From: Candidatus Methanomethylicia archaeon
GTDB taxonomy: Archaea; Thermoproteota; Methanomethylicia; CALHIW01
Assembly: GCA_038845975.1 (NCBI GenBank)
Contig: JAWBQF010000003.1
Coordinates: forward strand, 64,001 to 128,000
Direction: 5' to 3'
DNA: 64,000 nucleotides
The position numbers and the translations under genes were made by a program. Positions within the stretch are counted from its first letter, which is position 1; each line of letters begins with the position of its first letter. Shown in pieces: positions 1 through 64,000 of this stretch. The notes under the pieces are model-generated. The model searched no databases and had not been told where the DNA came from. It saw only the letters and a list, made by a program, of their open reading frames with translations.

Positions 1-154
1 AAAACGTAATCACTTCTATTCTAAATGTGGCTGAGGCATTTGAACGAAAAAGCTAGAATTACCTGCTAAAATTGAGCGATGATACCCCATAAGGTTCTAA
101 TTCAAGGGTTTAAATGAGGATGATAGCCTATTTCCCGGCACTTATGCTTGTGCT

Positions 155-273
155 GCACGTCAGTTTGTAACGAAATTCCTTAATTTATCATAAATGTGTA
201 TATAAACAAGGTGGTCTGAGGTTAGGTTATGGCCGAGTCAACATGAATAAACTATTTCGTTACAAGCTAGTGC
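155..273. repeat. Possible ~120-bp MITE (imperfect terminal inverted repeats)
   Basis: GCACGTCAGTTTGTAACGAAAT (155-176) vs ATTTCGTTACAAGCTAGTGC (254-273); 12-bp perfect core TTGTAACGAAAT. Confidence 0.3.
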
Positions 274-479
274 CGAAGAATGTAAGCTTTATTATCCATT
301 TATGTGAGGTTTTAAATTAACTAGGCTTTCATCAACCTTAAACTCGCATAGATCCATCTAATTTCCATCTAGCCATTTCAAAGTTGAACTCAACGTTATT
401 GTGGGTTAGCTATCTATAAATCCCACAATGGCTATAATGATTGTGAGTTATAATATAGACTATTAGAGTCAAATTCTTT

Positions 480-1013
480 TCATGCTTTTCTTAAGGTTTT
501 TCTCGTTTCCATTATCATCCTATCGATGTCTACAAGTCTTTTTTTAACGTCTTCAATATCTAGTTTTGCCTCGTGGAAACCCCATACGTGTAGATAGTTT
601 GCTTGGGCCCAAGCATCATAGAACCATTTTCCAAGTTTATCACTAATTCTTGAAGTACTCTTCTCAAGCTCCGTAACAGTCCATCTGCCTCTCTCCCTAA
701 CCTTCACTAATATATCTTCAAATTTAAAGTGTATTGCTAGAGCTTTAATGCATTCTTCTGCTGCTTTATAAAGTTTCTCGCTTGTCTGTACTGGATCTTT
801 ATCTATAAGCTGTTTTCCTTCTTCAAGAAATCTTTCAGCAAGTTCAGCGTGAATTTCTAGGATACTCTGCGGATCTAGTTTAAGTTCTTTAATAATAGTA
901 TCGATGACGTAAGCTTCAGGATCTACATTAAGTTCTTTAAGTTTGGAAGCAAGCTTTTCAGGTAGGATTATTTGAAGCGACATAATATCACTGCCAGATA
1001 AAAGCCTAAGCAA
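480..1013 (-). CDS. PaREP1-family (HEPN-like) protein
   Basis: Motifs DPVQTSEKLYKAAEECIKALA, GRWTVTELEK and LHVWGFHEAKL; true start probably ATG at 983. Confidence 0.85.
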   Translation of the reverse strand: MLRLLSGSDIMSLQIILPEKLASKLKELNVDPEAYVIDTIIKELKLDPQSILEIHAELAERFLEEGKQLIDKDPVQTSEKLYKAAEECIKALAIHFKFEDILVKVRERGRWTVTELEKSTSRISDKLGKWFYDAWAQANYLHVWGFHEAKLDIEDVKKRLVDIDRMIMETRKTLRKA

Positions 1014-1375
1014 GTTAATAAATATTGCTTAGCTTTCCCTGCCTTAAAGAGTAGTAGGATTTTTATCTTCTCCCCTACATGAAATTGACAAGAAACCCTA
1101 TGGTTGTGGGTGAATGCTACATAAATAACTGTGAGAATAGAGCATCAATACTAAATGGCTAAAATTCATATAGGAATATGTAAGGATAACATAAGTCTAT
1201 ACCTACAGTCCTCAACATGTAGAAGATTAAGGAGAATAAACCTAACATAAGCAATAATAGAACCTTAAAATAATCTACATATCAATAGCCGTAAAATCTT
1301 ATTAAGAATGAAATCTGACTTTAAGTTTTGAATAACAAATTATTTAAACCCATACTTAACTCTTAAAGTGGCTGT

Positions 1376-2065
1376 ATGTCCTTGCTGAGGAAAATCGTTG
1401 ATAGCTATATGCAGAAGGTTTCGGGCTTGAAAGAGCATTGTGATAGATGTCTTAGAACGGAGAGATGGGGAGGAAGCGTTGTTTTAATGATTGTAGATGC
1501 TGCCTTTACTTCAATTGGCTTAAACTATTTTACTGCTGTAGTTCCAAAGGTTGAGGAATTTAATAGAAAATTTGTTGAAAATGGAAGAATAAGGAATCTT
1601 AAGGATCTTAAAGAGGCAGACATAGACGAGTTGAGAAGCATATGGAGGAATAATAGATCGTGGATTATTGCTAAGGAAATTGCCTCTTATCTTTCAAGTT
1701 TAAGTGAAGATGATAAAGCAGCTATTAGAGCTTGGGCAGGAAATGCTAGTCTTGAAAAATGGAGAGAAGATCCTATTGGAAGGATTAAAGGAGTTGGATT
1801 AATTACCTTTCAATATCTTAGAATGATGGGAGGTATTGATACTGTTATGCCTGATAAAATAGTTAAAAGGGTTATAAATGAGATTTTAGTTAAAGCTAAA
1901 TTAGAGCCTGTTAACGATGATGTTGAGTTTATAAGGAAGGCTGAGGAGGTTGCGTTAAGATGTGGATATCGACCTATAGAGCTTTGCTGGATGACTTGGC
2001 TTATTCAGCCTGAGGGGAAAATGATGAGAATGGAGAAATATTTAAGCATCCTCTCAAAAATCTAG
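1376..2065 (+). CDS. Conserved archaeal protein with helix-hairpin-helix (HhH-GPD glycosylase-like) motif
   Basis: IKGVGLITFQYLRMMGGIDTVMPD resembles HhH plus the catalytic Asp; TTTAAA box upstream. Confidence 0.55.
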   Translation: MSLLRKIVDSYMQKVSGLKEHCDRCLRTERWGGSVVLMIVDAAFTSIGLNYFTAVVPKVEEFNRKFVENGRIRNLKDLKEADIDELRSIWRNNRSWIIAKEIASYLSSLSEDDKAAIRAWAGNASLEKWREDPIGRIKGVGLITFQYLRMMGGIDTVMPDKIVKRVINEILVKAKLEPVNDDVEFIRKAEEVALRCGYRPIELCWMTWLIQPEGKMMRMEKYLSILSKI

Positions 2066-2462
2066 ATTCAATGCGGAATTTCTATTACGGTCACAGTTAG
2101 CAACTCTTATTTCCTTAACTCTCCAATTTCTCCTTCAATTAGCTTTTTCCTTAATAGCTTTGCGTCCTTATCTTTGCTTTACCGCAAATAGTTGGAGACA
2201 GCTTATTCAGTATGATAGAGTCTTGTTTTGTCGGCTACGCTTATCTCGACTTTTCATCTAGAGTATAGTAGATATTAAATTACTTTACACATCCTCTTTA
2301 CAAGATATACATTCTATGTTTCTTAACTCTTACATTTAAGCACTGTAGAATACTTCATAGTAATAAGAAAAAACTAAAATTAGCCGTTAATACTGATAAT
2401 CTGGCAATACCTATTTTGCTAAGATATATTAATATGTAAATTAGGATTTAGTAGGTATCTAA

Positions 2463-3020
2463 ATGGTTAGTAAATGGTTTAACTATCTAGGGAAAACTAA
2501 ACCTATCTATACGATTGGGCATTCAAATAGGAGCTTTAATGATTTTATGAATTTGCTTATGAGAAATAATGTAAATGTATTGGTTGATATTAGAAGATAT
2601 CCCCATTCAAAACTAGCATGGTTTAGTAGAGATAATTTAAGTAAATTATCAAGTTATGGAGTTAAATATTACTCATTTCCTGAACTTGGAGCTTTAGGTA
2701 TTGCTAAGTATGTGAAGCCTCTTCAAGATATTAATTGTACGAGTTCACTGACATATAGATCATACATAACACATATACTTACGAGCCTAAACGCTAAATT
2801 CAGAATTAAAGAGATTATAAATATGGTGAATAATGACTTATCCATATGTTTAATGTGTTGCGAAAAGCTTCCATGGAGATGTCACAGGAGATTTCTAAGC
2901 GATTACTTTAAAGCTTTTAGATATGATGTTATTCATATCATTGATTTTAATAGGGTAATTATACATAAAGGAACTAGATGCTACAACTATATTAAGGATA
3001 AAATACCTATTACTCATTAA
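2463..3020 (+). CDS. DUF488 family protein
   Basis: IYTIGHSNR, LVDIRRYPHS and LMCCEKLPWRCHRRFL motifs. Confidence 0.85.
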   Translation: MVSKWFNYLGKTKPIYTIGHSNRSFNDFMNLLMRNNVNVLVDIRRYPHSKLAWFSRDNLSKLSSYGVKYYSFPELGALGIAKYVKPLQDINCTSSLTYRSYITHILTSLNAKFRIKEIINMVNNDLSICLMCCEKLPWRCHRRFLSDYFKAFRYDVIHIIDFNRVIIHKGTRCYNYIKDKIPITH

Positions 3021-3079
3021 AGCTTATTCATGTTTAAACTTCTTCATGAAGTTTTCCATATTAGCTTAGCTATACTAGT

Positions 3080-3919
3080 CTATGGTGAATGTTTAGATTG
3101 AAATTTTCTAAATTCTTCATTATCCATATGGTAGCTATGCTCATCTGTTGGGAATCTTCCTGACTTAACATCTTCACTATAGCTTTTTAATACGTTAAGA
3201 ATAACTTCGCTAAGATTAATGTATTGCTTAATAAACTTTGGCTTCTCCATCCACATTGTTAATCCAAGAATGTCTGTTACTACAAGAACCTGTCCATCAC
3301 AGTATGGACCGGAGCCAACACCTATAGTTGGTATACTTAGTTTCTCAGTAATAACCTTAGCTACTTCGGAAGCTACAAGCTCAAGTACAACTGCAAATAC
3401 CCCAGCCTTTTCAAGAGCTTCCGCATCCCTAATAACACGTTCCGCCGACTCTACATCCCTACCTTGAACTCTATACCCTCCAAGTAGAGCATAGCGTTGA
3501 GGAGTTAAGCCTATATGACCCATGACGGGAATACCTGCATTCACAATAGCTCTTACAATCTCCACTATTTCAGCTCCTCCCTCTACCTTAACGGCATCAC
3601 ATCCAGCCCTCATGAGTAAGCCAGCATTCCTTACAGCGTCTCTTATACTACTATAAGACATGAAGGGCATATCCCCGACAATAAAAGCCCTCTTAATTCC
3701 TTTAACCACAGCTTTTACATGGTGAAGCATATCTCTCATAGTTACAGGTAGTGTACTCGAATATCCGAGCATAACCATCCCTACAGAATCTCCTATAAGA
3801 ACAGCATCAATACCTGCCTGATCAACAAGTATAGCTGTAGGATAATCGTAAGCAGTAATCATCGTAATCTTTTCCCTATTCTTCTTCATATTTAGAAGTT
3901 GAGGTATAGTTACCTTCAT
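3080..3919 (-). CDS. panB: 3-methyl-2-oxobutanoate hydroxymethyltransferase
   Basis: TAYDY, LIGDSVGM, VKVEGG, GHIGLTPQ and DGQVLV motifs. Confidence 0.97.
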   Translation of the reverse strand: MKVTIPQLLNMKKNREKITMITAYDYPTAILVDQAGIDAVLIGDSVGMVMLGYSSTLPVTMRDMLHHVKAVVKGIKRAFIVGDMPFMSYSSIRDAVRNAGLLMRAGCDAVKVEGGAEIVEIVRAIVNAGIPVMGHIGLTPQRYALLGGYRVQGRDVESAERVIRDAEALEKAGVFAVVLELVASEVAKVITEKLSIPTIGVGSGPYCDGQVLVVTDILGLTMWMEKPKFIKQYINLSEVILNVLKSYSEDVKSGRFPTDEHSYHMDNEEFRKFQSKHSP

Positions 3920-4053
3920 AAGACATCAATTACCAACTACTATTTAAGCCTTCTGCAGGTTAAAAGATAATTTTATGGAGCTTTCAATTATATGTTTACA
4001 TAATTAAAATTATATTTCTAACATGCTTTATAACTTAACAGTATTTTAACATT

Positions 4054-5091
4054 TTATCTGTTACGATTTAAGTATTCCCTAAGCCTTTGAGCTACTTCTT
4101 CAGGTAGTGTTTCAATTACACATTCACCATGCCATATTTCAAGTACGCCACCATAGGCTGTATAGTATGGTTTAAATAATGGTCTTGAAGCTATTCTTAA
4201 ATTTAACCTATAGTATTTTAAGCTATCCCCTATACCTGCGGAGAATGTTGAGATATTAAATGAGTTTACACCATCCTTCTTGTAGAATTTCAAGATTAGT
4301 GATATGAAATCAGCGAGGTCTCTTGCCTCCTGTTTACCTATATCTGTTAAGCTACATATATCTTTAAATATGAGCTGAATCTCCCTATTGGCTTGAGGAG
4401 CAAAACTAGCTATAGCGGCTATGGATCTATTCTCCCCAATCCATCTATCACCATTTCTTTCAGCTTCAATTAAATCAATCCAGTAGCATCTTCCATTCTT
4501 GTTGAAATACTCTCTACTCCTCTTTAAAAGAAGTTTCTGCTGTATTGTTGGTTTTCTATCAACTATTACCTGCGTATGTGGATGTATAATTGATGCGGCA
4601 GCTGATGGTAGGTGATTCCATAGCCATAATGGATATCTTACCCTGCCATGTCTTTTATTAACTCTCATAACATACTTTACACATGCAAGTATATTATCAA
4701 TAATCATTTCTGGTGTAAACTCATCCAGTTCTAGAAAGTGTTTACTAGTCATTACTGCAACAGCATGATGCTCAGCGAAAGGATAACGATTAGGGAAAAC
4801 ATAGTATCCATCCCTTATCCTACCATTCCTCCAAATATCTCTAGGGAATAAAGGTGTATTCCTCTCTATGTTCTCAGGACAGAAGGGGCAATTAACTCTT
4901 GTTTTCTCAATAAAGCCCATAACATCAACATTAGTTTCCACCTGCTTTAGTCTTAAAGCTCTCTTAACATTTATTCTACTACGTATTCCAGTTAAAGGAT
5001 CAAACCTATACTCTATGGTTTGAGCTTCAAGCCTAAATTCTGGAGGAGCATAGAGCTTTGCTTCTCTGAAATCCTTCTTAAATTTCACCAT
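4054..5091 (-). CDS. Galactose-1-phosphate uridylyltransferase (GalT)-like HIT protein
   Basis: EYRFDPLTG, CPFCP, FPNRYP and ASIIHPHTQ (HxHxQ). Confidence 0.8.
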   Translation of the reverse strand: MVKFKKDFREAKLYAPPEFRLEAQTIEYRFDPLTGIRSRINVKRALRLKQVETNVDVMGFIEKTRVNCPFCPENIERNTPLFPRDIWRNGRIRDGYYVFPNRYPFAEHHAVAVMTSKHFLELDEFTPEMIIDNILACVKYVMRVNKRHGRVRYPLWLWNHLPSAAASIIHPHTQVIVDRKPTIQQKLLLKRSREYFNKNGRCYWIDLIEAERNGDRWIGENRSIAAIASFAPQANREIQLIFKDICSLTDIGKQEARDLADFISLILKFYKKDGVNSFNISTFSAGIGDSLKYYRLNLRIASRPLFKPYYTAYGGVLEIWHGECVIETLPEEVAQRLREYLNRNR

Positions 5092-5137
5092 AATATATAC
5101 TCTCTTCCAAACTTATGAGTTTTACCCTATCAGTAAG

Positions 5138-5843
5138 GGCTTTGTTAACTTTAGATTTATTTGGGAGTTCTCTCCCTTATTTATGGTGAATTATGGTTAA
5201 AGTTGTTAGGTTTGTAGGGAGTGAACTCCATTTACTCTAGTTGTTTATTACTTATATATTTCCGTTCTTCTAGAATGGCTTCAGATATTTAGTTTATTGT
5301 TGTAGGAGTTATTCTATATTATCGTGGTTTATCTTAATCTTCTATTGATGGGAGGGATGTTAGGATTGTTATGGTTGATCTATTGTAAGTAGGTTTTAAG
5401 AGTAAGGTTATTTATGTTGCGTTTGAGCCATTATTGAGGAGGATTCTCTATGTATGGGTTTGTGATGTTGCAAATATACTTACATCACTAACATTCCTTA
5501 AAAGATTAGAGCTATTTATGGTTCAAATATAGTTGTATTAAGTGATGGTGCTCATTATTATAAAGCATCATGTAGAATATTAAAATTAAAACATGAATTG
5601 TATAGTTTAGAAGTTAGAATTAATGGAGAGAATAATACAATACATTAAGGATAGAACTAAGCTATTCGATAACTACATACCATGCATGAAGGATAGATGT
5701 GATGGTGAACATGTATTAATGCTTATAAAATCAATAATATACATACTAAACAAACATGGATTAACAGGAAAATAAAAGCTAAGGAATTCATAGAAACACA
5801 ATACCAAAATAGAGGTAATAAACATGCTTAAGTTAACAAAGCC
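5138..5843 (+). mobile_element. IS6-family element, copy A (transposase frameshifted)
   Basis: Perfect 14-bp TIR GGCTTTGTTAACTT/AAGTTAACAAAGCC; 8-bp target duplication TCAGTAAG; DDE relics VAFEP, VLSDGAHYYKASC and MERIIQYIKDRTKLFDN. Confidence 0.9.
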
Positions 5844-5919
5844 TCAGTAAGTTTATCATATGGTAAATTATAGTTTAATTAGTGTAAAGTTAATTAGTTA
5901 GATCTATTAATCTGTACTA

Positions 5920-6846
5920 ATGAAGTGTACAAAATGTAGGAGGAGGCAAGCAGTATATTTAAGATCTTATTCAGGTGAAATGCTTTGCAGGTTTTGCTTT
6001 AAACGTTCATTAGAAGTGAAGGTTAAAAACACAATATCAAAGTATAGGCTTCTAAGCCATAACGACTCTATTCTTATTGCTGTTTCAGGAGGTAAGGATT
6101 CGTTAACTCTACTTAAGACTTTATGGAGGATTGAGAGTAGAATTCCAAGTGTTACTTTAGCTGTATTAACAATTGATGAGGGAGCTACTAGAAGCTATAG
6201 AGCAGAGGGGTTGAAGTTATCTAGGAAGATATGTGAAGATCTTAAAATCCCTCACTACATAGTATCCTTTAAGGAATATGTTGGCTATACGCTAAAGGAG
6301 CTATGGAGTAGGATTCAGGAGAAGAAGCTGGAGCTACTACCATGCTCCTACTGTGGAGTTTTAAGAAGAAGAATAATGAATACATTTGCTAAAGACCACG
6401 GCTTTACAAAGATAGCTACAGGCCATAATCTTGATGATGAAGTTCAAACATTCATAATGAACATAATGAGAGGAGATTACAGTAAACTATTCCGTTTCGG
6501 GGCTTCAATGGAGGTTGTTCCAGGATTTATACCAAGAATAAAACCTCTCAGATATATACCGGAGAAAGAAATTGCTTTTTATGCTTTTCTTGAAGGATTT
6601 AAGCTCTATGAGACTGAATGTCCCTATGTTCATCTATCAATGCGTGACGAAATAAGGTTTATGTTAAATGATTTTGAACGTAGATATCCTGGAATTAAGT
6701 TTTCAATAATGTCAGTAATGGATAAACTGAGTAAACAATTCAGTAAGTTAAGCAAGACATACTTCAAAACTTGTATAAGTTGTGGAGAACCAACATCAAG
6801 AGATAAATGTAGAGTATGTGAAATCATGGATTTAGTAAGTACATGA
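5920..6846 (+). CDS. ttuA: tRNA 2-thiolation protein (TtuA/Ncs6, TIGR00269-like)
   Basis: N- and C-terminal Zn fingers, PP-loop SGGKDS, CSYCGVLRR, TGHNLDD and ECPY. Confidence 0.9.
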   Translation: MKCTKCRRRQAVYLRSYSGEMLCRFCFKRSLEVKVKNTISKYRLLSHNDSILIAVSGGKDSLTLLKTLWRIESRIPSVTLAVLTIDEGATRSYRAEGLKLSRKICEDLKIPHYIVSFKEYVGYTLKELWSRIQEKKLELLPCSYCGVLRRRIMNTFAKDHGFTKIATGHNLDDEVQTFIMNIMRGDYSKLFRFGASMEVVPGFIPRIKPLRYIPEKEIAFYAFLEGFKLYETECPYVHLSMRDEIRFMLNDFERRYPGIKFSIMSVMDKLSKQFSKLSKTYFKTCISCGEPTSRDKCRVCEIMDLVST

Positions 6847-7149
6847 GTAAAGTTAGTGATACAGTTTAAGCATTATAATTCTCATACCTGAAATTAAAAG
6901 CTTATTCAAGATTATATGAAGTCCCCATGTCTTCCATTCTGGTTCATGAATTAAATCAATTTAAGATGTATTGATTAGCTCCCATTCCACTGAGAGATAA
7001 AGTTAGAACTCTATATAAAGGTCTTCTTGAAGTGACTGTAAGCCAAGCCAATCACGAAGATGTATCCCATAAATGCTTAGTAAAGTTCTAAATAGGAAAG
7101 GGCAGGATGGGGAACTATAGTATTCAATGTATTACTTGCAAACCCATAG

Positions 7150-9327
7150 TTAACTTACTTTAGAATAACAAGAATAATGTTTGAAACTGTAAATCCATTC
7201 TGGTTGTTGTGGAGCTTCCTTATTCTTAATCATTTCCCTCCATGCTTCATCTGTTAATCTATCGTTCTGAGGCCATGTGAATTCGTAGTAGCTCATCGTT
7301 GAGCCTGCTGCTAAATATGTTTTACTGTTTTCAGTTATATATGTAACTATTACTATGTCGAAGTATCCTGTTCCCACTTCAAGCACCATACTACTATTTG
7401 GATCTGTAAAGACATCAGTTATTATTCTTGAATCCTTCACCCTCCCTACAAAGTCTCTAAATAAATCTCTTATTTGATCATGGTATGATTTTATTAGGTA
7501 TTCCTCGTCTTCACTCAGTTTCTCTCCATTTAACTCCTTAATGGATATGTTGATCAGTAGTCTAAGGATTTGAGATAGTTTACCTAGCTTTTCACCATAT
7601 ACATCATTAATGAGATTCAGATTCTTTAGCCCGGTTGATGTAGCATCTACAAGGTTTTTAAGTCTTGAGTATAGTAGAGGGTTAGGCTCAACATAGCCGT
7701 AATGTGGTGGTTTTGGCGGTAGGGCTACTTTTGCAGCATATGGTTGTTTAGCGTATAGTATTGTATCATGTCTTAGCTGAGTCCAGCTTGCTAGAGCTGT
7801 ACTTAGGCTTTTATCAAGCCATGCTTCAGTCCTCATGTAGCTTGGATATCCCTCCGGAACCGGGCTTAGTAAAGCTTTAATTGTGTAGAGCCAATTCATG
7901 TATAGTGTTTCAGTCCATTCTCTACCAGTAATGCTCTCTACAAACTTCTTCATTTCCTCAAGCTTTTCAGAGTATCCTTTATATTTTGCTTTTTCATCCT
8001 CAAGATATTTCTCAGCTCTTTCAGATCCTAGAGCAGCCATTATATCCATTCCCTTAACCATAAATCTATAAATGTTTGGATAGCATAGTGATTGATGTAT
8101 GTATCCATCTATAATAAACCTCTGACCCATAAATCTTAAGCCAGCTATTCTAACTCTTTCTTGAGGATATATTGGAACATTAACTATTCTGGATTTGTCA
8201 AGCTTAACAATTTCATCCTGGAATCTTGAAAGCTTATCTCCATCACTAATCATGTTTGGATTAAAGTTTAAACCATATATCTCCATAGCCTTCTCAATGT
8301 AATCGTATAGGGTTAAATCATCTGATTTTCCAATTATAAATGCTGTTGGAACATATATTTTCTCCCAAATACTTAAAGCAGTTTCCCCTGAAATTTTTGT
8401 TGTAAGTATTAGGTATGTTAGAATTAATGCTTGAGCAGTCTGTATCCTAGCAAGTTCAGGATTAAACGGATCAGAAGCTTCAAACCTCATTCTTCCAAGC
8501 CACATCATCGCCTTAAAATACCTCTTCAACGTGTCGTTAACCGTATAGTGTCCTCTAGGTTTATATTGAGTATAATCCTCAATATACTTGAATATTGGGC
8601 TTTCAGCCTCAGTATCCTCAGCCTTATCTATAAGCCTCAACTCCATATCAGCAATTCCTGAAACTTGTTTGGGAACTATATAGCTAGGATTTAGAAGCTT
8701 ATAGGCTACGGAAAGATATGCAAGATCTCTTTCAGCTGCCTCTCTTACAAGCATATTTTGAGTTAATGAATCAATTATCCTTAAAATCTCATCTATAAGT
8801 GATTTAAGAAGCTTCTCTAGCAATGGATAAAACCTATTTTGCTCCATATCTATTAAAAGCTGATTGAAGAATGCATGATAAATAAATAAAATAGAATCTG
8901 ATGAAATGTATATCGGTATACCTAAATCATGAATATACATATAGATGTCCAAGAGATCGTTAAAGGAGCTGCCTATAACAACAAAACCATTACTTTTAAG
9001 CTTCTCTATAGCTTCACTACTTAATTTAAGCTTACTGGAAACATCATTGAAATTCAATACTTTATCTAGATCTAGCGGTAACATGTATTGGGAAGCATTA
9101 CCATGAGAAACATGAACCTCAACTCCATTAATTCTAAAAGCAGAAAAACCCATAATAACAGGTGTAATGGTAATTGGGGATATTGTTAAAGATTTAGAGG
9201 TTATGGTGAGTGATGTATGAGATATTGGTGATTTAGAAGGTATCATAACCATTACTGCAACTATAGATATAATGATTACTATTACGATTACTAAGGCTAT
9301 AATTTTAGATATAGCATATGAAGTCAT
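7150..9327 (-). CDS. DUF3160-domain membrane-anchored protein
   Basis: N-terminal TM; YTQYKPRGHY, RFMGQRF, WTQLRHDTILYAKQ and RLTDEAW motifs. Confidence 0.85.
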   Translation of the reverse strand: MTSYAISKIIALVIVIVIIISIVAVMVMIPSKSPISHTSLTITSKSLTISPITITPVIMGFSAFRINGVEVHVSHGNASQYMLPLDLDKVLNFNDVSSKLKLSSEAIEKLKSNGFVVIGSSFNDLLDIYMYIHDLGIPIYISSDSILFIYHAFFNQLLIDMEQNRFYPLLEKLLKSLIDEILRIIDSLTQNMLVREAAERDLAYLSVAYKLLNPSYIVPKQVSGIADMELRLIDKAEDTEAESPIFKYIEDYTQYKPRGHYTVNDTLKRYFKAMMWLGRMRFEASDPFNPELARIQTAQALILTYLILTTKISGETALSIWEKIYVPTAFIIGKSDDLTLYDYIEKAMEIYGLNFNPNMISDGDKLSRFQDEIVKLDKSRIVNVPIYPQERVRIAGLRFMGQRFIIDGYIHQSLCYPNIYRFMVKGMDIMAALGSERAEKYLEDEKAKYKGYSEKLEEMKKFVESITGREWTETLYMNWLYTIKALLSPVPEGYPSYMRTEAWLDKSLSTALASWTQLRHDTILYAKQPYAAKVALPPKPPHYGYVEPNPLLYSRLKNLVDATSTGLKNLNLINDVYGEKLGKLSQILRLLINISIKELNGEKLSEDEEYLIKSYHDQIRDLFRDFVGRVKDSRIITDVFTDPNSSMVLEVGTGYFDIVIVTYITENSKTYLAAGSTMSYYEFTWPQNDRLTDEAWREMIKNKEAPQQPEWIYSFKHYSCYSKVS

Positions 9328-9372
9328 AAGTTAAAATTCTATAAGCTTTAAATATTTAATGCACCAGTAATA

Positions 9373-9470
9373 CGTTCTATGAATTTTAGCTTTATTTAAA
9401 TTTCTCTTATTTATGATGGTATGGTTAGGTTTATTAGGGAAAGAACCTATTTATTTTAGATGTTATCTAA
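9373..9470 (+). mobile_element. Degraded left-end remnant of the IS6 element
   Basis: Aligns by eye to the first ~100 bp of copies A-D. Confidence 0.5.
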
Positions 9471-9514
9471 ATTATAAGGATAGTTCTATAACCATGGGAA
9501 AAAATGGGTTAATG

Positions 9515-9958
9515 TTATTCCATGCCCCATTTTTTGGTTATTTTCACTATTAGAAAGATTACAAAGGCCACTATAATAAATGTTATTATGGATACAAGGA
9601 AGTTTCCAATGCCAAATAGTTGTCCTGTCCAGTTTGGATCTATTGGGTTTCCTTGGGGGTCTAAGGCTGTTGGTGGAACAGCGATTCTTAAAGTGGATAG
9701 GTTTCCCAAGCCAGGAAGTGCTAACCCTATTAGTGGCATTAATATATCCTTGACAAGCGACTGTACAACTTGACCGACATAAACACCCATGATGAAAGCT
9801 ACAGCAAGCCCTAACACTTTATATTTAGAAATGAAGTCTATGAACTCATTCCATAGGCTTTTTTTGGGCGGTGGAGCAGGCTTAGGCTCTAATAGCATCT
9901 TTATATCCTTCAAAACCTTCAGAATCTCTTCACCCACATTTTCTTCTATCTTAGACAT
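9515..9958 (-). CDS. mscL: Large-conductance mechanosensitive channel
   Basis: EFIDFISKYKVLGLAVAFIMG, SLVKDILMP and GNFLVSIITFIIVAF. Confidence 0.92.
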   Translation of the reverse strand: MSKIEENVGEEILKVLKDIKMLLEPKPAPPPKKSLWNEFIDFISKYKVLGLAVAFIMGVYVGQVVQSLVKDILMPLIGLALPGLGNLSTLRIAVPPTALDPQGNPIDPNWTGQLFGIGNFLVSIITFIIVAFVIFLIVKITKKWGME

Positions 9959-10017
9959 GCAACATTCTCCTTTAAGAAATTATCACAAAATTATTTAAAC
10001 TTTTCTTCCTTATTTAT

Positions 10018-10731
10018 GGCTTTGTTAACTTTAGATTTATTTGGGAGTTCTCTCCCTTATTTATGGTGTTAGTATGTCTAAAGTTGTTAGATTTGTTAGG
10101 GAGAGAACTCCATTTACTCTAGTTGTTTATGGTGCTTATATATTATTCCCATTCATGTTCTTCTAGGATGGCTTCAGATATTCTAAGCTTATTGTTGTTA
10201 GGAGTTATTCTATATTATCATGGTTTATCTTAATCTTCTATTGATGGGAGGGATGTTAGGATTGTGGTTGATGATACTATTATTAGTGTGGGGTCTATGA
10301 GGAGGATTGTTTATGTTGCGTTTGAGCCATTGTTGAGGAGGATTCTATATGTATGGGTTTGCGATATTGCAACATACTTACATCACTAACATTCCTTAAA
10401 AGATTAAAACTACCTATGGTTCTAATATAGTTGTATTAAGTGATGGAGCTCATTATTATAAAGCATCATGTAAGATATTAAAATTAAACATTATATAGTT
10501 TAGAGGTTAGAATTAATGGATGGAATAATACAGTATGTTAAGGATAGAACTAAGCTATTCGATAATTATATACCGTGCATGAGGATAAATGCGGTAATGA
10601 GCATGCATTAATGCTTATGAAGTCAATAATATACATACTAAACAAACATGGATAAGGAAGATAAAAGCTAAGAATTCTAGAAACACAATAACAAAATAGA
10701 GGTAATAAAACATGATTAAGTTAACAAAGCC
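10018..10731 (+). mobile_element. IS6-family element, copy B (frameshifted, flanks not duplicated)
   Basis: Same perfect TIRs; flanks TTATTTAT and TGAGAAAG do not match. Confidence 0.9.
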
Positions 10732-10780
10732 TGAGAAAGTATAGTAAAATTTATATTTAATTGATGAAATTTATATTGCT

Positions 10781-11295
10781 ATGCCTCCACATCATATTGG
10801 TTATCGTATAGGTGAGGCTTTAGTTGGGGAGGGGGATGAAATAGCTCATATTGACTTAATAGTTGGAGATAAGGATGGACTGTTGGTGTAGCTTTTGCAG
10901 CTGCATTAGCTTCTCAAAACCCGGGGCATACAACACTATTTGCTGTTTTAGCTCCAAATCTACTAGTAAAGCCTGTAACTCTCATTGCTCCTAAGGTAAC
11001 GATTAAGAATATGAAGCAAGCTGAACTAGCTTTCGGCCCAGCTCAGTATGCAATAGCTAAAGCTGTTATAGATTCTGTTGCTGAAAATATAATTCCAAAA
11101 CATATTGTTGAGGATATTGTAATTATATGTGGCTTATTTATTCATCCTAATGCTAAGGATCCAGATAAGGTTTTTAAGTATAATTATGATGCTGTAAAGT
11201 TAGCTTTAAAAAGAGCATTAATATGTGAACCATCTATTGATGAAGTGCTTGCTAAGAGGGATACTGCAATACATCCATTCTATAAACCAAAATAA
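10781..11295 (+). pseudogene. fae: Formaldehyde-activating enzyme with a single-base frameshift near 10880
   Basis: [24 protein letters not shown], then a shifted frame [36 protein letters not shown]; length 515 nt is not a multiple of 3. Confidence 0.85.
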
Positions 11296-11439
11296 TCTTT
11301 TTTGCAATACATCTATTCCTTAACACTTAGTTAATTCAACATATACATTATGTAGTATTTATTTTAGCTTTGTAGAGTGTAGTTTTAGTTTAACATATTA
11401 ACAATTTATCTTATATATGATTTCCCCAATTCTTGAATA

Positions 11440-13218
11440 CTATGGAATAAGGCTTACTGGCCTGTAGTTTACTGTGTCTATGAGTCCTTTCTCAGTTATT
11501 CTTAGTTCAGGTAGGACATCTAGAGCTAGTAGAGATATTGTCATGAATGGGGAAATCCATCTACATCCTTTCTCCCTCCATATTTTATATGTTTTTTCAA
11601 GTTCTTCAGCAACTGTTTCAGGCTCCTCTATTGACATGAGTCCAGCTAGGGGAAGCCTAATGAATGCTAGCTTCTCCCCTTTATCTACGGTGATTATTCC
11701 ACCTCCTTCTTTTTCAAGTTCTCTTATTGCCATTACCATGTCTTCATCTCTTAAACCTATTACTAATATATTATGGTTGTCATGAGCTACTGTTGATGCA
11801 ATTGCTCCAAGCTTAAATCCAAAGCCTTTTACGAATCCAAGTCCTATTTCTCCAGTCCCCCTATGTCTCTCGATTACGGCAATCTTGTATATATTTCTCT
11901 CAGCATCAGGTAGGATAATGCTATTGTTAACATGTAGCTCTTCTATGGAGCTTCTTGTTAATACGCTTCCTTCAATTGCTTCTATTGCTCTAACTTCAAT
12001 TTTTCCCTCTTCAATAGGGGCTCTTACCTCAAGATCCTTCGTTTTTATTTCTCTTCCTATATTTACTGTTTTTAAATGTTTTTCTTCATATTTCGGTTTC
12101 TCCAAATCTGCTAATAGCCTTCCATTTCTTGCAATTACTTTTCCATCTGCAATTACTGTTTCAACTTCAACCCTGCTTAGATTCCTCAATATAAGAATAT
12201 CGGCATATTTAGATGGTGCTATACTTCCTATTTCTCTATCTAGATTGTAGTGTTCTGCTGGATTTATTGTAGCCATCTGTATTGCTCTAATAGGGTCAAC
12301 TCCCTCCTCTATTGCTCTTCTTACAACATGATTCATATGTCCCTGCTTCAGTATGGAGTTTATTTCCCTATCGTCTGTTACTAGGCAGGCATGTCTTGAA
12401 TCTATTTTCGTCTCTGTTATTGCCTTTACTGTTTCAGCTACATCAAGCCAAGCAGATCCCTCCCTCATATATACATACATGCCAAGTCTCAGTCTTTCAA
12501 CCGCATCTATTTTCCTTGTTAATTCATGAGATGATGAAATTCCAGCAGCAACATAAGCTGTAAGATCTCTTCCTAATAGGCCTGCATCATGCCCCTCAAC
12601 TACTTTTCCAATTTTATGTGTAACATTTATCTTTTCAAACACCTCCATATCTACTGATAAAACTCCTGGATAATTCATCATTTCCCCTAGCCCTACTACC
12701 TCATTCCAGCTAAGCATTTCCTCTACTTCTCTTGGTCCAAGATATGCTCCGGATGTTTCAAACATCGGATTTGCTGGTACACATGATGGAGCAGTTATGA
12801 AAACCTTAAGAGGAAGATTTTTCCCCTCCATAATCATAAGTTTTACTCCATCTAGTCCTAGTACATTTGCTATTTCATGTGGATCTATGAAGACTGTTGT
12901 AGTTCCTCTCGGTAAAACAGTTTTCGCAAATCCTGTTAGATTTAGCATACTACTTTCAACATGAACGTGAGCATCTAAAAATCCTGGAACCACATATTTC
13001 CTCTCCGCATCAATAATGATGGTATTATCTCCTACTGTATGAGATATATCCCCAATACTTGCAATTCTATCCCCCTTTACAGCTATTCCCCAACCCTCCA
13101 GAACCTCTCCAGAATTCACGTTAACAAGAGTTGAGTTAAGAATAGCTAGATCTGCTTTCTCTATTCCTAAAGCCACCTTAACTAGAGATTTAGAAACTTC
13201 CCAAAGCTTACTTCTCAT
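11440..13218 (-). CDS. ade: Adenine deaminase
   Basis: PGFLDAHVHVESS, DPHEIAN, LGEMMN, MATINPA and STVAHDNHN. Confidence 0.95.
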   Translation of the reverse strand: MRSKLWEVSKSLVKVALGIEKADLAILNSTLVNVNSGEVLEGWGIAVKGDRIASIGDISHTVGDNTIIIDAERKYVVPGFLDAHVHVESSMLNLTGFAKTVLPRGTTTVFIDPHEIANVLGLDGVKLMIMEGKNLPLKVFITAPSCVPANPMFETSGAYLGPREVEEMLSWNEVVGLGEMMNYPGVLSVDMEVFEKINVTHKIGKVVEGHDAGLLGRDLTAYVAAGISSSHELTRKIDAVERLRLGMYVYMREGSAWLDVAETVKAITETKIDSRHACLVTDDREINSILKQGHMNHVVRRAIEEGVDPIRAIQMATINPAEHYNLDREIGSIAPSKYADILILRNLSRVEVETVIADGKVIARNGRLLADLEKPKYEEKHLKTVNIGREIKTKDLEVRAPIEEGKIEVRAIEAIEGSVLTRSSIEELHVNNSIILPDAERNIYKIAVIERHRGTGEIGLGFVKGFGFKLGAIASTVAHDNHNILVIGLRDEDMVMAIRELEKEGGGIITVDKGEKLAFIRLPLAGLMSIEEPETVAEELEKTYKIWREKGCRWISPFMTISLLALDVLPELRITEKGLIDTVNYRPVSLIP

Positions 13219-13414
13219 AGGATTTCCTACATAGCTAGAATAAATACTTTCCTATAATCGGTACGATCAAGTTAAATCCTAAACTTTATGAGTTACTATA
13301 TACTAACTTAATGGTATTATCTATACCTCACAGTAAATTAGAGTTATGATTAACTAGGCTATTTGTATTTAGCTATAAGATTAGAATTATAGTGTTTATG
13401 ACGTCTATTAATTA

Positions 13415-14059
13415 CTATATATTGGGTTTTGTAAACTGTTCTGTTGCCTTTAGTAGCCATATGTTTTCTCTTCTTGCTTTCTCTATTAGTTCAGACATTG
13501 GTAGCGACGTGTAAATGTCTGGTATAATTCTTTCTCTAAGTAGATTTGGATACTTCTCCCTTAACTTCTTTGGTTTTCTCTTTAATTCATTTATAGCTTT
13601 CACTCCAGCTCTAACCTTAGCTTCACCAACAATACATAGATTATCTGAAACGCCATAAATATTAACTTCAATATCTGGAAGTGTTAAAGATGTAATCTCA
13701 ACATTAATACCCATCTCCTTAAGTCTATGCTTAACTACTGATCTAGCTTCATCTTCAACATCTACTGTAAGCTTCTCCAAAGTTTTCTCAATTCTGCCAA
13801 GTCTAGCAAGCATACTTCTAAAATCTTTTCTAAGTGCTATTTGCTCTTTTCTAAGTTCAGCTATCTCGTTGGTTAAGGACTCAAATTTCTTTGAGTGTTC
13901 AAGAAGTTTAGCTCCTATAGCTTCAAATCCATTTTTCATATATGTTGCTAGAGATTCAATAGCTTTAGCCATGGTCTTCATCTCTCTAGTTTTAGATTTC
14001 TCTACTGTCTTCTTAATGATTTTCTCAATATCACTCCATGAAATACTAGTTGAAGACAT
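13415..14059 (-). CDS. Archaeal coiled-coil protein with C-terminal PD-(D/E)xK-like domain
   Basis: Heptad coiled coil followed by EVNIYG...VGEAK. Confidence 0.55.
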   Translation of the reverse strand: MSSTSISWSDIEKIIKKTVEKSKTREMKTMAKAIESLATYMKNGFEAIGAKLLEHSKKFESLTNEIAELRKEQIALRKDFRSMLARLGRIEKTLEKLTVDVEDEARSVVKHRLKEMGINVEITSLTLPDIEVNIYGVSDNLCIVGEAKVRAGVKAINELKRKPKKLREKYPNLLRERIIPDIYTSLPMSELIEKARRENIWLLKATEQFTKPNI

Positions 14060-14148
14060 TACTCATTATAACACAAGATTATTTTTAAACATTTCTAAGC
14101 TTTGCATTCAATTATATGTGGTGCTTACATTTGCAGAGGAAATTAATC

Positions 14149-15009
14149 CTATGTGTAATACTTATTCTTCATGTTTACAATTTCTCTCATAAGCCTCTCT
14201 GCATAGCTTCTATCATGATATGCTTTAATTCTTTTAATTGTTGTATCGTAGACATCTATGGATTCCTCCTCTAATTCTCCCCTTGAATATCTTGGATCTA
14301 TCTCAATTAGCTTCTCAATTAATATTTTCCTCTCCTACTTAGGCATTATTTTCGGATCCGTCATTGCAGATGCTCTTGCAGGATTCCTTCATCTAATAGG
14401 TATTTTAAGGCTTTAAATGGTAATTCATAATATTCACCTAATGCTCCTGTTCTCTGAGTAAATCTTTCCGGAGTTGCAGCTTTAAATGAAACCCTAACAT
14501 AGATGAAGCTTGAAAACCTTGATAGCTTCCTTACATAGTCTCTATCAGCTCCGAGAATTATACCGTTTGTTTCAAGATAGAATGGGAAGTTTAGATTTTC
14601 AACATATTCCAGAAGAGTGAAAAGATGTTCCTTACCGATAGTAGGCTCACATCCAGATAGGCGGAGCTTATTGATTTTCGGTATCTTTAATCTCCAGTAT
14701 GGTGAGTATATATTATACCCTTCTCAGCTGCCTCTAGAAGTTTTTCAGCCGCATTTCTTGGGGAGTAGAATTCCCCAAAAATTTCAGGGAAGTCTCTTGA
14801 CCAGTTACTCCAACAATAGAAGTATCGTAAACAACAGCCAACAGCATAACCGGTAGCAATACCCCTATAAACAGGAACTGAGTAGAAATCAGTATATTTC
14901 CCCTCAACACCGTTGGGCCCCTCCTAGTAACTATGGCTTCTGTTCTCCTCGCTAACTCTAGAGGATCAAAGGGTTTAAACCCCTCAACTAGGAAATGCTG
15001 ATACTCCAT
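14149..15009 (-). pseudogene. Radical SAM protein pseudogene
   Basis: Frameshift near 14900 and an internal stop near 14340; CxxxCxxC degraded to GCCLRYFYC; SGCEPT and LETNG motifs. Confidence 0.8.
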
Positions 15010-15146
15010 ATCCTTAAGCCACTTAATTTACTAATATTTCCTTAGCTTTAAAGCTTCCTATTATGTATTTTGTTACGTTTAAATTGCTGGAGTTGATGGG
15101 GAGCATTAAGTTAATGAGAACCTAATGTCAGCCTGAGAGCATGGGT

Positions 15147-15971
15147 TTAATGTTTCCTATTTCTATATCCATTAATGCAGCCGATCTTTATTTCGCTTGA
15201 AAGCTTAGCTATTTCAGGTAGTTTCTGAAAGGGGTTGTTTAAGTTTTCTGAATATACTTTTGCATAAGCACTTCCCACAACAACTCCATCCGCGCCAGCT
15301 GATACTATGGTTTCAGCATGTTCTCCTCTAGATACTCCGAATCCAACCATTACTGGGATTTCTGCTTCCTTCTTTACGTTTCTTATTAGGTTTGTTATTG
15401 TTTTCCAGCTCCTTATTTTTGATCCTGTAACTCCCTTGATTCCTATGATGTAAATGAAGCCTGAAGCCTCCGCTACTATCTTTCTAAGTCTCTCTCTAGA
15501 TGTTGTTGGTGAAACCTGTAGAATTAGGTTTAAATTTCTTCCTCTAATTATGTTTAGGAAGGGTTTAGCCTCCTCTATGGGTAGATCTGGAATTAAGATT
15601 CCTTGAGCTCCAGTTCGTTTTATCTTATCTAGGAAGTTATTGAAGCCCATAACGTATGGGATATTGAAGTACGTAGTAACTATTATAGGCATTTCTAATC
15701 CTAAATCTCTAAGCTTTTTAATTCCCTCTATACATCTATTCGGCGTTATGCCTGCTTTTAAAGCTCTTTCACATGCTGCCCGGAATACTTCACCGTCAGC
15801 TATAGGGTCTGAGAAGGGAATTCCGAACTCTACGATGTCCACTCCATTACTGGTAAGTGTTTCTATAAGTTTAATTGAGAACTCCTCGTTTGGATCTCCA
15901 TAGTATATATGGGCTATATGTCCACCCTCTTTACGTTTCTTTAACTCTTGGAGTTTCTCTTCAAGATCCAT
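15147..15971 (-). CDS. trpA: Tryptophan synthase alpha chain
   Basis: EFGIPFSDPIADG, PDLP, GVTG and VGFGV. Confidence 0.95.
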   Translation of the reverse strand: MDLEEKLQELKKRKEGGHIAHIYYGDPNEEFSIKLIETLTSNGVDIVEFGIPFSDPIADGEVFRAACERALKAGITPNRCIEGIKKLRDLGLEMPIIVTTYFNIPYVMGFNNFLDKIKRTGAQGILIPDLPIEEAKPFLNIIRGRNLNLILQVSPTTSRERLRKIVAEASGFIYIIGIKGVTGSKIRSWKTITNLIRNVKKEAEIPVMVGFGVSRGEHAETIVSAGADGVVVGSAYAKVYSENLNNPFQKLPEIAKLSSEIKIGCINGYRNRKH

Positions 15972-17130
15972 AGAAACTCCTTAAAATAGTGTCTAGGTCT
16001 TTATCTCCTCTTCCAGAATGGTTTATAACGACTATTTCATCATGGCTAAATTCTTCCCTATGGTTTAACACGTATGCTATGGCATGTGCTGTTTCAAGAG
16101 CTGGTATAAGTCCTTCTGTTCTACACATTATTTTCACCGCCTCATAAACATCATTATCAAAAACATAGCATGGCTTAACTCTCCCGATCTCGCAGAGATA
16201 TGATATTTCAGGCCCTCTTCCAGGGTAATTTAGTCCAGCAGCTCTAGTTCTTGATGGTTTTATTTGTCCATACTCATCCTGTAGGATCTGCATTAAGCTT
16301 CCATGGAGAACTCCCGGTCTTCCAAGCTGGAAGGCAGCTGCACTATTATCAGCATTAAGGTTTTCCCCACCTCCCTCAACAAAGTATAGCCTAACGTTTT
16401 CCTCGTTAATGAATGGCTTAAATATGCCGAGAGCATTACTTCCACCGCTTCCACATGCTACTATAGCGTCAGGTAGTCTCCCCTCCTTCTCAAGTATTTG
16501 TTGTTTAGTCTCCTTTCCTATTATGCTTTGGAATGATGTGACAATTGTTGGAAATGGATGTGGGCCGACAGCCGATCCTATGAGGTAATGTGTTGTCTTC
16601 TGGCATGAAGCCCATTCCCTAAGGGTTTCCGAAACAGCATCCTTTAAAACACCTTCCCCTGCTTTTATAGGTCTTATTCTTGCTCCTAGAAGCTTCATCT
16701 TCTTAACGTTAACTGTTTGACGTTTAATATCCTTAACGCCTATAAATATTTCTGTTTTAAGACCACATATATTCCCAGCCATAACTGTAGCTAGGCCATG
16801 CTGTCCAGCAGCAGTTTCAGTTATTAAACGTTTCTTACCCATTTTTTTAGCTAGGAGAGCCTGCCCTAGAGTATTATTAAGCTTATGTGATCCGCCGCAA
16901 AGTAAATCCTCCCTCTTCAAATATATTTTGAAGCCTACAAATCTACTGAGGTTTCTCGCATAGTAGAGTGGTGTTGGTCTTCCACCGTAATCTCTTAGGA
17001 GCTCTATAAGCTCCTCTTGAAACTCTGGTGTTGGATATATTTTTTCGAATGCTTCTTCAAGCTCTATGAGGGCCTGCATTAAAACCTCACTTATGTATTG
17101 TCCACCATATCTTCCAAACCTTCCCTTCAA
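15961..17130 (-). CDS. trpB: Tryptophan synthase beta chain
   Basis: YLKREDL..GSHKLNN, GQHG, GPHPFP, GGSNA, PALETAHA and SGRGDKD. Confidence 0.96.
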   Translation of the reverse strand: MKGRFGRYGGQYISEVLMQALIELEEAFEKIYPTPEFQEELIELLRDYGGRPTPLYYARNLSRFVGFKIYLKREDLLCGGSHKLNNTLGQALLAKKMGKKRLITETAAGQHGLATVMAGNICGLKTEIFIGVKDIKRQTVNVKKMKLLGARIRPIKAGEGVLKDAVSETLREWASCQKTTHYLIGSAVGPHPFPTIVTSFQSIIGKETKQQILEKEGRLPDAIVACGSGGSNALGIFKPFINEENVRLYFVEGGGENLNADNSAAAFQLGRPGVLHGSLMQILQDEYGQIKPSRTRAAGLNYPGRGPEISYLCEIGRVKPCYVFDNDVYEAVKIMCRTEGLIPALETAHAIAYVLNHREEFSHDEIVVINHSGRGDKDLDTILRSFYGS

Positions 17131-17154
17131 GTACGTTCACCTAGTCATCTATAG

Positions 17155-17475
17155 CTATACTTGGAATCTTCTTCCAGTAGCGTATAGCATGCCCCCAGTA
17201 ATTTCCTTTACTGAGATTGGAGGATCATCCATACATATGGTATCTACTCTATCCTGTACTATAACTCTTCCATTCTTCACTATTACAATTATTTTAGGAT
17301 CAAAGCCTATGAAGGAGTATTCCGTAAGATTCTCAGGTTCAGTAAGAGATTCTAGAATGTGGATGTAATCATAGTGTTGATGGATTTTTACGAAGAACTC
17401 CAAAGGGAATTTTCTGTTTTTAATCCTTATTATTTCTGGTTTATGGTTAATGGTTTTCTGGAAGTTTAAGGTCAT
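17155..17475 (-). pseudogene. trpE: Anthranilate synthase component I, N-terminal stub only
   Basis: ILES...YSFIGFDP motif in 106 aa; chorismate-binding domain absent; lies inside the trp operon. Confidence 0.75.
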
Positions 17476-17539
17476 ATTAATCCCACTTAATCATACGACA
17501 TTTCCAACATATTAGTGGTTTATCTAGGTTAAGTATGAT

Positions 17540-18340
17540 TTATTTAGCTGTTTCATGTAGCTCTTGATTTAGTAAACATAGCTCCATAACTTTACCTCTT
17601 ATATCCCTAGCTTCACTTATAGCTGTTCCAACAAGTATTCCATCGGCATACTTCATTACGAACTTAACATCATCAACACATCTTATCCCTGACTCGCTTA
17701 CTAGGAATTCCGCATTAACCATTTCCGAAAGTATTTCCGTCTTCTTAAGATCTTTATCCTCCCCCTCACCGTTATTTATTCCTACAAGTCTTGTGGAAGT
17801 TCTGGATATTATTTCAGCATCTCTAGCTGTACTTATTTCAACTAACGGCTCCATATTGAAGCTTCTTCCAAGCTGTATTAGATCCTCTATATCCCTATGT
17901 TTTTCAAATTGGTCTGCTATGAGGAGGTATGAGCTTGCGCCTGTAGCTGCAGTTTCATATATTTGAAATTCCTCAATAATTAAATCCTTTCTTAAGGTTG
18001 GAATATTAAATAGTCTTGAGGTAACATATAGATAATATAGTGATCCACGATAGTATACGGGTTCAGTAAGTATTGAGATGGCTGCTGCTCCACCCTTAAT
18101 CATCTCCGATATTGTGGTAATAGGATCATAATAGAAGCGATATATGGCTCTAGGTGATGCTGGCTTAAACTCAGCTATAAGTGGAACCCTATCCTTAACT
18201 GATTTAAGCGTTGAAATGATGTTTAGCCTCATAATCTTTCTAGCTTCATCAGCAAGCTCTTCAAGCTGTTTAGTATCTATACGTTGCTTATCGTAGAGTA
18301 TATGTCTACGCATATCACTAAATATTTCACTTCTACTCAT
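17540..18340 (-). CDS. trpC: Indole-3-glycerol-phosphate synthase
   Basis: IAEFKPASP, ISILTE, LRKD, VSESGI and LVGTAI. Confidence 0.92.
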   Translation of the reverse strand: MSRSEIFSDMRRHILYDKQRIDTKQLEELADEARKIMRLNIISTLKSVKDRVPLIAEFKPASPRAIYRFYYDPITTISEMIKGGAAAISILTEPVYYRGSLYYLYVTSRLFNIPTLRKDLIIEEFQIYETAATGASSYLLIADQFEKHRDIEDLIQLGRSFNMEPLVEISTARDAEIISRTSTRLVGINNGEGEDKDLKKTEILSEMVNAEFLVSESGIRCVDDVKFVMKYADGILVGTAISEARDIRGKVMELCLLNQELHETAK

Positions 18341-19420
18341 CTATATCCTCCATGAAGACTCAACTATTTCTTCAAGTTTCTTATAGGCTAATCCATCATC
18401 TATAATCTTCCCGGCAAGCTCAACCCCATCCCTAAAGCTTTTAACTAGCCTACCTACAAGAAGTGATCCTGCAGTATTTACAAGTAGGAAGTCTCTTTTC
18501 TCTTTCCTCTCCTCTCCTCTTAGAATTCTCCTTATTATTTCAGCATTACATTTAGGATTGTCCTCTTCAGGTTTTAAATCCTCCACTTTAGCCTTCTTAA
18601 TCCCGAAATCCTCAGGAGTAACTTCATATATGTCTTTAACTCTACCATTCTCGATTTCTGCTATTAGTGTAGGTCCTGTATTTGAAACTTCATCCAGTCC
18701 ATCCAATCCATGAACGACCAGAGCCTTAACGTATCCTAGTCTTGCAAGAACTTCAGCTACTGGTTTAACAAGCTCTCTCCTATATACTCCTAATACATGA
18801 GCCTTAACGTGAGCTGGATTTATTAATGGACCTATAACAGTATAGAATACTGTTTTAACTCCAAGTTCGCTTTCAGGCTTTAAAACCTTACCCATTACTG
18901 GATGGAATAGAGGAGCGTAGAGAAATGCGTATCCAACCGTTTCAATAAGTTTCTCAGCTTGGCTCTTCGTTAAATTTATGTTAATACCTAATGCCTCAAG
19001 TACATCTGCACTTCCTGACATATGGGAAATAGATCTACTTCCATGTTTTGCTACAGGTATTCCAGCGGCTGCAGTAACTATACTATTAGCAGTACTTACA
19101 TTAAATGTTAATAATCCACCACCAGTACCACAAACATCAACAATTAAATTGTTAACTCTAGGCTTCACAACAATAGCGTTTAAACGCATCCATTCAGCAA
19201 TAGCTGTAAGCTCCTCAACACTAACACCCTTAATTGCTAATCCTATAAGAAAACCGCCGATCTGTGTATCTGTCACATGATTATTCTTTATCTCTTCAAG
19301 AACGTTAAATATCTCATCCCTACTTAACCTCTCTCCTCTTACAAGTTTATCTATAGCTTCCTGGATATGTAATCCTTTAATTACCATTGGGACATAATTC
19401 CACCGGATATTAACGTTCAT
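18341..19420 (-). CDS. trpD: Anthranilate phosphoribosyltransferase
   Basis: DVCGTGG, FNVST, AKHGSRS, GSADVLEALG and DGLDE. Confidence 0.96.
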   Translation of the reverse strand: MNVNIRWNYVPMVIKGLHIQEAIDKLVRGERLSRDEIFNVLEEIKNNHVTDTQIGGFLIGLAIKGVSVEELTAIAEWMRLNAIVVKPRVNNLIVDVCGTGGGLLTFNVSTANSIVTAAAGIPVAKHGSRSISHMSGSADVLEALGININLTKSQAEKLIETVGYAFLYAPLFHPVMGKVLKPESELGVKTVFYTVIGPLINPAHVKAHVLGVYRRELVKPVAEVLARLGYVKALVVHGLDGLDEVSNTGPTLIAEIENGRVKDIYEVTPEDFGIKKAKVEDLKPEEDNPKCNAEIIRRILRGEERKEKRDFLLVNTAGSLLVGRLVKSFRDGVELAGKIIDDGLAYKKLEEIVESSWRI

Positions 19421-19816
19421 ATTAAGCTATTTAAGTCTTTCCTGTACAAAAATGAGTATTGCAAATCTAGTGAAGTTGTAATTTGTAGACTAGATCTAGT
19501 AGAGAATTATTGAAATCTGTTTAAGTAGCTTGCTGATTGTAGTATTGGATTTCCAGCCCATATATTAAACATGTTCTGCAAGTTGTTGAAGTTATATTAG
19601 AGTTTGCGGTTTACTTGTATTTATTGCTTCTCTTGATTTACTGGATGCTTACTCATGTATTTAAGCGTTTTCTTCTATTTCATCAGTACAGCTTCCTATT
19701 GTTTATTATGTTAGGTTATGGTTTACTCAGCGTCTTAATATATTTATGAGTATGATTATCATTATTTATTAGCAGCTTAATGCTTAACATATACAATTCT
19801 AGGGATAGATTCCGTT

Positions 19817-19945
19817 AGCTTTGTGACTTAATATTCATTTCTCGTAATCTATATCATTAAATACTATGGTTATAGGAATGTTTATTAAGCTTTTCGTAAT
19901 TTATGTAAACTTGAATTTGCAAATTTCAGAATTAAGCCACAAAGC
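19817..19945. mobile_element. ~130-bp MITE with IS6-like ends
   Basis: GCTTTGTGACTTAAT / ATTAAGCCACAAAGC inverted repeats; 8-bp direct repeat ATTCCGTT at 19809 and 19946. Confidence 0.7.
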
Positions 19946-20372
19946 ATTCCGTTTATTATTCTATAACTCCATCTATATATCAATGATGTGTTAGTATTTT
20001 AGAGCTATTGACTAGTAATGGTTGCTAATTTTCTTGATTGTTTGATGGAGATTCTGATTATGGATTGAATGTTTATACACTTCTATCGCTTACATATTCT
20101 AGTGGATGGCTATTCATATGTATTTCCATGATTACATGATACTGGAATTACTATAAATCTATTGGAAGCTAATCGATTAACTATGGAAACATTTAGTAAT
20201 GGGGAAGAGATTAACAGAACTATATCATTCATTAAAGAAGCGGAATTGAACCTGTAAGCCCAATAAGATACTAGTAGTAAAATTCAAGTTTACACTTATA
20301 GAATTTTCTTAATTCTACTTGAAGCTATAATGTTTACGTTAGATTTATATTTGTAGGGTTCATATATTTTCG

Positions 20373-20798
20373 GTGTTGGATATGCATTTATGGATTAAGG
20401 AGTTTGAGAAGGTTGTTGAAAGTATAAAAACATCTAATAGACGATTACAAACCCTTATAGAGCTTATGAAGTCTAAGAGGATTTCCCAATTAACATTTGA
20501 GTATTTAAAGAGAAGCTATGAATCTGAAGCTAAAAGTATCGAGGAGAGACGTAGAAGCCTACTTGATAGATTAAGAAATTACCTTAACGAAATCGATCAG
20601 CAGATAAAATCTATTGAGAAACGTATTGTCAGCATTGAGGAGAGATATACTGTAGGGGAAATAGATGAGGAATCCTACAAGAAACAGATAGAAGCATTAC
20701 AAACAATACTTCAAGGAGTAACTGAAGAATTCGAATCTGTCAAGAAATCAATAGCTGTACTAGAGGAGTTAAAGATAGAGCTTCCAGGAGAACTATAG
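20373..20798 (+). CDS. CdvA-like coiled-coil protein (no PRC barrel)
   Basis: RRLQTLIELMKSKRISQLTFEYL...EERYTVGEIDEESY pattern typical of the CdvA coiled coil. Confidence 0.65.
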   Translation: MLDMHLWIKEFEKVVESIKTSNRRLQTLIELMKSKRISQLTFEYLKRSYESEAKSIEERRRSLLDRLRNYLNEIDQQIKSIEKRIVSIEERYTVGEIDEESYKKQIEALQTILQGVTEEFESVKKSIAVLEELKIELPGEL

Positions 20799-20857
20799 TA
20801 GAACCCATACTCTAAAATGAAATACTGTTAGTGTATGGAGTTACATAAAGGATTTAG

Positions 20858-21334
20858 ATGGCTAAGAGACACTTAATGTTTTGTAAAGACTTTAAAGAGT
20901 TTGCTTATAACAAGTTTGAAAACTACATACTTAAAATTTTTGTTTTAGGTTCAGCTAAACGTGGAGAATGGGTTTACGGTAGGTCAGATATAGATATAAT
21001 TGTTGTATTGAGGAGAAAAGGTGTTGAAAGCTTTATATGTAAGTATTATTGGTATTTAGATTTAAAATATGAAACAAACATAATAAACATACCGTTCTAT
21101 CATCCTCCAATAATGTTTGTTAGAAATAATATAGATTATAAGCTTGCATTTATAGATTTAATTCCTAATAAATCTCCACGTTTAAGTATGATTTTGAAGA
21201 AATCACTTCACTGTATAGTTCCAAGAATTAAATACTTAAAACCATGGCTTACAAAACATCCAGTAATTGCTAGTAATCTATTCCTAGCAATACTCCTCCC
21301 TATTAGGAGTCTAGCTAGAAAGCTAGAGTCGTAA
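20858..21334 (+). CDS. Minimal (Pol-beta) nucleotidyltransferase domain protein
   Basis: VLGSAKRGE...SDIDIIVV. Confidence 0.8.
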   Translation: MAKRHLMFCKDFKEFAYNKFENYILKIFVLGSAKRGEWVYGRSDIDIIVVLRRKGVESFICKYYWYLDLKYETNIINIPFYHPPIMFVRNNIDYKLAFIDLIPNKSPRLSMILKKSLHCIVPRIKYLKPWLTKHPVIASNLFLAILLPIRSLARKLES

Positions 21335-21494
21335 AGTCTAAATACCACCATTCTACATAGCTTAAGTTACATTAAATTTGATGGGAGACATAAAGCTTTA
21401 GCTCTTGAATGAGTAAGTATACCAATACTATTCTAGGAGTATATTGCCTATTTTAGCATCTTACCTGTTTACTATAATGAAAAATAATGGGGAT

Positions 21495-21785
21495 TTATTT
21501 AAGCTCCTCCTCGGTCCTCCTCTTTTTTACAGCTCTATCAAACAATATCCAGTTTCTATACCACTCCTCATTCTCTCTTTTAAGCAGTTCAAGAATCATT
21601 TTAGTTAGCTCAATAGCACTTATATCTGAAACTCCCTTATCTAGAAGCCTTCCCTCAACGATCTTAGCTATCTTTCTAGAAGCCTCCAATGCCGCGCCGG
21701 CCTTTAAACAGCTTACAACCACCTTTTCATATACGAATTCCTCTCTTGACCCGTTACGTTTAGAAACATAAATCATAGACGTCAA
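21495..21785 (-). CDS. Stand-alone ATP-cone domain protein
   Basis: VSKRNGSREEFVYEKV. Confidence 0.8.
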   Translation of the reverse strand: MTSMIYVSKRNGSREEFVYEKVVVSCLKAGAALEASRKIAKIVEGRLLDKGVSDISAIELTKMILELLKRENEEWYRNWILFDRAVKKRRTEEELK

Positions 21786-22047
21786 AATATTATTACCTAA
21801 ATAATTTATAAAGTTTTACTATTATATCAATATTACCTCCATGTATTTAACTCTGAATAAGTTAATAAAGATACATTTCAAAATCATTTCTTAATTCCCC
21901 GTGAAGTTCAAGTTTAAATCTTGATATAATGAATCTGTAATCATATTAATAACCATGACAATCTAGGAAAGTGAATTTAAGTTACTATGTCCAAATTTAA
22001 ACAGGGAAAGTTTAAATATTGAAGGAATACTTAGCATGTAGAGTAGT

Positions 22048-22800
22048 ATGTCCTTTAAAAATTATGTTGAGAAGTTACAGCTTGAACAGCTTTTTCAAAG
22101 GCTATGTGTTTCTAATCCCGCATTATTAATAAAGGAGGTTAAACATTTCACAAATAAGGAAGCTGAAGATAGAGATAGAATTGTCTTGAATTATTTTGGA
22201 GAAAATGGAGTAAATCAAATAGTTAATACTATTTACGATTTCTTGTTTACATCACCAAGAATTTCTGTAAATGCTAAAGTGTTGGATATCGGTGCTGGTA
22301 CTGGTTTTTTCACGGTTAAACTATATAGTAAACTATGTGAAGAATTACCAGGGGTTCGTTTTTATGCTATGGATGCAACTCCAGCAATGCTCATATCATT
22401 AGAAAAGAAGAATACTGGAATAATACCATTTCTAGGCGTAGCGGAAAACATTAAGGGCAGTGTAAAAGAAGCAAGAAAATACTTTAAAATTCCAAGCAAA
22501 TTTGACATAGCTTTTTCAACGCTGATGCTTCACCATGTTGCTGAACCAGAAAAAGTTTTCAAAAGTATTAAAGAAATTCTGAAAAGTAGAGGTAAAGCCA
22601 TCGTTATAGATCTTTGTAAACACAATTTTGAAGAGTTTAAAACAGAAATGGGTGATATCCATCTAGGTTTCGACCTAGAAAGAATCAACGAGATGGCTTC
22701 TAAACATTTTTCAAGAATTAAAATTGAAAAGATTGCTAATATTCGCTGCGAATGCTCAAGCCGCTCCGCAGAAATATTTGCTGTTTCCCTGTGGAAATGA
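22048..22800 (+). CDS. Class I SAM-dependent methyltransferase
   Basis: VLDIGAGTG, FDIAFSTLMLHHV and LKSRG. Confidence 0.9.
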   Translation: MSFKNYVEKLQLEQLFQRLCVSNPALLIKEVKHFTNKEAEDRDRIVLNYFGENGVNQIVNTIYDFLFTSPRISVNAKVLDIGAGTGFFTVKLYSKLCEELPGVRFYAMDATPAMLISLEKKNTGIIPFLGVAENIKGSVKEARKYFKIPSKFDIAFSTLMLHHVAEPEKVFKSIKEILKSRGKAIVIDLCKHNFEEFKTEMGDIHLGFDLERINEMASKHFSRIKIEKIANIRCECSSRSAEIFAVSLWK

Positions 22801-23834
22801 TTGATAACCAGTAAAATAACATTATATAATATGGGAGTATAAAGCATACAGTTCGTCAAGTATATAGTAAATTACAGATAGAAGCTTATAGGTAAAGAAA
22901 GAGTTTATAGAAAAGCTGATTTGAGGACTCGCAGCTGTTCATAGGAGGTAGACTGATAGAATACAGGAAGTGTTGCTCAGTGATGGATGGAGATGTCGCA
23001 GTAGTTTTGAGCCTTCAAATGTAGGGGCTGAACCTCCTTGAAAGCCCTTGATGAATTCGTAGAGAGGAAATAATTGAGTGGAGGTGAAAGTATATATATT
23101 TCCATCTAACCCAGAACCAGTAGCCTATATTGCTTAGCCATTATGTTTATATGCTCCTAAACATGGAAATGAAATTGATAAATTAAGATCATAGTTTAAA
23201 GGAGATAAGACATGGTCAATAATTATATATGGTAGAGAACTGAATAGATAAAGCTAGGTCTCCTTCCATATAGATATGCAAGTCTTTTCCTCAATAAATA
23301 CTTCCCAAAAGATAAAGTTAGAGGTATGCTATTCTTGGAGGGGCTCTATACCTATCTCTACAGATCAGAATCCGCCTTAATCGAAAACAGAAGCTTAAAT
23401 AATAAGTAACCTCCCCACTCTTTTAGAAGTCCTACGTAATTCTAAGTCAGAAAACTAGAGAGCTTCTTAAATACATGACTATACTTCAAGCAATAGAACT
23501 ATAAGTTCAAACGATCTTCCTAAGTATTTATAAATCTTAAAAGTCAAAACCCACACAATAAAGTATTAATTAAAAGTGGACTTAATACTAATGCTAGAAT
23601 TACTACTAACATTAATACAATAAGCTTACTTGTTCTCTATATCCTCTAGATATAAATATTATTAGAGTGATTTTACTCCTAGATACTATTAAGAATAATG
23701 CGAATACATTAGATTCCTCAATAACCTCACATATTCTAGTAATTTTAGTAACTAAAATATCGAATCATCTTAGTTGCTATATGTTTCTAATAGAAAAGCT
23801 TTAAATACAGTAAATAATAAATGAAGGTGGTAAG

Positions 23835-23981
23835 ATGAAAAAGCTATCGAAAAACCAAATATTAACATCAGTTTCAATTATTATACTGCTCTTTACAGCA
23901 ATTATTAACTGGAACATTTACTCATGGCTGATTTTAATCGCTATAATCCTGATATTGATTGCATGGTATCTTCAAAAATGA
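23835..23981 (+). CDS. 48-aa two-TM membrane peptide (below ORF-track cutoff)
   Basis: MKKLSKNQILTSVSIIILLFTAIINWNIYSWLILIAIILILIAWYLQK; GAAAAGCTTTAAATA promoter and AGGTGG RBS upstream. Confidence 0.65.
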   Translation: MKKLSKNQILTSVSIIILLFTAIINWNIYSWLILIAIILILIAWYLQK

Positions 23982-24102
23982 AATTTAGCTACTATGTATT
24001 TTCCAATACTAAGTTTATAGAATTATTAGAATTTAAGTAACTAGCCGTAGCTTTTAAATATCTTAGATGGTCTCCATTACTAAGTTATAGCTTAATAAAT
24101 CA

Positions 24103-24412
24103 AGATGTGGCAACTTAAGTTCACCTTTAGGTGGTTGTAGTATAATGATAGTTTATTAATAGGTTCAGTATTCAATTTTCTCTTATCTAGGATTTTGTAT
24201 TGGGTTAAGGTTATGCTGAGAATACTCTTATTCTCTGAATGATGATATCTTATCTACTATAAACCCATGAGCCTCAAGTAATACTTTACTTCTCAAACTA
24301 GACATCTAATATGAATACTATATCAGAATCTTAACCTCCAACAAGACCAAACCCTAATACTAACATAACAATAAACAGTAGAGTTTACATAACTTATTAA
24401 GTTGCCATGTCC
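24103..24412. mobile_element. ~310-bp non-autonomous element, second TIR family (GGACATGGCAACTT)
   Basis: AGATGTGGCAACTTAA / TTAAGTTGCCATGTCC; 9-bp near-duplication AATAAATCA/AATAAAGCA; end shared with 46511. Confidence 0.65.
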
Positions 24413-24743
24413 AATAAAGCATATGATTAACTTTATATGATGGCTTCCTCAATCCTTCTAGTTTCTTCCTCTCAGCCACGTCTTATAAATTCCTCTATTT
24501 CACGTTTATTATATGGATTCCTACATGTATTCTCAAGAGTCTCATTTATTCAATATGCCAGCGAGGTCAAGGTAGACAAGAACTCCTCCTATAGAGCTGC
24601 TTAACTTTTAAACCTCCTAGAAGTACCCATATCGTTAAGAATTGTTAAGAGGCAGTTCTACTCATCAAGAAGCTTCACTTATATCGATCTATAAATTTTT
24701 CTATATCTAGTTGGATTGCTATATTATTGAATGATCTATTATT

Positions 24744-24968
24744 TTATTCATGTAAGTTTCCTTGATTTTGTCTCTTCGGTTTAGGTATAACTATATATGT
24801 TATTATGCTTGCTATGATGTTTGCTAGAACGATGATTACGTATACTTCCTGCATATTCATTCCTGATAGATTTAAACCTATCATCTTCCCCCATACAATC
24901 ATGGCTGAAACTATAAATGAATTGAAAAGCTTCTCAAAAACCCACTTAGCAAATCTATATCTAATCAT
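24744..24968 (-). CDS. Small two-TM hypothetical membrane protein
   Basis: Two hydrophobic segments; TTTATAAG box ~25 nt upstream. Confidence 0.5.
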   Translation of the reverse strand: MIRYRFAKWVFEKLFNSFIVSAMIVWGKMIGLNLSGMNMQEVYVIIVLANIIASIITYIVIPKPKRQNQGNLHE

Positions 24969-25044
24969 AAGATTATCTAAAAATTAAGCTTATAAACCTC
25001 TAGTAGTTTTAACAATTCCCTAAATGATCCTATATTGTTAGTAA

Positions 25045-25549
25045 CACTTTGTGAGCTTTAGCTTTATTTAAGTCTCCATTTACTTATGGTGAGGCTATGT
25101 CTAAAATTGTTAGGATTACTATGATTGATGATGCTATTACGAGTGTTAGTTCTAGGGTTAGGATTATGTATATTACTTGTTATTGAGGATATTATAGTAT
25201 GATTTGATATTGTGAATACGTTTACATCTTTATTATTTATTAGGGAGGCTATTTATGGATCTAAAATAATTAGGTTAAGTGATATCTCAATATCATAGGG
25301 CTACATGTAAAATACTATAAGCATCAAATATATTTTACGAGGTCTAAATAGAGAGAATCATAAAGTTAAGAATAAATAAGCTATTTGATAACTATATATG
25401 AGGGAAAACGCAATGATGAACAGCATTCATGCTTATGAAGTCAACTGCTTCATACTAAACAAACATGGATAAGGAAGATAAAAGCTAAGAATTCATAGAA
25501 ACATAATACTAAAATAGAGAGAATCAAACATGCTTAAGTTCACAAAATT
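25045..25549 (+). mobile_element. Older, internally deleted IS6 copy E
   Basis: Degenerate TIRs; 3' part (CATACTAAACAAACATGGATAAGGAAGATAAAAGCTAAGAATTC) near-identical to copies B and D. Confidence 0.8.
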
Positions 25550-25792
25550 TCTAAATTTCTACCTTACAAATATAAGTAAATTGAAATATTAAATTATGGA
25601 TAGAATCATTAGGATGATGGTTGAAGATTGTTATGATGATATAAATGGAAAATGTATGCTCCACCTCCATTTTAAACTTAGGAGGAAATATTACAGCATT
25701 TTTATTTAGCTTATTCGTTTTTATAGTTTTATAATTTATGCTTACAGGTTTTCTAGACGTTAGGTTTAAATAGTATGGTTTAGTCTTGATAT

Positions 25793-26743
25793 GTGAGTTT
25801 AGAGTTTAAGTGTGGTAGGTGTAGTGCCCCATTAACATATACACCTGAATCCATATTTTCGGTTTGTGATTATTGTGGTTACGTTAACTGGTTTAATGAA
25901 GAAGCTAAGGTAAAAATACTTGTTGCTCCTTCAAAGCCTAGAGAAGACATTATTAACGGTTTCTGGAGTAGGATGAGGATGGATAAGGATATGAGTAAAT
26001 ATGTAAGTATGATTAGTATTGAAGATGTTTACGGGGTTTATGTTCCGCTTTACATTTCAACAGTTAATGTAGATGTTGAATGGATTGGTTATAGGGTTGA
26101 AGCAAGGAGGAGTGGAAGAAATGTAACAACTAGTAAGGTTACGAGGAGGGGTAGGTTTAATACTGATATTAGACATGTTTATCATGCTAGAAGACATGTT
26201 GAAGAGTTTGGTTTAGATGAGCTTTGTGAGAGAGCTAAGGGTTTTAATGATTATGTAGCTTTAGATTCTTTAAGATGGGATGATGTTAAGCTTCAGGTTT
26301 TAAATGTTGAATACTCTATAAATGAAGTTTTAAATATTATTAGGGATGATGTTGAAGACCATGTTAGGGATGATGTTAAGATGAGGGAGCGGCTTCACGG
26401 CTTCTACTATTACTCCTGTAAAACTGATGTTAGAGATGTTAAGCTTGTATTAGCTCCACTATGGATTATTACATATAGGTTTAGAGGAGGAGTATTTAAG
26501 GTAGCGGTTTCAGGTTTCGATGTATCGATATTGAAGGCAAGTGAACCAGTATTTCTACATCAAAGACTAATATATATTATAGCTTCAATAATAGCAGCTA
26601 TTACAGGATCCCTATTAATGATTATTACTGCTAGCGGGTTTTTTGAAGTTAGCTTATGGATTCCTATTTTCTTCCTAGTCATAATCCTTACTGGAGCTGG
26701 ATTAGCAGCTAAAAGTATTAGTGATGTTAGGGAGGAGAAGTAA
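25793..26743 (+). CDS. Zn-ribbon protein with C-terminal TM helices (YdjG-like), paralog 1
   Basis: CGRCSAPL...CDYCG; GVYVPLY; LVLAPLWIITY; two C-terminal TMs. Confidence 0.6.
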   Translation: MSLEFKCGRCSAPLTYTPESIFSVCDYCGYVNWFNEEAKVKILVAPSKPREDIINGFWSRMRMDKDMSKYVSMISIEDVYGVYVPLYISTVNVDVEWIGYRVEARRSGRNVTTSKVTRRGRFNTDIRHVYHARRHVEEFGLDELCERAKGFNDYVALDSLRWDDVKLQVLNVEYSINEVLNIIRDDVEDHVRDDVKMRERLHGFYYYSCKTDVRDVKLVLAPLWIITYRFRGGVFKVAVSGFDVSILKASEPVFLHQRLIYIIASIIAAITGSLLMIITASGFFEVSLWIPIFFLVIILTGAGLAAKSISDVREEK

Positions 26744-27726
26744 TGGGTCTTAAAAGTTTCGAATGTCCACACTGTAACGCATCCTTCCCTGCACCTAGTA
26801 CTATTTCAATTCTTACATGTCCATACTGTGGCTACACGTTTGAAGCTTCAAGTAGGAGGGAATGGAGTCACTTCTTCTTCCCAATACTTCTTGATGTTGG
26901 ATATGCATGGAGGAGAGGGTATCAGTTCATATCTAGAAGATATGGTGTTCCAAGCGATTTTAACACATCATTTCTAACATCATCATTACTACATAATGTT
27001 CCATTTCATATCTTCTACTGTGAAGCTAAGGCTGAGTGTAGGTATTCTAGGGGATTCATATTTAGGGATGAGAAGATAGCGGAATATACTGAAGCTATGG
27101 ATATATGTATTCCAGCAGTTTCAGTAGGGGAATGGATTGATAGGCTTCTCTGGAATCATACGTTTTCGGTTAAGAGTAGAATATATTTTAAGCCTGAAAT
27201 TATGAGGATAGGTAAATTCTATAATCCAACCTTAAGCTATGATGAAGCCTTAAAGTATGCTAGTGAAAGAATTTCTAGAGCTGTTATAGATGAAGCTGGA
27301 AAGAGCTGTAGTGGAGATAAGAAAATTATAGATGTTAAAGTTAAGTATTATGGACTTATCCACTATCCATTCTGGGAGTTAAAATATAGCTATAAAGGTG
27401 AATATTTCAACATGCTTATCGACGCATCTAGTGGAAGAATAATCTATGTAGAGTATCCTCTAAGTAGAACTGCAAGAACATTAATGCTCACCGCCTCAAC
27501 TATAATAGTTACTTCAACAGTAATTATTAGTGGACTTACTGGATTAGCTCTGGGAAGAATAGCTTTAGGATTAGTATCAGGAATTATAAGCTCAATCATA
27601 GCATCATCCCCAATAATTATAAAAGCATTAAGACTTAAAACAAGAGGATCTGAAGAAATCGGTAGAGAGGAAAAATATAGCTATAAGAATCTAGCAGATC
27701 TTGTGGGGAAGATTTTAAGAGTTTAA
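26743..27726 (+). CDS. Zn-ribbon protein with C-terminal TM helices (YdjG-like), paralog 2
   Basis: CPHCNASF...CPYCG; LIHYPFWELKYSYKGE..IDASSG; overlapping stop/start with paralog 1. Confidence 0.6.
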   Translation: MGLKSFECPHCNASFPAPSTISILTCPYCGYTFEASSRREWSHFFFPILLDVGYAWRRGYQFISRRYGVPSDFNTSFLTSSLLHNVPFHIFYCEAKAECRYSRGFIFRDEKIAEYTEAMDICIPAVSVGEWIDRLLWNHTFSVKSRIYFKPEIMRIGKFYNPTLSYDEALKYASERISRAVIDEAGKSCSGDKKIIDVKVKYYGLIHYPFWELKYSYKGEYFNMLIDASSGRIIYVEYPLSRTARTLMLTASTIIVTSTVIISGLTGLALGRIALGLVSGIISSIIASSPIIIKALRLKTRGSEEIGREEKYSYKNLADLVGKILRV

Positions 27727-27845
27727 GTTTACATGACCTCGCCAAGTCAAGCATCCCGCCTTAATGTTAATACCTTAGATATCCTACTTAATAGGATGCT
27801 ATTATTATGTGGAAATATTTAAATTAATCTACATGTTTCAATATT

Positions 27846-28889
27846 ATGCCTACTCCACCGTTTCTCGTTTCATACTCTATTACTAGGAAATGTAATCTTA
27901 AATGTAAACATTGTTATAGTGATGCTACAGAGGAATTTGCATCAGATGAGCTATCCACAATGGAGGCAAAGAAGCTTCTAGACGATATTGTAAGTTTGGG
28001 TGTAAGGCTCCTAATCTTAGATGGAGGTGAGCCTCTCTGTAGGGATGACTTCTACGAGGTTGCTGGATATGCTTCAAGTAGAGGTATTAGAGTTGTTGTT
28101 GGAAGTAATGGAACACTTATAGATGAGAATACTGCTAGAAGAATGGTAAGTGTAGGTGTGGGGTGTGTAGCAATATCCCTAGATGGAGCTAATCCTGAAA
28201 CCCATGACTCCTTTAGAGGTGAAAAAGACGCATTCAGTAAAGCTATTGAGGGGGTTAAGGCATGTAGGAAGGCTGGATTACCATTCCAGTTCAATATTGT
28301 AGCTAGGAAGCCTGTAATCGATGAGTTGCCCGATATTTTAAAGCTAGCTCTAAACTATGGAGCTGAAGCTATTGAAATCTTCGATTTAATCCAGGTTTCA
28401 AGAGTTAAAAATAGATGTTACGATGAAGTTTTAAGCATAAATGAAAGGAGAAGAATAATGGAATGGCTTGCTGAAACACAGAGGAATTATCCAATCATAA
28501 TTAGGACGCCTGCATGTCCAATGTATCCATTAATGCTTAAGGAGAGAAACATTCTTCCTAAATATTTCCCCCATCAAGCCCTAAGAAGAATACCATACTA
28601 TGATCGTGGATGTGCTGCAGGAATGCCTAATGGCTACATAACCATACTTTCAAACGGAGATGTTATACCATGCATGCTACTACAGGTTAAAATAGGTAAT
28701 GTAAGGATGGAGAATATCGTTAAGATATGGAATGAATCACCTATACTTTCCACTCTTAGGGCAAGAGAAAATCTACTTAAAGGTAGATGTGGTGAATGTA
28801 GATATAAGGGAATATGTGCTGGATGTCGTGGAAGAGCATTTGAAGAAACAGGAGACATTATGGCTGAAGATCCTGGATGCTGGCTATAG
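27846..28889 (+). CDS. Radical SAM/SPASM protein (AhbC/AhbD/NirJ-like)
   Basis: CNLKCKHC, GGEPL and SPASM CGECRYKGICAGCRGRA...DPGC. Confidence 0.85.
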   Translation: MPTPPFLVSYSITRKCNLKCKHCYSDATEEFASDELSTMEAKKLLDDIVSLGVRLLILDGGEPLCRDDFYEVAGYASSRGIRVVVGSNGTLIDENTARRMVSVGVGCVAISLDGANPETHDSFRGEKDAFSKAIEGVKACRKAGLPFQFNIVARKPVIDELPDILKLALNYGAEAIEIFDLIQVSRVKNRCYDEVLSINERRRIMEWLAETQRNYPIIIRTPACPMYPLMLKERNILPKYFPHQALRRIPYYDRGCAAGMPNGYITILSNGDVIPCMLLQVKIGNVRMENIVKIWNESPILSTLRARENLLKGRCGECRYKGICAGCRGRAFEETGDIMAEDPGCWL

Positions 28890-29050
28890 AATGTTTAAAT
28901 AGCTATATGTTCTTGTATTCTAGTGAATGATAGCCTACTTATAGTAACTTAATCTACGTGGTGCTATTATAAGTCTGATGAGAAACCAGTCAATTAATTT
29001 ATAATAGTAGGTAAAGACTGAAATACATCATTCATAGGAGACAAACATAG

Positions 29051-29572
29051 CTATATTTTTACTTTAGCTAGAATTTTAATCCATATTGTTGCTGCTAAGT
29101 ATCCGCCAATTATCCCCTGAATTAAACCCACTATAAATATTAAAGCTATAACTATTGTAGGTATTGGTAATCCTATCATTATCGTAATTAAAATACCTAA
29201 AAGCCCAACTACTATGCTAGCAATCCCGGCAGTAATAGCTAATCTACCCTTATTAACATTAAAATCAGCTTTTACCCTAAAAACCTTAGACAATATACTT
29301 ATCAGAAGTCCGTAGAGTAAAGCTAGAGTAATCGTAAATGGTGCAAGTCCACTTCTCATAGAGGCCAGGAGCCCAGAAACCAAACCTATAGCTATAGGTC
29401 CTGAAAACCCTACAATTATAAAGCCTAAGCATAGAAGAAGACTTTCAATAAGTATTGTGAAAAACTTATCGTAAGGAGGAGGTATAAAGGCCTTCTCAAT
29501 AAATATTATTAAGCTAAATAATGCAATAATAGCTACATCCCTAGCTCGACGATTAGTAAGCATAACTAACAA
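29051..29572 (-). CDS. Integral membrane protein, possibly an ECF-transporter S component
   Basis: ~6 TM helices, 173 aa, N-terminal RDVAIIALF. Confidence 0.5.
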   Translation of the reverse strand: MLVMLTNRRARDVAIIALFSLIIFIEKAFIPPPYDKFFTILIESLLLCLGFIIVGFSGPIAIGLVSGLLASMRSGLAPFTITLALLYGLLISILSKVFRVKADFNVNKGRLAITAGIASIVVGLLGILITIMIGLPIPTIVIALIFIVGLIQGIIGGYLAATIWIKILAKVKI

Positions 29573-30442
29573 AATAACTTAAATATTTAAGTTTTACATC
29601 TTATAGAAACATTCCATAAATTTAGCTATATTAATTCTGGATAATCATTGATTATGGAAGAATTGGAAATTTGACTGTTAAGATAGATAAATGTAAGAAG
29701 GATATTAGTGTAGATCATCTTGTAAATAATCCTCTAAGCTTTTAAGTCTAGTAACTGATTATTTGGAATATGTGCTAAAGTTAAGCTGAGAACTTACATA
29801 GCTGTAAGAGAATACATATTAAACTTATTTAATATCGGTTAGTACTCAAGAGAAAGTTTTCTATAAGCCTCCTCATATTCCAGTTTTACAGGCTTAAACA
29901 TGTCTAATCCCTTATTTTGTACTATGTATCTACGATTCTTAACATTACCTTAAGATAGCATTAACAACTATGTAGTTCTAGCGTATTTAGATGAGGAGAT
30001 TCATAGATAAGCTAAACTAGAAGCTATCATTGAAGCATATTATGTAGTTGAACTCCATATTAACTTATGGCTATCAACGTTTCAGAATAGCTAAATTTAA
30101 TAGAGTCAAGCTAATAGATATGTTCCGCTGAATATATGTTCATGTTAGAGATTTTGATCTATACTAGTTTTGGACTACATTTAGGATTGTTAAAATACGT
30201 TCTAAAAGGTAATAGGAGGAAGAGCAGTAATAGAAATAGTCTACATCCGCCAGCCAACTATTAAGCATTCTTCAATCATATCTGAATTGCTAAGGGGAGA
30301 ATTCTCCTAAGCCCTTAGGATAATTGAAGATTTTACAAAATAGATATCCCTAACTTTAGTTGTGGGATGCTGGATCATATGGAGGAGGATCTAAATAGAT
30401 GTTAATAGTAATGCTTAAATATGTTACTTATATTAGGTATTC

Positions 30443-31186
30443 ATGTCGTTGCTTGTTGTTAATGATCTTCATGTAAATGTTAATGGTAGGAATGTATTGA
30501 AAGGTGTAAATATAAGTATTGGTCCTGGTGAAGTTCATGTACTTCTAGGCCCCAATGGCTCCGGTAAAACTACTCTTGTTAATGCTATCATAGGGAATCC
30601 TAAAGTTAAAGTCATTAGGGGGAAAATATACTTTAAGGGTAGGGATATAACAGATACGTCGATGTATGAAAGAGTAAGAATGGGAATTGGAGTTTCCTTC
30701 CAGCATCCACCGAGAATTAAGGGTGTAAAGCTTAGAGATCTACTTTTAAATATGGCTTCTAAGCTTGGCAGGGAGGTTAATATTGAGAGAGTTTCCTCTC
30801 TTGTTAAGATGAGAGATCTTATTGACCGTGATGTTAATGTTGGTTTTTCAGGTGGTGAACTTAAAAGATCCGAAATTCTACAGTTACTAATTCAATCCCC
30901 TGAGCTTGTACTACTTGATGAGCCTGACTCCGGTGTTGATGTTGAGAACCTCATAGTTATAGCAAATGCAATTAATGAAATGTGTGGGTTAAACATTAAG
31001 CCAAGTATGAGAAGTAAATCAGCTCTACTTATAACTCATCTAGGATACATATTAAATTATGTTAAGGCTGACCGTGCACATGTATTAGTGAATGGTAGAA
31101 TAGCATGTTCAGGTAAGCCTAATGAAATATTGGAGCAAATAGCTAAACATGGCTTTGAGAAATGTGCTGAATGCTTAGTGAAATAA
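30443..31186 (+). CDS. sufC: Fe-S assembly ATPase SufC/SmsC
   Basis: GPNGSGKT, FSGGELKR, LLDEPDSGVD and C-terminal CxxC. Confidence 0.92.
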   Translation: MSLLVVNDLHVNVNGRNVLKGVNISIGPGEVHVLLGPNGSGKTTLVNAIIGNPKVKVIRGKIYFKGRDITDTSMYERVRMGIGVSFQHPPRIKGVKLRDLLLNMASKLGREVNIERVSSLVKMRDLIDRDVNVGFSGGELKRSEILQLLIQSPELVLLDEPDSGVDVENLIVIANAINEMCGLNIKPSMRSKSALLITHLGYILNYVKADRAHVLVNGRIACSGKPNEILEQIAKHGFEKCAECLVK

Positions 31187-31288
31187 ATCATGTGAACACT
31201 AATAAAGTATATCTATCAATATTTCAATAAATCCATTTTGGAAATGACTAAGGTAATTGTAGATTATAACACTTATTACATAACAAGC

Positions 31289-31878
31289 ATCTTATGAACT
31301 TTAGCTTTATTTAAGTTTTTCACTTTATTCATGGTGAAGCTATAGCTAAAGCTATTAGGTTTACTAGGAAGAGTTTCATTCATATTGGTTGTTTATAATG
31401 CTTATATATTTGTTATCTAGAAATGACTTATTATAGAGTTATACATCCATATCGTCCTAGTTCATCTTAAGTTTTCTATTTGAGCTTGATAAGAGGAATA
31501 TTAGAATTAATAGTTAATGATACTACTACTAGATTCTAGAGTGAAGTTGTATGCTATCTTAGTCTCTATCAAGAAAGGTGTTCACACAAGTTTGTGAGTT
31601 TAACTGATGGAGCACTATAGAGAAACATACAGAATACTAAACTTAAAGCATGAAGTATATAGTTTAGAGATTAGAAACCTAATGAGGCAAGTCATACAGT
31701 ATGTTAAAGATAGAACTAGGCTATTTGGTAATTATTGAAGAGAAATGTGATGGTGAGCATAAATATGTATCCATGAAGTTAATAGTGTGACTAAACGAAA
31801 CATTGATTAATGAGAAGATAAAATGGGAATTCATGGAAACAATATCAAAAATGATTAAATATGTTTAGATTCATAACC
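31289..31878 (+). mobile_element. Heavily degraded IS6 copy F between sufC and sufB
   Basis: Recognisable segments GAAGTATATAGTTTAGAGATTAGAAACC and CAGTATGTTAAAGATAGAACTAG. Confidence 0.75.
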
Positions 31879-31919
31879 TGTAACGTTATATTTTTATGTA
31901 AGCTATTCTTTAAGGGTTT

Positions 31920-33137
31920 ATGAGTTTAAACAAGTCTAGAAGAATTGAGGAGGTAAAAGGAAAAGCTAAGGAGGCATTAACAAAACCTCCAAGTATTGGT
32001 CCTGATATTGATGTTTCAAAGTTTAAGTTTGAATCTAAACCCCTAGAGCATGTTACAGATGATTTGGCTCAGCGTGCTTCAATAGTTGGTGTAGATTTGA
32101 ACGGTAGGGGTAGAGCTGGAACATATATTCAGATAGATCATTCCCCATTATTGGAGAAGTCTATGTTAAGCGATGTTGAAGTTATGAGTATAGGTAAAGC
32201 ATTAGAGGAGTATGATTGGCTTTTGGAATACTACTGGAATGCTCTAAATGTGGATACTGATAAGTTTACTGCTCTTGCAGAGCTTAAGAGGAATGAGGGC
32301 TTCTTCGTAAGGGTTAGAAGAGGAGTTAAAGTTGAGCTTCCTGTTCAGACATGTTTATACTTGAGAACAAGTAAGCTATCTCAAAATCTTCACAACATAA
32401 TTCTAGTTGAGGAGGATAGTGAGCTTCATGTAGTTACTGGATGTGCATCACCTAGAGTTGCTGAAGGGCTTCATGTAGGTGTATCTGAATTCTACGTTAA
32501 GAATGGGGGGAAGTTAACGTATACTATGGTGCATGCCTGGGCTGAAGATGTTGATGTTAGACCTAGAACTGGAGTTATACTTGAGGATAATGCCTCCTTT
32601 ATAAGCATATATGTTAACCTACATCCCGTCAGAACACTACAGATGATGCCTAAGATACGTATAAATGGTGTTAATTCGAGAGTAAGTCTAATATCTGTTA
32701 TAACTGCTTCCGGTAAAAGCTACTTTGATGTTGGAGGGGAAGTATATATTAAAGGTGATTTTGGAAGAGCGGAAATAGTTTCAAAAACAATAGCTAAAGA
32801 CAATGGGAAAGCCATATCTAGAGGAGTAATAATCGGTGAGGGGAGAGGGGTTAAGGGACATTTAGAATGTAGGGGAATTATGCTTACACCATCAGCATCA
32901 ATAATAGCAATACCTCAGCTTGAAGCTAGATCAAGAGATGTCGAGTTAACACATGAAGCAGCCATAGGTAAAATTGCTGAAGATGAAATCTACTATCTAG
33001 TAGCTAGAGGATTCAGTGAGGAGGAAGCAACATCAATAATATTGAGGGGATTTATGGATATAGATATTAAGGATTTACCGCCAATACTAGTAACACAAAT
33101 TAAAAAGACACTGGACATAGTAGCAAAAACCCTTTAA
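31920..33137 (+). CDS. sufB: Fe-S scaffold SufB/SufD-family (SmsB)
   Basis: QNLHNII, VRPRT, GHLECRG, LTHEAAIGKI and YLVARG. Confidence 0.9.
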   Translation: MSLNKSRRIEEVKGKAKEALTKPPSIGPDIDVSKFKFESKPLEHVTDDLAQRASIVGVDLNGRGRAGTYIQIDHSPLLEKSMLSDVEVMSIGKALEEYDWLLEYYWNALNVDTDKFTALAELKRNEGFFVRVRRGVKVELPVQTCLYLRTSKLSQNLHNIILVEEDSELHVVTGCASPRVAEGLHVGVSEFYVKNGGKLTYTMVHAWAEDVDVRPRTGVILEDNASFISIYVNLHPVRTLQMMPKIRINGVNSRVSLISVITASGKSYFDVGGEVYIKGDFGRAEIVSKTIAKDNGKAISRGVIIGEGRGVKGHLECRGIMLTPSASIIAIPQLEARSRDVELTHEAAIGKIAEDEIYYLVARGFSEEEATSIILRGFMDIDIKDLPPILVTQIKKTLDIVAKTL

Positions 33138-33141
33138 CTAT

Positions 33142-34536
33142 CTATATCTTGCTTAGAGCTCTTCTTAATGTTTCCCTGTATAGTGGTGTTTTGCCAAGCA
33201 TGCTTTCTTCCTAAACGATCTCTAGGTCCAGCTTCGCCTTACCATAATCTAAAGGTACTCCACCCTTATAAGCATATTATTTTCCACTAAGATATCCTCA
33301 ATCTTAGCCATATTTCTTGTTATTTTTCCCATTATGTTATCTAAATCCTCAATAAGCTTCCACATAAGATCACATAGCCACTTAACATAATGCTTCACTC
33401 TATCTAACCCTATAGCTCTAACAATATCGTCTATAGCAATAAGAATGTATCTATCTCTAAGATTCTTTCTAAAAGCTTTCTCAGCAATTCTATCGATAAT
33501 TAGCGAAATAGGTCTTAATAATGCATGACCAAGCAGAGTATTTTGCTGGAGGAGATCCATGATGCTTCTAAACCAATTTTGGAAATATCAATTAGCATAG
33601 ATGATGTTAAAGACTTCCTAACATCTTTATCCTCAAGAGCATCAATATATACTACTACACCATCCATAAAGAAATCATTAAACCTCCTAACAAACTCTCT
33701 TAAAAGCCTAGTTTTACCACATCTCTCAGGACCATATATGTGGAAAGATATAGTTCTAAATCGACTACAATACTCATTTAAAGCTTTAAGCTCTCCAATT
33801 CTGGCTTTGTTAACTTTAGCTTTATTTGGGTCTTCCTTATTTATGGTGATGGTATGTCTAAAGTTGTTAGGTTTTGTTAGGAAGAGAACTCTATTTACTC
33901 TAGTTGTTTACCAATTATATATTCGTTCATCTAGGATGGCTTTAGATATCCTACTTTATTGTTGTTAGGAGTTATGTATCTATATTATAATGGTTTAGAT
34001 CTTTAAGCTTCCTATTCAAATTTGGTAGGAGGGTTAGAATTTTATAGTTGATGATACTATTATAAGTTAGGCTCTATGAGGAAGATTGTTTATGTTGCTT
34101 TTAAGCCATTATTAAGAAAAATTCTATATGTATGGGTTTGTGATGTTACAAGTATGCTTACATCACTAACATTAAAAGATTAGAGCTATCTATGGTTCTA
34201 ATATAATTGTATTAAGTGATGGTGTTCATTATTATAAGGCATCATGTAGAATATTGAATTTAAAGCATAATAAAGTATTTAAAAGTTAGAATTAGTGGAG
34301 GGAATTATACAATACATTAGGATAGATAAACTATCAATAATTAATACCGTGTATGAAGGATAAGTGTGATGGTGAACATGTATTAATTCTTATGAAGTCA
34401 ATAGTATAGCTAAACGAACATGGATTAATAAGAAGATAAAAGCTAAGAATTCTAGAAACACAATACCAAAATAGAGGTAATAAAATGTTTAAGTTAACAA
34501 AGCCCTAATTCTATCAATAAATCTTATATTCTCCAT
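33142..34536 (-). pseudogene. Archaeal P-loop ATPase pseudogene interrupted by IS6 copy C
   Basis: Removing the IS rejoins MENIRFIDRIGELKAL...YGPERCGKT (Walker A); Walker B ILIAIDD lies in ORF 33249-33560; further frameshifts. Confidence 0.8.
33803..34504 (+). mobile_element. IS6-family element, copy C (frameshifted)
   Basis: Perfect TIRs; target duplication CCAATTCT/CTAATTCT (7/8). Confidence 0.9.
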
Positions 34537-34709
34537 TACTCATCCTAATTAAAGCATGATATAGTATTGATAAACTAAATATTTTCCTCAATGAAGACAT
34601 TAACCCCAATATGAAGTATGGGAACATCATATATTTAAATATCTTCTAAATCATAAACCCTCATTTTTTAAATATAGACTTTGCAACTCTAAGTTAAAAT
34701 AGAACTCAT

Positions 34710-34788
34710 CTGAAAACTCTTTAGATGTTGTTAAGACTTAATTAAGTTAATAATTTAACTATAAATTAATTATGGAGTTTTCAGGCAG
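34710..34788. repeat. Possible ~80-bp mini-MITE
   Basis: CTGAAAACTC / GAGTTTTCAG inverted repeat, with ACTCAT direct repeats at 34704 and 34789. Confidence 0.35.
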
Positions 34789-35372
34789 ACTCATAAAGTA
34801 TACTAAAACCTATTTAAGCTCTCTAGAAACCCTATTGAAAAGGCTTTAAATAGCCTCTAAAACTGCTCATATCAGAAATATGATTCTAATACAAAACGTA
34901 CTAATTATGGAAGATTAAAATACATAGGGTAGACATAATCTCTCTTTTAATATTTGAATAGTTTATACATCTTATAATCTACAACCATCTATCCCTATGA
35001 TTACTATAGCGATTAGTAGATACTGTAAGAAGTATACGGCTAGCTCACTAATCTATTTACATGAACTCTTAAATATTGAGGAGACTGCTAATAACTTTCC
35101 ATCTGTATTATGAGGAGCTTCTTCTCTACTACATTACTATTACGTGTACTCTAGACCTAGCAGCTTAGGAAGGAAGCTATAGTAAATAAGTTACATGCCG
35201 AACTTCTACAATACATTTATAGTTCTTCAATATAGTGTAGCTGTCTACATATCCCATAGATTGATTTGTAAGCTGGAGTTTTAATAGTTTCATTATTCAT
35301 GTTATCATATCAGGTATATTTTCCATGTTTGTAATACAAATATTTATAGGGAGTAAGCTACTTATACTATTT

Positions 35373-35531
35373 GGGTGTGAGCAAGCTTAAGCCAGATAAC
35401 TGGCTAAGCTTAACAGTTTACCTTAAGATTATGGGTTTGAAGGATCTATGGGAAACCATAGATTCTAGAACTCAGTCTTAAGGTAGATTGTTAAGATTTA
35501 GTTAAGTATTTGGCTTAGGCTTAGAACACCC
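35373..35531 (+). ncRNA. Candidate 159-nt rod-like structured RNA (or fold-back element)
   Basis: Both ~77-nt arms pair end to end around a GAAA loop (35452-35455); mismatches are mostly G-U compatible on +; TTTATA at 35343. Confidence 0.55.
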
Positions 35532-35538
35532 ACTAATT

Positions 35539-36726
35539 CTATAATTTATGATGGATTGAATGTGTAAATGTTATGGTTGTATTAGTGAATGGGCAGAGTG
35601 GATCAGCTTCGAAAATGTTTCCTGTAAGTAGATATGCTCTTGATCTACATCCTCCACAGTTTTCTCTATGAATACATGATTTACATGGTTTCTCCAGATT
35701 TTCCCTATTACGTAGCTTAGCTAGTATCCTATTTCCCCTCCATATTTTTATAGCAGGCTCCTTAATTATGTTTCCAATACCTATCTGTAGGAAGACACAG
35801 GGCCATACTTCACCATACCATTTAACGTAGAACATTCCTCTTCCAGCTATACATCCATGAAATAGCTTGCTATCTATTTTCCTAGATAGATATGCAAAGT
35901 ATTCAGGTAAACCTATAGGAACTACTAAGGCGTTAAGGTTTCTCTGTATGCTTACTGTTGTTTGGATTACTTTTAGGATTTCATTTTTACTTAGCATTTC
36001 ACTATTTATGTTTAAACCTCTACCGAATGGTTGGAATTGGTAGAGAAGTATTACATGTGCTCCAAGTCTATCTGCTAGGTATAGTAGGCTTGGAAGCTCG
36101 TGAAGATTTAGTTTTGAAACGGTAATGTTAACCTGTAGGTAAAGTTTCTCTTTCAAGCTGTTTTTAATACCCTCCATCGTCTTAATCCATGTTCCAGGTA
36201 CTCCTCTAAAGTAGTCGTGGAGTTGTGGCTCAATAAAATCTAAACTTACAGCAACACCAGCAACCCCCTTCTTGGAGAGTTCTTTAGCTATGTTCTCGGA
36301 TATTAGGGTTCCATTAGTTGCTATTACTGTTTCGAAACCGTAGCTTCTAGTATAGTCTATTATTTCAATTATGTTATTATTCATTAATGGATCCCCCCCA
36401 GTTAAAACAAGCATTTTAAACTCAGGTACTGTAGCTATTGAATCTATCATTTTAAATATGTTTTCTAGAGGTGGATCCATTTTTACTTCTCCTCCCCTCA
36501 CCTCGCAATGTATACATTTCATATTGCACCTATTTGTAATCTCCAATACTGGATGCGGGGGATAGCCGAAGCATCCAGCTCCATATGCTCCAGCAGCAAC
36601 TTTAAACAGTTTGTTTAGAGAGAGTATCCATCTACTCATCCTCCATCCAGTAGCTCTTCTAAAAGTTAGAGCAGTAGATATCTGTTTAAAGCTGAGAGCT
36701 AGCTCAGATAGATTGTGGAGACGCAT
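35539..36726 (-). CDS. Radical SAM/SPASM protein
   Basis: CNMKCIHC, TGGDPL, GCIAGRG..VWPC and CKSCIHRENCGGCRSRA..DPLC. Confidence 0.88.
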   Translation of the reverse strand: MRLHNLSELALSFKQISTALTFRRATGWRMSRWILSLNKLFKVAAGAYGAGCFGYPPHPVLEITNRCNMKCIHCEVRGGEVKMDPPLENIFKMIDSIATVPEFKMLVLTGGDPLMNNNIIEIIDYTRSYGFETVIATNGTLISENIAKELSKKGVAGVAVSLDFIEPQLHDYFRGVPGTWIKTMEGIKNSLKEKLYLQVNITVSKLNLHELPSLLYLADRLGAHVILLYQFQPFGRGLNINSEMLSKNEILKVIQTTVSIQRNLNALVVPIGLPEYFAYLSRKIDSKLFHGCIAGRGMFYVKWYGEVWPCVFLQIGIGNIIKEPAIKIWRGNRILAKLRNRENLEKPCKSCIHRENCGGCRSRAYLLTGNIFEADPLCPFTNTTITFTHSIHHKL

Positions 36727-36727
36727 T

Positions 36728-37645
36728 TCAGCACCCTACAATATATCCTAGAGATAGGAGAAGAGATGCTGAAATGAATAGTATAAGTGTTCCACTCATA
36801 GCCGGTATAAGTCTTCTAGAATTTACATACTCCCTACTTAAAATCATACAGTTCCTAATAGCTAACGGTATTGTAGCTAGTACGATTAGACTTGCTGAAG
36901 GCATAACTCTACAGGTAACACCTACCATTACGATTAAATATGTTAAGCCTACTAGGAGGTAATAGATGTATTTTGCTCTCTCCCTTCCAATCCTAACAAC
37001 TAGGTTTAGCTTCCCAGCTTTTCTATCAGCTTCATAGTCTGGGAACTCATTAATCCATATAACTAGGGTTATGAGAATACCTGGTATAAGTGAGGAAATT
37101 ATTACCTCCCTTAATAGTAGGCTTAACGTCTGTACATAGAAGCTTCCTAATACTATTAATGGACCGTAAGATAACCCTATGAGAAACTCTCCAATCCCTC
37201 TATAAGCCCACATAAACGGAGGAGTACAATATAAAGCTCCAGTAAATATGCCTAGAAGCATCAAGACCAATACTGGGAAGCCACAAATCAAGGTTAAATA
37301 TAAGCCTATAGCTATAGCAGCCATATAGAAAATAAAGCCAGCCTTAAATACTGTTTTAGGATTTAAAAGCCCTAATGGAAGCATACGGCTACCAGCATTA
37401 AATGGAGTAATGTCTTTTTCATCAACAATAATATCCACTCCACTTCTCCAGTCAAAGTACTCGTTAAATGTATAGCATCCAGCCATAGCTAAAGAAACCC
37501 CGAGAAAAGTTAGGAGGAAAACATGTATGTTAAGGACTTTATAGTAGTAGTATGCTAAGCAGGTCCCTAAAATTATTGATGGAATACCTGCAAGGAAAAA
37601 CTTAACCCTAACTACATTAATCCATGGCTTAACATAACCAGACAT
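36728..37645 (-). CDS. UbiA-family prenyltransferase (MenA-like)
   Basis: NEYFDWRSGVD and NEFPDYEADRKAGK Asp-rich motifs; multi-TM. Confidence 0.88.
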   Translation of the reverse strand: MSGYVKPWINVVRVKFFLAGIPSIILGTCLAYYYYKVLNIHVFLLTFLGVSLAMAGCYTFNEYFDWRSGVDIIVDEKDITPFNAGSRMLPLGLLNPKTVFKAGFIFYMAAIAIGLYLTLICGFPVLVLMLLGIFTGALYCTPPFMWAYRGIGEFLIGLSYGPLIVLGSFYVQTLSLLLREVIISSLIPGILITLVIWINEFPDYEADRKAGKLNLVVRIGRERAKYIYYLLVGLTYLIVMVGVTCRVMPSASLIVLATIPLAIRNCMILSREYVNSRRLIPAMSGTLILFISASLLLSLGYIVGC

Positions 37646-38125
37646 AAAGCTAACTAATAATTAAGCTTAAAAATTTTTCCAAACTAGCTAAGCTTTGTAA
37701 ATATTCATCATTTCTAACAGTATTCTCATCAAGCTTCAATTTAAGATTTAGAATTAACTCTACAAATATTAAATCCATTTAACCATCAAGCTCACGAACT
37801 TAACAGTTAAATATATTTCATTTAATAAAGCCATAGCTTATAAAGCCTCTAATTAAACCTATTACTCCTAGTATAGGTTCTCCTAATGATAATATGTTCT
37901 AGCATAATTAAGTAATATGGGAAGCTAGGTTTTAAATCTACTAGGCTTAATACCTTTTTATCTGATTAAGGAATAATTATTAGTCGCTATGTGGGTTTAT
38001 AGATGTGAATTTCAGAATTAAGTTGTAAGCCTTAGATTTTGATGAGAATAAATCGTACAAGCATCTTTTTCCCATAGATATATCAAAGTAAACATCTTAC
38101 TTAAACTCTAATTTAACCCATAAAG

Positions 38126-38899
38126 TTAGCATTTAATGCTATCTCTTACAGTATGGTGTTGGAAGAATTTATTAGCTTCAATATATGATTCTTTAGTCCC
38201 TATATCCCACCAATAACCATCCAAAACATATCCATAAACAGATTCTCTTCTATGAAGCCACTCTATAAATCTCCCAGGCTGATCCTTCTCTAAGCCTTCC
38301 TCAACATATTCTTTAATTCTTGAAAGTATCCTCTTTGGAAATATGTAGATACATGTTCCTATAAGAGTTGTTCTTGGTTGCTGTGGTTTCTCCTCAAAAT
38401 CTATTATTCTACCCTCCTCATCAAGTAGGACTGTTGCATAATGCTTAGCTAAATCTCTATTCTTCACATCGTATAGAGCAACTATCGATGATGATTTCTC
38501 CCTATAGAAGTCAATAATCCCTTTAAGGCTAGTAGTAAACAAGTTATCTCCAGCTATAATTAAACAGTCACTATGAATATTTGATGTAATTTCAGCTAAT
38601 GCCTTTACAGCTCCAGGTTTCTCCTCCTCACATCGCGACTTATCAACAACAATCTCTACATATTGATAATTTTTAGTATTAAGCCACCTCCTAAAACATT
38701 CTTCAAATCTAAGATTTGTAGAAATAACAATACGCTCTACATCACCTACCAAATTCAACCTATCCAATATATATTCAATAATAGGCTTCCCAGCTATCGG
38801 TAGGAGGGGCTTAGGCTTATCCATAGTTAAAGGCCAAAGCCTCTTAGCATATCCTCCAGCTAAAATAATAGCTATCATCCTCCACCCCACAATAAGCAC
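38126..38899 (-). CDS. Sugar-1-phosphate nucleotidyltransferase
   Basis: ILAGGYAKRLWPLT, KPLLP, AGDN, FEEKP and WDIGT. Confidence 0.9.
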   Translation of the reverse strand: MLIVGWRMIAIILAGGYAKRLWPLTMDKPKPLLPIAGKPIIEYILDRLNLVGDVERIVISTNLRFEECFRRWLNTKNYQYVEIVVDKSRCEEEKPGAVKALAEITSNIHSDCLIIAGDNLFTTSLKGIIDFYREKSSSIVALYDVKNRDLAKHYATVLLDEEGRIIDFEEKPQQPRTTLIGTCIYIFPKRILSRIKEYVEEGLEKDQPGRFIEWLHRRESVYGYVLDGYWWDIGTKESYIEANKFFQHHTVRDSIKC

Positions 38900-39489
38900 C
38901 CAATTCCCTACTCCACTAAGTATTAAAAATCATACTTATAAATTCTTAAATATCTATTACATTGGCAATATGGAAAAGTATATACTACTTAGCCTAAAAT
39001 CATAGGTTGAAACTATTACCTCCCATATAAACTTCTCCAGTAAAATACTAAATTAAAATTAGGAGGATTTGCCTACGAGACCTCTCATGCTATTAATCTA
39101 GCAAGCATCTGAATCTGTAGCCATCATATCTCCAGTTATATTCCCTACTAAGCACATTAAAGCCAATCTCCATATTCCCCCTAAGTCTAACCAACTCAGC
39201 CTATGTTCCTTAGAATCCCATCATGTCTCTTAAATTCAGCTATAATATCCTTCCTTAACCTAGCGATTTCACTCCATATCTTAGCAAATTCTCCATCACG
39301 CCACTCATCTTTTATGGATTTCGCTGTTACTGTTTGAGTAAAGTTTAGTTTTTAGATGTTTCAGTTACTCCATGCTCTATTTGATCGTTAGCTTGTCTCT
39401 ACTGCTTCTTCAATGTTAAGCTCCTCAGTTAGTTTTAATGTTCCTCTACATTATTATGATTATTACTTGCATCCTATATTTATTTCTCA

Positions 39490-39830
39490 TATTTTAGGTA
39501 CTTCAACTATTCCACCTAGCAATGCAATCTATCCAGGCAATTTGTATTTCAACGTCGAATTCTCTGGATGTGAGTTCAAGCCTTCTAGTCATGCTCGCCT
39601 TGAGGAGGTGCATTCCGCTACGGGGATTGCAGATTTTCTTACTCATTAGTAGGCTGAATGCTATGCTTATGATGTGGTTTCCAATCCTGTGGAGGATGAG
39701 TATGTTTCACGATCTTTCTTAAGCCTACGGCCTCATCATGGTCTTCAGCATGCTTTAGGAGTTTTCAAACATCTTTGAAGTTGTAGGTGTAGGCAGCATC
39801 CATAACTAGCATGTAGTGGGTGGAAACCTT
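39490..39830 (-). pseudogene. GT2 glycosyltransferase remnant
   Basis: Minus-strand fragments YMLVMDAAYTY and HRIGNHIISIAFSLL..NPRSGMHLL..SREFDVEIQIA. Confidence 0.6.
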
Positions 39831-39849
39831 CTCTATGGCGGGTCTGATA

Positions 39850-40455
39850 GCTCAAGTTCTCTATGAAGCATGTTACTACTCCTGCTTATTGGCTACTCTG
39901 TCCAGGTTCATAGACATTAAACAATCTCAGTATAACGTATTTTAAGTCTTGCTTAGCATAGAATTTAATAAACTTCTCATACATTAGTTTTGTAAGGCCA
40001 TGGATAAAATTGAATTTAATTGATGATTTTCACTTATAGGTAGGATTTTAGGTTCACCATATACAGCTGTACTACTTAAATAGACCCTGTAAATCCTAAT
40101 TTAAAAATGGTTAAAATTGTAAGCTTAACACCACTATCTAGACATGCCTTAGCTACATTAGCTGTTCCAGCTACATTATTCCTGAAGTAGAGTATGGTCT
40201 TCCTCATTGATTCTTCTACATTTATTAGGTAGCTGTATGCACCACTACATTAACATCCTCTAGGGCTTTCTTCATAACATTGACATTTAATACATTACCT
40301 TTAAGGAAAGATACCTTATACATGCAGTCTTTTCCAAGCAAACCCCGCTGCTCTTTCAAGATTATCAAAGACTAAAACATCATAACCATAATTCTTCAGA
40401 AAATTGCTGTATTATACCCTATAAAACCCATACCACCAGTAACCAGAATATACAT
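39850..40455 (-). pseudogene. NAD-dependent epimerase (GalE-like) pseudogene
   Basis: MYILVTGGMGFIG, VFDNL, NVAGTANV, SSTAVYGEP and LRLFNVY, with frameshifts and stops. Confidence 0.8.
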
Positions 40456-41327
40456 AGTCAATACAGTATTTCTAAATTTATATTTATTTACTTGCTAGTT
40501 ACCCAAGTCTTTCAAAGCTTCTTTAATGATTAGTATTGCTTTAAACTTACTGATATTGGTTTTACTGAAATCACGTAGTTAAAGCTTTAATTTCTACAAT
40601 CACCTTACCATAATACTTGCTTATTATTCTATTTTCTGTTTTCTAGATGTTTCTTCTTGTTATTGTTAGTGTTATTATTACATACATATGTAACCTCCAT
40701 GTTTCAGGTTTTCACCATATTCCAATACGAATTTCCTAGCAAGATCTCTAAATTCTTCGGCTTCCTCAAGTATAATAGTATTACCCTCACTCTTCTCAAT
40801 ATATTCCTCTATCTTCTTTAACTCAACTCTAGATGATGGATTCAGCACGCTTAACTTAATGGTTCTTGTTACTAGCTTCCCCTATTAGGACCTCCTTAGA
40901 TTCATCCCTACTAACCCCTATGAACTAGAACTTGAAATTAACTTGCTTGAAGAAATCAATCATAGACATGACTCTTTTAAAGAATGTGTTCTGATTAAAA
41001 TCGATCTGTTTGACTTCTTTATCAACATGCTTCATAGAATTTTCCTCAGAACTCAGGAACTCTACATCCAGAAAGGATAGAGTTTCTAGTTCAAATTGTA
41101 GAGGTGAACTAGGAGCCTAAGCTCAGTAAGGTAAAACGGGATATAACAGTTTTTAAGTCGGTTCTAAACATTTCCACTTACCTAAACAGTTCCTCACAAA
41201 ACTTAACACCAGCAATAAATGAAAAGAATTAATGCAAAGAATCTTTTAATGTCTCTTAACAGATCTTGGGGATTTATGTAAAGTCGTGGAAAAATGTAGT
41301 GAAGATATTTAGATATGTTGTTGGACT

Positions 41328-41999
41328 TTACTCTACCTTCTTATAGCATAACCACCAATCTAGACACTTTATCTCCCCAGTTTTCTCTTGTTCTCTTCTT
41401 TTCCGGATCATATCTACCGTGTTTGCTGGTGGAACGATTACATTGTCGCCAATTATCTCATTGTTGGGCCAGTTGGCTGGTATAGCGTAGCCTTTATCAG
41501 CTATTTGAAGCGCTCTCACCATTCGGAGTATTTCATCCATGTTTCTGCCGAGCTCCATTGGATAATAAAGTATTGCCCTGACAATGCCTTTAGGGTCAAC
41601 TATGAAGACAGCTCTTACGGTCTGTGTTCCTGCAGCCTGCTTGTGACGCATACCTAATCTTGCAGATATTTCACCAGTATTGTCTGCAATTATTGGGAAC
41701 TTTATCTCTACGTTAAGCTTTTCCTTAATCCATTCTTCCCATTTTAAATGTGCGAAAACTTGGTCTATGCTTAATCCTATTAGCTCACATTGTAGCTTCT
41801 GGAATTCCTCATATCTTTTCTGGAATGCAACAAATTCTGTAGTGCATACTGGTGTAAAATCGGCTGGATGGCTGAAGAGAATAAACCACTTACCGCTATA
41901 ATCATCTGGAAGTTTAATCACACCCCTAGTGGTTCTAACCTCCATTTGAGGAAATCTATCACCTATTAACGGCATTTTATACTCTTCCATAAAAATCAC
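41328..41999 (-). CDS. Peroxiredoxin (archaeal Prx6-type)
   Basis: [21 protein letters not shown] and CLDWWLC. Confidence 0.95.
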
Positions 42000-42365
42000 G
42001 TAGATTATATTATAATAAGCTATCTTATAAAGCTTGTGATCTAGCTAAACATCTTATACTTTTCACAAAATCGCTAAACACTTTTCATGATAATAATGAC
42101 GTATAAAGTTTGCTTGTGAGATTCTCTCTAAACTGTAAATTTATTCCAGTACTGTTATTACCATTAACCTAGTAAACGTGAAGTTAAGGAGTTGGGAAAA
42201 CTATAGATTTTCTACTTTCTCCTTTGCTAGCGGGTTTTCGATTATCTTGAGGATTTGTTCATGTCTAGATCGCTACATTTAACTTCTCCTATTAAAGTCT
42301 TATAAAAGATGTGGGGTGATAAAATTTTAGTAAGTGATTATTAACTGAAAAGTCGGGGTGTTTAA

Positions 42366-42776
42366 ATGCGGTTGTGGTTGATTCACCCTAAATATCTTGA
42401 TTGTAGGGGTTTGATTGCTGTTTGGAGAGAAGGCCTTTTAGCAAAGAAGGTTCTAGAGGGAAAAACTAGAGGCTATAGGAATCATCCGCAGCTTACAATT
42501 TTTAAATCATATGAGAAACCTATTGATTTGATTAATGCTTATTTGTTTCAAATTTATCTTGAAGCAAGGAGAAGAGGTTATTCCTTTGATTCTTCAAAAA
42601 TAGAGTTCCTGAATTTAAAAGAAGCTATAACCATTACAAAAGAACAATTGAAAATCGAGTTTCAGTTATTGCTGGAAAAGTTAAAGGTAAGGGATAAAAA
42701 GAAGTTTGAAGAAATAAAGAGCCTACAACTTGATAGTGTAGAGTCAAATCCTATCTTTAGAGTAGTTGAGAAATAA
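42366..42776 (+). CDS. Pyrimidine-dimer DNA glycosylase/T4 endonuclease V family protein
   Basis: MRLWLIHPKYLD..GLIAVWREGLLA, GYRNHPQL and EARRRGYSF. Confidence 0.85.
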   Translation: MRLWLIHPKYLDCRGLIAVWREGLLAKKVLEGKTRGYRNHPQLTIFKSYEKPIDLINAYLFQIYLEARRRGYSFDSSKIEFLNLKEAITITKEQLKIEFQLLLEKLKVRDKKKFEEIKSLQLDSVESNPIFRVVEK

Positions 42777-42879
42777 AGACTTTTAAATTATAGTTCAGAT
42801 AGTAAGGACAGAGTATTTATGGTTTAATTCTTAAATACTAATAGTTTACTTAAACAGTTGATGTGGGGGAGCAAATTAA

Positions 42880-43011
42880 ATAAGGAAAGCTGAAGAAATT
42901 GCTTTAAACAGTGGATATGAGCCTATAGAGCTTTACTGAATGACTAGCTTATATAACCTAAGGAAAATGATGAAAATGGAGAAATATTCAAGCATACTTT
43001 CAAAGATTTAG
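42880..43011 (+). pseudogene. 3' fragment of a paralog of the 1376-2065 gene
   Basis: Clear nucleotide similarity to 1931-2065 (CCTATAGAGCTTT, AAAATGATGA.AATGGAGAAATATT), with a stop codon. Confidence 0.8.
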
Positions 43012-43360
43012 TTTATAACTTAAGAATGGAGAGTTCAAAGTTTGGATAGCTGTTCTGTTACATGCTCTTAATTTCTTCATTGAATTCTATTGAAATGAAT
43101 GTCCCTCTATGAGTGTAAGAATCTCCTATCTCTAACCATCGGCAACACTACTTCTCCAAACCTCTCTCTAAATACATGGGTATTTAGAGAGTTTCCAAGC
43201 TTCCTCAGATAAACGTTAACTGTACCATCAGAACCACGTGCCCATATATTAATGCTTCACGTTTGGGTTAGTTAAGAGGTAACAGTACTTCTTGATGTGT
43301 ACAAGTACAACTATTAGATAAAGTCCTCAATAAAATTTCGGTTCTAAACCCAATTGGATG

Positions 43361-43434
43361 CGGGCCCGGTGGGACTTGAACCCACGACCATCGGCTCCGA
43401 AGGCCGACGCGCTTCCATACTACGCCACGGGCCC
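43361..43434 (-). tRNA. tRNA-Arg (TCG), intronless, CCA not encoded
   Basis: GGGCCCG acceptor stem; anticodon arm TCGGC-CTTCGGA-GCCGA; T loop GGTTCAAGTCC. Confidence 0.97.
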
Positions 43435-43454
43435 AATTTCTACATTATTTATTA

Positions 43455-43470
43455 GGTTTATATCTTTTCC
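43455..43470 (-). promoter_or_regulatory. BRE/TATA promoter of tRNA-Arg
   Basis: GGAAAAGATATAAACC on the minus strand ~25 nt upstream of the tRNA. Confidence 0.6.
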
Positions 43471-44090
43471 TGATAAGTAACTCCTAGATATTGATTGTTT
43501 ATTACGTGCTGTTTTTCTGAGTTTACCTATTTGATTTTGCTTTTGACTTAATCTTTTAGTTTTTCCTGTTTGTTATGAATTGATGTATTGTCGATGATGG
43601 GTCTATTAAGCATGATGTATCTCTTCTTAATCTTAGTTTATAGTTATGATGAGAAGATAAGCTTTACGAACTACCTAGATTAGTGGTTTCTAAGTTTATG
43701 GATGTATATGTTAGGTTCTAGCTATTGTATGCTACCTGTTCATAGCCTTGCAGTCCTGAAGGCTTTACTGGAATGCTTAATTCTACTCATAAGCTTCCAT
43801 TAATAGATGTTGATTAGAGGCTTAGACTTGATTTATTGCTTACTATATTTATCTCTAGTAACTGTTGTAGTAGTGTAGGTATTGTATATGTATGTTAAAA
43901 GATATATGATGTAGACAATACATAAAATATGCTTTATAGTAAACATTAAGGCTGGAGAGGTTGTAGCCATCATGCTGGCTCTATGAATTCTAGATTTGGA
44001 AACAGTATGTGTTAATGGTCCAAGTTCATAAGGCATCATGTTAATAGATTAAATTTATTAGTTAGTAATTTAATTCTGGCTGGTATCTGT

Positions 44091-44591
44091 ATGAGTTATG
44101 AAGATGTTGTTAAAAAGGTAGGGGATTTAGCTTACTACTACGAGCTTGTATATCATGGATGTTCTCAATGTGTGTTGAAGGCTATACAGGATAGCTTGAA
44201 TGTTGGGGATAACTTAACGTTTAAAGCTGCAACAGCATTTGCTGGCGGAATTGCGAGAGCTGGGGAGGAATGTGGAGCATTAATGGGTGGAATTATGGCT
44301 ATTAGTGTAGTTTATGGGAGGGATAGACTTGAGGAATCTATAGTATCTAGTGGATATCTTAAAGCTATGGAGTTATCAGTAAAGCTATATGAGGAATTTA
44401 AAAAAGAGTTTGGAAGTGTGAAGTGTAGTGATATTCAGAAAAAACTGTTTGGAAGAAGCTTTAATCTTAGAAGTGAGGAGGATAGGAAAAAGTTTGCAGA
44501 GGCAGGAGCATACGGTCCCTCAGGATGTGCTCAAGTAGTAAAGAAGGGAGCAATGCTAGCCGCCAAGATAATTTTAGAAAACCTAAAATAA
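44091..44591 (+). CDS. C_GCAxxG_C_C family redox protein
   Basis: GCSQCV, ECGALMGG, GSVKC and GC. Confidence 0.9.
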   Translation: MSYEDVVKKVGDLAYYYELVYHGCSQCVLKAIQDSLNVGDNLTFKAATAFAGGIARAGEECGALMGGIMAISVVYGRDRLEESIVSSGYLKAMELSVKLYEEFKKEFGSVKCSDIQKKLFGRSFNLRSEEDRKKFAEAGAYGPSGCAQVVKKGAMLAAKIILENLK

Positions 44592-44627
44592 TACCTCAAA
44601 TTTTTATTCATAATATAGTATAGGTAG

Positions 44628-45941
44628 GTGGTGTTGCTGGTTGTTTTAAGGAGGCCACGGGGTACAAGGGATTTTCTTCCATGGGATATGATTAGGAGGA
44701 GATATGTTATTGAAACTATAAAGTCTGTTTTTGAGTCTTACGGCTATGATGAGATTGAAACTCCTGCTTTTGAGTTCCTTGATGTTTTAACCGCTAAGTG
44801 CGGACCTGAAATTAGAAGTCAAATCTATGCTTTCAAAGATAAGGCAGGTAGGAGTTTAGGGCTTAGATATGATTTAACAACTCCTCTAGCTAGAATTGTA
44901 GCTAGCTATCTAGATCTACCTAAACCCTTTAAGAGGTACTGTATATCGAGGGTTTGGAGGTATGAGGAGCCCCAAAGCGGGAGGTATAGAGAATTCTGGC
45001 AGGCTGACGTAGATATTATTGGATGCTCTGAAATGGCTGCTGATGCTGAGGTAATAGCGGTTGCTATATCATGCCTTGAAAAGCTCGGAATGAAAAACTT
45101 TAAAGTTAGACTTAACAATAGGAAAATACTTGAATCAATATCTTCAGCTATAGGTGTAGATAGAGGAAATAGCTTAAATGTTTTCCGAGCAATAGATAAG
45201 CTTGATAAAATAGGTATTGATGGAGTTAAGCTTGAACTGGAGAAAATAGGTTTAAGTAAGGATCAAATATCAGAAATAGCTAACTACATATCAATATCAG
45301 GAAGTATAGATACTATTGAGAGAAGTATAGGGTGTATGCTTGATAATATTGGGAAGCAGGGCTTTAAAGAATTGATTGAGATTGTGGAGGATCTTGAAAA
45401 GTATGGATTCTCAAACTATGTATTGGATTTAAGCTTAGCAAGAGGATTAGACTACTATACAGGCCCAATATTTGAGGTTCATGCTGAAACAACAGTTAAG
45501 ATTGGTAGTGTAGCTGGAGGGGGAAGATATGATAGTCTAGTAGAGCTTTTAGGTGGACCACCTACGCCTGCAACAGGAATATCTTTAGGTATAGATAGGA
45601 TTGTTGAGGTTCTCGGTGAAGCTAAAATGCTTCCAACAAGTAAAACAGTAACTCAGCTATTCATAGCCTACGTTAATCCATCAATTAGAACTGAAGCAAT
45701 AAAGCTAGCTAGTAAATTAAGAAGTGAGGGATTAAGAGTTGAAGTAGATATTATGGGGAGAAAGCTTGAAAGACAGCTTAAATATGCTGATACTAAAGGA
45801 ATACCATATACTCTGATAATTGGACCGAAAGAACTAGAACTTGGAGTCTACAGATTAAGAGATATGATAAACAGAGTGGAGAAAGAAGTTAGACTGGAAG
45901 ACATATCGAAAATATGCCAATCCACTAAGTATATTGTCTAG
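44628..45941 (+). CDS. hisS: Histidine--tRNA ligase
   Basis: PRGTRD, LRYDLT, GRYREFWQAD, RGLDYYTG and GGGRYD. Confidence 0.98.
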   Translation: MVLLVVLRRPRGTRDFLPWDMIRRRYVIETIKSVFESYGYDEIETPAFEFLDVLTAKCGPEIRSQIYAFKDKAGRSLGLRYDLTTPLARIVASYLDLPKPFKRYCISRVWRYEEPQSGRYREFWQADVDIIGCSEMAADAEVIAVAISCLEKLGMKNFKVRLNNRKILESISSAIGVDRGNSLNVFRAIDKLDKIGIDGVKLELEKIGLSKDQISEIANYISISGSIDTIERSIGCMLDNIGKQGFKELIEIVEDLEKYGFSNYVLDLSLARGLDYYTGPIFEVHAETTVKIGSVAGGGRYDSLVELLGGPPTPATGISLGIDRIVEVLGEAKMLPTSKTVTQLFIAYVNPSIRTEAIKLASKLRSEGLRVEVDIMGRKLERQLKYADTKGIPYTLIIGPKELELGVYRLRDMINRVEKEVRLEDISKICQSTKYIV

Positions 45942-46510
45942 AAGCCTAACTTAGCAAATACCTATTCATACTACTTAATACTAATAGTTTCCTATTTCAT
46001 CACAAATATTGAAGGGAGAAATAATAGAGTTAAGTAGAATCTATACAAGTAATCCATGGACATATCGTGTAATCATAATAGAGAATAAACACTCATACTT
46101 AACTATTTCAGTATCTTAGGATTACTAATTCTACAATTACATGAACTTAGCCTAACTCTCTAAAGCTAACAGAATACTTTTCTATGATGTAGCATCTCAT
46201 AGTGGCTATAGATGATATAAGTAGTCTGATGAATATATTCCATTCAATTACCTATTTAGTAGTTTGTTGATTTCGGTTAAGAACATCATTTTCTTAATAT
46301 AATGATAATTATACTCCTACTATACTTCTCCTACTAGGGAGGTAATGTATGGTAATCAAACTATTCGAGAACCTAATGTATTATCAATAAGAATGTTTGC
46401 TTATCATAATAGTTTAACCCGTCAATGAACTGTCTAGATATCATTATGTTTACGGTTCTTGTAGTTATTACCTTAAATATTTTATAGCTTCACAACCAAA
46501 TACTGCTATT

Positions 46511-46633
46511 GGACATGGCAACTTAGAGGTTATATAAGTTCTATTTTATTGTTTTATGTTGGTATTAGGGGTTGATAGTATCTTATCCTATATCCTCTAG
46601 AATCATTTAATGCTATGCTTAAACTATCTCAAT
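46511..46633. mobile_element. Short relic of the GGACATGGCAACTT element family
   Basis: 46507-46573 matches the reverse complement of 24345-24416; AATACTGCTA direct repeats at 46499 and 46631. Confidence 0.55.
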
Positions 46634-46645
46634 ACTGCTAGTGGA

Positions 46646-47413
46646 TTAGTGTTCCATATAGTAATTGCTTAAATACTTTATTTTCGGGAGCTTAAACAAT
46701 TCATTATCTTCAACTACTATTGGAGTAAGCTCCTCAATATCTATGCTCTGTAAAATTGGGGATAAGAACTCCTCTCTTCTAGCTTCATTTACTGAGGTTC
46801 CTGTTGCAAGCGGTGAGAAGGCAGGAATAACTATTAGTTCTCTACCCTTATATGTACCTTTAAGAAAACATTTAAACTTAAATTTAGCTCCTAGCTTATC
46901 TCTTAATGTTACTGCTGGATGTTCATGAGCCATAATTATCATTTCAGTATCCCCTATATCTTGAGGTAATTGTTCATGTCCATGAATAAATATAGTATCC
47001 TCCAGTTTAAAGCATGGATAGTGGAAGTCTATGGAGAATTTACTTAGAATGTTTAATATGTAGTTATCATGATTCCCCCTTACAACATGTATTCTCAACA
47101 TATTCTTTAAGGTATTAAGCAAATCTTTAACTTCAATCCATTCCTGTATTGACGGTCTACCAAACTCTGTTTTAATATCACCCAGTATAATAAGCTCAGC
47201 TATATTTCTCTCATCAATCATATTTAGAAGCTTCCTCTTCATTCTAGGATAGGTACTTAAAGGTAGGAGTACTCCATGCTTTTCCAGAGCTGCCTCATGT
47301 CCAATATGTAGGTCAGCAATAACTAGAATCCCTAAATCACTTATATACAGTCCCAAATCAACTATTTCTATCTTCACTAAAATATTAGGAATCAATAAAT
47401 ATATAAATTTCAC
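46646..47413 (-). CDS. Metallophosphoesterase (calcineurin-like, COG1407-type)
   Basis: ADLHIG, LGD, GNHD, HGH, HEHP and PAFS. Confidence 0.9.
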   Translation of the reverse strand: MKFIYLLIPNILVKIEIVDLGLYISDLGILVIADLHIGHEAALEKHGVLLPLSTYPRMKRKLLNMIDERNIAELIILGDIKTEFGRPSIQEWIEVKDLLNTLKNMLRIHVVRGNHDNYILNILSKFSIDFHYPCFKLEDTIFIHGHEQLPQDIGDTEMIIMAHEHPAVTLRDKLGAKFKFKCFLKGTYKGRELIVIPAFSPLATGTSVNEARREEFLSPILQSIDIEELTPIVVEDNELFKLPKIKYLSNYYMEH

Positions 47414-47665
47414 TATTACCTTAAATATTGGTTTGTGCTGTTATGAATTATTATTGGTTATTGAAGCCTCCAATATGCTACTTGTTAGACTGGTAATACT
47501 CTAAAAGATCTTCCATATTGCTGTATATTTAGCTATAGTGAGATGAAGATTTCCGTTATCTCTGAATAATAATAAACTCTTACTTCTCTCTGGAAGGGTA
47601 TAAATATAGCTATTAATTCTAGATAATTTTGAAGCTGATATAGCTTACTGTTATGTAGGTGTAGA

Positions 47666-48583
47666 ATGTTGACAGGTGAGATTATTATTAAAGCAGTGAA
47701 TCTTACGAAGAGATTTGGGGAGTTAGTAGCTGTAGATAATGTAAGCTTCCATATTTTTAAAGGGGAATGTTTCGGCTTTCTAGGTCCTAATGGCGCGGGG
47801 AAAACAACAACTATGAAAATGATTTACTGTGTACTACCTTTAACCTCTGGTACATTAACAGTAGCAGGTATGAATGTAAACGATAATGCAAGAGAGATAA
47901 AGAGAATAGTAGGAGTAGCTCCACAGGAAAATAATCTTGACTCAGATCTTACTGTTTTTCAAAATCTTATAGTTTATGCTCGTTACTTCGATATACCTAA
48001 GATGGAAGCCTATAAGAGAGCTAAAGAACTCTTAAAGTTTATGCAGTTAGATGGAAGAATGAATGCTAAAATTGATCAGTTATCAGCCGGTATGAAGCGG
48101 AGACTTATTCTTGCAAGAGCTTTAATAAATAAGCCGCAAATACTAGTACTTGATGAGCCGACGATAGGTCTTGATCCTCAAGCACGTCATTTAATATGGG
48201 ATAAAATAAGAAGTCTAAGAAGACAGGGTGTAACTATAATTTTAACTACTCACTACATGGAGGAAGCAGCACAGCTTTGTGATAGGATAGCTATTATGGA
48301 TCATGGAAGAATTATTGAGGAGGGTAATCCAGTAGAGCTTATTGAGGAGCATGTTGGTAAGTGGGTTTTAGAAGCAGCTTATGATGAGGAGGCTTTTAAA
48401 TCTCTTGTAAACATCTTTCCAAACGTCCAGATAGTAGGTAGTAGAATACATGTTTCCATCAATAAATCGAGAAGTGTTTTTAGAGATGTTTTAAGTAGGT
48501 TAAGCTTTAAGGAGGTTGTAGTAAGGGATGCAAATCTTGAGGATGTATTTCTAAAATTAACAGGGAGGAGGCTGCAGGAATGA
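47666..48583 (+). CDS. ABC-2 exporter ATP-binding protein (NodI/DrrA-like)
   Basis: GPNGAGKTT, LSAGMKRR, LDEPT and THYMEEA. Confidence 0.93.
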   Translation: MLTGEIIIKAVNLTKRFGELVAVDNVSFHIFKGECFGFLGPNGAGKTTTMKMIYCVLPLTSGTLTVAGMNVNDNAREIKRIVGVAPQENNLDSDLTVFQNLIVYARYFDIPKMEAYKRAKELLKFMQLDGRMNAKIDQLSAGMKRRLILARALINKPQILVLDEPTIGLDPQARHLIWDKIRSLRRQGVTIILTTHYMEEAAQLCDRIAIMDHGRIIEEGNPVELIEEHVGKWVLEAAYDEEAFKSLVNIFPNVQIVGSRIHVSINKSRSVFRDVLSRLSFKEVVVRDANLEDVFLKLTGRRLQE

Positions 48584-49380
48584 GTATTACTACTTCAATT
48601 TCTCTTCTCAAGTTACCTAGGCTTTCATACCGTGTATGGAAGGTATGGAGGAGGAATTTAGATGTATTTATGAAGACATATAGAGTAAACTTTATTCCCC
48701 CATTACTAGAACCTATACTTTACCTGGTGGGTTTAGGATTTGGTCTTGGAGGCTATGTTCAACCTCAAGATGGTTTACCCTACATAAACTTTATTGCTCC
48801 AGCTCTAGTAGCTATATCAATGATGTTTTCATCTTTCTATGAATGTACCTATGCTTCATTTGTTAGAATGTATTATGAGAAGGTTTTTGATGCAATAATC
48901 GCTACACCTGTAAGTCTTGAGGAGGTTATAGCCGGTGAACTACTATGGGGAGCTACGAAAAGCCTCATAAACTCCTCTATAGTTTTAGTTGTTACTATTG
49001 TTTTCGGCTTGGTTTCCAGTCCGTTTTCTCTATTAATTATACCTCTCTCCATTCTTGTAGGGTTGCTGTTTTCATCAATAGCTATGTGTTTTACAGCTAT
49101 AGTACCTAATATAGATTCGTTTAACTATCCATCCTTCCTCTTCATAACTCCAATGCTTATTCTAAGCGGTACATTCTTCTCCATAGTAAGCCTTCCACTT
49201 GGGATACAGATATTCATTAATATTTTCTTCCCCTTAACTCATGTAGTAGCTCTTACAAGAGCATTAGCAATAGGTAAGCTTACCGTAGACCTTATACTTC
49301 ACTTCTTCTGGCTTCTAATAGTTACTTCTATCCTATTTATTCTATCCATAGGTTTGATGAGGAGGAGGTTAATTAAGTAA
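48580..49380 (+). CDS. ABC-2 exporter permease (NodJ-like)
   Basis: EPILYL.GLG.GLG, SGTFF and PLTH; overlaps the ATPase stop. Confidence 0.9.
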   Translation: MSITTSISLLKLPRLSYRVWKVWRRNLDVFMKTYRVNFIPPLLEPILYLVGLGFGLGGYVQPQDGLPYINFIAPALVAISMMFSSFYECTYASFVRMYYEKVFDAIIATPVSLEEVIAGELLWGATKSLINSSIVLVVTIVFGLVSSPFSLLIIPLSILVGLLFSSIAMCFTAIVPNIDSFNYPSFLFITPMLILSGTFFSIVSLPLGIQIFINIFFPLTHVVALTRALAIGKLTVDLILHFFWLLIVTSILFILSIGLMRRRLIK

Positions 49381-49679
49381 GCTTAATAACTCTAAAAGCT
49401 TAATATGAAGCTCATTGATGAGCCTATACTGTCTAACATAGTAAGATGAAGTTAAAGCTTAGCTATAATCTTACTTTTAATAAACTGTATATAGCTTTCC
49501 GAAATGTATTTATAAGGTATTTTATAGTAGGTTGCATATTGTTGAGATTGGTATTACATGGATTTAAGTAGTGTTTAAAATTAGTAAAATAGTTAAAGTC
49601 TTAAATCTATGTTAGCTATATAGCTTTAGTATCTTAGTAGCTTATCATGTATATTCCGTGAAGTATATATGTTTGTTCT

Positions 49680-51152
49680 ATGGATTTGTATGGTGGCTGT
49701 ATGGGGTTATTAAGGTTTAGGAGGAGAGTTAAGCTTAATGTTGTTGATAGGGGTTCTCTTGAGAAAATTCATTTAGCTTCTCTTCAGATACTTGAAGAAG
49801 TAGGGGTTTATGTTTATAGTTTAAGAGCTTTAAAGATATTGGAGGATCATGGATGTAAGGTTGATAAGAGGAGGATGAAGGCTAAAATAAATTCAGATAT
49901 TGTTGAGGAAGCATTAAGGAAATGTCCTAGGGAATTTACATTGCATGGAAGGAATCCTAACTATAATCTTCATCTAGATGGTTCTCAAACATATCTATTT
50001 ACTAATGGAACCTGTACTCTAATTATGGATTTAAATACTGGGGAGAGGAGGAAAGCAATCTATAATGATATTGTTGAAACAGCTATTCTAGCTGATGCCT
50101 TAGAGGGGATTCATGGATACTATCCTACAGTTATTCCCTCGGACTGCCCTGAGTATCTACATGGACTCTACGAGTTGGAAGCATCATTAAACAATACTGA
50201 GAAGCATATTATGCTTGGCTCAACATCAACGTTTAGAGAGGCGGAGCTACAGGTAAAGATGGCTGAAGCTGTTATTGGTGAGTTACGTAGGAAGCCAATA
50301 ATTTCTAGTGTATTCTGTACTTCATCACCTTTAAGACTTGATGGAGAGGCTATAAATGCAGTATTAGAATTTGCTAGGGTAGGTGTTCCTATTAGAGTGA
50401 TGAGTATGCCTATACAGGCTGTAAGCTCACCAGTAACTATTGCTGGATCTATAAGTATAGCTAATGCTGAGATTCTAAGTGTAGTATCAATAGTTCAGCT
50501 AGCATATCCTGGAGTACCCTTAATATATGCTTTAGACCCTATAGGTATAGAGCCGAGAATGGGGAGGTTTACAGCATGTACACCAAGTACATTACTAATT
50601 AATTGTACAGCTGTTCAGCTTGCAAGAGAATATTATGGTATACCCTGCGGTAATGGCTTTACATCAGCATCTAAAATACCTGATTCCCAAGCAGCTTATG
50701 AAGTAACTTTAACAGCACTATCAATGATGGCTTCAGGCGCTGATATTGTATCCGGACCTGGTGGATTAGAGAATTATAATGTATTCTCATATGAGCAATT
50801 CTTAATAGATTATGAGGTATGTATGTTGATCTTCAATATGTTGAAGGGGTTTGATATAGATGAGGATAGTTTAGCTCTAGATACTATATCTAGGAAAGTA
50901 GATAGTGGAATATTTCTAGGTGATAAGCATACTCTTAAACATATACGTAGCCTATGGACACCATTAATCTCAGATTTAAATCCCTATGAAACATGGATAA
51001 GAAGAAATATTGGAAACATTACTCAGAGAGCAGGAAGTAAAGCTAGAGAAATTCTTAAAGTACATAAGCCAACACCATTAGATCCAGATATACAGGAAAA
51101 ACTGAGAAGTATAGTTAAAGAGGGATGGGTCTTAATGAAGCCTAGCCCCTAA
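49680..51152 (+). CDS. MttB-superfamily corrinoid methyltransferase, non-pyrrolysine
   Basis: SSPLRLD, PVTIAG...NAEIL, SKIPDSQAAYE and SYEQFLID; no in-frame TAG. Confidence 0.9.
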   Translation: MDLYGGCMGLLRFRRRVKLNVVDRGSLEKIHLASLQILEEVGVYVYSLRALKILEDHGCKVDKRRMKAKINSDIVEEALRKCPREFTLHGRNPNYNLHLDGSQTYLFTNGTCTLIMDLNTGERRKAIYNDIVETAILADALEGIHGYYPTVIPSDCPEYLHGLYELEASLNNTEKHIMLGSTSTFREAELQVKMAEAVIGELRRKPIISSVFCTSSPLRLDGEAINAVLEFARVGVPIRVMSMPIQAVSSPVTIAGSISIANAEILSVVSIVQLAYPGVPLIYALDPIGIEPRMGRFTACTPSTLLINCTAVQLAREYYGIPCGNGFTSASKIPDSQAAYEVTLTALSMMASGADIVSGPGGLENYNVFSYEQFLIDYEVCMLIFNMLKGFDIDEDSLALDTISRKVDSGIFLGDKHTLKHIRSLWTPLISDLNPYETWIRRNIGNITQRAGSKAREILKVHKPTPLDPDIQEKLRSIVKEGWVLMKPSP

Positions 51153-51211
51153 ACATTTATTCAATCAATAACCAATTTATTAGTTGTAGTAAGTGAATAA
51201 ACTATTATGGT

Positions 51212-52246
51212 TTAAGTTAATTGTTGTCCACAGTTTGGACAGAATTTTGCTCCGGGAGTTATCTGTACACCGCATTTAGGGCATTTCCCGGATTGTAGCG
51301 GTATACCACAGCCTGCACAGAATCTTGCATTTAGTGGATTTATGAAGTTGCATTTAGGGCACTGTAATCCTCCAGCTACTATTTGGGAGCCACAGTTCAT
51401 ACAGAACTTTGCACCTGAAGGATTCATGAAGCCGCATTTAGGGCATGGTTGCTGTGTTAATGGTTGCTGTGTGGATGGCTGCATCATCATTGGAAGTATC
51501 ATTCCAACCCCTATCCCCGCTCCTGCACCTGCCCCTGGTGCTTGCGAGACTGCCTTAGCGCTTTCCTTAACAGTCTCCATTCTAAGCATGTCAGCTGCAC
51601 TTACTCCTGTTCTTAGGTAGAATATTCTATCTCTCCATTCAGGCTCAGTATCTATGCCTTCAAACTTAACATCAATAAGTTCAAGTCCAATTCTTCTGAA
51701 ATCCTCTTGGAGAGTGTTTTTTGCTAGAAAGCTTGTTTCATCAAGCTTTCCATATACTTGTGCTAGGTTATACTGGCTTAAGGCATCAATAATTTTCTCA
51801 TTAAAGTATCCTCTTAGAAATTCCTGAAGCTGAGATGTTGTATAGATGTTTTGCCCTCCAACAACTTCTTGAACAAATAGATTTGGCTCCTCAACTCTAA
51901 ACCAGAAGGAGCCGAAGAACTTTATCGGTGCAAGCTCTATTGTCTGTCCTTTCGCTCCGAATTTTCCTTGAAGCTGTTTAAGTGAGATAAATATTACTGA
52001 TGCTTTAAATGGAATCTTATCGAAGCCGGAAATCCTTGAAAGTATGCCTGTTATTAATGGTAGGTTTGCTGTTGTTAATACATGTCTACCAGCTCTGAAA
52101 ACATCATATACTTTCCCATCCCTAAAAAATACTGCTGCTTGATGCTCCTCAACTATTAATACATCACCCCAAGATATTTCATCGCTTGGATACCTCCATA
52201 CAACATCATCTCCTCTATATCCTATCCACTGTATGACTTTAGGCAT
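51212..52246 (-). CDS. SPFH (band 7, YdjI-like) protein with three C-terminal Zn ribbons
   Basis: LIVEEHQAAVFFRDG, GRHVLTTANLP, GAGAGAGIGVGM and repeated CPKCG...KFCxxCG. Confidence 0.9.
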   Translation of the reverse strand: MPKVIQWIGYRGDDVVWRYPSDEISWGDVLIVEEHQAAVFFRDGKVYDVFRAGRHVLTTANLPLITGILSRISGFDKIPFKASVIFISLKQLQGKFGAKGQTIELAPIKFFGSFWFRVEEPNLFVQEVVGGQNIYTTSQLQEFLRGYFNEKIIDALSQYNLAQVYGKLDETSFLAKNTLQEDFRRIGLELIDVKFEGIDTEPEWRDRIFYLRTGVSAADMLRMETVKESAKAVSQAPGAGAGAGIGVGMILPMMMQPSTQQPLTQQPCPKCGFMNPSGAKFCMNCGSQIVAGGLQCPKCNFINPLNARFCAGCGIPLQSGKCPKCGVQITPGAKFCPNCGQQLT

Positions 52247-52248
52247 TT

Positions 52249-52770
52249 CTACACCTCTATAGATTTCAATATTTCAACTCTACAATCTATAAGTTGATCA
52301 ATTTCCTCGGTAAGCTCTGTAAGCTCTGTTAAACATTTTCTCCAATCTTCAGATCCAGGAGTTTTACTGCTAGCATCCCTAACCTTTCTTAGAATTTCCT
52401 CTGTTTTCTCTATTAGACTTAGATCATGCTCAATAACTTTATCAAGCCTCCACTCATCAACCTTTACAATATCGAAAAATCCAGAGTAGCCTGCAATAGC
52501 TTTATCAATTCTCTGGGTAATTCTATCCATTCTGTTTAGAAGCTGATCGAAAACCCATTTATCTTCATCGTTAAGCTTAGATATAACTATAGGGTTTGAA
52601 AGCTGTATTCTCAATTCTTTTTTAGCTCTTCTCAGCTTACTCGTAGCCTCCATTCTTACAAGTCTATCAGTTTCTCTTCTAACCTCCTTCTCTTTATATC
52701 CTCTATATCCTGGAATATAGCTTAAAATCTTTTCTAAAATTCTTAACTGGGGCTTAACCTTACCACTCAT
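52249..52770 (-). CDS. Conserved helical protein in the SPFH operon
   Basis: IPGYRGYKEKEVRRETDRLVR; 2 nt from the SPFH gene. Confidence 0.7.
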   Translation of the reverse strand: MSGKVKPQLRILEKILSYIPGYRGYKEKEVRRETDRLVRMEATSKLRRAKKELRIQLSNPIVISKLNDEDKWVFDQLLNRMDRITQRIDKAIAGYSGFFDIVKVDEWRLDKVIEHDLSLIEKTEEILRKVRDASSKTPGSEDWRKCLTELTELTEEIDQLIDCRVEILKSIEV

Positions 52771-52774
52771 ATTC

Positions 52775-53083
52775 TCACCTTCTACTAGGAACTAGTATTA
52801 GTAGCGCAAGGATAGTTATAAGTATTCCTATCCAGAAAATAGGGTTAATGAACTCTATGGAAATAGTTGCTAAGCCAGTAATGGTAAGTATAAAACACCA
52901 TGCAAGATAAAACCTAATATCTCTTGTAAAGAAGCAGTAACCGCCAATACCAAGCCCAACTATAATTAGTATACATCCAATAGCGAAGTTAAGAATCCAA
53001 GGAATAATACCAATAGATAATGCAACTATAAAGATACCAATTACAATAAGTAGAGAAGCTAAGTAAACATCATTAATCCTCAT
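52775..53083 (-). CDS. Small four-TM membrane protein
   Basis: Hydrophobic 102-aa ORF; TATA upstream; stop overlaps the AGGTGA RBS of the next gene. Confidence 0.7.
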   Translation of the reverse strand: MRINDVYLASLLIVIGIFIVALSIGIIPWILNFAIGCILIIVGLGIGGYCFFTRDIRFYLAWCFILTITGLATISIEFINPIFWIGILITILALLILVPSRR

Positions 53084-53171
53084 ATTGAAAATTAAACATA
53101 GATAAATATAAATCTTTCAGTTTTATGATAACTATTTAAACTATATGTGTATTCCTAAACTCTTTATAAAG

Positions 53172-53768
53172 TTATTTTCTAGGTGCACCGCAATGTGGAC
53201 ATGTTGTTGCTGTTTGGGGTATTAGTGTCCCACAGTATTGGCATTGTATCATTACAACCTCACGGATAACAACCTCTTTCTCCTTAACAATAGGTGCTAC
53301 GCTTGGCTGAACTACATCAACTTCAATAGTTTCACTTACCCTATCAAGTCTCCCCTTAACAGCAATAACACCCTTAATTGTCCATTTAACCCTTCTATCT
53401 ATGCTTTTATAGCTTGGTCTTCCAGTAGCTGGAATACCTATACTGAATGGGAAAGATTTATTGAAGCCTACATTTATATGTATCGGACCGCTAAGTATAG
53501 GATTTGCGGAGTATAGCGTCGCAGACTCCCATACCTCCCTTTCAACTTCATGTTTAAGCCTCTCATCATAAATCCTCCTTAAAACCTTCCTCTCTTCAAC
53601 ACATCGAACTTCACATCTAATTTGCTCAGCATCGAAATCCTCACTTGAAGATACCGTTAAATCCCCATCAATACTCTCACCTAAAGCAAAACTATTCCTA
53701 CTAACTCTTAATGAAAGGGTAGCTTTTGGTGGAGTAAGCTTCTTCATAAATTTGTCAAGAAGAGGCAT
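53172..53768 (-). CDS. Arrestin-N/SpoOM-like beta-sandwich protein with C-terminal Zn ribbon
   Basis: FALGESIDGDL, FPFSIGIP...PSY...VKWTIKG; CQYCG..CPHCGA. Confidence 0.65.
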   Translation of the reverse strand: MPLLDKFMKKLTPPKATLSLRVSRNSFALGESIDGDLTVSSSEDFDAEQIRCEVRCVEERKVLRRIYDERLKHEVEREVWESATLYSANPILSGPIHINVGFNKSFPFSIGIPATGRPSYKSIDRRVKWTIKGVIAVKGRLDRVSETIEVDVVQPSVAPIVKEKEVVIREVVMIQCQYCGTLIPQTATTCPHCGAPRK

Positions 53769-53858
53769 TTACTCACCCAAATTTAACATAAAGCATTCAC
53801 CAAATCCAGTATAACCTATCTCCTCTAAGCTGTATTTAAACTTTTACTAGATCTATTA

Positions 53859-54570
53859 GGCTTTGTTAACTTTAGATTTATTTGGGAGTTCCCTCCCCTA
53901 TTTATGGTGTGTTTATGGTTAAAGTTGTTAGGTTTTAGGGAGAGAACTCCATTTACTCTAGTTGTTTATGGTGCTTACATATATTTTCGTTCTTCTAGAA
54001 TGGCTTCGGATATTTTAAGCTTCATTATTGTTAGGAGTTATGTATCTATATTATCGTGGTTTATCTTAATCTTCTATTGATGGGAGGGATGTTAGATTTT
54101 ATGGTTGATGATACTATTATTAGTGTAGGTTCTAAGAGTAAGGTTGTTTATGTTGCATTTGAGCCATTATTAAGAAGGATTCTATATGTATGGTTTGTGA
54201 TGCTGCAAACATACTTACATCTCTAGCATTCCTTAGAAAATTAGAGCTATTTACGGTTCTAATATAGTTTATTAAGTGATGGAGCTCAATACTATAAGCA
54301 TCATGTAGAATATTAAAATTAAAACATGAATTGTATAGTTTAGAGGTTAGAATAATGGAGGGAATAATACAATATATTAAGGATAGAACTAGATTATTCG
54401 ATAACTACATACCATGCATGAAGGATAAATGCGATAATGAGCATTAATGCTTATGAAGTCAATAGCATACATACTAAACAAACATGGATAAGGAAAATAA
54501 AAGCTAAGAATTCATAGAAAACATAATACCAAAAATAGAGGTGATAAAACATGCTTAAGTTAACAAAGCC
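53859..54570 (+). mobile_element. IS6-family element, copy D (frameshifted)
   Basis: Perfect TIRs; perfect 8-bp target duplication ATCTATTA. Confidence 0.9.
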
Positions 54571-55266
54571 ATCTATTAGTATAAAATTTTGAAAAGCCCC
54601 ATCTTTGGGTTATTGGATATGGATGATATGAGAAAACTTTAATTGAGCTATATACAAGAGCCTTGCAGAATCTTGTATAAGGAGTAAATAGAGGAGCAGA
54701 GTGGAAAATCTTGAAAGACTTAAACCGTAAGGAGGAGACATAGATGCTACTGAAGTATATCAGTTCAAGCGGATCACGCATGGTACTCAGCTAGCCTACA
54801 TAGTATAGGAATATGCTGAGATCGCAGCTTATTCAGCCCTGAAACGGAATCGTTGAGGCTTTCAAGCAACACGGAAACCAAATAAAATGTAAACATCTAT
54901 CATATCTCCGTATGATGTTGAATGTTTGTATGATCTGAGATACCCTTTCCGCAAATATGAGCTAATCGCTGAGGAGAAGTTAAACCATACATAAACCAAG
55001 GAATCTAAATGAAGGATAGGGCTATGAATATGGAAAACATGGTATTTCATAGGGTGAATTCACATATATTCGATTGCTTTTACAAGCTACATTGGAAGTT
55101 TAAAGCAGAATGATATTTGCTTAAAAGCTTGTGGGAGAGTGATTGAAGTAGGATGAACAAGCCGTAAAGCAGATATCTTATCAAAATCATTTACTATAAC
55201 TTATATGGACAACTAGGAGGCTAAATTATATTTATTAGAGCATGTTTAATTATATTGGGTTAAATC

Positions 55267-55965
55267 TTGCTTATTCTTATTTTAGCTGAATCCGCTCTTG
55301 AAACTGTTCCAGACGAAATAGCTAATCATCCAGTTATTAGAAGGTACTCTAAAAAAAGAGGTAAGGATCCTAATTTGGTAATTCTCGATCGTTCATATCA
55401 TCATCGTGCAATGCTTAATCTTCCTAATGGATTTAAGAGGGGGAGACCTGATATAGTCCATTTTTCCCTACTTTCAGCTTTAGGAACGCCATTAGTAAGG
55501 GAGAAATTAATGGAAGTATATGTACATACCATAGCTAACTATGTAATCTATATTAATCCTGAAGTTAGAATTCCTAGAAATTATCTACGCTTTATAGGGT
55601 TAATGGAGCAGCTATTCCAGTATGGAATGGTCCCGCCAAACAGTAAGAATCCCCTCATGAGAGCTGCAAGGAAAAATCTTAGAGACTTACTATATGAACT
55701 AAATCCCAACTATACCGTAGCATTTACAAGAAGAGGTATTGCTCAAACTTTAGAGGACGCTATGTCCAGAATTATGAGTAGAGGAAAGATTGCCGTTCTA
55801 GTAGGCGGTTTCCCTCATGGTGGATTCTCCGAGGAAACATTAAGACTTGTAGATGAGACTATATGTATCGATCCTGAAACTCTTGATGCTTGGACGGTTG
55901 TATCTAGAATAATTTATGAGTATGAAAGAATCAGTAATATTACTAAAAGAAGAATTAAATTATAG
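55267..55965 (+). CDS. nep1: 16S rRNA pseudouridine N1-methyltransferase Nep1/Emg1
   Basis: LAESALE, LDRSYH, RGRPDIVH, RIPRNYLRFIGLMEQL and VGGFPHG. Confidence 0.95.
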   Translation: MLILILAESALETVPDEIANHPVIRRYSKKRGKDPNLVILDRSYHHRAMLNLPNGFKRGRPDIVHFSLLSALGTPLVREKLMEVYVHTIANYVIYINPEVRIPRNYLRFIGLMEQLFQYGMVPPNSKNPLMRAARKNLRDLLYELNPNYTVAFTRRGIAQTLEDAMSRIMSRGKIAVLVGGFPHGGFSEETLRLVDETICIDPETLDAWTVVSRIIYEYERISNITKRRIKL

Positions 55966-56125
55966 AAACATAGGTTAAATTGTATTTTAAGAACGGTTTT
56001 AATCCATTTCAAGTTGTTTATCATTATAATTATTTCAGCTCTAACAAAAGTAGATATTTCAGCTAAATGAGAGCTACTATAGTTTAGTAGAAATAGATGA
56101 GTATTATATCGTCTTTTATATTAGT

Positions 56126-57730
56126 TTATGATAATATGCTTTCCATTATTTTCCCGGCTACTTCCTCAATTAGTGGTATGCCCGTAGCTTTAGAAGCTCT
56201 TTCAGATAATGCTACTAAATCGTTTCTATCAAGTAGATTAAGCTTCCACTTTCTTGCTCCAGCCATTAATTGCTGTAAGCCAATCCTGATCCTATCCATA
56301 TATGTATATAGGCCAACTGCTCCCCAAGGTATTTCTCTAAATCTCTCCTTGAATATGGCTTTTAAATCTGGAGCACTTATGAAGAATTTTTCAGGAGAAT
56401 TACCGTAAAGCTCTTCAAAGCTTCTTGGTAGTTTGCCCTTTTCAGCTAGCTCAGCGAAGTATGATGCCTTCATTACGGCAGTTAATGGTGCTCTACCCAT
56501 CAATATAGCTTTCACGTAAGGCCCATTACCGAAGTTGCTTAATGCGATTGATTTGAATATTTGTGTTTCATCAATGAATCCTCCAGCCATGACTATGTCA
56601 GGTATGTATTTACCTTTTCTTTTAAGGATTTCAGCACACTTTAAGACTTGTGCTTCAAGATAAACTGTTGGTGTACCCATTTCATTCATTTGCGGTACAG
56701 GACTCATTCCAGTACCGCCACCAGCTCCATCGAAAACAACATAGTCAATCTTGGCTTCAGAGGCAACCTTCATAGTGAAGGCTACAGCCTCCGGACTATA
56801 AGCTCCTGTTTTTAGGCTTATCTTCTTTGCTCCATGCTCTCTTAGCCACTCGATATCCTCAATAAATCCTCTCTCCGTAGGTATTCCAACACGGCTATGT
56901 CTCTCAAATGTTTTGAAGACTCCTTGCTTAAATGCCTCCTGAACTCCAGGATCTTCAGGATCAGGTATTACTATGTATCCTCTCTTCTTTAATAGAATAG
57001 CTTTCTGTAAATCATTTATTCTAACTTCTCCACCTATTGCTTTTGCTCCTTGTCCCCATTTTCTTTCAATAACGTTTACTTCAAGTCTTGATATTGCATA
57101 GATATCTACTCCAAGTCTTTGATCCTCAACATTTGTTTGAACAGCTATATCTCCATATTTTCCATCCCAGAATTTCCGGAAGGCCTCAACTCTTCTCTTA
57201 AGTTCTGATGAATGAACAACTTTACCGTTTTCAATTCTTGATTCGGGATCCATTCCACATACATTCTCCCCTATAGTAACTATTATTCCGGATAGTGCTC
57301 CACCAATTGCTAATCCATCCCAATTCAGTCTTGCTACCTCAGTAGAGCCGTAAGCACCTATTATTATCGGTATTTTAAGAGGAATACCTCCAACCTCAGT
57401 TTCTACATTAACATTTGGGAAAATAGCTACATCAGGATTCTCATCTATACCTATTACACCTAAAAGTCTAGATTGAATATTGAAGTGGGACCAATCCAAA
57501 CCATAATCTTTCAGGGATCCTGCTGTACTATTCCCGAACATGCTTGGATCTGGATAGAGAGCTTCTCTTCCCCTAAATGCTGAGAGCGAAACCATACATA
57601 TAACTGGGCATCCCTTAATACATATCGGGCATAAACCGCTAATTGGGCAAACATCTTCAACTCTTGTTCTTGTTCCGGTTGTAGACATAGCATTTAAATA
57701 TGAGGAATTTCTATGAATAGGGCCAGGCAT
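56126..57730 (-). CDS. FMN-binding glutamate-synthase-family protein
   Basis: N-terminal Cys cluster, GENVCG, KWGQGAK, DGAGGGTGMSP and MAGG. Confidence 0.9.
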   Translation of the reverse strand: MPGPIHRNSSYLNAMSTTGTRTRVEDVCPISGLCPICIKGCPVICMVSLSAFRGREALYPDPSMFGNSTAGSLKDYGLDWSHFNIQSRLLGVIGIDENPDVAIFPNVNVETEVGGIPLKIPIIIGAYGSTEVARLNWDGLAIGGALSGIIVTIGENVCGMDPESRIENGKVVHSSELKRRVEAFRKFWDGKYGDIAVQTNVEDQRLGVDIYAISRLEVNVIERKWGQGAKAIGGEVRINDLQKAILLKKRGYIVIPDPEDPGVQEAFKQGVFKTFERHSRVGIPTERGFIEDIEWLREHGAKKISLKTGAYSPEAVAFTMKVASEAKIDYVVFDGAGGGTGMSPVPQMNEMGTPTVYLEAQVLKCAEILKRKGKYIPDIVMAGGFIDETQIFKSIALSNFGNGPYVKAILMGRAPLTAVMKASYFAELAEKGKLPRSFEELYGNSPEKFFISAPDLKAIFKERFREIPWGAVGLYTYMDRIRIGLQQLMAGARKWKLNLLDRNDLVALSERASKATGIPLIEEVAGKIMESILS

Positions 57731-57830
57731 TTCATCACCAAATCTATATTAGGTGTATGAGTAGCTTATTGCCTAAATATAAATTTTTCGGTAAGATGAA
57801 TCTGGAGCCCATATTTACCACTAACAATTA

Positions 57831-57866
57831 GGTGCCGGTTACCGGTTGCCGTATATAAGTTTTTCT
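57831..57866 (-). promoter_or_regulatory. GC-rich palindrome abutting a distal BRE/TATA upstream of the glutamate-synthase-like gene
   Basis: CCGGT-T-ACCGG (57835-57845); GAAAAACTTATATAC on minus; a second, proximal TATA at ~57772-57791. Confidence 0.35.
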
Positions 57867-58392
57867 ACAAAACAATATTCCGTTTTTCAAACTAACTGCC
57901 TCAAATTATAGAAGTTTCATGCATTTATAATTTACTATATTAAGAGTTCTTCGAATAATCTCACATAGAATTAGGACGAAAAAGAAACCAATTCAATAGA
58001 ATTAATTCTTTAACAGCTTTATAGCTTAATTTAGTGTTATAATTTATAAGTTTTGATTACAGCTTAACTATAAGGCTTCCAAGCTATACTACCATTACTA
58101 AATCATGTAGATCAAACCATAATGTTAGAACCCTCTATTATAAGTTAACTAAAATAAGTAATGAAGTGAAAACTTAAATCAACTATTAGCAACATATACT
58201 ACCAGATTTACCATCTATTCTATAGATGCTAAATAACTTATATAATACTTAACCTAACCAAAACTTTAATACTACAAATTCCAACACACACATCATGAGT
58301 TTCTAAGATTAACAGAGCTTATTAGCTGTAAACTAGGTATAGGTATATGGATGCTTATAAGCTTATAGTAGGTATGGTTAGTTTACATAGTT

Positions 58393-58617
58393 CTAAACTG
58401 CTTTCCATCTTTCCCTTTCTAAATCTATTTTCTTCTTAATGGCTTTCTTAACAGCTTTATAATGCTTCTCACATAGATATATATTTCTCCCTCCACTCTT
58501 AAATTGAAACCCTACATTGGATGGTATGCTTTTTAAAGATACTGACTTAACGGCCCGATCAGTACAGTTATGAATAGAGCATTCAACCCCCTTTCCAACC
58601 TTCCCCATCAAGACCAC
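58393..58617 (-). CDS. Small conserved archaeal Zn-binding hypothetical protein
   Basis: CSIHNC...YLCEKH; TATA 25 nt upstream. Confidence 0.7.
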   Translation of the reverse strand: MVLMGKVGKGVECSIHNCTDRAVKSVSLKSIPSNVGFQFKSGGRNIYLCEKHYKAVKKAIKKKIDLERERWKAV

Positions 58618-58665
58618 TATAACCTAAATAGTACTGAATTATTTAAGCTTACCTACAGGTTACTA

Positions 58666-58836
58666 TGCTTTGTGGACTTAAGTATGTTTATTACCTTCTA
58701 AGCTAATCCAGGGAAATAGGTTAATAAAACCTACAAACATGAATGATATCCTCATCCTATTAAAGAACCCTAGTTATCAATCATGCTTAATATAGGATAA
58801 AAATACTCCTACCTAAACTTCTAAAGTTGACAGGCA
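58666..58836 (-). mobile_element. ~170-bp MITE derived from the IS6 element (inverted orientation)
   Basis: TGCTTTGTGGACTTAAGTATGTTTATTACC matches the reverse complement of the right end; CTAAAGTTGACAGGC matches the reverse complement of the left end. Confidence 0.6.
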
Positions 58837-58879
58837 ACAATACCTATTAGTAATTGGTATCCTATAACTATTTGGAGTA

Positions 58880-60823
58880 CTAGCTGTACGGCTCCATCCT
58901 AACCAATGTTGAGTTAAAGCTTGATCCTCCACCTAGTATTTGAGGCTTATCTGATGTTATAGTGTTTTGAGGTTTACCATTAACTCCTATACAGAGCCGT
59001 GGAGACCATAATGTACCTTTTAAAACTTTATTTGTTACTATTGCTTTAAGTATTACTTCACCTTTATCATTACATAGTTTAACCAGCTTCTGATCTTTAA
59101 CTCCATGTTTTTCAGCATCTTCAGGATTTATCCATACAGTAGCTGGTATTGCCCCGTAAACGTCTTGGAATTGGCTGTGAGTATATTTTGAGTAAGCACT
59201 CGTAATAAGTGTAAGATATCCCCTTTTGGTAGGAATTGGTTTTTGCATTGGAATTGGAGAAATATTGTATTTTTCTGCTTTTGTAGAGTAGATTTCAATT
59301 TTACCTGTAGGTGTTTGATAGATTTCTTTAGGTTTTGCTTTTAGTTTTAATGTTTCTCCTCTAAAAAGATTGTCTAGTACCTCATTTTCAAAGGCGTTTA
59401 TTAAAGCTTTTTTAAGAGCGTTAAGAGGATCTTCATAAAGCCACCATTTCCTTAAGTTAAGTTTCTCTGATAGCTTCCCAGTAACCCATAGTTCATCTCT
59501 ACTCTCACCTAGAGGCTCTAAAACATTTCTATATAGTTTAACATAGTTATGGCTGTAGGGTATAACTAAATCTTTCTTTTCTAGGAATGTTGGAGCTGGT
59601 AATACTATATCAGCGTATTCTGTAGTTTCACTCCAATGTGTTTCATGAACTACTGTAAATACATCATTTCTAGCTAGTCCCCTTCTAACTGCTTGCTGAT
59701 TTGGTAGTGATGCTAGTGGATTCATGTTGTGGATCCAGATAAATTTGAATTTTCCTCTCTCTAATAATCTACCCAATGCTACTTGGCTAACTGTATATGG
59801 TTTTCTATGAGTTAATTTTTCACCTGTTAAGTATGGTAGGTCGACGCTCCATCCATCACTATTAGTATAGTAAAATCCCCGATGAATACCTATTAATGCA
59901 GGTAGTAGGGATACTGCTCTAACAGCCTCCCACCCATGAATACTTTTCTGTAGCCCTATCCCAATCATGATCACGCTAGGCTTTAAAGATCCATAGATTT
60001 CACCGAACTCTCTAATAATACTCCACGGCACTCCAGTTGTTTCCTCGATTTCCTCTTCACTCCACTTTAAAACTTCATTTTTAAAGTATTGGTAGCCATA
60101 AGTGTATTTATCTATGAATTCATGATCTATATGATTCTTCTCTATTAAGTATTTAGCTACCCCATAAGCTAATGCTACGTCAGAGCCTGGTTTAGGCTGA
60201 ATCCATAAATTAGCATTAGCAGCAGTTTCACTAAGTCTAGGATCTACTACAATTATTTTAGATTTACTTCTTAATGTTTTAAGCAATAGATGTGGAGCAC
60301 TTACAGCAGCATTAAACCCCCAGTAAATAGTAAGCTTCATATTTACTAGTTCATCTGGAAGTACTCCATAGCTAAGTCCATAATGCATCTTTAAAGCTTC
60401 ACGTCCAGACTTACTACATATACTGTAGTCAGTTCTTGATGCTCCTAAAGCATACCATAATCTCTGAGGCATATACCATGTTAGAACCCCCATGTTACCA
60501 GCATAATTGATATGTAATACAGCTTTAGATCCATAGTTTTCAATGGTGTTTCTTAGCTTTTCAACTATAAGATTTAAGCCGTAGTCCCATGATATACGTT
60601 TAAATAGTTTACTTGGCTTTTCACCAGTACGTAGATATGGGTATAGTATTCTGCTTACACTATGTGTCCTCTTAGGATCTGCATAGCCTCTAGGGCAAAG
60701 TATACCTTCAGTAATAGGGTTCTCAAAACTTCCCTTAACCTCCCTAATAATATTATTCTCTACATATACCTTCATGAAGCATGTATCATAACAATCCCTA
60801 GAGCAGACGCTATCTACAATCAT
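58880..60823 (-). CDS. Molybdopterin/tungstopterin (DMSO-reductase family) oxidoreductase
   Basis: CSRDCYDTC..C Fe-S motif, VVDPR, PGSDVAL, ADIVLPA and INPEDA. Confidence 0.92.
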   Translation of the reverse strand: MIVDSVCSRDCYDTCFMKVYVENNIIREVKGSFENPITEGILCPRGYADPKRTHSVSRILYPYLRTGEKPSKLFKRISWDYGLNLIVEKLRNTIENYGSKAVLHINYAGNMGVLTWYMPQRLWYALGASRTDYSICSKSGREALKMHYGLSYGVLPDELVNMKLTIYWGFNAAVSAPHLLLKTLRSKSKIIVVDPRLSETAANANLWIQPKPGSDVALAYGVAKYLIEKNHIDHEFIDKYTYGYQYFKNEVLKWSEEEIEETTGVPWSIIREFGEIYGSLKPSVIMIGIGLQKSIHGWEAVRAVSLLPALIGIHRGFYYTNSDGWSVDLPYLTGEKLTHRKPYTVSQVALGRLLERGKFKFIWIHNMNPLASLPNQQAVRRGLARNDVFTVVHETHWSETTEYADIVLPAPTFLEKKDLVIPYSHNYVKLYRNVLEPLGESRDELWVTGKLSEKLNLRKWWLYEDPLNALKKALINAFENEVLDNLFRGETLKLKAKPKEIYQTPTGKIEIYSTKAEKYNISPIPMQKPIPTKRGYLTLITSAYSKYTHSQFQDVYGAIPATVWINPEDAEKHGVKDQKLVKLCNDKGEVILKAIVTNKVLKGTLWSPRLCIGVNGKPQNTITSDKPQILGGGSSFNSTLVRMEPYS

Positions 60824-60853
60824 TAATACACCGAAATCTAGATTAATGTAAAT

Positions 60854-61754
60854 ACCCTAGTTCCCACCAAATAAAGTTTATGTTTTTTGATTGATGCCTT
60901 ATAGGTATGGGACTTGGAGATGGCTATAGGAAAAAGAGGCTGATTTCATAAGGTCCGTTATATTGCCTAAGATGGAGGGATGCTATTCCTCTAAGGCTAA
61001 TAGGGAGAAAATGAGCCTATATGACCTCGTAGCCTTCGCTGTGTCGGCTCATAAACATTTTGGAGGGGTCTATAAGAGGGCTTACAGGCTCCTCATAGAG
61101 GAGCTTAAGACCTTTCCTAAGATAAGGTATAATAAGCTTGTTGAGAGGCTGAATAGGTGGGGCTACTGATTAAATGCCTGAGGCTTTTCAAGCTTAATGG
61201 GCTGATAATAGTTGATTCTAAGCCTATTGAGACGAAGAGTCTGGCTAGGTTTGGTAGGCATGCGAAGAGTAGCAGGTTAGCCTTAATTAGGGGAAGCATA
61301 GGCTTCAACCCATTAAAGGGGGTTCTACGTAGGCTAAAGGCTACGTGCTGCACTGATAGCAGGTATATGAGTCTCTTATACGTTGACCAGCAAACAAGCA
61401 TGACCTAGTTGTCATAAAGGAGAACAGGGCTGAATTCGCTAAAAGATTTAAAGGTTGTCCTGCTTGATAAGGCTTATGTAGATGGGCAGTTTGAGGAGGA
61501 TATGAGGATGAATGGGGTGGGTTACATAGCGATAAAGAGGGATAACATGATTAAAGGCGAGGTGGAAAGACTCAGCTACAGGATTCTATCAAGAGTGAGG
61601 AGGATGATAGAGACTCACTTCTATTAGCTTGAGAAGCTTGGACTTAGGTTTATGAGAGCCGTCTCAAAGAGAGGCTTAGCGGTCAAGGTCATCTTAGCCA
61701 TACTAGCCTTCAACATATACTACACGTGGAAGGGAATTTGATGGGAACTAGGGT
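60854..61754 (+). mobile_element. IS982-family element, transposase frameshifted
   Basis: TIR ACCCTAGTTCCCA(C/T)CAAAT; 10-bp target duplication TAATGTAAAT; DDE relics IIVDSKPI, LDKAY and RRMIET. Confidence 0.88.
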
Positions 61755-61834
61755 TAATGTAAATAATTGTTTCGGTTTTCTCATGTATTTTAATTCTAAA
61801 GCTCCATCATCTTATTAGTTCCAGTCATATTATG

Positions 61835-62380
61835 CTAATTAATGGTTTTAGTATATAGTTTAAGATTTGTATTTAGTCGTGGTATAAGAGCCATTATAGT
61901 ACCGTAATATGTTAAATCTCTTCTAAGCACAGTATTTCCTGTTAGTAAGCTTATAAATCCTCCCTTTTCACCTATATTTCTAGTTCCATATATTTCGTCA
62001 ACAACGGATTCAAGCTCATCAGCTTCACCTTTAACTATTTTCTCAACAATAAATAATGGAACCTCGAAGGATGGGCTTAAACCATAGGTAAACCATCCAT
62101 TACGATCAACTATAGCTACAACCTGAACGTCAAACCATCTATCATTAACACTATATATGCCTGCCTCAACGCCAACACCATGATCAGCATTAGTCACTCT
62201 AATAGCATTTACAGCTCTACTTATAGCTCCTTTAAATATCATATCTAAACCGAAGGGCTGACGTGGTACATTAGACGAGGCTTTAAGAGACTTAAACTCA
62301 ACATCAGCAAAAAACTTTAGGTAAGCCTTTCTAATACCCTTAATTTTAGATTTATTCACACTACCAATAGCAACAATCAT
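61835..62380 (-). CDS. Inosine/xanthosine triphosphatase (YjjX family)
   Basis: GSVNKSK, QPFG, GAISRA, GVEAGI and GFISLLT. Confidence 0.9.
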   Translation of the reverse strand: MIVAIGSVNKSKIKGIRKAYLKFFADVEFKSLKASSNVPRQPFGLDMIFKGAISRAVNAIRVTNADHGVGVEAGIYSVNDRWFDVQVVAIVDRNGWFTYGLSPSFEVPLFIVEKIVKGEADELESVVDEIYGTRNIGEKGGFISLLTGNTVLRRDLTYYGTIMALIPRLNTNLKLYTKTIN

Positions 62381-62526
62381 GAGTAAACAAATCTTAAAAC
62401 CATATATTTTTAATGGTGTTATGTATTCTAACTAGCATGTCATGAAACATATAGAAAATATTGCGTATTACTACTAAGTATACTAAGATGTTACGTCCAA
62501 TATGTTAATCGAAACATTTAAATTGC

Positions 62527-63642
62527 TTGAGTAATTTTACCCGTATGGAGTTTGGAACTGTTGCCTCAACTTTTCCACCTATATCTGATGCGTCTAGAAC
62601 TGTGAAAAGAGTTGAGGAGAAGGGTTATGATTCGGTATGGTTTCCAGATCATTTAATGGGTTGGTATCCGCATGACTTATGGATGGAGATGCCCTTCGCT
62701 TTAAGATATCCTTCATGCCATATGTTTTACGATGCTTTCTGTTCTCTATGTTATGTAGCTCCATTAACTGAAAGGATTAAGCTCGGAATAAGTGTTACAG
62801 AGGTTTTTAGAAGACATCCAGCAGTACTATTACAGCAAGCTGTAACCGCAAATCACGCATCTAATGGTAGATTTATTTTAGGTATTGGAGCAGGTGAAGC
62901 TGAAAACATAGTTCCTTACGGCATCGAGTTTAAGAATCCAGTCTCCAGGCTTGAGGAAGCTCTTAAACTAATTAATATCATGCTCAAAAGCAACTACGGT
63001 GAAAAAATAAATTTTAACGGTAAATTCTATAGGTTTAAGGATGCTGTCTTCGATATCAAGCCAATAAGTAAAATACCTATATGGATTGGTGCTCATGGAG
63101 ATAAAATGTTGAGAATAACTGCAAAATATGCTGATGGATGGATACCTACAAACATGCCTCTGGACATCTATAGGGAGAAACTTAAAAAACTTGAATTATA
63201 TGCTAAAGAGGAAGGTAGGGATCCATCCGAGATAAGGAAGGCTATGTTCACACATTTAGTTATAGATGAGAGGAGAGAGGATGTGGAAAACCTTCTTAAA
63301 AAACCCGCCCTGAAGATATACTCTCTGCTAATGTCTTCAGAGCTCTACGAGATGTTAGGTTATAAGCATCCATTCGGTAAATTTTATGGATTAACCGATT
63401 ACATACCTACAAGGTATACGAAGAATCAGATAATAAATGCATTAGAGAAAATACCTATAGAAATAGTTAGAAAGACATTTATATGCGGAACTGTTGAGGA
63501 TGTAGTTCAAGAGCTAGATAAATATGCAAATATAGGTGTAGAACATATAGTAATATGGAATTTAACATACTTTGGAGATCCATCGAAAATAAAATCATCA
63601 TATAATTTAATCGATGAAGTAGTAAAACATTTTAAATCGTAA
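62527..63642 (+). CDS. LLM-class (luciferase-like, probably F420-dependent) oxidoreductase
   Basis: SVWFPDHL, RRHPAVL, GRFILGIGAGE, IWIGAHG and ADGW. Confidence 0.88.
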   Translation: MSNFTRMEFGTVASTFPPISDASRTVKRVEEKGYDSVWFPDHLMGWYPHDLWMEMPFALRYPSCHMFYDAFCSLCYVAPLTERIKLGISVTEVFRRHPAVLLQQAVTANHASNGRFILGIGAGEAENIVPYGIEFKNPVSRLEEALKLINIMLKSNYGEKINFNGKFYRFKDAVFDIKPISKIPIWIGAHGDKMLRITAKYADGWIPTNMPLDIYREKLKKLELYAKEEGRDPSEIRKAMFTHLVIDERREDVENLLKKPALKIYSLLMSSELYEMLGYKHPFGKFYGLTDYIPTRYTKNQIINALEKIPIEIVRKTFICGTVEDVVQELDKYANIGVEHIVIWNLTYFGDPSKIKSSYNLIDEVVKHFKS

Positions 63643-64000
63643 AACCTAACAGCAATAATAGTAATAATACATAAGAATATCTAAGGCCATATATGGAAAA
63701 TATAACATCATAATGATTAGAGTAAATGTATTTTCCCCAATAAATCTAATAACCTCAGCCATACTGCTATTATAAATGGGGAACCGAATAAGGCGATGAG
63801 CTCAAGACGAATAGCTTATTTATAATGTCGTAGTAGCTGTAGGAAAGATGATGGGTAGCTGAGAACTGGAAATAATAGTTTAAACGATAATCCTCTCCTA
63901 AATATATCAAGTTATTCGTTGAAGATAATAAAATTCGAAGTACCTATTATAGCTATTAGTTATGAAGCAATGAATACGGTATTCTTAATGAGAAGATATA

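Follow-up and report, generated by a model that had tools for sequence, protein, structure and literature searches.

Ends of a divergent IS6-type insertion sequence lie 18 nt upstream of host TATA boxes in a Methanomethylicia archaeon

Copies of a short insertion sequence (IS) in the genome of a Candidatus Methanomethylicia archaeon lie at a fixed distance from host promoters. The gene-facing tip of the IS precedes the first T of a TATA hexamer by exactly 18 nt and the BRE by 12 nt. The IS is always found on the BRE side, either of its ends may face the promoter, and the BRE, the TATA box and the gene are left intact. The choice of target is thus very probably directed by the archaeal core promoter. 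Promoter-guided target choice had been proposed in a sequence-only reading of one 64,000-nt stretch of this genome (hereafter the window), and is borne out by a one-nucleotide, strand-specific peak that is repeated in two other elements and hosts.

The IS is about 710 bp long, with 14-bp inverted repeats and an 8-bp target duplication. The four window copies, A to D, span 702-714 bp, inside the 700-890 bp range of IS6 elements. All four carry the inverted repeat GGCTTTGTTAACTT at both tips, and 8 perfect matches to this 14-mer were observed in the window versus 0.85 expected. In the whole genome the repeat is perfect in 150 of 241 supported ends. Its tip is GG and its core TGT, i.e. a short perfect terminal repeat of the IS6/IS26 kind. 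Perfect 8-bp duplications directly abut the tips in 22 of 60 paired copies; 6 others have duplications with 1-2 mismatches and 32 have none. Repeats, duplications, length and, probably, a single DDE transposase are shared with IS6/IS26 as described in the available part of a review (PMC7986276). According to the same text, IS6/IS26 copies often lose the duplication through recombination or intramolecular events, and duplication-less copies are similarly frequent here. Duplication partners were found at remote places in the assembly in 14 cases, compared to 0-3 in controls. Copies with exchanged flanks are numerous, a candidate trace of the replicative cointegrate pathway.

The genome carries about 200 copies of the IS, corresponding to 3% of its DNA. 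All of them are pseudogenes, the longest open frame (P0001) being 145 aa, and the insertion events are therefore old. A single ORF across the element is intact in relatives only, for instance the 228-aa ORF of the related copy L035. The stretch is contained in 19 sequencing runs from 9 studies, mostly labelled as hot-spring metagenome. Contigs of four sequencing runs end at IS tips and none of them spans an empty site. Summed IS read depth, which is not equivalent to copy number, far exceeds the depth of the flanks.

The IS6 assignment made in the sequence-only reading holds only in the sense of a divergent family member. The intact homologue P0003 matches the NCBIfam profile transpos_IS6 (NF033587) with an E-value of 5.7e-14 over positions 2-197 of 202, its 52 bits being under the curated cut-off of 125. 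No Pfam match was obtained for P0001, and P0007 reached only E 0.19 with PF13610. The enzyme is so divergent from the IS6/IS26 family that it is missed by Pfam and stays under the NCBIfam cut-off. The 228-aa transposase aligns along the whole length of the IS6 profile and has no additional domain.

Features of the IS copies and neighbouring promoters in the window (positions are those of the window)
Feature	Position	Strand	Description
galT-like gene	4054-5091		345-aa ORF, faced by the promoter element at 5114..5125
Weak promoter-like element of the galT-like ORF	5114..5125	-	CTCATA 5114-5119 after GTAAAA; 18 nt to tip
IS copy A	5138..5843	+	706 bp, decayed; L end 5138, R end 5843
Copy A duplication	5130-5137 and 5844-5851		TCAGTAAG, 8 bp
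Degenerate L-end IS remnant	9373..9480	+	Right boundary approximate
BRE/TATA of mscL (9515-9958)	9994..10005	-	TTTAAA 9994-9999, GAAAAG 10000-10005; 18 nt to tip 10018
IS copy B	10018..10731	+	714 bp, decayed; promoters at both flanks
BRE/TATA of broken fae	10744..10755	+	GTAAAA 10744-10749, TTTATA 10750-10755; 18 nt from tip 10731
IS copy C	33803..34504	+	702 bp, decayed; interrupts ORF 33525-33968
Copy C right flank	34517-34528		ATAAAT-CTTATA; 18 nt from tip; score 4.7
IS copy D	53859..54570	+	712 bp, decayed
Copy D duplication	53851-53858 and 54571-54578		ATCTATTA, perfect
BRE/TATA of arrestin-N-like/zinc-ribbon ORF 53172-53768	53835..53846	-	TTTAAA 53835-53840, TAAAAG 53841-53846; 18 nt to 53859
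MITE-like deletion derivative	58666..58834	+	About 170 bp; R-type end 58666, damaged L-type end near 58834 (right boundary placed by eye)
BRE/TATA of 74-aa ORF 58393-58617	58642..58653	-	CTTAAA 58642-58647, GGTAAG 58648-58653; 18 nt from MITE tip

The five window ends first reported to lie exactly 18 nt from a hexamer (tips 5138, 10018, 10731, 53859 and 58666) were all reproduced, the last one belonging to the MITE-like derivative with the inverted repeat TGCTTTGTGGACTT. At this register the promoter matrix described below scores 16.8 for mscL, 14.6 for fae, 12.9 for the arrestin-like gene and 1.4 for the galT-like gene, whose box had rightly been called non-canonical. The gene names proposed at the same time fared unevenly. 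Pfam supports MscL (E 3.4e-23) and Fae, the latter split over two pieces (E 7.9e-7 and 1.3e-33); only a weak match was obtained for arrestin-N (E 4.5e-5, below cut-off), and the galT-like protein has no Pfam match. Counted from the beginning of the hexamer, the start codon comes after 31 nt for fae (ATG at 10781), 30 nt for the 74-aa ORF and 28 nt for the galT-like ORF (ATG), a spacing that would suit a leaderless transcript in the latter case. The remnant at 9373 is off register, as had been stated: its tip, too degenerate for exact placement, is separated by about 19-20 nt from the TTTAAA at 9348-9353. The location of copy C within a gene was also correct. It interrupts an ORF whose frame runs into the IS, its duplication (CCAATTCT/CTAATTCT) has one mismatch, and its right flank still presents CTTATA at 18 nt. 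Copy B has no target duplication (TTATTTAT versus TGAGAAAG) and a promoter on each side. Such two-promoter copies are therefore later recombinants between two promoter-adjacent copies. The suggestion of a safe harbour with an unharmed promoter fits these sites, since the BRE and the TATA box persist together with a start codon some 28-39 nt further downstream.

The register was scored on 225 unique IS ends from the whole genome. TTTAWA on the outward strand was found 18 nt from the tip at 47 of these ends, compared to 5 at 17 nt and 3 at 19 nt, so that the distance histogram of all ends is neither flat nor broad. Away from gaps 17-19 the counts range from 0 to 4, with a mean of 1.07 at gaps 25-79 (Poisson P for 47 versus this mean, 3.7e-59). 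A promoter matrix was then trained on the 47 TTTAWA flanks themselves. Scores of at least 8 were obtained at gap 18 for 59 of the 225 ends, with a background of 0.05-0.07% per position (binomial P 1.5e-131). The plain-pattern counts, the flank composition table and two out-of-sample element sets are independent of the matrix. The peak is strand-specific, AA..TTTAWA being present 35 times in the 18-nt register and 0-2 times at any gap on the opposite strand. Random insertion followed by purifying selection, in which the survivors are those sparing the core promoter and the neighbouring genes, is very improbable as the origin of this histogram. The copies are old and decayed and the genome is compact, which speaks for this explanation. 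However, selection would permit any site upstream of the BRE, whereas matrix matches number 0-1 at gaps 6-16 and 0-2 at gaps 20-79 against 59 at gap 18, and the same nucleotide recurs in three elements and hosts.

In the unaligned flanks the information is restricted to positions 13-26, which read GWAARR-TTTAWATA, i.e. a BRE followed by a TATA box. Positions 1-12 carry at most 0.11 bit each: nothing is conserved between the tip and the BRE, in agreement with the earlier remark that the target duplications have no common sequence. The promoter is faced equally by L ends (36/102) and R ends (36/112). A duplication could be recognised at 39 insertions; in 24 of these a single flank carries the promoter, and in no case do the two flanks. 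The 22 copies with a perfect duplication divide into 14 with the promoter on one side, none on both and 8 on neither, a motif score of at least 5 being absent from these 8 clean insertions. Eight of the 14 remote-partner insertions are one-sided and none is two-sided; promoters on both sides occur in 5 copies, all without duplication. The signal is thus asymmetric, 13-26 nt off and on one side only, unlike the usually symmetric consensus in or beside the duplication of the IS10/IS30 type, and the distance from a promoter element is fixed, as in host-factor-tethered systems. One-sidedness could owe something to the loss of insertions that severed a gene from its promoter. The copies are old pseudogenes, so that selection had time to thin the set. 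Taken together, the fixed position of the tip and the 8-bp duplication imply an original target made of an 8-bp staggered cut window, 4 nt, the BRE (6) and the TATA element (8).

A promoter carried outward-facing at the IS end, or chance matches in AT-rich DNA, can hardly account for these flanks. The observation closest to a carried promoter comes from a sister IS, four flanks of which (L043, L046, L069, L071) are identical over the 24 nt from tip to TATA and divergent beyond. For the bulk of the copies these explanations are contradicted: the duplications abut the 14-bp repeats with the promoter on one side only, positions 1-12 are unconserved, all 225 flanks are unique and different host genes lie downstream. 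The per-position rate given above argues against chance.

Several observations identify the motif with the host core promoter. About 10 of 16 tRNA genes (aragorn) carry GAAAG/ATAAAG+TTTAWA, as read by eye, and the hexamer precedes the tRNA by 28-32 nt. An outward ORF is present at 58 of 77 motif-bearing ends versus 39 of 132 motif-less ends, and an ORF follows the motif in 39 of 59 IS-adjacent cases versus 844 of 2787 motif matches genome-wide, the gene calls used for these counts being crude. The distance from TATA to start at motif-bearing ends has a median of 33.5 nt (IQR 28-38). The variants TTTAAA, TTTATA, TATAAA, CTTAAA and CTCATA are all found at the exact register. Compared to TTTAWA upstream of genes, IS-adjacent motifs are nearer to the consensus (A at -3, 98% versus 62%; G at -6, 55% versus 27%). 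A bacterial-type hybrid promoter, formed by the outward TTAACA of the repeat 23 nt from the hexamer, was considered and rejected, as the host has TBP/TFB and a 23-nt spacing does not fit sigma-70 promoters.

The same register is observed in relatives. In the sister IS, found on metagenome contigs, 32 of 105 unique flanks have the motif at gap 18, 9 at gap 19 and at most 3 elsewhere; removal of 7 window-type ends leaves 29 of 98 at gap 18 (hand count). A duplication is present in 19 of its copies; the promoter is on one side in 14 of them and on both sides in none. A canonical IS6 element of Candidatus Caldarchaeum, represented by 70 unique ends, has 32 promoter-like matches at gaps 15-21, 13 of them at 18, and only 6 over the other 43 gaps. 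Its 187-aa protein scores 116 bits (E 1.4e-33) with the IS6 family profile, and its transposase is only 25% identical to that of the sister IS. The repeat core TGT(T/A/C)AACTT(A)AG is common to all three elements that obey the rule. An ISC774-type element, whose repeat GTGTGGACAACAATTT is devoid of this core, gave no 18-nt peak over 26 ends, and the rule is therefore not claimed for all archaeal IS6 elements. A DNA search of 31 genomes, including this one, detected the IS here and in the same-genus genome G001 (62% complete) only. The latter contains degenerate relics at 68-71% identity, whose ends are too decayed for the register to be scored. A contig search of the genomes with transposase alignment A1 gave no relative, and a further contig search used the Caldarchaeum-type protein as query. 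In 24 of 30 phylum-wide NF033587 loci no inverted repeat was found; these 24 lie in open frames of 336-609 aa and so may not be ordinary IS. The G231-type (three elements, 7 unique ends) and the G120-type (4 unique ends) offer too few ends for a register.

How would such a small enzyme find the promoter? In the reading that we prefer, to which we give slightly less than an even chance, the degenerate 14-bp signal would not be read by the transposase itself. The transposase would instead dock on the complex of TFB and TBP with DNA, which corresponds in archaea to the Brf1/TBP used by yeast Ty3, TFB being the archaeal relative of Brf1/TFIIB. The active site of the transposase would thereby come to lie roughly one helical turn upstream from the BRE, where the complex has its upstream edge. 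Three features seem to lean towards docking, namely the end-to-end fit to the IS6 profile with no extra domain, the accepted TATA variants, which form the loose, W-tolerant set typical of TBP, and the absence of conservation over the 12 nt between tip and BRE. The broader proposal that an archaeal IS6 transposase clade (probable Methanomethylicia, hot-spring contigs, Caldarchaeum) uses the TFB/TBP-promoter complex as a landing pad is possible, and we advance it tentatively. Co-folding of the TFB1 core (residues 100-316) with TBP and a transposase from another host, in the absence of DNA, gave a score of 0.00 and is counted neither way.

Direct read-out of the BRE/TATA predicts the same histograms as docking and fits the flank composition equally; we regard it as a real, if rather doubtful, possibility. 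An N-terminal helix-turn-helix, or a second protomer of the transpososome, would bind the promoter as a pseudo-binding site and cut at a set distance from it, independently of any host protein. When read backwards, the promoter (T-W-T-A-A-A-Y-T-T) looks like the TGT(T/A)AACTT of the inverted repeat, and a single DNA-binding domain might thus recognise the two. In line with this, the shared core of the three rule-obeying elements is similar to the promoter consensus in reverse complement, the element without the core is also the one without the peak, and IS-adjacent motifs are unusually near to the consensus. IS26 is moreover known to target the end of a resident copy (PMC7986276, in the part available). 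On the other hand, two distinct sequences would need to be recognised by one protein of 187-228 aa that lacks any additional domain, weak non-consensus boxes (CTCATA, CTTAAA) are tolerated at precisely this register, and transposases with 25% identity hold the same register to the nucleotide; none of these points is decisive.

A structural or accessibility cue, in which distorted or exposed DNA beside a bound or bent TATA box attracts the transposase with neither contact nor base read-out, appears improbable. The region is AT-rich, TBP bends DNA and many transposases favour bent targets. However, the one-nucleotide peak and the dependence on BRE orientation are sharper than a usual shape preference, and the cut window is 10-18 nt away from the TATA box.

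Promoter-guided integration is so far known mainly from yeast retrotransposons. In the available text on Ty3 (PMC8632968), this element integrates at Pol III genes via TFIIIB (TBP/Brf1/Bdp1). Ty3 and the present IS both use a one-or-two-nucleotide window at a TATA-type element and leave the gene unharmed, the role of a TBP complex being only presumed for the IS. Ty3 is, however, an LTR retrotransposon whose integrase has a chromodomain and which lands at the transcription start, whereas the IS is a DNA transposon with a minimal DDE transposase that lands about 18 nt before the TATA box. Near-promoter or near-tRNA integration is reported for fission-yeast Tf1 and Dictyostelium TRE5-A (PMC6101501, PMC4600332, PMC5006619), which, like the IS, appear to follow a convergent 'safe site' strategy in compact genomes; they are eukaryotic retroelements with broader windows. 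The available part of the IS6/IS26 review describes hybrid -35/-10 promoters and targeting of resident IS26, with no promoter preference (PMC7986276). Against this treatment of IS6 elements as preferring no target beyond their own copies, the nucleotide-exact landing stands in contrast. No description of a promoter-guided archaeal transposon was found in the papers covered by the literature search. Other small IS also have a precise insertion point that is set by a motif and lies outside genes: some bacterial elements reportedly insert into REP sequences, a structured and repeated host motif, and IS1111/IS110 elements are said to use a seeker or bridge RNA. These systems rely on REP palindromes or guide RNA and on other transposase types, whereas the motif of the present IS is the general transcription signal of its host.

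Landing that spares promoters would explain how a compact genome tolerates so many copies, and offers a convergent parallel to the strategies of Ty3, Tf1 and TRE5-A. With this system one can test by what means a minimal DDE enzyme gauges its distance to a transcription complex or signal. If docking is true, it would be the prokaryotic DNA-transposon counterpart of Ty3/TFIIIB, arisen on the archaeal side of a shared transcription machinery; each insertion would then record in vivo, as a natural footprint, a promoter that was occupied, and the 187-228-aa enzyme would be a minimal promoter-tethered integrase. Counting 18 nt outward from an IS tip locates a TATA box, which may assist promoter annotation in uncultured archaea.

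Of the 102 L ends in this genome, 98 contain a promoter-like TTTATT of the element's own that begins 18 nt from the tip, as in a mirror, and none of the 112 R ends does. This suggests that the target might mimic an IS end. However, in the sister variant that has the intact ORF (L017, L035) a 43-nt insertion moves TTTATT to about 64 nt from the tip. Since the L ends of this variant obey the 18-nt rule despite the displaced box, the mirror is kept as a side remark only.

The 14-nt terminal repeat GGCTTTGTTAACTT occurs perfectly eight times in the window, against 0.85 occurrences expected by chance with up to 2 mismatches allowed, and delimits four copies (A to D, 702-714 bp) of an IS6-type insertion sequence. 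All copies in the window are pseudogenes with numerous stops and frameshifts. The sequence-only reading had placed five IS6-type ends 18 nt upstream of TATA boxes, and all five spacings proved exact when the gap is counted from the IS tip to the first base of the hexamer on the outward strand. The adjoining genes encode MscL, a broken Fae, a weak arrestin-N/zinc-ribbon protein, an unnamed 345-aa ORF and a 74-aa ORF. The fae gene (10781-11295) is split across at least two frames, which either marks it as a pseudogene or reflects an assembly error.

Features of the IS copies and of the fae gene in the window
Feature	Position	Remark
IS copy A	5138-5843	perfect 8-bp duplication
IS copy B	10018-10731	without duplication
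IS copy C	33803-34504	8-bp duplication with one mismatch
IS copy D	53859-54570	perfect 8-bp duplication
Deletion derivative, ~170 bp	start 58666	
Degenerate IS relic	near 9373	
L ends with inner TTTATT	5138-5195, 10018-10075, 53859-53916	
Fae profile positions 1-25	10781-10891	36-aa ORF
Fae profile positions 69-158	11011-11295	separate 94-aa ORF

The window corresponds to C3:64001-128000 of its genome assembly G000 (2.77 Mb, 76 contigs), where IS-like DNA forms 212 regions totalling 84,164 bp, or 3.0% of the genome. Open frames in these copies reach at most 145 aa. Many contigs terminate inside an IS copy (e.g. C2:1-375, C10:1-167, C15:1-178, C40:1-312); therefore the youngest copies, those most alike, have probably been collapsed or lost in assembly, and the organism may still carry an intact transposase gene that the assembly lacks.

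IS ends were collected across G000 by requiring a repeat match with at most 2 mismatches, BLAST-supported IS sequence inside and 100 nt of flank. The resulting 225 ends (102 L, 112 R, 11 unclassified) are free of near-duplicates, and their unaligned flanks were read from the tip outward. Information is at most 0.11 bit at each of positions 1-12 and 25-60; positions 13-24 carry 0.12-0.42 bit and read G-W-A-A-R-R-T-T-T-A-W-A. The outward-strand hexamer TTTAWA starts at gap 18 in 47 ends, at gap 17 in 5 and at gap 19 in 3; the mean over gaps 25-79 is 1.07, giving a Poisson P of 3.7e-59 for the gap-18 count. At these 47 ends, positions 25 and 26 are T and A. When two A's are demanded at the BRE position, 35 ends remain in register with 4 and 2 on either side, and the opposite orientation yields 0-2 at any gap under the same requirement. 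A promoter matrix trained on the 47 ends scores at least 8 at gap 18 in 59 ends, at least 5 in 77 and at least 0 in 93, counts that are in-sample and partly circular; the per-position rates across the genome are 0.05%, 0.17% and 0.96%, respectively. This circularity does not affect the pattern counts or the composition table. L and R ends face promoters alike (36/102 and 36/112), and the promoter-facing share is independent of repeat decay. The genome-wide tally thus bears out the spacing seen in the window, with a sharp peak at gap 18 and gaps 6-16 and 20-79 nearly empty. Chance is ruled out by these statistics. Selection alone, which would permit any site upstream of the BRE, is rejected on the emptiness of the other gaps.

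The motif next to the IS tips is the host's own promoter. Read by eye, about 10 of the 16 tRNA genes detected by aragorn are preceded by (C)GAAAG or ATAAAG and then TTTAWA, the hexamer standing 28-32 nt ahead of the tRNA; at one of these genes an IS tip lies 18-20 nt upstream of the box. An outward ORF (at least 80 codons, within 250 nt) follows 58 of the 77 motif-bearing ends, the start codon lying at a median of 33.5 nt (IQR 28-38) after the first T. Among ends scoring below 0, just 39/132 have such an ORF, at scattered distances (median 65). Strong motif hits lead to an ORF in 844/2787 cases genome-wide versus 39/59 beside an IS tip. G000 codes for one TBP and two TFB paralogues and is therefore archaeal; a bacterial-type hybrid promoter fits neither the spacing nor the organism. 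Sixteen tRNA genes are few for a 93%-complete archaeal assembly; many others are probably intron-bearing, split or unassembled.

Both ends are present in 60 G000 copies, and in 22 of them perfect 8-bp duplications directly abut the repeats. These 22 have a promoter (score at least 5) on one side in 14 cases, on both sides in none and on neither in 8, several of the 8 scoring 0-2, as does copy A. Copies with a one-mismatch duplication are one-sided in 2/3 cases. For 14 ends without a local partner, a different IS end, in many cases one at a contig edge, carried the matching 8 bp (controls, 0-3); these remote pairs include 8 one-sided and 0 two-sided cases. In total, 24/39 recognisable insertion events show a one-sided promoter. 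Five copies, copy B included, are flanked by promoters on either side; all five lack a duplication and therefore arose by recombination or by intramolecular transposition between promoter-adjacent copies, processes described for the IS6 family in excerpts of a review (PMC7986276).

The 145-aa frame has no match in Pfam. Metagenomes contain homologues of it, one of which NCBI assigns to a Candidatus Methanomethylicia archaeon, the sole hint at the taxonomy of the host. An intact 228-aa homologue (63% identical) matches nearly the whole NCBIfam profile transpos_IS6 (E 5.7e-14), under the curated cut-off. This profile match, taken with the size, the 8-bp duplications and the GG...TGT repeats, features compared with the family description in the same excerpts (PMC7986276), is in keeping with a divergent member of the IS6 family. 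Fragments of a second IS6-type transposase (C7:63859-64185 and C1:162902-163135) resemble the Pfam DDE_Tnp_IS240 model more closely than the main element does and are broken by stops, two TGA in one and TAG plus TAA in the other. Among 30 phylum-wide NF033587 matches (L096-L125), no inverted repeats were found around the match in 24, where the IS6-profile match lies within open frames of 336-609 aa; these 24 are possibly IS6-like proteins that have been fused or domesticated.

A scan of metagenome contigs yielded 80 loci, mostly a sister IS with repeats CG(C/T)(C/T)TTGTAAACTT. Its 105 unique flanks, scored out of sample with the G000 matrix, have the motif at gap 18 in 32 cases, at gap 19 in 9 and at any other gap in at most 3; minus 7 ends with a window-type repeat, a hand count gives 29/98 at gap 18. 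Of 38 unique complete copies whose left flank is absent from G000, 27 are one-sided, 2 two-sided and 9 motif-less; the 19 with a duplication divide into 14, 0 and 5. The duplications, the one-sidedness and the lack of conservation in the 12 nt beside the tip rule out a promoter carried at the element end, with four sister-IS flanks as the exception. These four (L043, L046, L069, L071), of L and R types, are identical over the 24 nt from tip through TATA and divergent beyond, which could reflect repeated hits on paralogous promoters or a co-mobilised flank. At L020, L018 and L067, sister-IS ends stand tail to head with exactly 8 nt separating the two repeats; they are tandem or adjacent copies with a common duplication-sized spacer.

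A third element, bounded by the repeat GGGACTGTCAACTTAAGG, occurs in genomes recorded as Candidatus Caldarchaeum sp. and Nitrososphaerota archaeon. It encodes a transposase of 187 aa that scores 116 bits against the IS6 profile and shares 25% identity with the sister-IS protein. Among its 70 unique ends, promoter-like hits number 32 within gaps 15-21, most often at gap 18 (13), and 6 summed over the remaining 43 gaps. Its flanks show an AT peak at 19-25 and enrichment of G13 and A15-17, as in G000. The observation is confirmed and generalised beyond the window. The ISC774-type element, whose family includes the Sulfolobus control, has no tip-to-TATA peak among 26 ends. Therefore the promoter register is a trait of a clade, not of all archaeal IS6 elements.

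The insertion target is an 8-bp cut window followed by 4 nt, BRE and TATA. Insertion occurs on the BRE side only and in either IS orientation, and leaves the core promoter whole. Promoter-guided targeting, as first proposed from the window, is upheld; the TBP/TFB contact is retained as the favoured, putative reading. The transposase would dock on TFB/TBP at the promoter, and the cut window would lie at the upstream edge of their footprint. Docking is favoured because the enzyme is limited to the IS6 core, because the accepted boxes are loose, as TBP sites are, and because very different transposases hold the same register. Direct read-out of promoter DNA by the transposase is nearly as likely: the repeat core common to all three rule-obeying elements resembles a promoter read backwards, and IS-adjacent boxes are unusually consensus-like.

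Full-text searches of the openly accessible literature found no account of an archaeal IS whose insertion is directed by promoters or TATA boxes. None appears in the excerpts of two IS6 reviews (PMC7986276, PMC6807381), of a Pyrococcus re-annotation paper (PMC6640164) or of a 2026 archaeal IS survey (PMC13343696); from this survey the terms 'promoter', 'TATA' and 'target site' are absent. The nearest known system in kind is Ty3/TFIIIB (PMC8632968). Site-directed transposition and promoter-tethered integration are known kinds; what is new is this domain and IS family, where no description was found.

The L end itself contains a promoter-like TTTATT that begins 18 nt from the tip, present in 98/102 L ends and 0/112 R ends genome-wide; thus the element's own promoter mirrors the target promoter across the tip. 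The transposase ATG lies at IS position 57 in 44 copies. In a sister variant with a 43-nt insertion (L017, L035), the mirror symmetry is absent and the 18-nt rule is still obeyed.

Follow-up and report, generated by a model that had tools for sequence, protein, structure and literature searches.

Palindromic elements of the MITE type occur as multi-copy families with related IS elements, and are often transcribed as hairpin RNAs. Imperfect hairpins of ∼150–200 nt that function on one strand, and in which G·T wobbles are tolerated, are found as single-strand origins and promoters of rolling-circle plasmids and conjugative elements (ssoA/ssoU, Frpo). The hairpins of IS200/IS605 elements are short and subterminal, and insertion of these elements duplicates no target sequence. 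C/D box sRNAs, H/ACA-like sRNAs and asR1–3 of Pyrobaculum are encoded convergently, abutting protein genes at their 3′ ends, an arrangement that is common in Pyrobaculum and Sulfolobus (PMC3388794).

The hairpin described here is 159 nt long (35373–35531), self-complementary almost end to end, and located in the genome of an uncultured hot-spring archaeon, in a 1.5-kb gene-free spacer of the 64,000-nt window (the whole stretch of DNA that was analysed, to which all positions refer). In layout it is most like a convergent archaeal sRNA gene and in look most like a fold-back MITE, and it has the defining characters of neither. With the convergent sRNA genes of Pyrobaculum and Sulfolobus it shares a promoter-like box of its own, a facing protein gene, an end only a few bases from the stop codon of that gene and a thermophilic host from the same broad group, the Thermoproteota; however, those sRNAs (PMC3388794) are 50–70-nt guides that carry a K-turn and C/D or H/ACA boxes, whereas the hairpin is a plain 159-nt rod without boxes. 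Size, self-complementarity, an intergenic site at a gene end and flanking direct repeats are shared with fold-back MITEs and palindromic repeats (Sulfolobus MITEs, ERIC/RU, Correia), from which the hairpin differs in being single-copy, in having no partner IS and in one-sided mismatches that are unlike those of the genome's own fold-back repeats. The ssoA/ssoU and Frpo structures adjoin rep or leader genes on plasmid or transferred DNA, whereas the hairpin is chromosomal, with neither such a gene nor a plasmid or phage match. Eukaryotic hairpin precursors of small RNAs (pre-miRNA, hpRNA) resemble the hairpin in their long, imperfect, G·U-rich rod with small symmetric loops. A search of the literature on archaeal long-hairpin and fold-back RNAs found nothing comparable.

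The arms of the hairpin pair GGGTGT with ACACCC at the base and CTATGG with CCATAG around the GAAA loop at the tip. A first-pass annotation, made from the letters of the DNA, had already recognised the element, and its coordinates, arm pairing, base and tip sequences, TTTATA box, flanks and 7-nt distance from the stop codon are all as it described them (Table 1). Small open reading frames in 34500–35540 comprise a 36-aa TTG frame at 35371–35481 and others of up to 38 aa.

Table 1. Features of the hairpin locus, with positions in the window
Feature	Position	Strand	Basis or remark
TATA-like box TTTATA	35343–35348	+	Read in the sequence; −30 to −25 from hairpin base 1 (G35373)
Left flanking direct repeat ACTATTT	35366–35372		Possible target-site duplication
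Left (5′) arm of rod	35373–35451	+	Fold and alignment; nested local palindrome at 35383–35411
GAAA (GNRA-type) tetraloop	35452–35455	+	UUUC on the − strand
Right (3′) arm of rod	35456–35531	+	Fold and alignment
Right flanking direct repeat ACTAATT	35532–35538		Occupies the whole 7-nt gap between hairpin and stop codon
Convergent radical SAM/SPASM gene, 395 aa	35539–36726	−	Pfam Radical_SAM 4.8e-20, SPASM 5.9e-10; stop codon at 35539–35541, 7 nt from the hairpin end
UbiA gene	36728–37645		Pairs with the radical SAM gene (UbiA–radical SAM operon)

Folded as + strand RNA, 35365–35540 forms a single unbranched rod of −94.5 kcal/mol (z −14.5), with none of 200 dinucleotide shuffles (mean −39.3, s.d. 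3.8) as stable, and the − strand folds to −60.5 kcal/mol (z −8.5); the rod-like fold-back noted at first reading is confirmed. On the + strand, the 159-nt core forms 69 pairs (37 A-U, 21 G-C and 11 G-U) beneath the GAAA cap, with one bulge and four small internal loops along the rod; the GNRA tetraloop is present on the + strand only, and the − strand fold has only one G-U pair. At 75 °C the + strand rod is predicted to remain intact (−31.6 kcal/mol) and the − strand to be broken up (−13.3 kcal/mol), and the same contrast is predicted at 85 °C, the + strand rod still being intact (−17.2 kcal/mol) and most of the − strand rod lost (−5.6 kcal/mol). The left arm by itself folds to −25.7 kcal/mol with its own 12-pair hairpin. 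A four-way junction of the whole element (−67.3 against −92.2 kcal/mol for the rod) was rejected as the final fold, being 25 kcal/mol worse, although it is possible as a folding intermediate. Among inverted repeats identified by self-BLAST, the hairpin is the most stable fold-back in the genome, the next being −71.1 and −66.7 kcal/mol; a strict apex scan of the genome gave 40 candidates, none below −60.4 kcal/mol, and an ungapped genome-wide hairpin scan, from which the target hairpin was hidden by its bulges, returned 19 entries that were mostly G/T-rich coding sequence. The 500 nt that follow rps8 in this genome contain no giant hairpin.

Base composition speaks against a classical stable structural RNA. 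In AT-rich thermophiles, Klein, Misulovin and Eddy are said to have found in 2002, stable structural RNAs normally stand out as islands of high G+C, and the known structural RNAs of this organism are indeed far richer in G+C (SRP RNA 54.7%; 16 tRNAs, mean 63.7%, range 54.8–70.7) than the hairpin, which at 38.4% is near the genome background of 33.7% and was rejected as a G+C-island structural RNA; confidence in an RNA gene is lowered accordingly. The composition of the rod counts in the same direction, with 48 of the 69 core pairs being A-U or G-U. The low G+C is offset by the length of the rod, which leaves the + strand fold predicted to be intact at both of the temperatures given above.

The mismatches between the arms, which are only ∼73–76% identical as DNA, are strongly one-sided. 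A structure-blind global alignment of the arms yields 58 matches, 8 G·T, 2 C·A, 7 purine·purine and 5 gap columns, the 7 transversion mismatches on the + strand being two A·A, two G·G, two A·G and one G·A, with no pyrimidine·pyrimidine, and both C·A mismatches falling within multi-base internal loops. In total, 15 of the 17 mismatches favour the + strand (two-sided binomial p ∼0.002 under a strand-symmetric process). The first-pass annotation had counted about 11 G-U against one A-C by hand; the bias towards the + strand is real, but the exact count depends on the alignment, at 8:2 structure-blind versus 11:0 in the fold, and the latter is biased upwards because RNAfold seeks pairs. The further proposal that such a bias is not expected of a neutrally decaying inverted repeat is supported by 300 simulated strand-symmetric decays, each of a perfect palindrome with 10 transitions and 7 transversions, in which the strand difference had an s.d. 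of 10.5 and a maximum of 37.3 kcal/mol and only two of the 300 reached 30 kcal/mol, against 35.0 kcal/mol observed. For eight further fold-backs of the genome, most of which belong to repeat families, the strands differ by only 0.2–11.9 kcal/mol.

A local measure of the mutation spectrum is provided by a copy of a 705-bp repeat 0.9–1.7 kb upstream, compared with the consensus of the 55 full-length copies in the genome. On the + strand this copy carries seven C>T and 14 A>G changes, which would make G·U pairs, versus 18 G>A and eight T>C, which would make A·C, with transversions similarly balanced (8 to purine vs 9 to pyrimidine). An excess of G is restricted to the hairpin (G 38, C 23), the adjoining unique spacer at 34800–35342 having G 73 and C 92. 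Regional mutation bias was rejected as the cause because the spectrum of the nearby repeat copy is symmetric and the surplus of G does not extend beyond the hairpin. The strand bias is thus a genuine feature of the hairpin itself, and the causes that remain for it are selection on the + strand fold, as RNA or as single-stranded DNA (ssDNA), or some process acting within these 159 nt only, for example local transcription of the + strand.

By BLAST and by a covariance model (R1), the hairpin is single-copy in its own genome (2.77 Mb in 76 contigs, 93% completeness). No homologue was found by BLAST in 60 relatives or by the covariance model in 100 relatives, 70 of them at least 90% complete, and no match to the hairpin was found in 72,556 plasmids, 50,697 phages or viral contigs. 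A cmscan of 30000–41000 against Rfam 15 (E up to 10) gave no hairpin match near the gathering score, the best scores on the hairpin being 29.3 bits for MIR9555, whose cut-off is 119, and 19.6 bits for MIR444, whose cut-off is 110. A same-genus genome (G001, 62% complete) contains no hairpin match, with DNA matches of 29 nt at most and a best radical SAM match only 35% identical. Orthologous radical SAM loci at 60–72% identity in four metagenome-assembled genomes (MAGs L021, L022, L023 and L027, labelled Hecatellales, Thermoproteota and, in one case, a ‘Dehalococcoidia’ bin) have no such hairpin downstream; in the 400 nt downstream of these four genes, the most stable 180-nt folds are branched (−43.6 to −65.6 kcal/mol, 35–51% G+C), with no rod among them. 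In the genomes and databases covered by these sequence searches, the element is an orphan, single-copy and without homologues, in keeping with its first description as a novel candidate.

Protein searches identified closer radical SAM homologues (P0001, 98%; P0002, 85%; P0003, 82%), and the locus is present in hot-spring metagenomes of several studies, with 96–100% of sampled words in DNA runs X1–X8 and further occurrences in runs X9–X11, X13 and X18. Two matching contigs with 99.97–100% identity are the same locus from the same population. A strain with ∼2.6% divergence in the flanks (X12) shows no listed differences in 35368–35567, with 16 in 34800–35367 and 18 in 35568–36297, and carries T at 35367, in the left flanking repeat. 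Under uniform placement, the absence of changes from this 200-nt gap has p ∼0.007 with 35 listed differences, or 0.01–0.03 for the 979-nt X12 contig alone with its 20 differences, one of which is unlisted and may sit near the contig start, close to the TATA box; the basis of this conservation is one diverged strain, as assembled contigs. On the + strand, the X12 differences comprise 23 pyrimidine and nine purine transitions, mostly in the gene, which are unpolarised and do not settle mutation bias.

The position of the TTTATA box corresponds to that of tRNA promoters in the same genome. A hexamer of this type also occupies −30 to −25 before tRNA-Met, tRNA-Cys and tRNA-Ile; for tRNA-Thr it lies at −29. 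Four of the 16 tRNA genes found by aragorn thus show such a box (distances taken from the mature 5′ end), which agrees with the first-pass suggestion of a promoter-like box. At random AT-rich positions, TTTATA exactly at −30 occurs in 0.13% of cases and TTTAWA starting at −33 to −27 in 2.9%, and no comparable box is present at this spacing on the − strand. No terminator-like site with a T-run was found in 34800–35800 on either strand. In metatranscriptome run X17 (1/10 of sampled words), a single contig covers 35552–35771, inside the radical SAM gene and outside the hairpin, assembled contigs being uninformative on the strand, the ends or the absence of a hairpin RNA.

Several known classes were tried and rejected. 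An archaeal C/D box or H/ACA sRNA is not indicated, with no Rfam snoRNA-type match on the hairpin, loops unlike a K-turn and no large guide pocket. The SRP RNA of the genome is elsewhere (C50:8470–8787, 129.8 bits), in line with the earlier remark that the hairpin does not resemble SRP RNA. A pre-miRNA-like or RNase III substrate is countered by the absence of a Ribonucleas_3_3 match from the 93%-complete genome, the MIR matches being far below threshold and reflecting hairpin shape only, and a retron msr-msd by the absence of any RVT_1 match for reverse transcriptase in the same genome (E up to 0.01). An intrinsic terminator is not supported on either strand, there being no T-run after the hairpin.

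The reading tentatively preferred, on grounds of sequence and predicted fold, is that the hairpin may be a single-copy gene for an undescribed, rod-shaped + strand small RNA of ∼160 nt, perhaps derived from a mobile element. The first-pass view of a structured non-coding RNA is favoured by the strand asymmetry, the TATA geometry, the GNRA loop and the unchanged state in X12, and is weakened by a G+C of 38% versus 55–71%. Its main rival, which we regard as rather unlikely, is that a fold-back (MITE-like) insertion in AT-rich spacer left an inert relic, with a 7-bp target duplication and decay ever since, the strand bias, TATA box and GAAA loop being coincidental. A mobile origin itself is suggested by the flanks, which are identical at six of seven positions (chance 0.23–0.33% for random 7-mers 159 nt apart in the AT-rich DNA of this genome), a match consistent with arrival as a fold-back insertion that was then kept. 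The gene-free spacer also holds both the 705-bp repeat and a ∼95-nt palindromic MITE-like repeat of ∼35 copies, and a relic would be in keeping with the other long fold-backs of the genome, the near-background G+C, the divergence of the arms and the lack of a homologue kept in relatives. The single copy found by BLAST and covariance model is, however, contrary to a relic of this type, as are the 18-nt ends of the hairpin, which are shared by no IS or other element of the genome at up to four mismatches; matches are scattered, the two best having two mismatches and unrelated, coding-like continuations. The hairpin was thus rejected as a MITE by the criteria of copy number and shared IS ends, and of the fold-back mobile element proposed in the first-pass annotation the flanking direct repeat stands, whereas a family of copies and an IS with matching ends do not, in agreement with its own observation that the element is unlike the IS ends. 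A relic is further opposed by the one-sidedness of 15 of the 17 mismatches despite a symmetric local spectrum, the strand symmetry of the other fold-backs, the absence of listed changes in the diverged strain and a TATA geometry identical to that of tRNA genes. The box lies outside the putative duplication, and an inserted element would therefore have landed 17 nt behind a pre-existing promoter-like box.

Strand-specific selection could also have acted on DNA, with the + strand hairpin serving as an IS200/IS605-like end or recognition structure, or as the remnant of a rolling-circle single-strand origin or promoter. Rolling-circle plasmids have single-strand origins of comparable size, which are long, imperfect and strand-specific palindromes; G·T wobbles stabilise DNA hairpins too, folds with DNA parameters giving −39.4 kcal/mol for the + strand versus −29.5 kcal/mol for the − strand, and the genome retains IS200/IS605 traces (two partial Y1 transposase and three TnpB-type matches, one of the latter in a 401-aa open frame). 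These traces are on other contigs, however, the 10 kb to each side of the hairpin being free of transposase, Rep and plasmid-like genes, and an IS200/IS605 element would be expected to show short subterminal hairpins and no target duplication rather than one full-length hairpin between direct repeats, for which reasons a single-strand element of this type (PATE) was rejected; with the single copy and the lack of plasmid, phage or viral-contig matches, a ssDNA function appears improbable. Distinctly improbable is a hairpin in the 3′ UTR of the radical SAM–UbiA message, that would terminate the − strand transcript or protect it from 3′ exonucleases: the hairpin begins 7 nt past the stop codon and the − strand fold is still far more stable than its shuffles, but all asymmetries favour the opposite strand, the − strand rod is predicted to be mostly melted at 75 °C, no T-run follows, and the orthologous genes of the four MAGs have no such hairpin. 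The least probable of these alternatives, and a very remote one, is a site in duplex DNA that forms a cruciform or is bound by a protein at its CTTAAG-like hexamers. Six [CG]TTAA[GC] hexamers occur within the 159 nt (three CTTAAG, one CTTAAC and two GTTAAG), against ∼0.35 expected from genome-wide counts; yet a palindrome with a nested palindrome would alone multiply any hexamer, CTTAAG is over-represented 1.7-fold genome-wide anyway, and a duplex site offers no reason for strand-specific wobble and purine·purine mismatches.

For the transcription, ends and function of the proposed rod RNA, we infer the following course. Archaeal RNA polymerase would start at or near G35373, 24 nt past TTTATA, and the nascent transcript would first form the local hairpin in its 5′ arm, before emergence of the 3′ arm would allow it to snap into the 69-pair rod capped by GAAA. 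The G·U pairs and purine·purine loops would hold the + strand rod at 75–85 °C, with the complementary strand largely melting. As the hairpin is convergent on the operon, ends 7 nt from the stop codon and has no T-run, action in cis on the 3′ end of the UbiA–radical SAM operon is the best guess, the rod either providing an antisense transcript with a structured 5′ end or serving as a roadblock, so that the effect would come from antisense pairing or from colliding transcription. sRNA genes of Pyrobaculum and Sulfolobus are arranged likewise (PMC3388794), making cis action at the operon 3′ end the most economical function, although the RNA could equally well be a double-stranded one that binds protein. 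The DNA itself may have arrived as a fold-back insertion and then have been retained.

It is doubtful, although conceivable, that the hairpin exemplifies an undescribed kind of archaeal gene, in which single-copy, lineage-specific rod RNAs of 150–350 nt in hot-spring Thermoproteota would be born from fold-backs, selected on one strand and used as double-stranded RNA regulators at operon 3′ ends in hosts without RNase III. Regulatory RNAs of uncultured thermophilic archaea are, to our knowledge, almost unknown, and this hairpin would escape both of the signals on which computational searches usually rely, G+C islands and covariation. If the hairpin is only a relic, its one-sided mismatches need a mutational cause that the local spectrum does not supply. 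If it is a true RNA, long rods rich in A-U and G-U pairs can function at high temperature, a route would exist from fold-back insertion to gene, and a handle would be gained on the control of the uncharacterised UbiA–radical SAM operon.

A repeat of ~705 bp occurs as 55 full-length copies in the source genome, where BLAST searches yield over 150 pieces of it, at ~70–83% identity; the two copies examined contained no open frame of at least 60 aa, no transposase was confirmed for the repeat, and no Rfam match to it was returned by the scan of window positions 30000–41000. Two inverted copies of its 3′ end generate a 196-nt fold-back on contig C1 of the same genome, with folding energies of −63.1 and −66.7 kcal/mol, one value per strand. 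Many of the ~35 genomic copies of a second, MITE-like element, with inverted ends around TCTGAAAACTC, are found close to copies of the longer repeat, and the folds of this shorter element are strand-symmetric. The 103-aa frame is likely a gene fragment, with an ATPase_2 match (2.3e-06) that falls under the cut-off and a DNA paralogue, 84% identical, at C18:7680-8074.

Locations of repeats, fold-backs, hairpins and the short frame (C1, C7, C34 and C40 are contigs of the source genome)
Feature	Location	Strand	Description
~705-bp repeat	window 33799-34506; 5138-5843; 10014-10731; 53859-54570		four copies
MITE-like repeat	window 34699-34794		palindromic, ~95 nt
103-aa frame	window 33249-33560	-	weak partial match to archaeal ATPase_2 domain
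Fold-back	C1:89604-89799		196 nt; two inverted 3′ ends of the ~705-bp repeat
Fold-back	C34:3963-4134		172 nt; perfect G+C-rich outer stem of ~30 bp, AT-rich interior
Hairpin	window ~37760-37835	-	~31 pairs, CGUG loop, many G-U
Hairpin	C7:88023	-	25-35 pairs, many G-U on one strand
Hairpin	C40:16992	+	25-35 pairs, many G-U on one strand

Much of the RNA gene set is absent from the genome bin, with only 16 tRNA genes identified by aragorn and no match to archaeal 16S rRNA anywhere in the assembly; RNA genes may therefore reside on unassembled pieces.

Folding energies for the C34 fold-back were −71.1 and −67.1 kcal/mol, one value per strand. Within the 480-nt spacer upstream of the UbiA–radical SAM gene pair, the hairpin at ~37760–37835 had scan energies of −40.7 kcal/mol on the − strand versus −16.9 kcal/mol on the + strand. 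Differences between strands were also evident for the hairpins of contigs C7 (−62.5 versus −21.3 kcal/mol) and C40 (−62.9 versus −33.2 kcal/mol), which may be RNA elements or may instead follow from the G/T richness of coding strands; the C40 hairpin, at least, appears to be coding.
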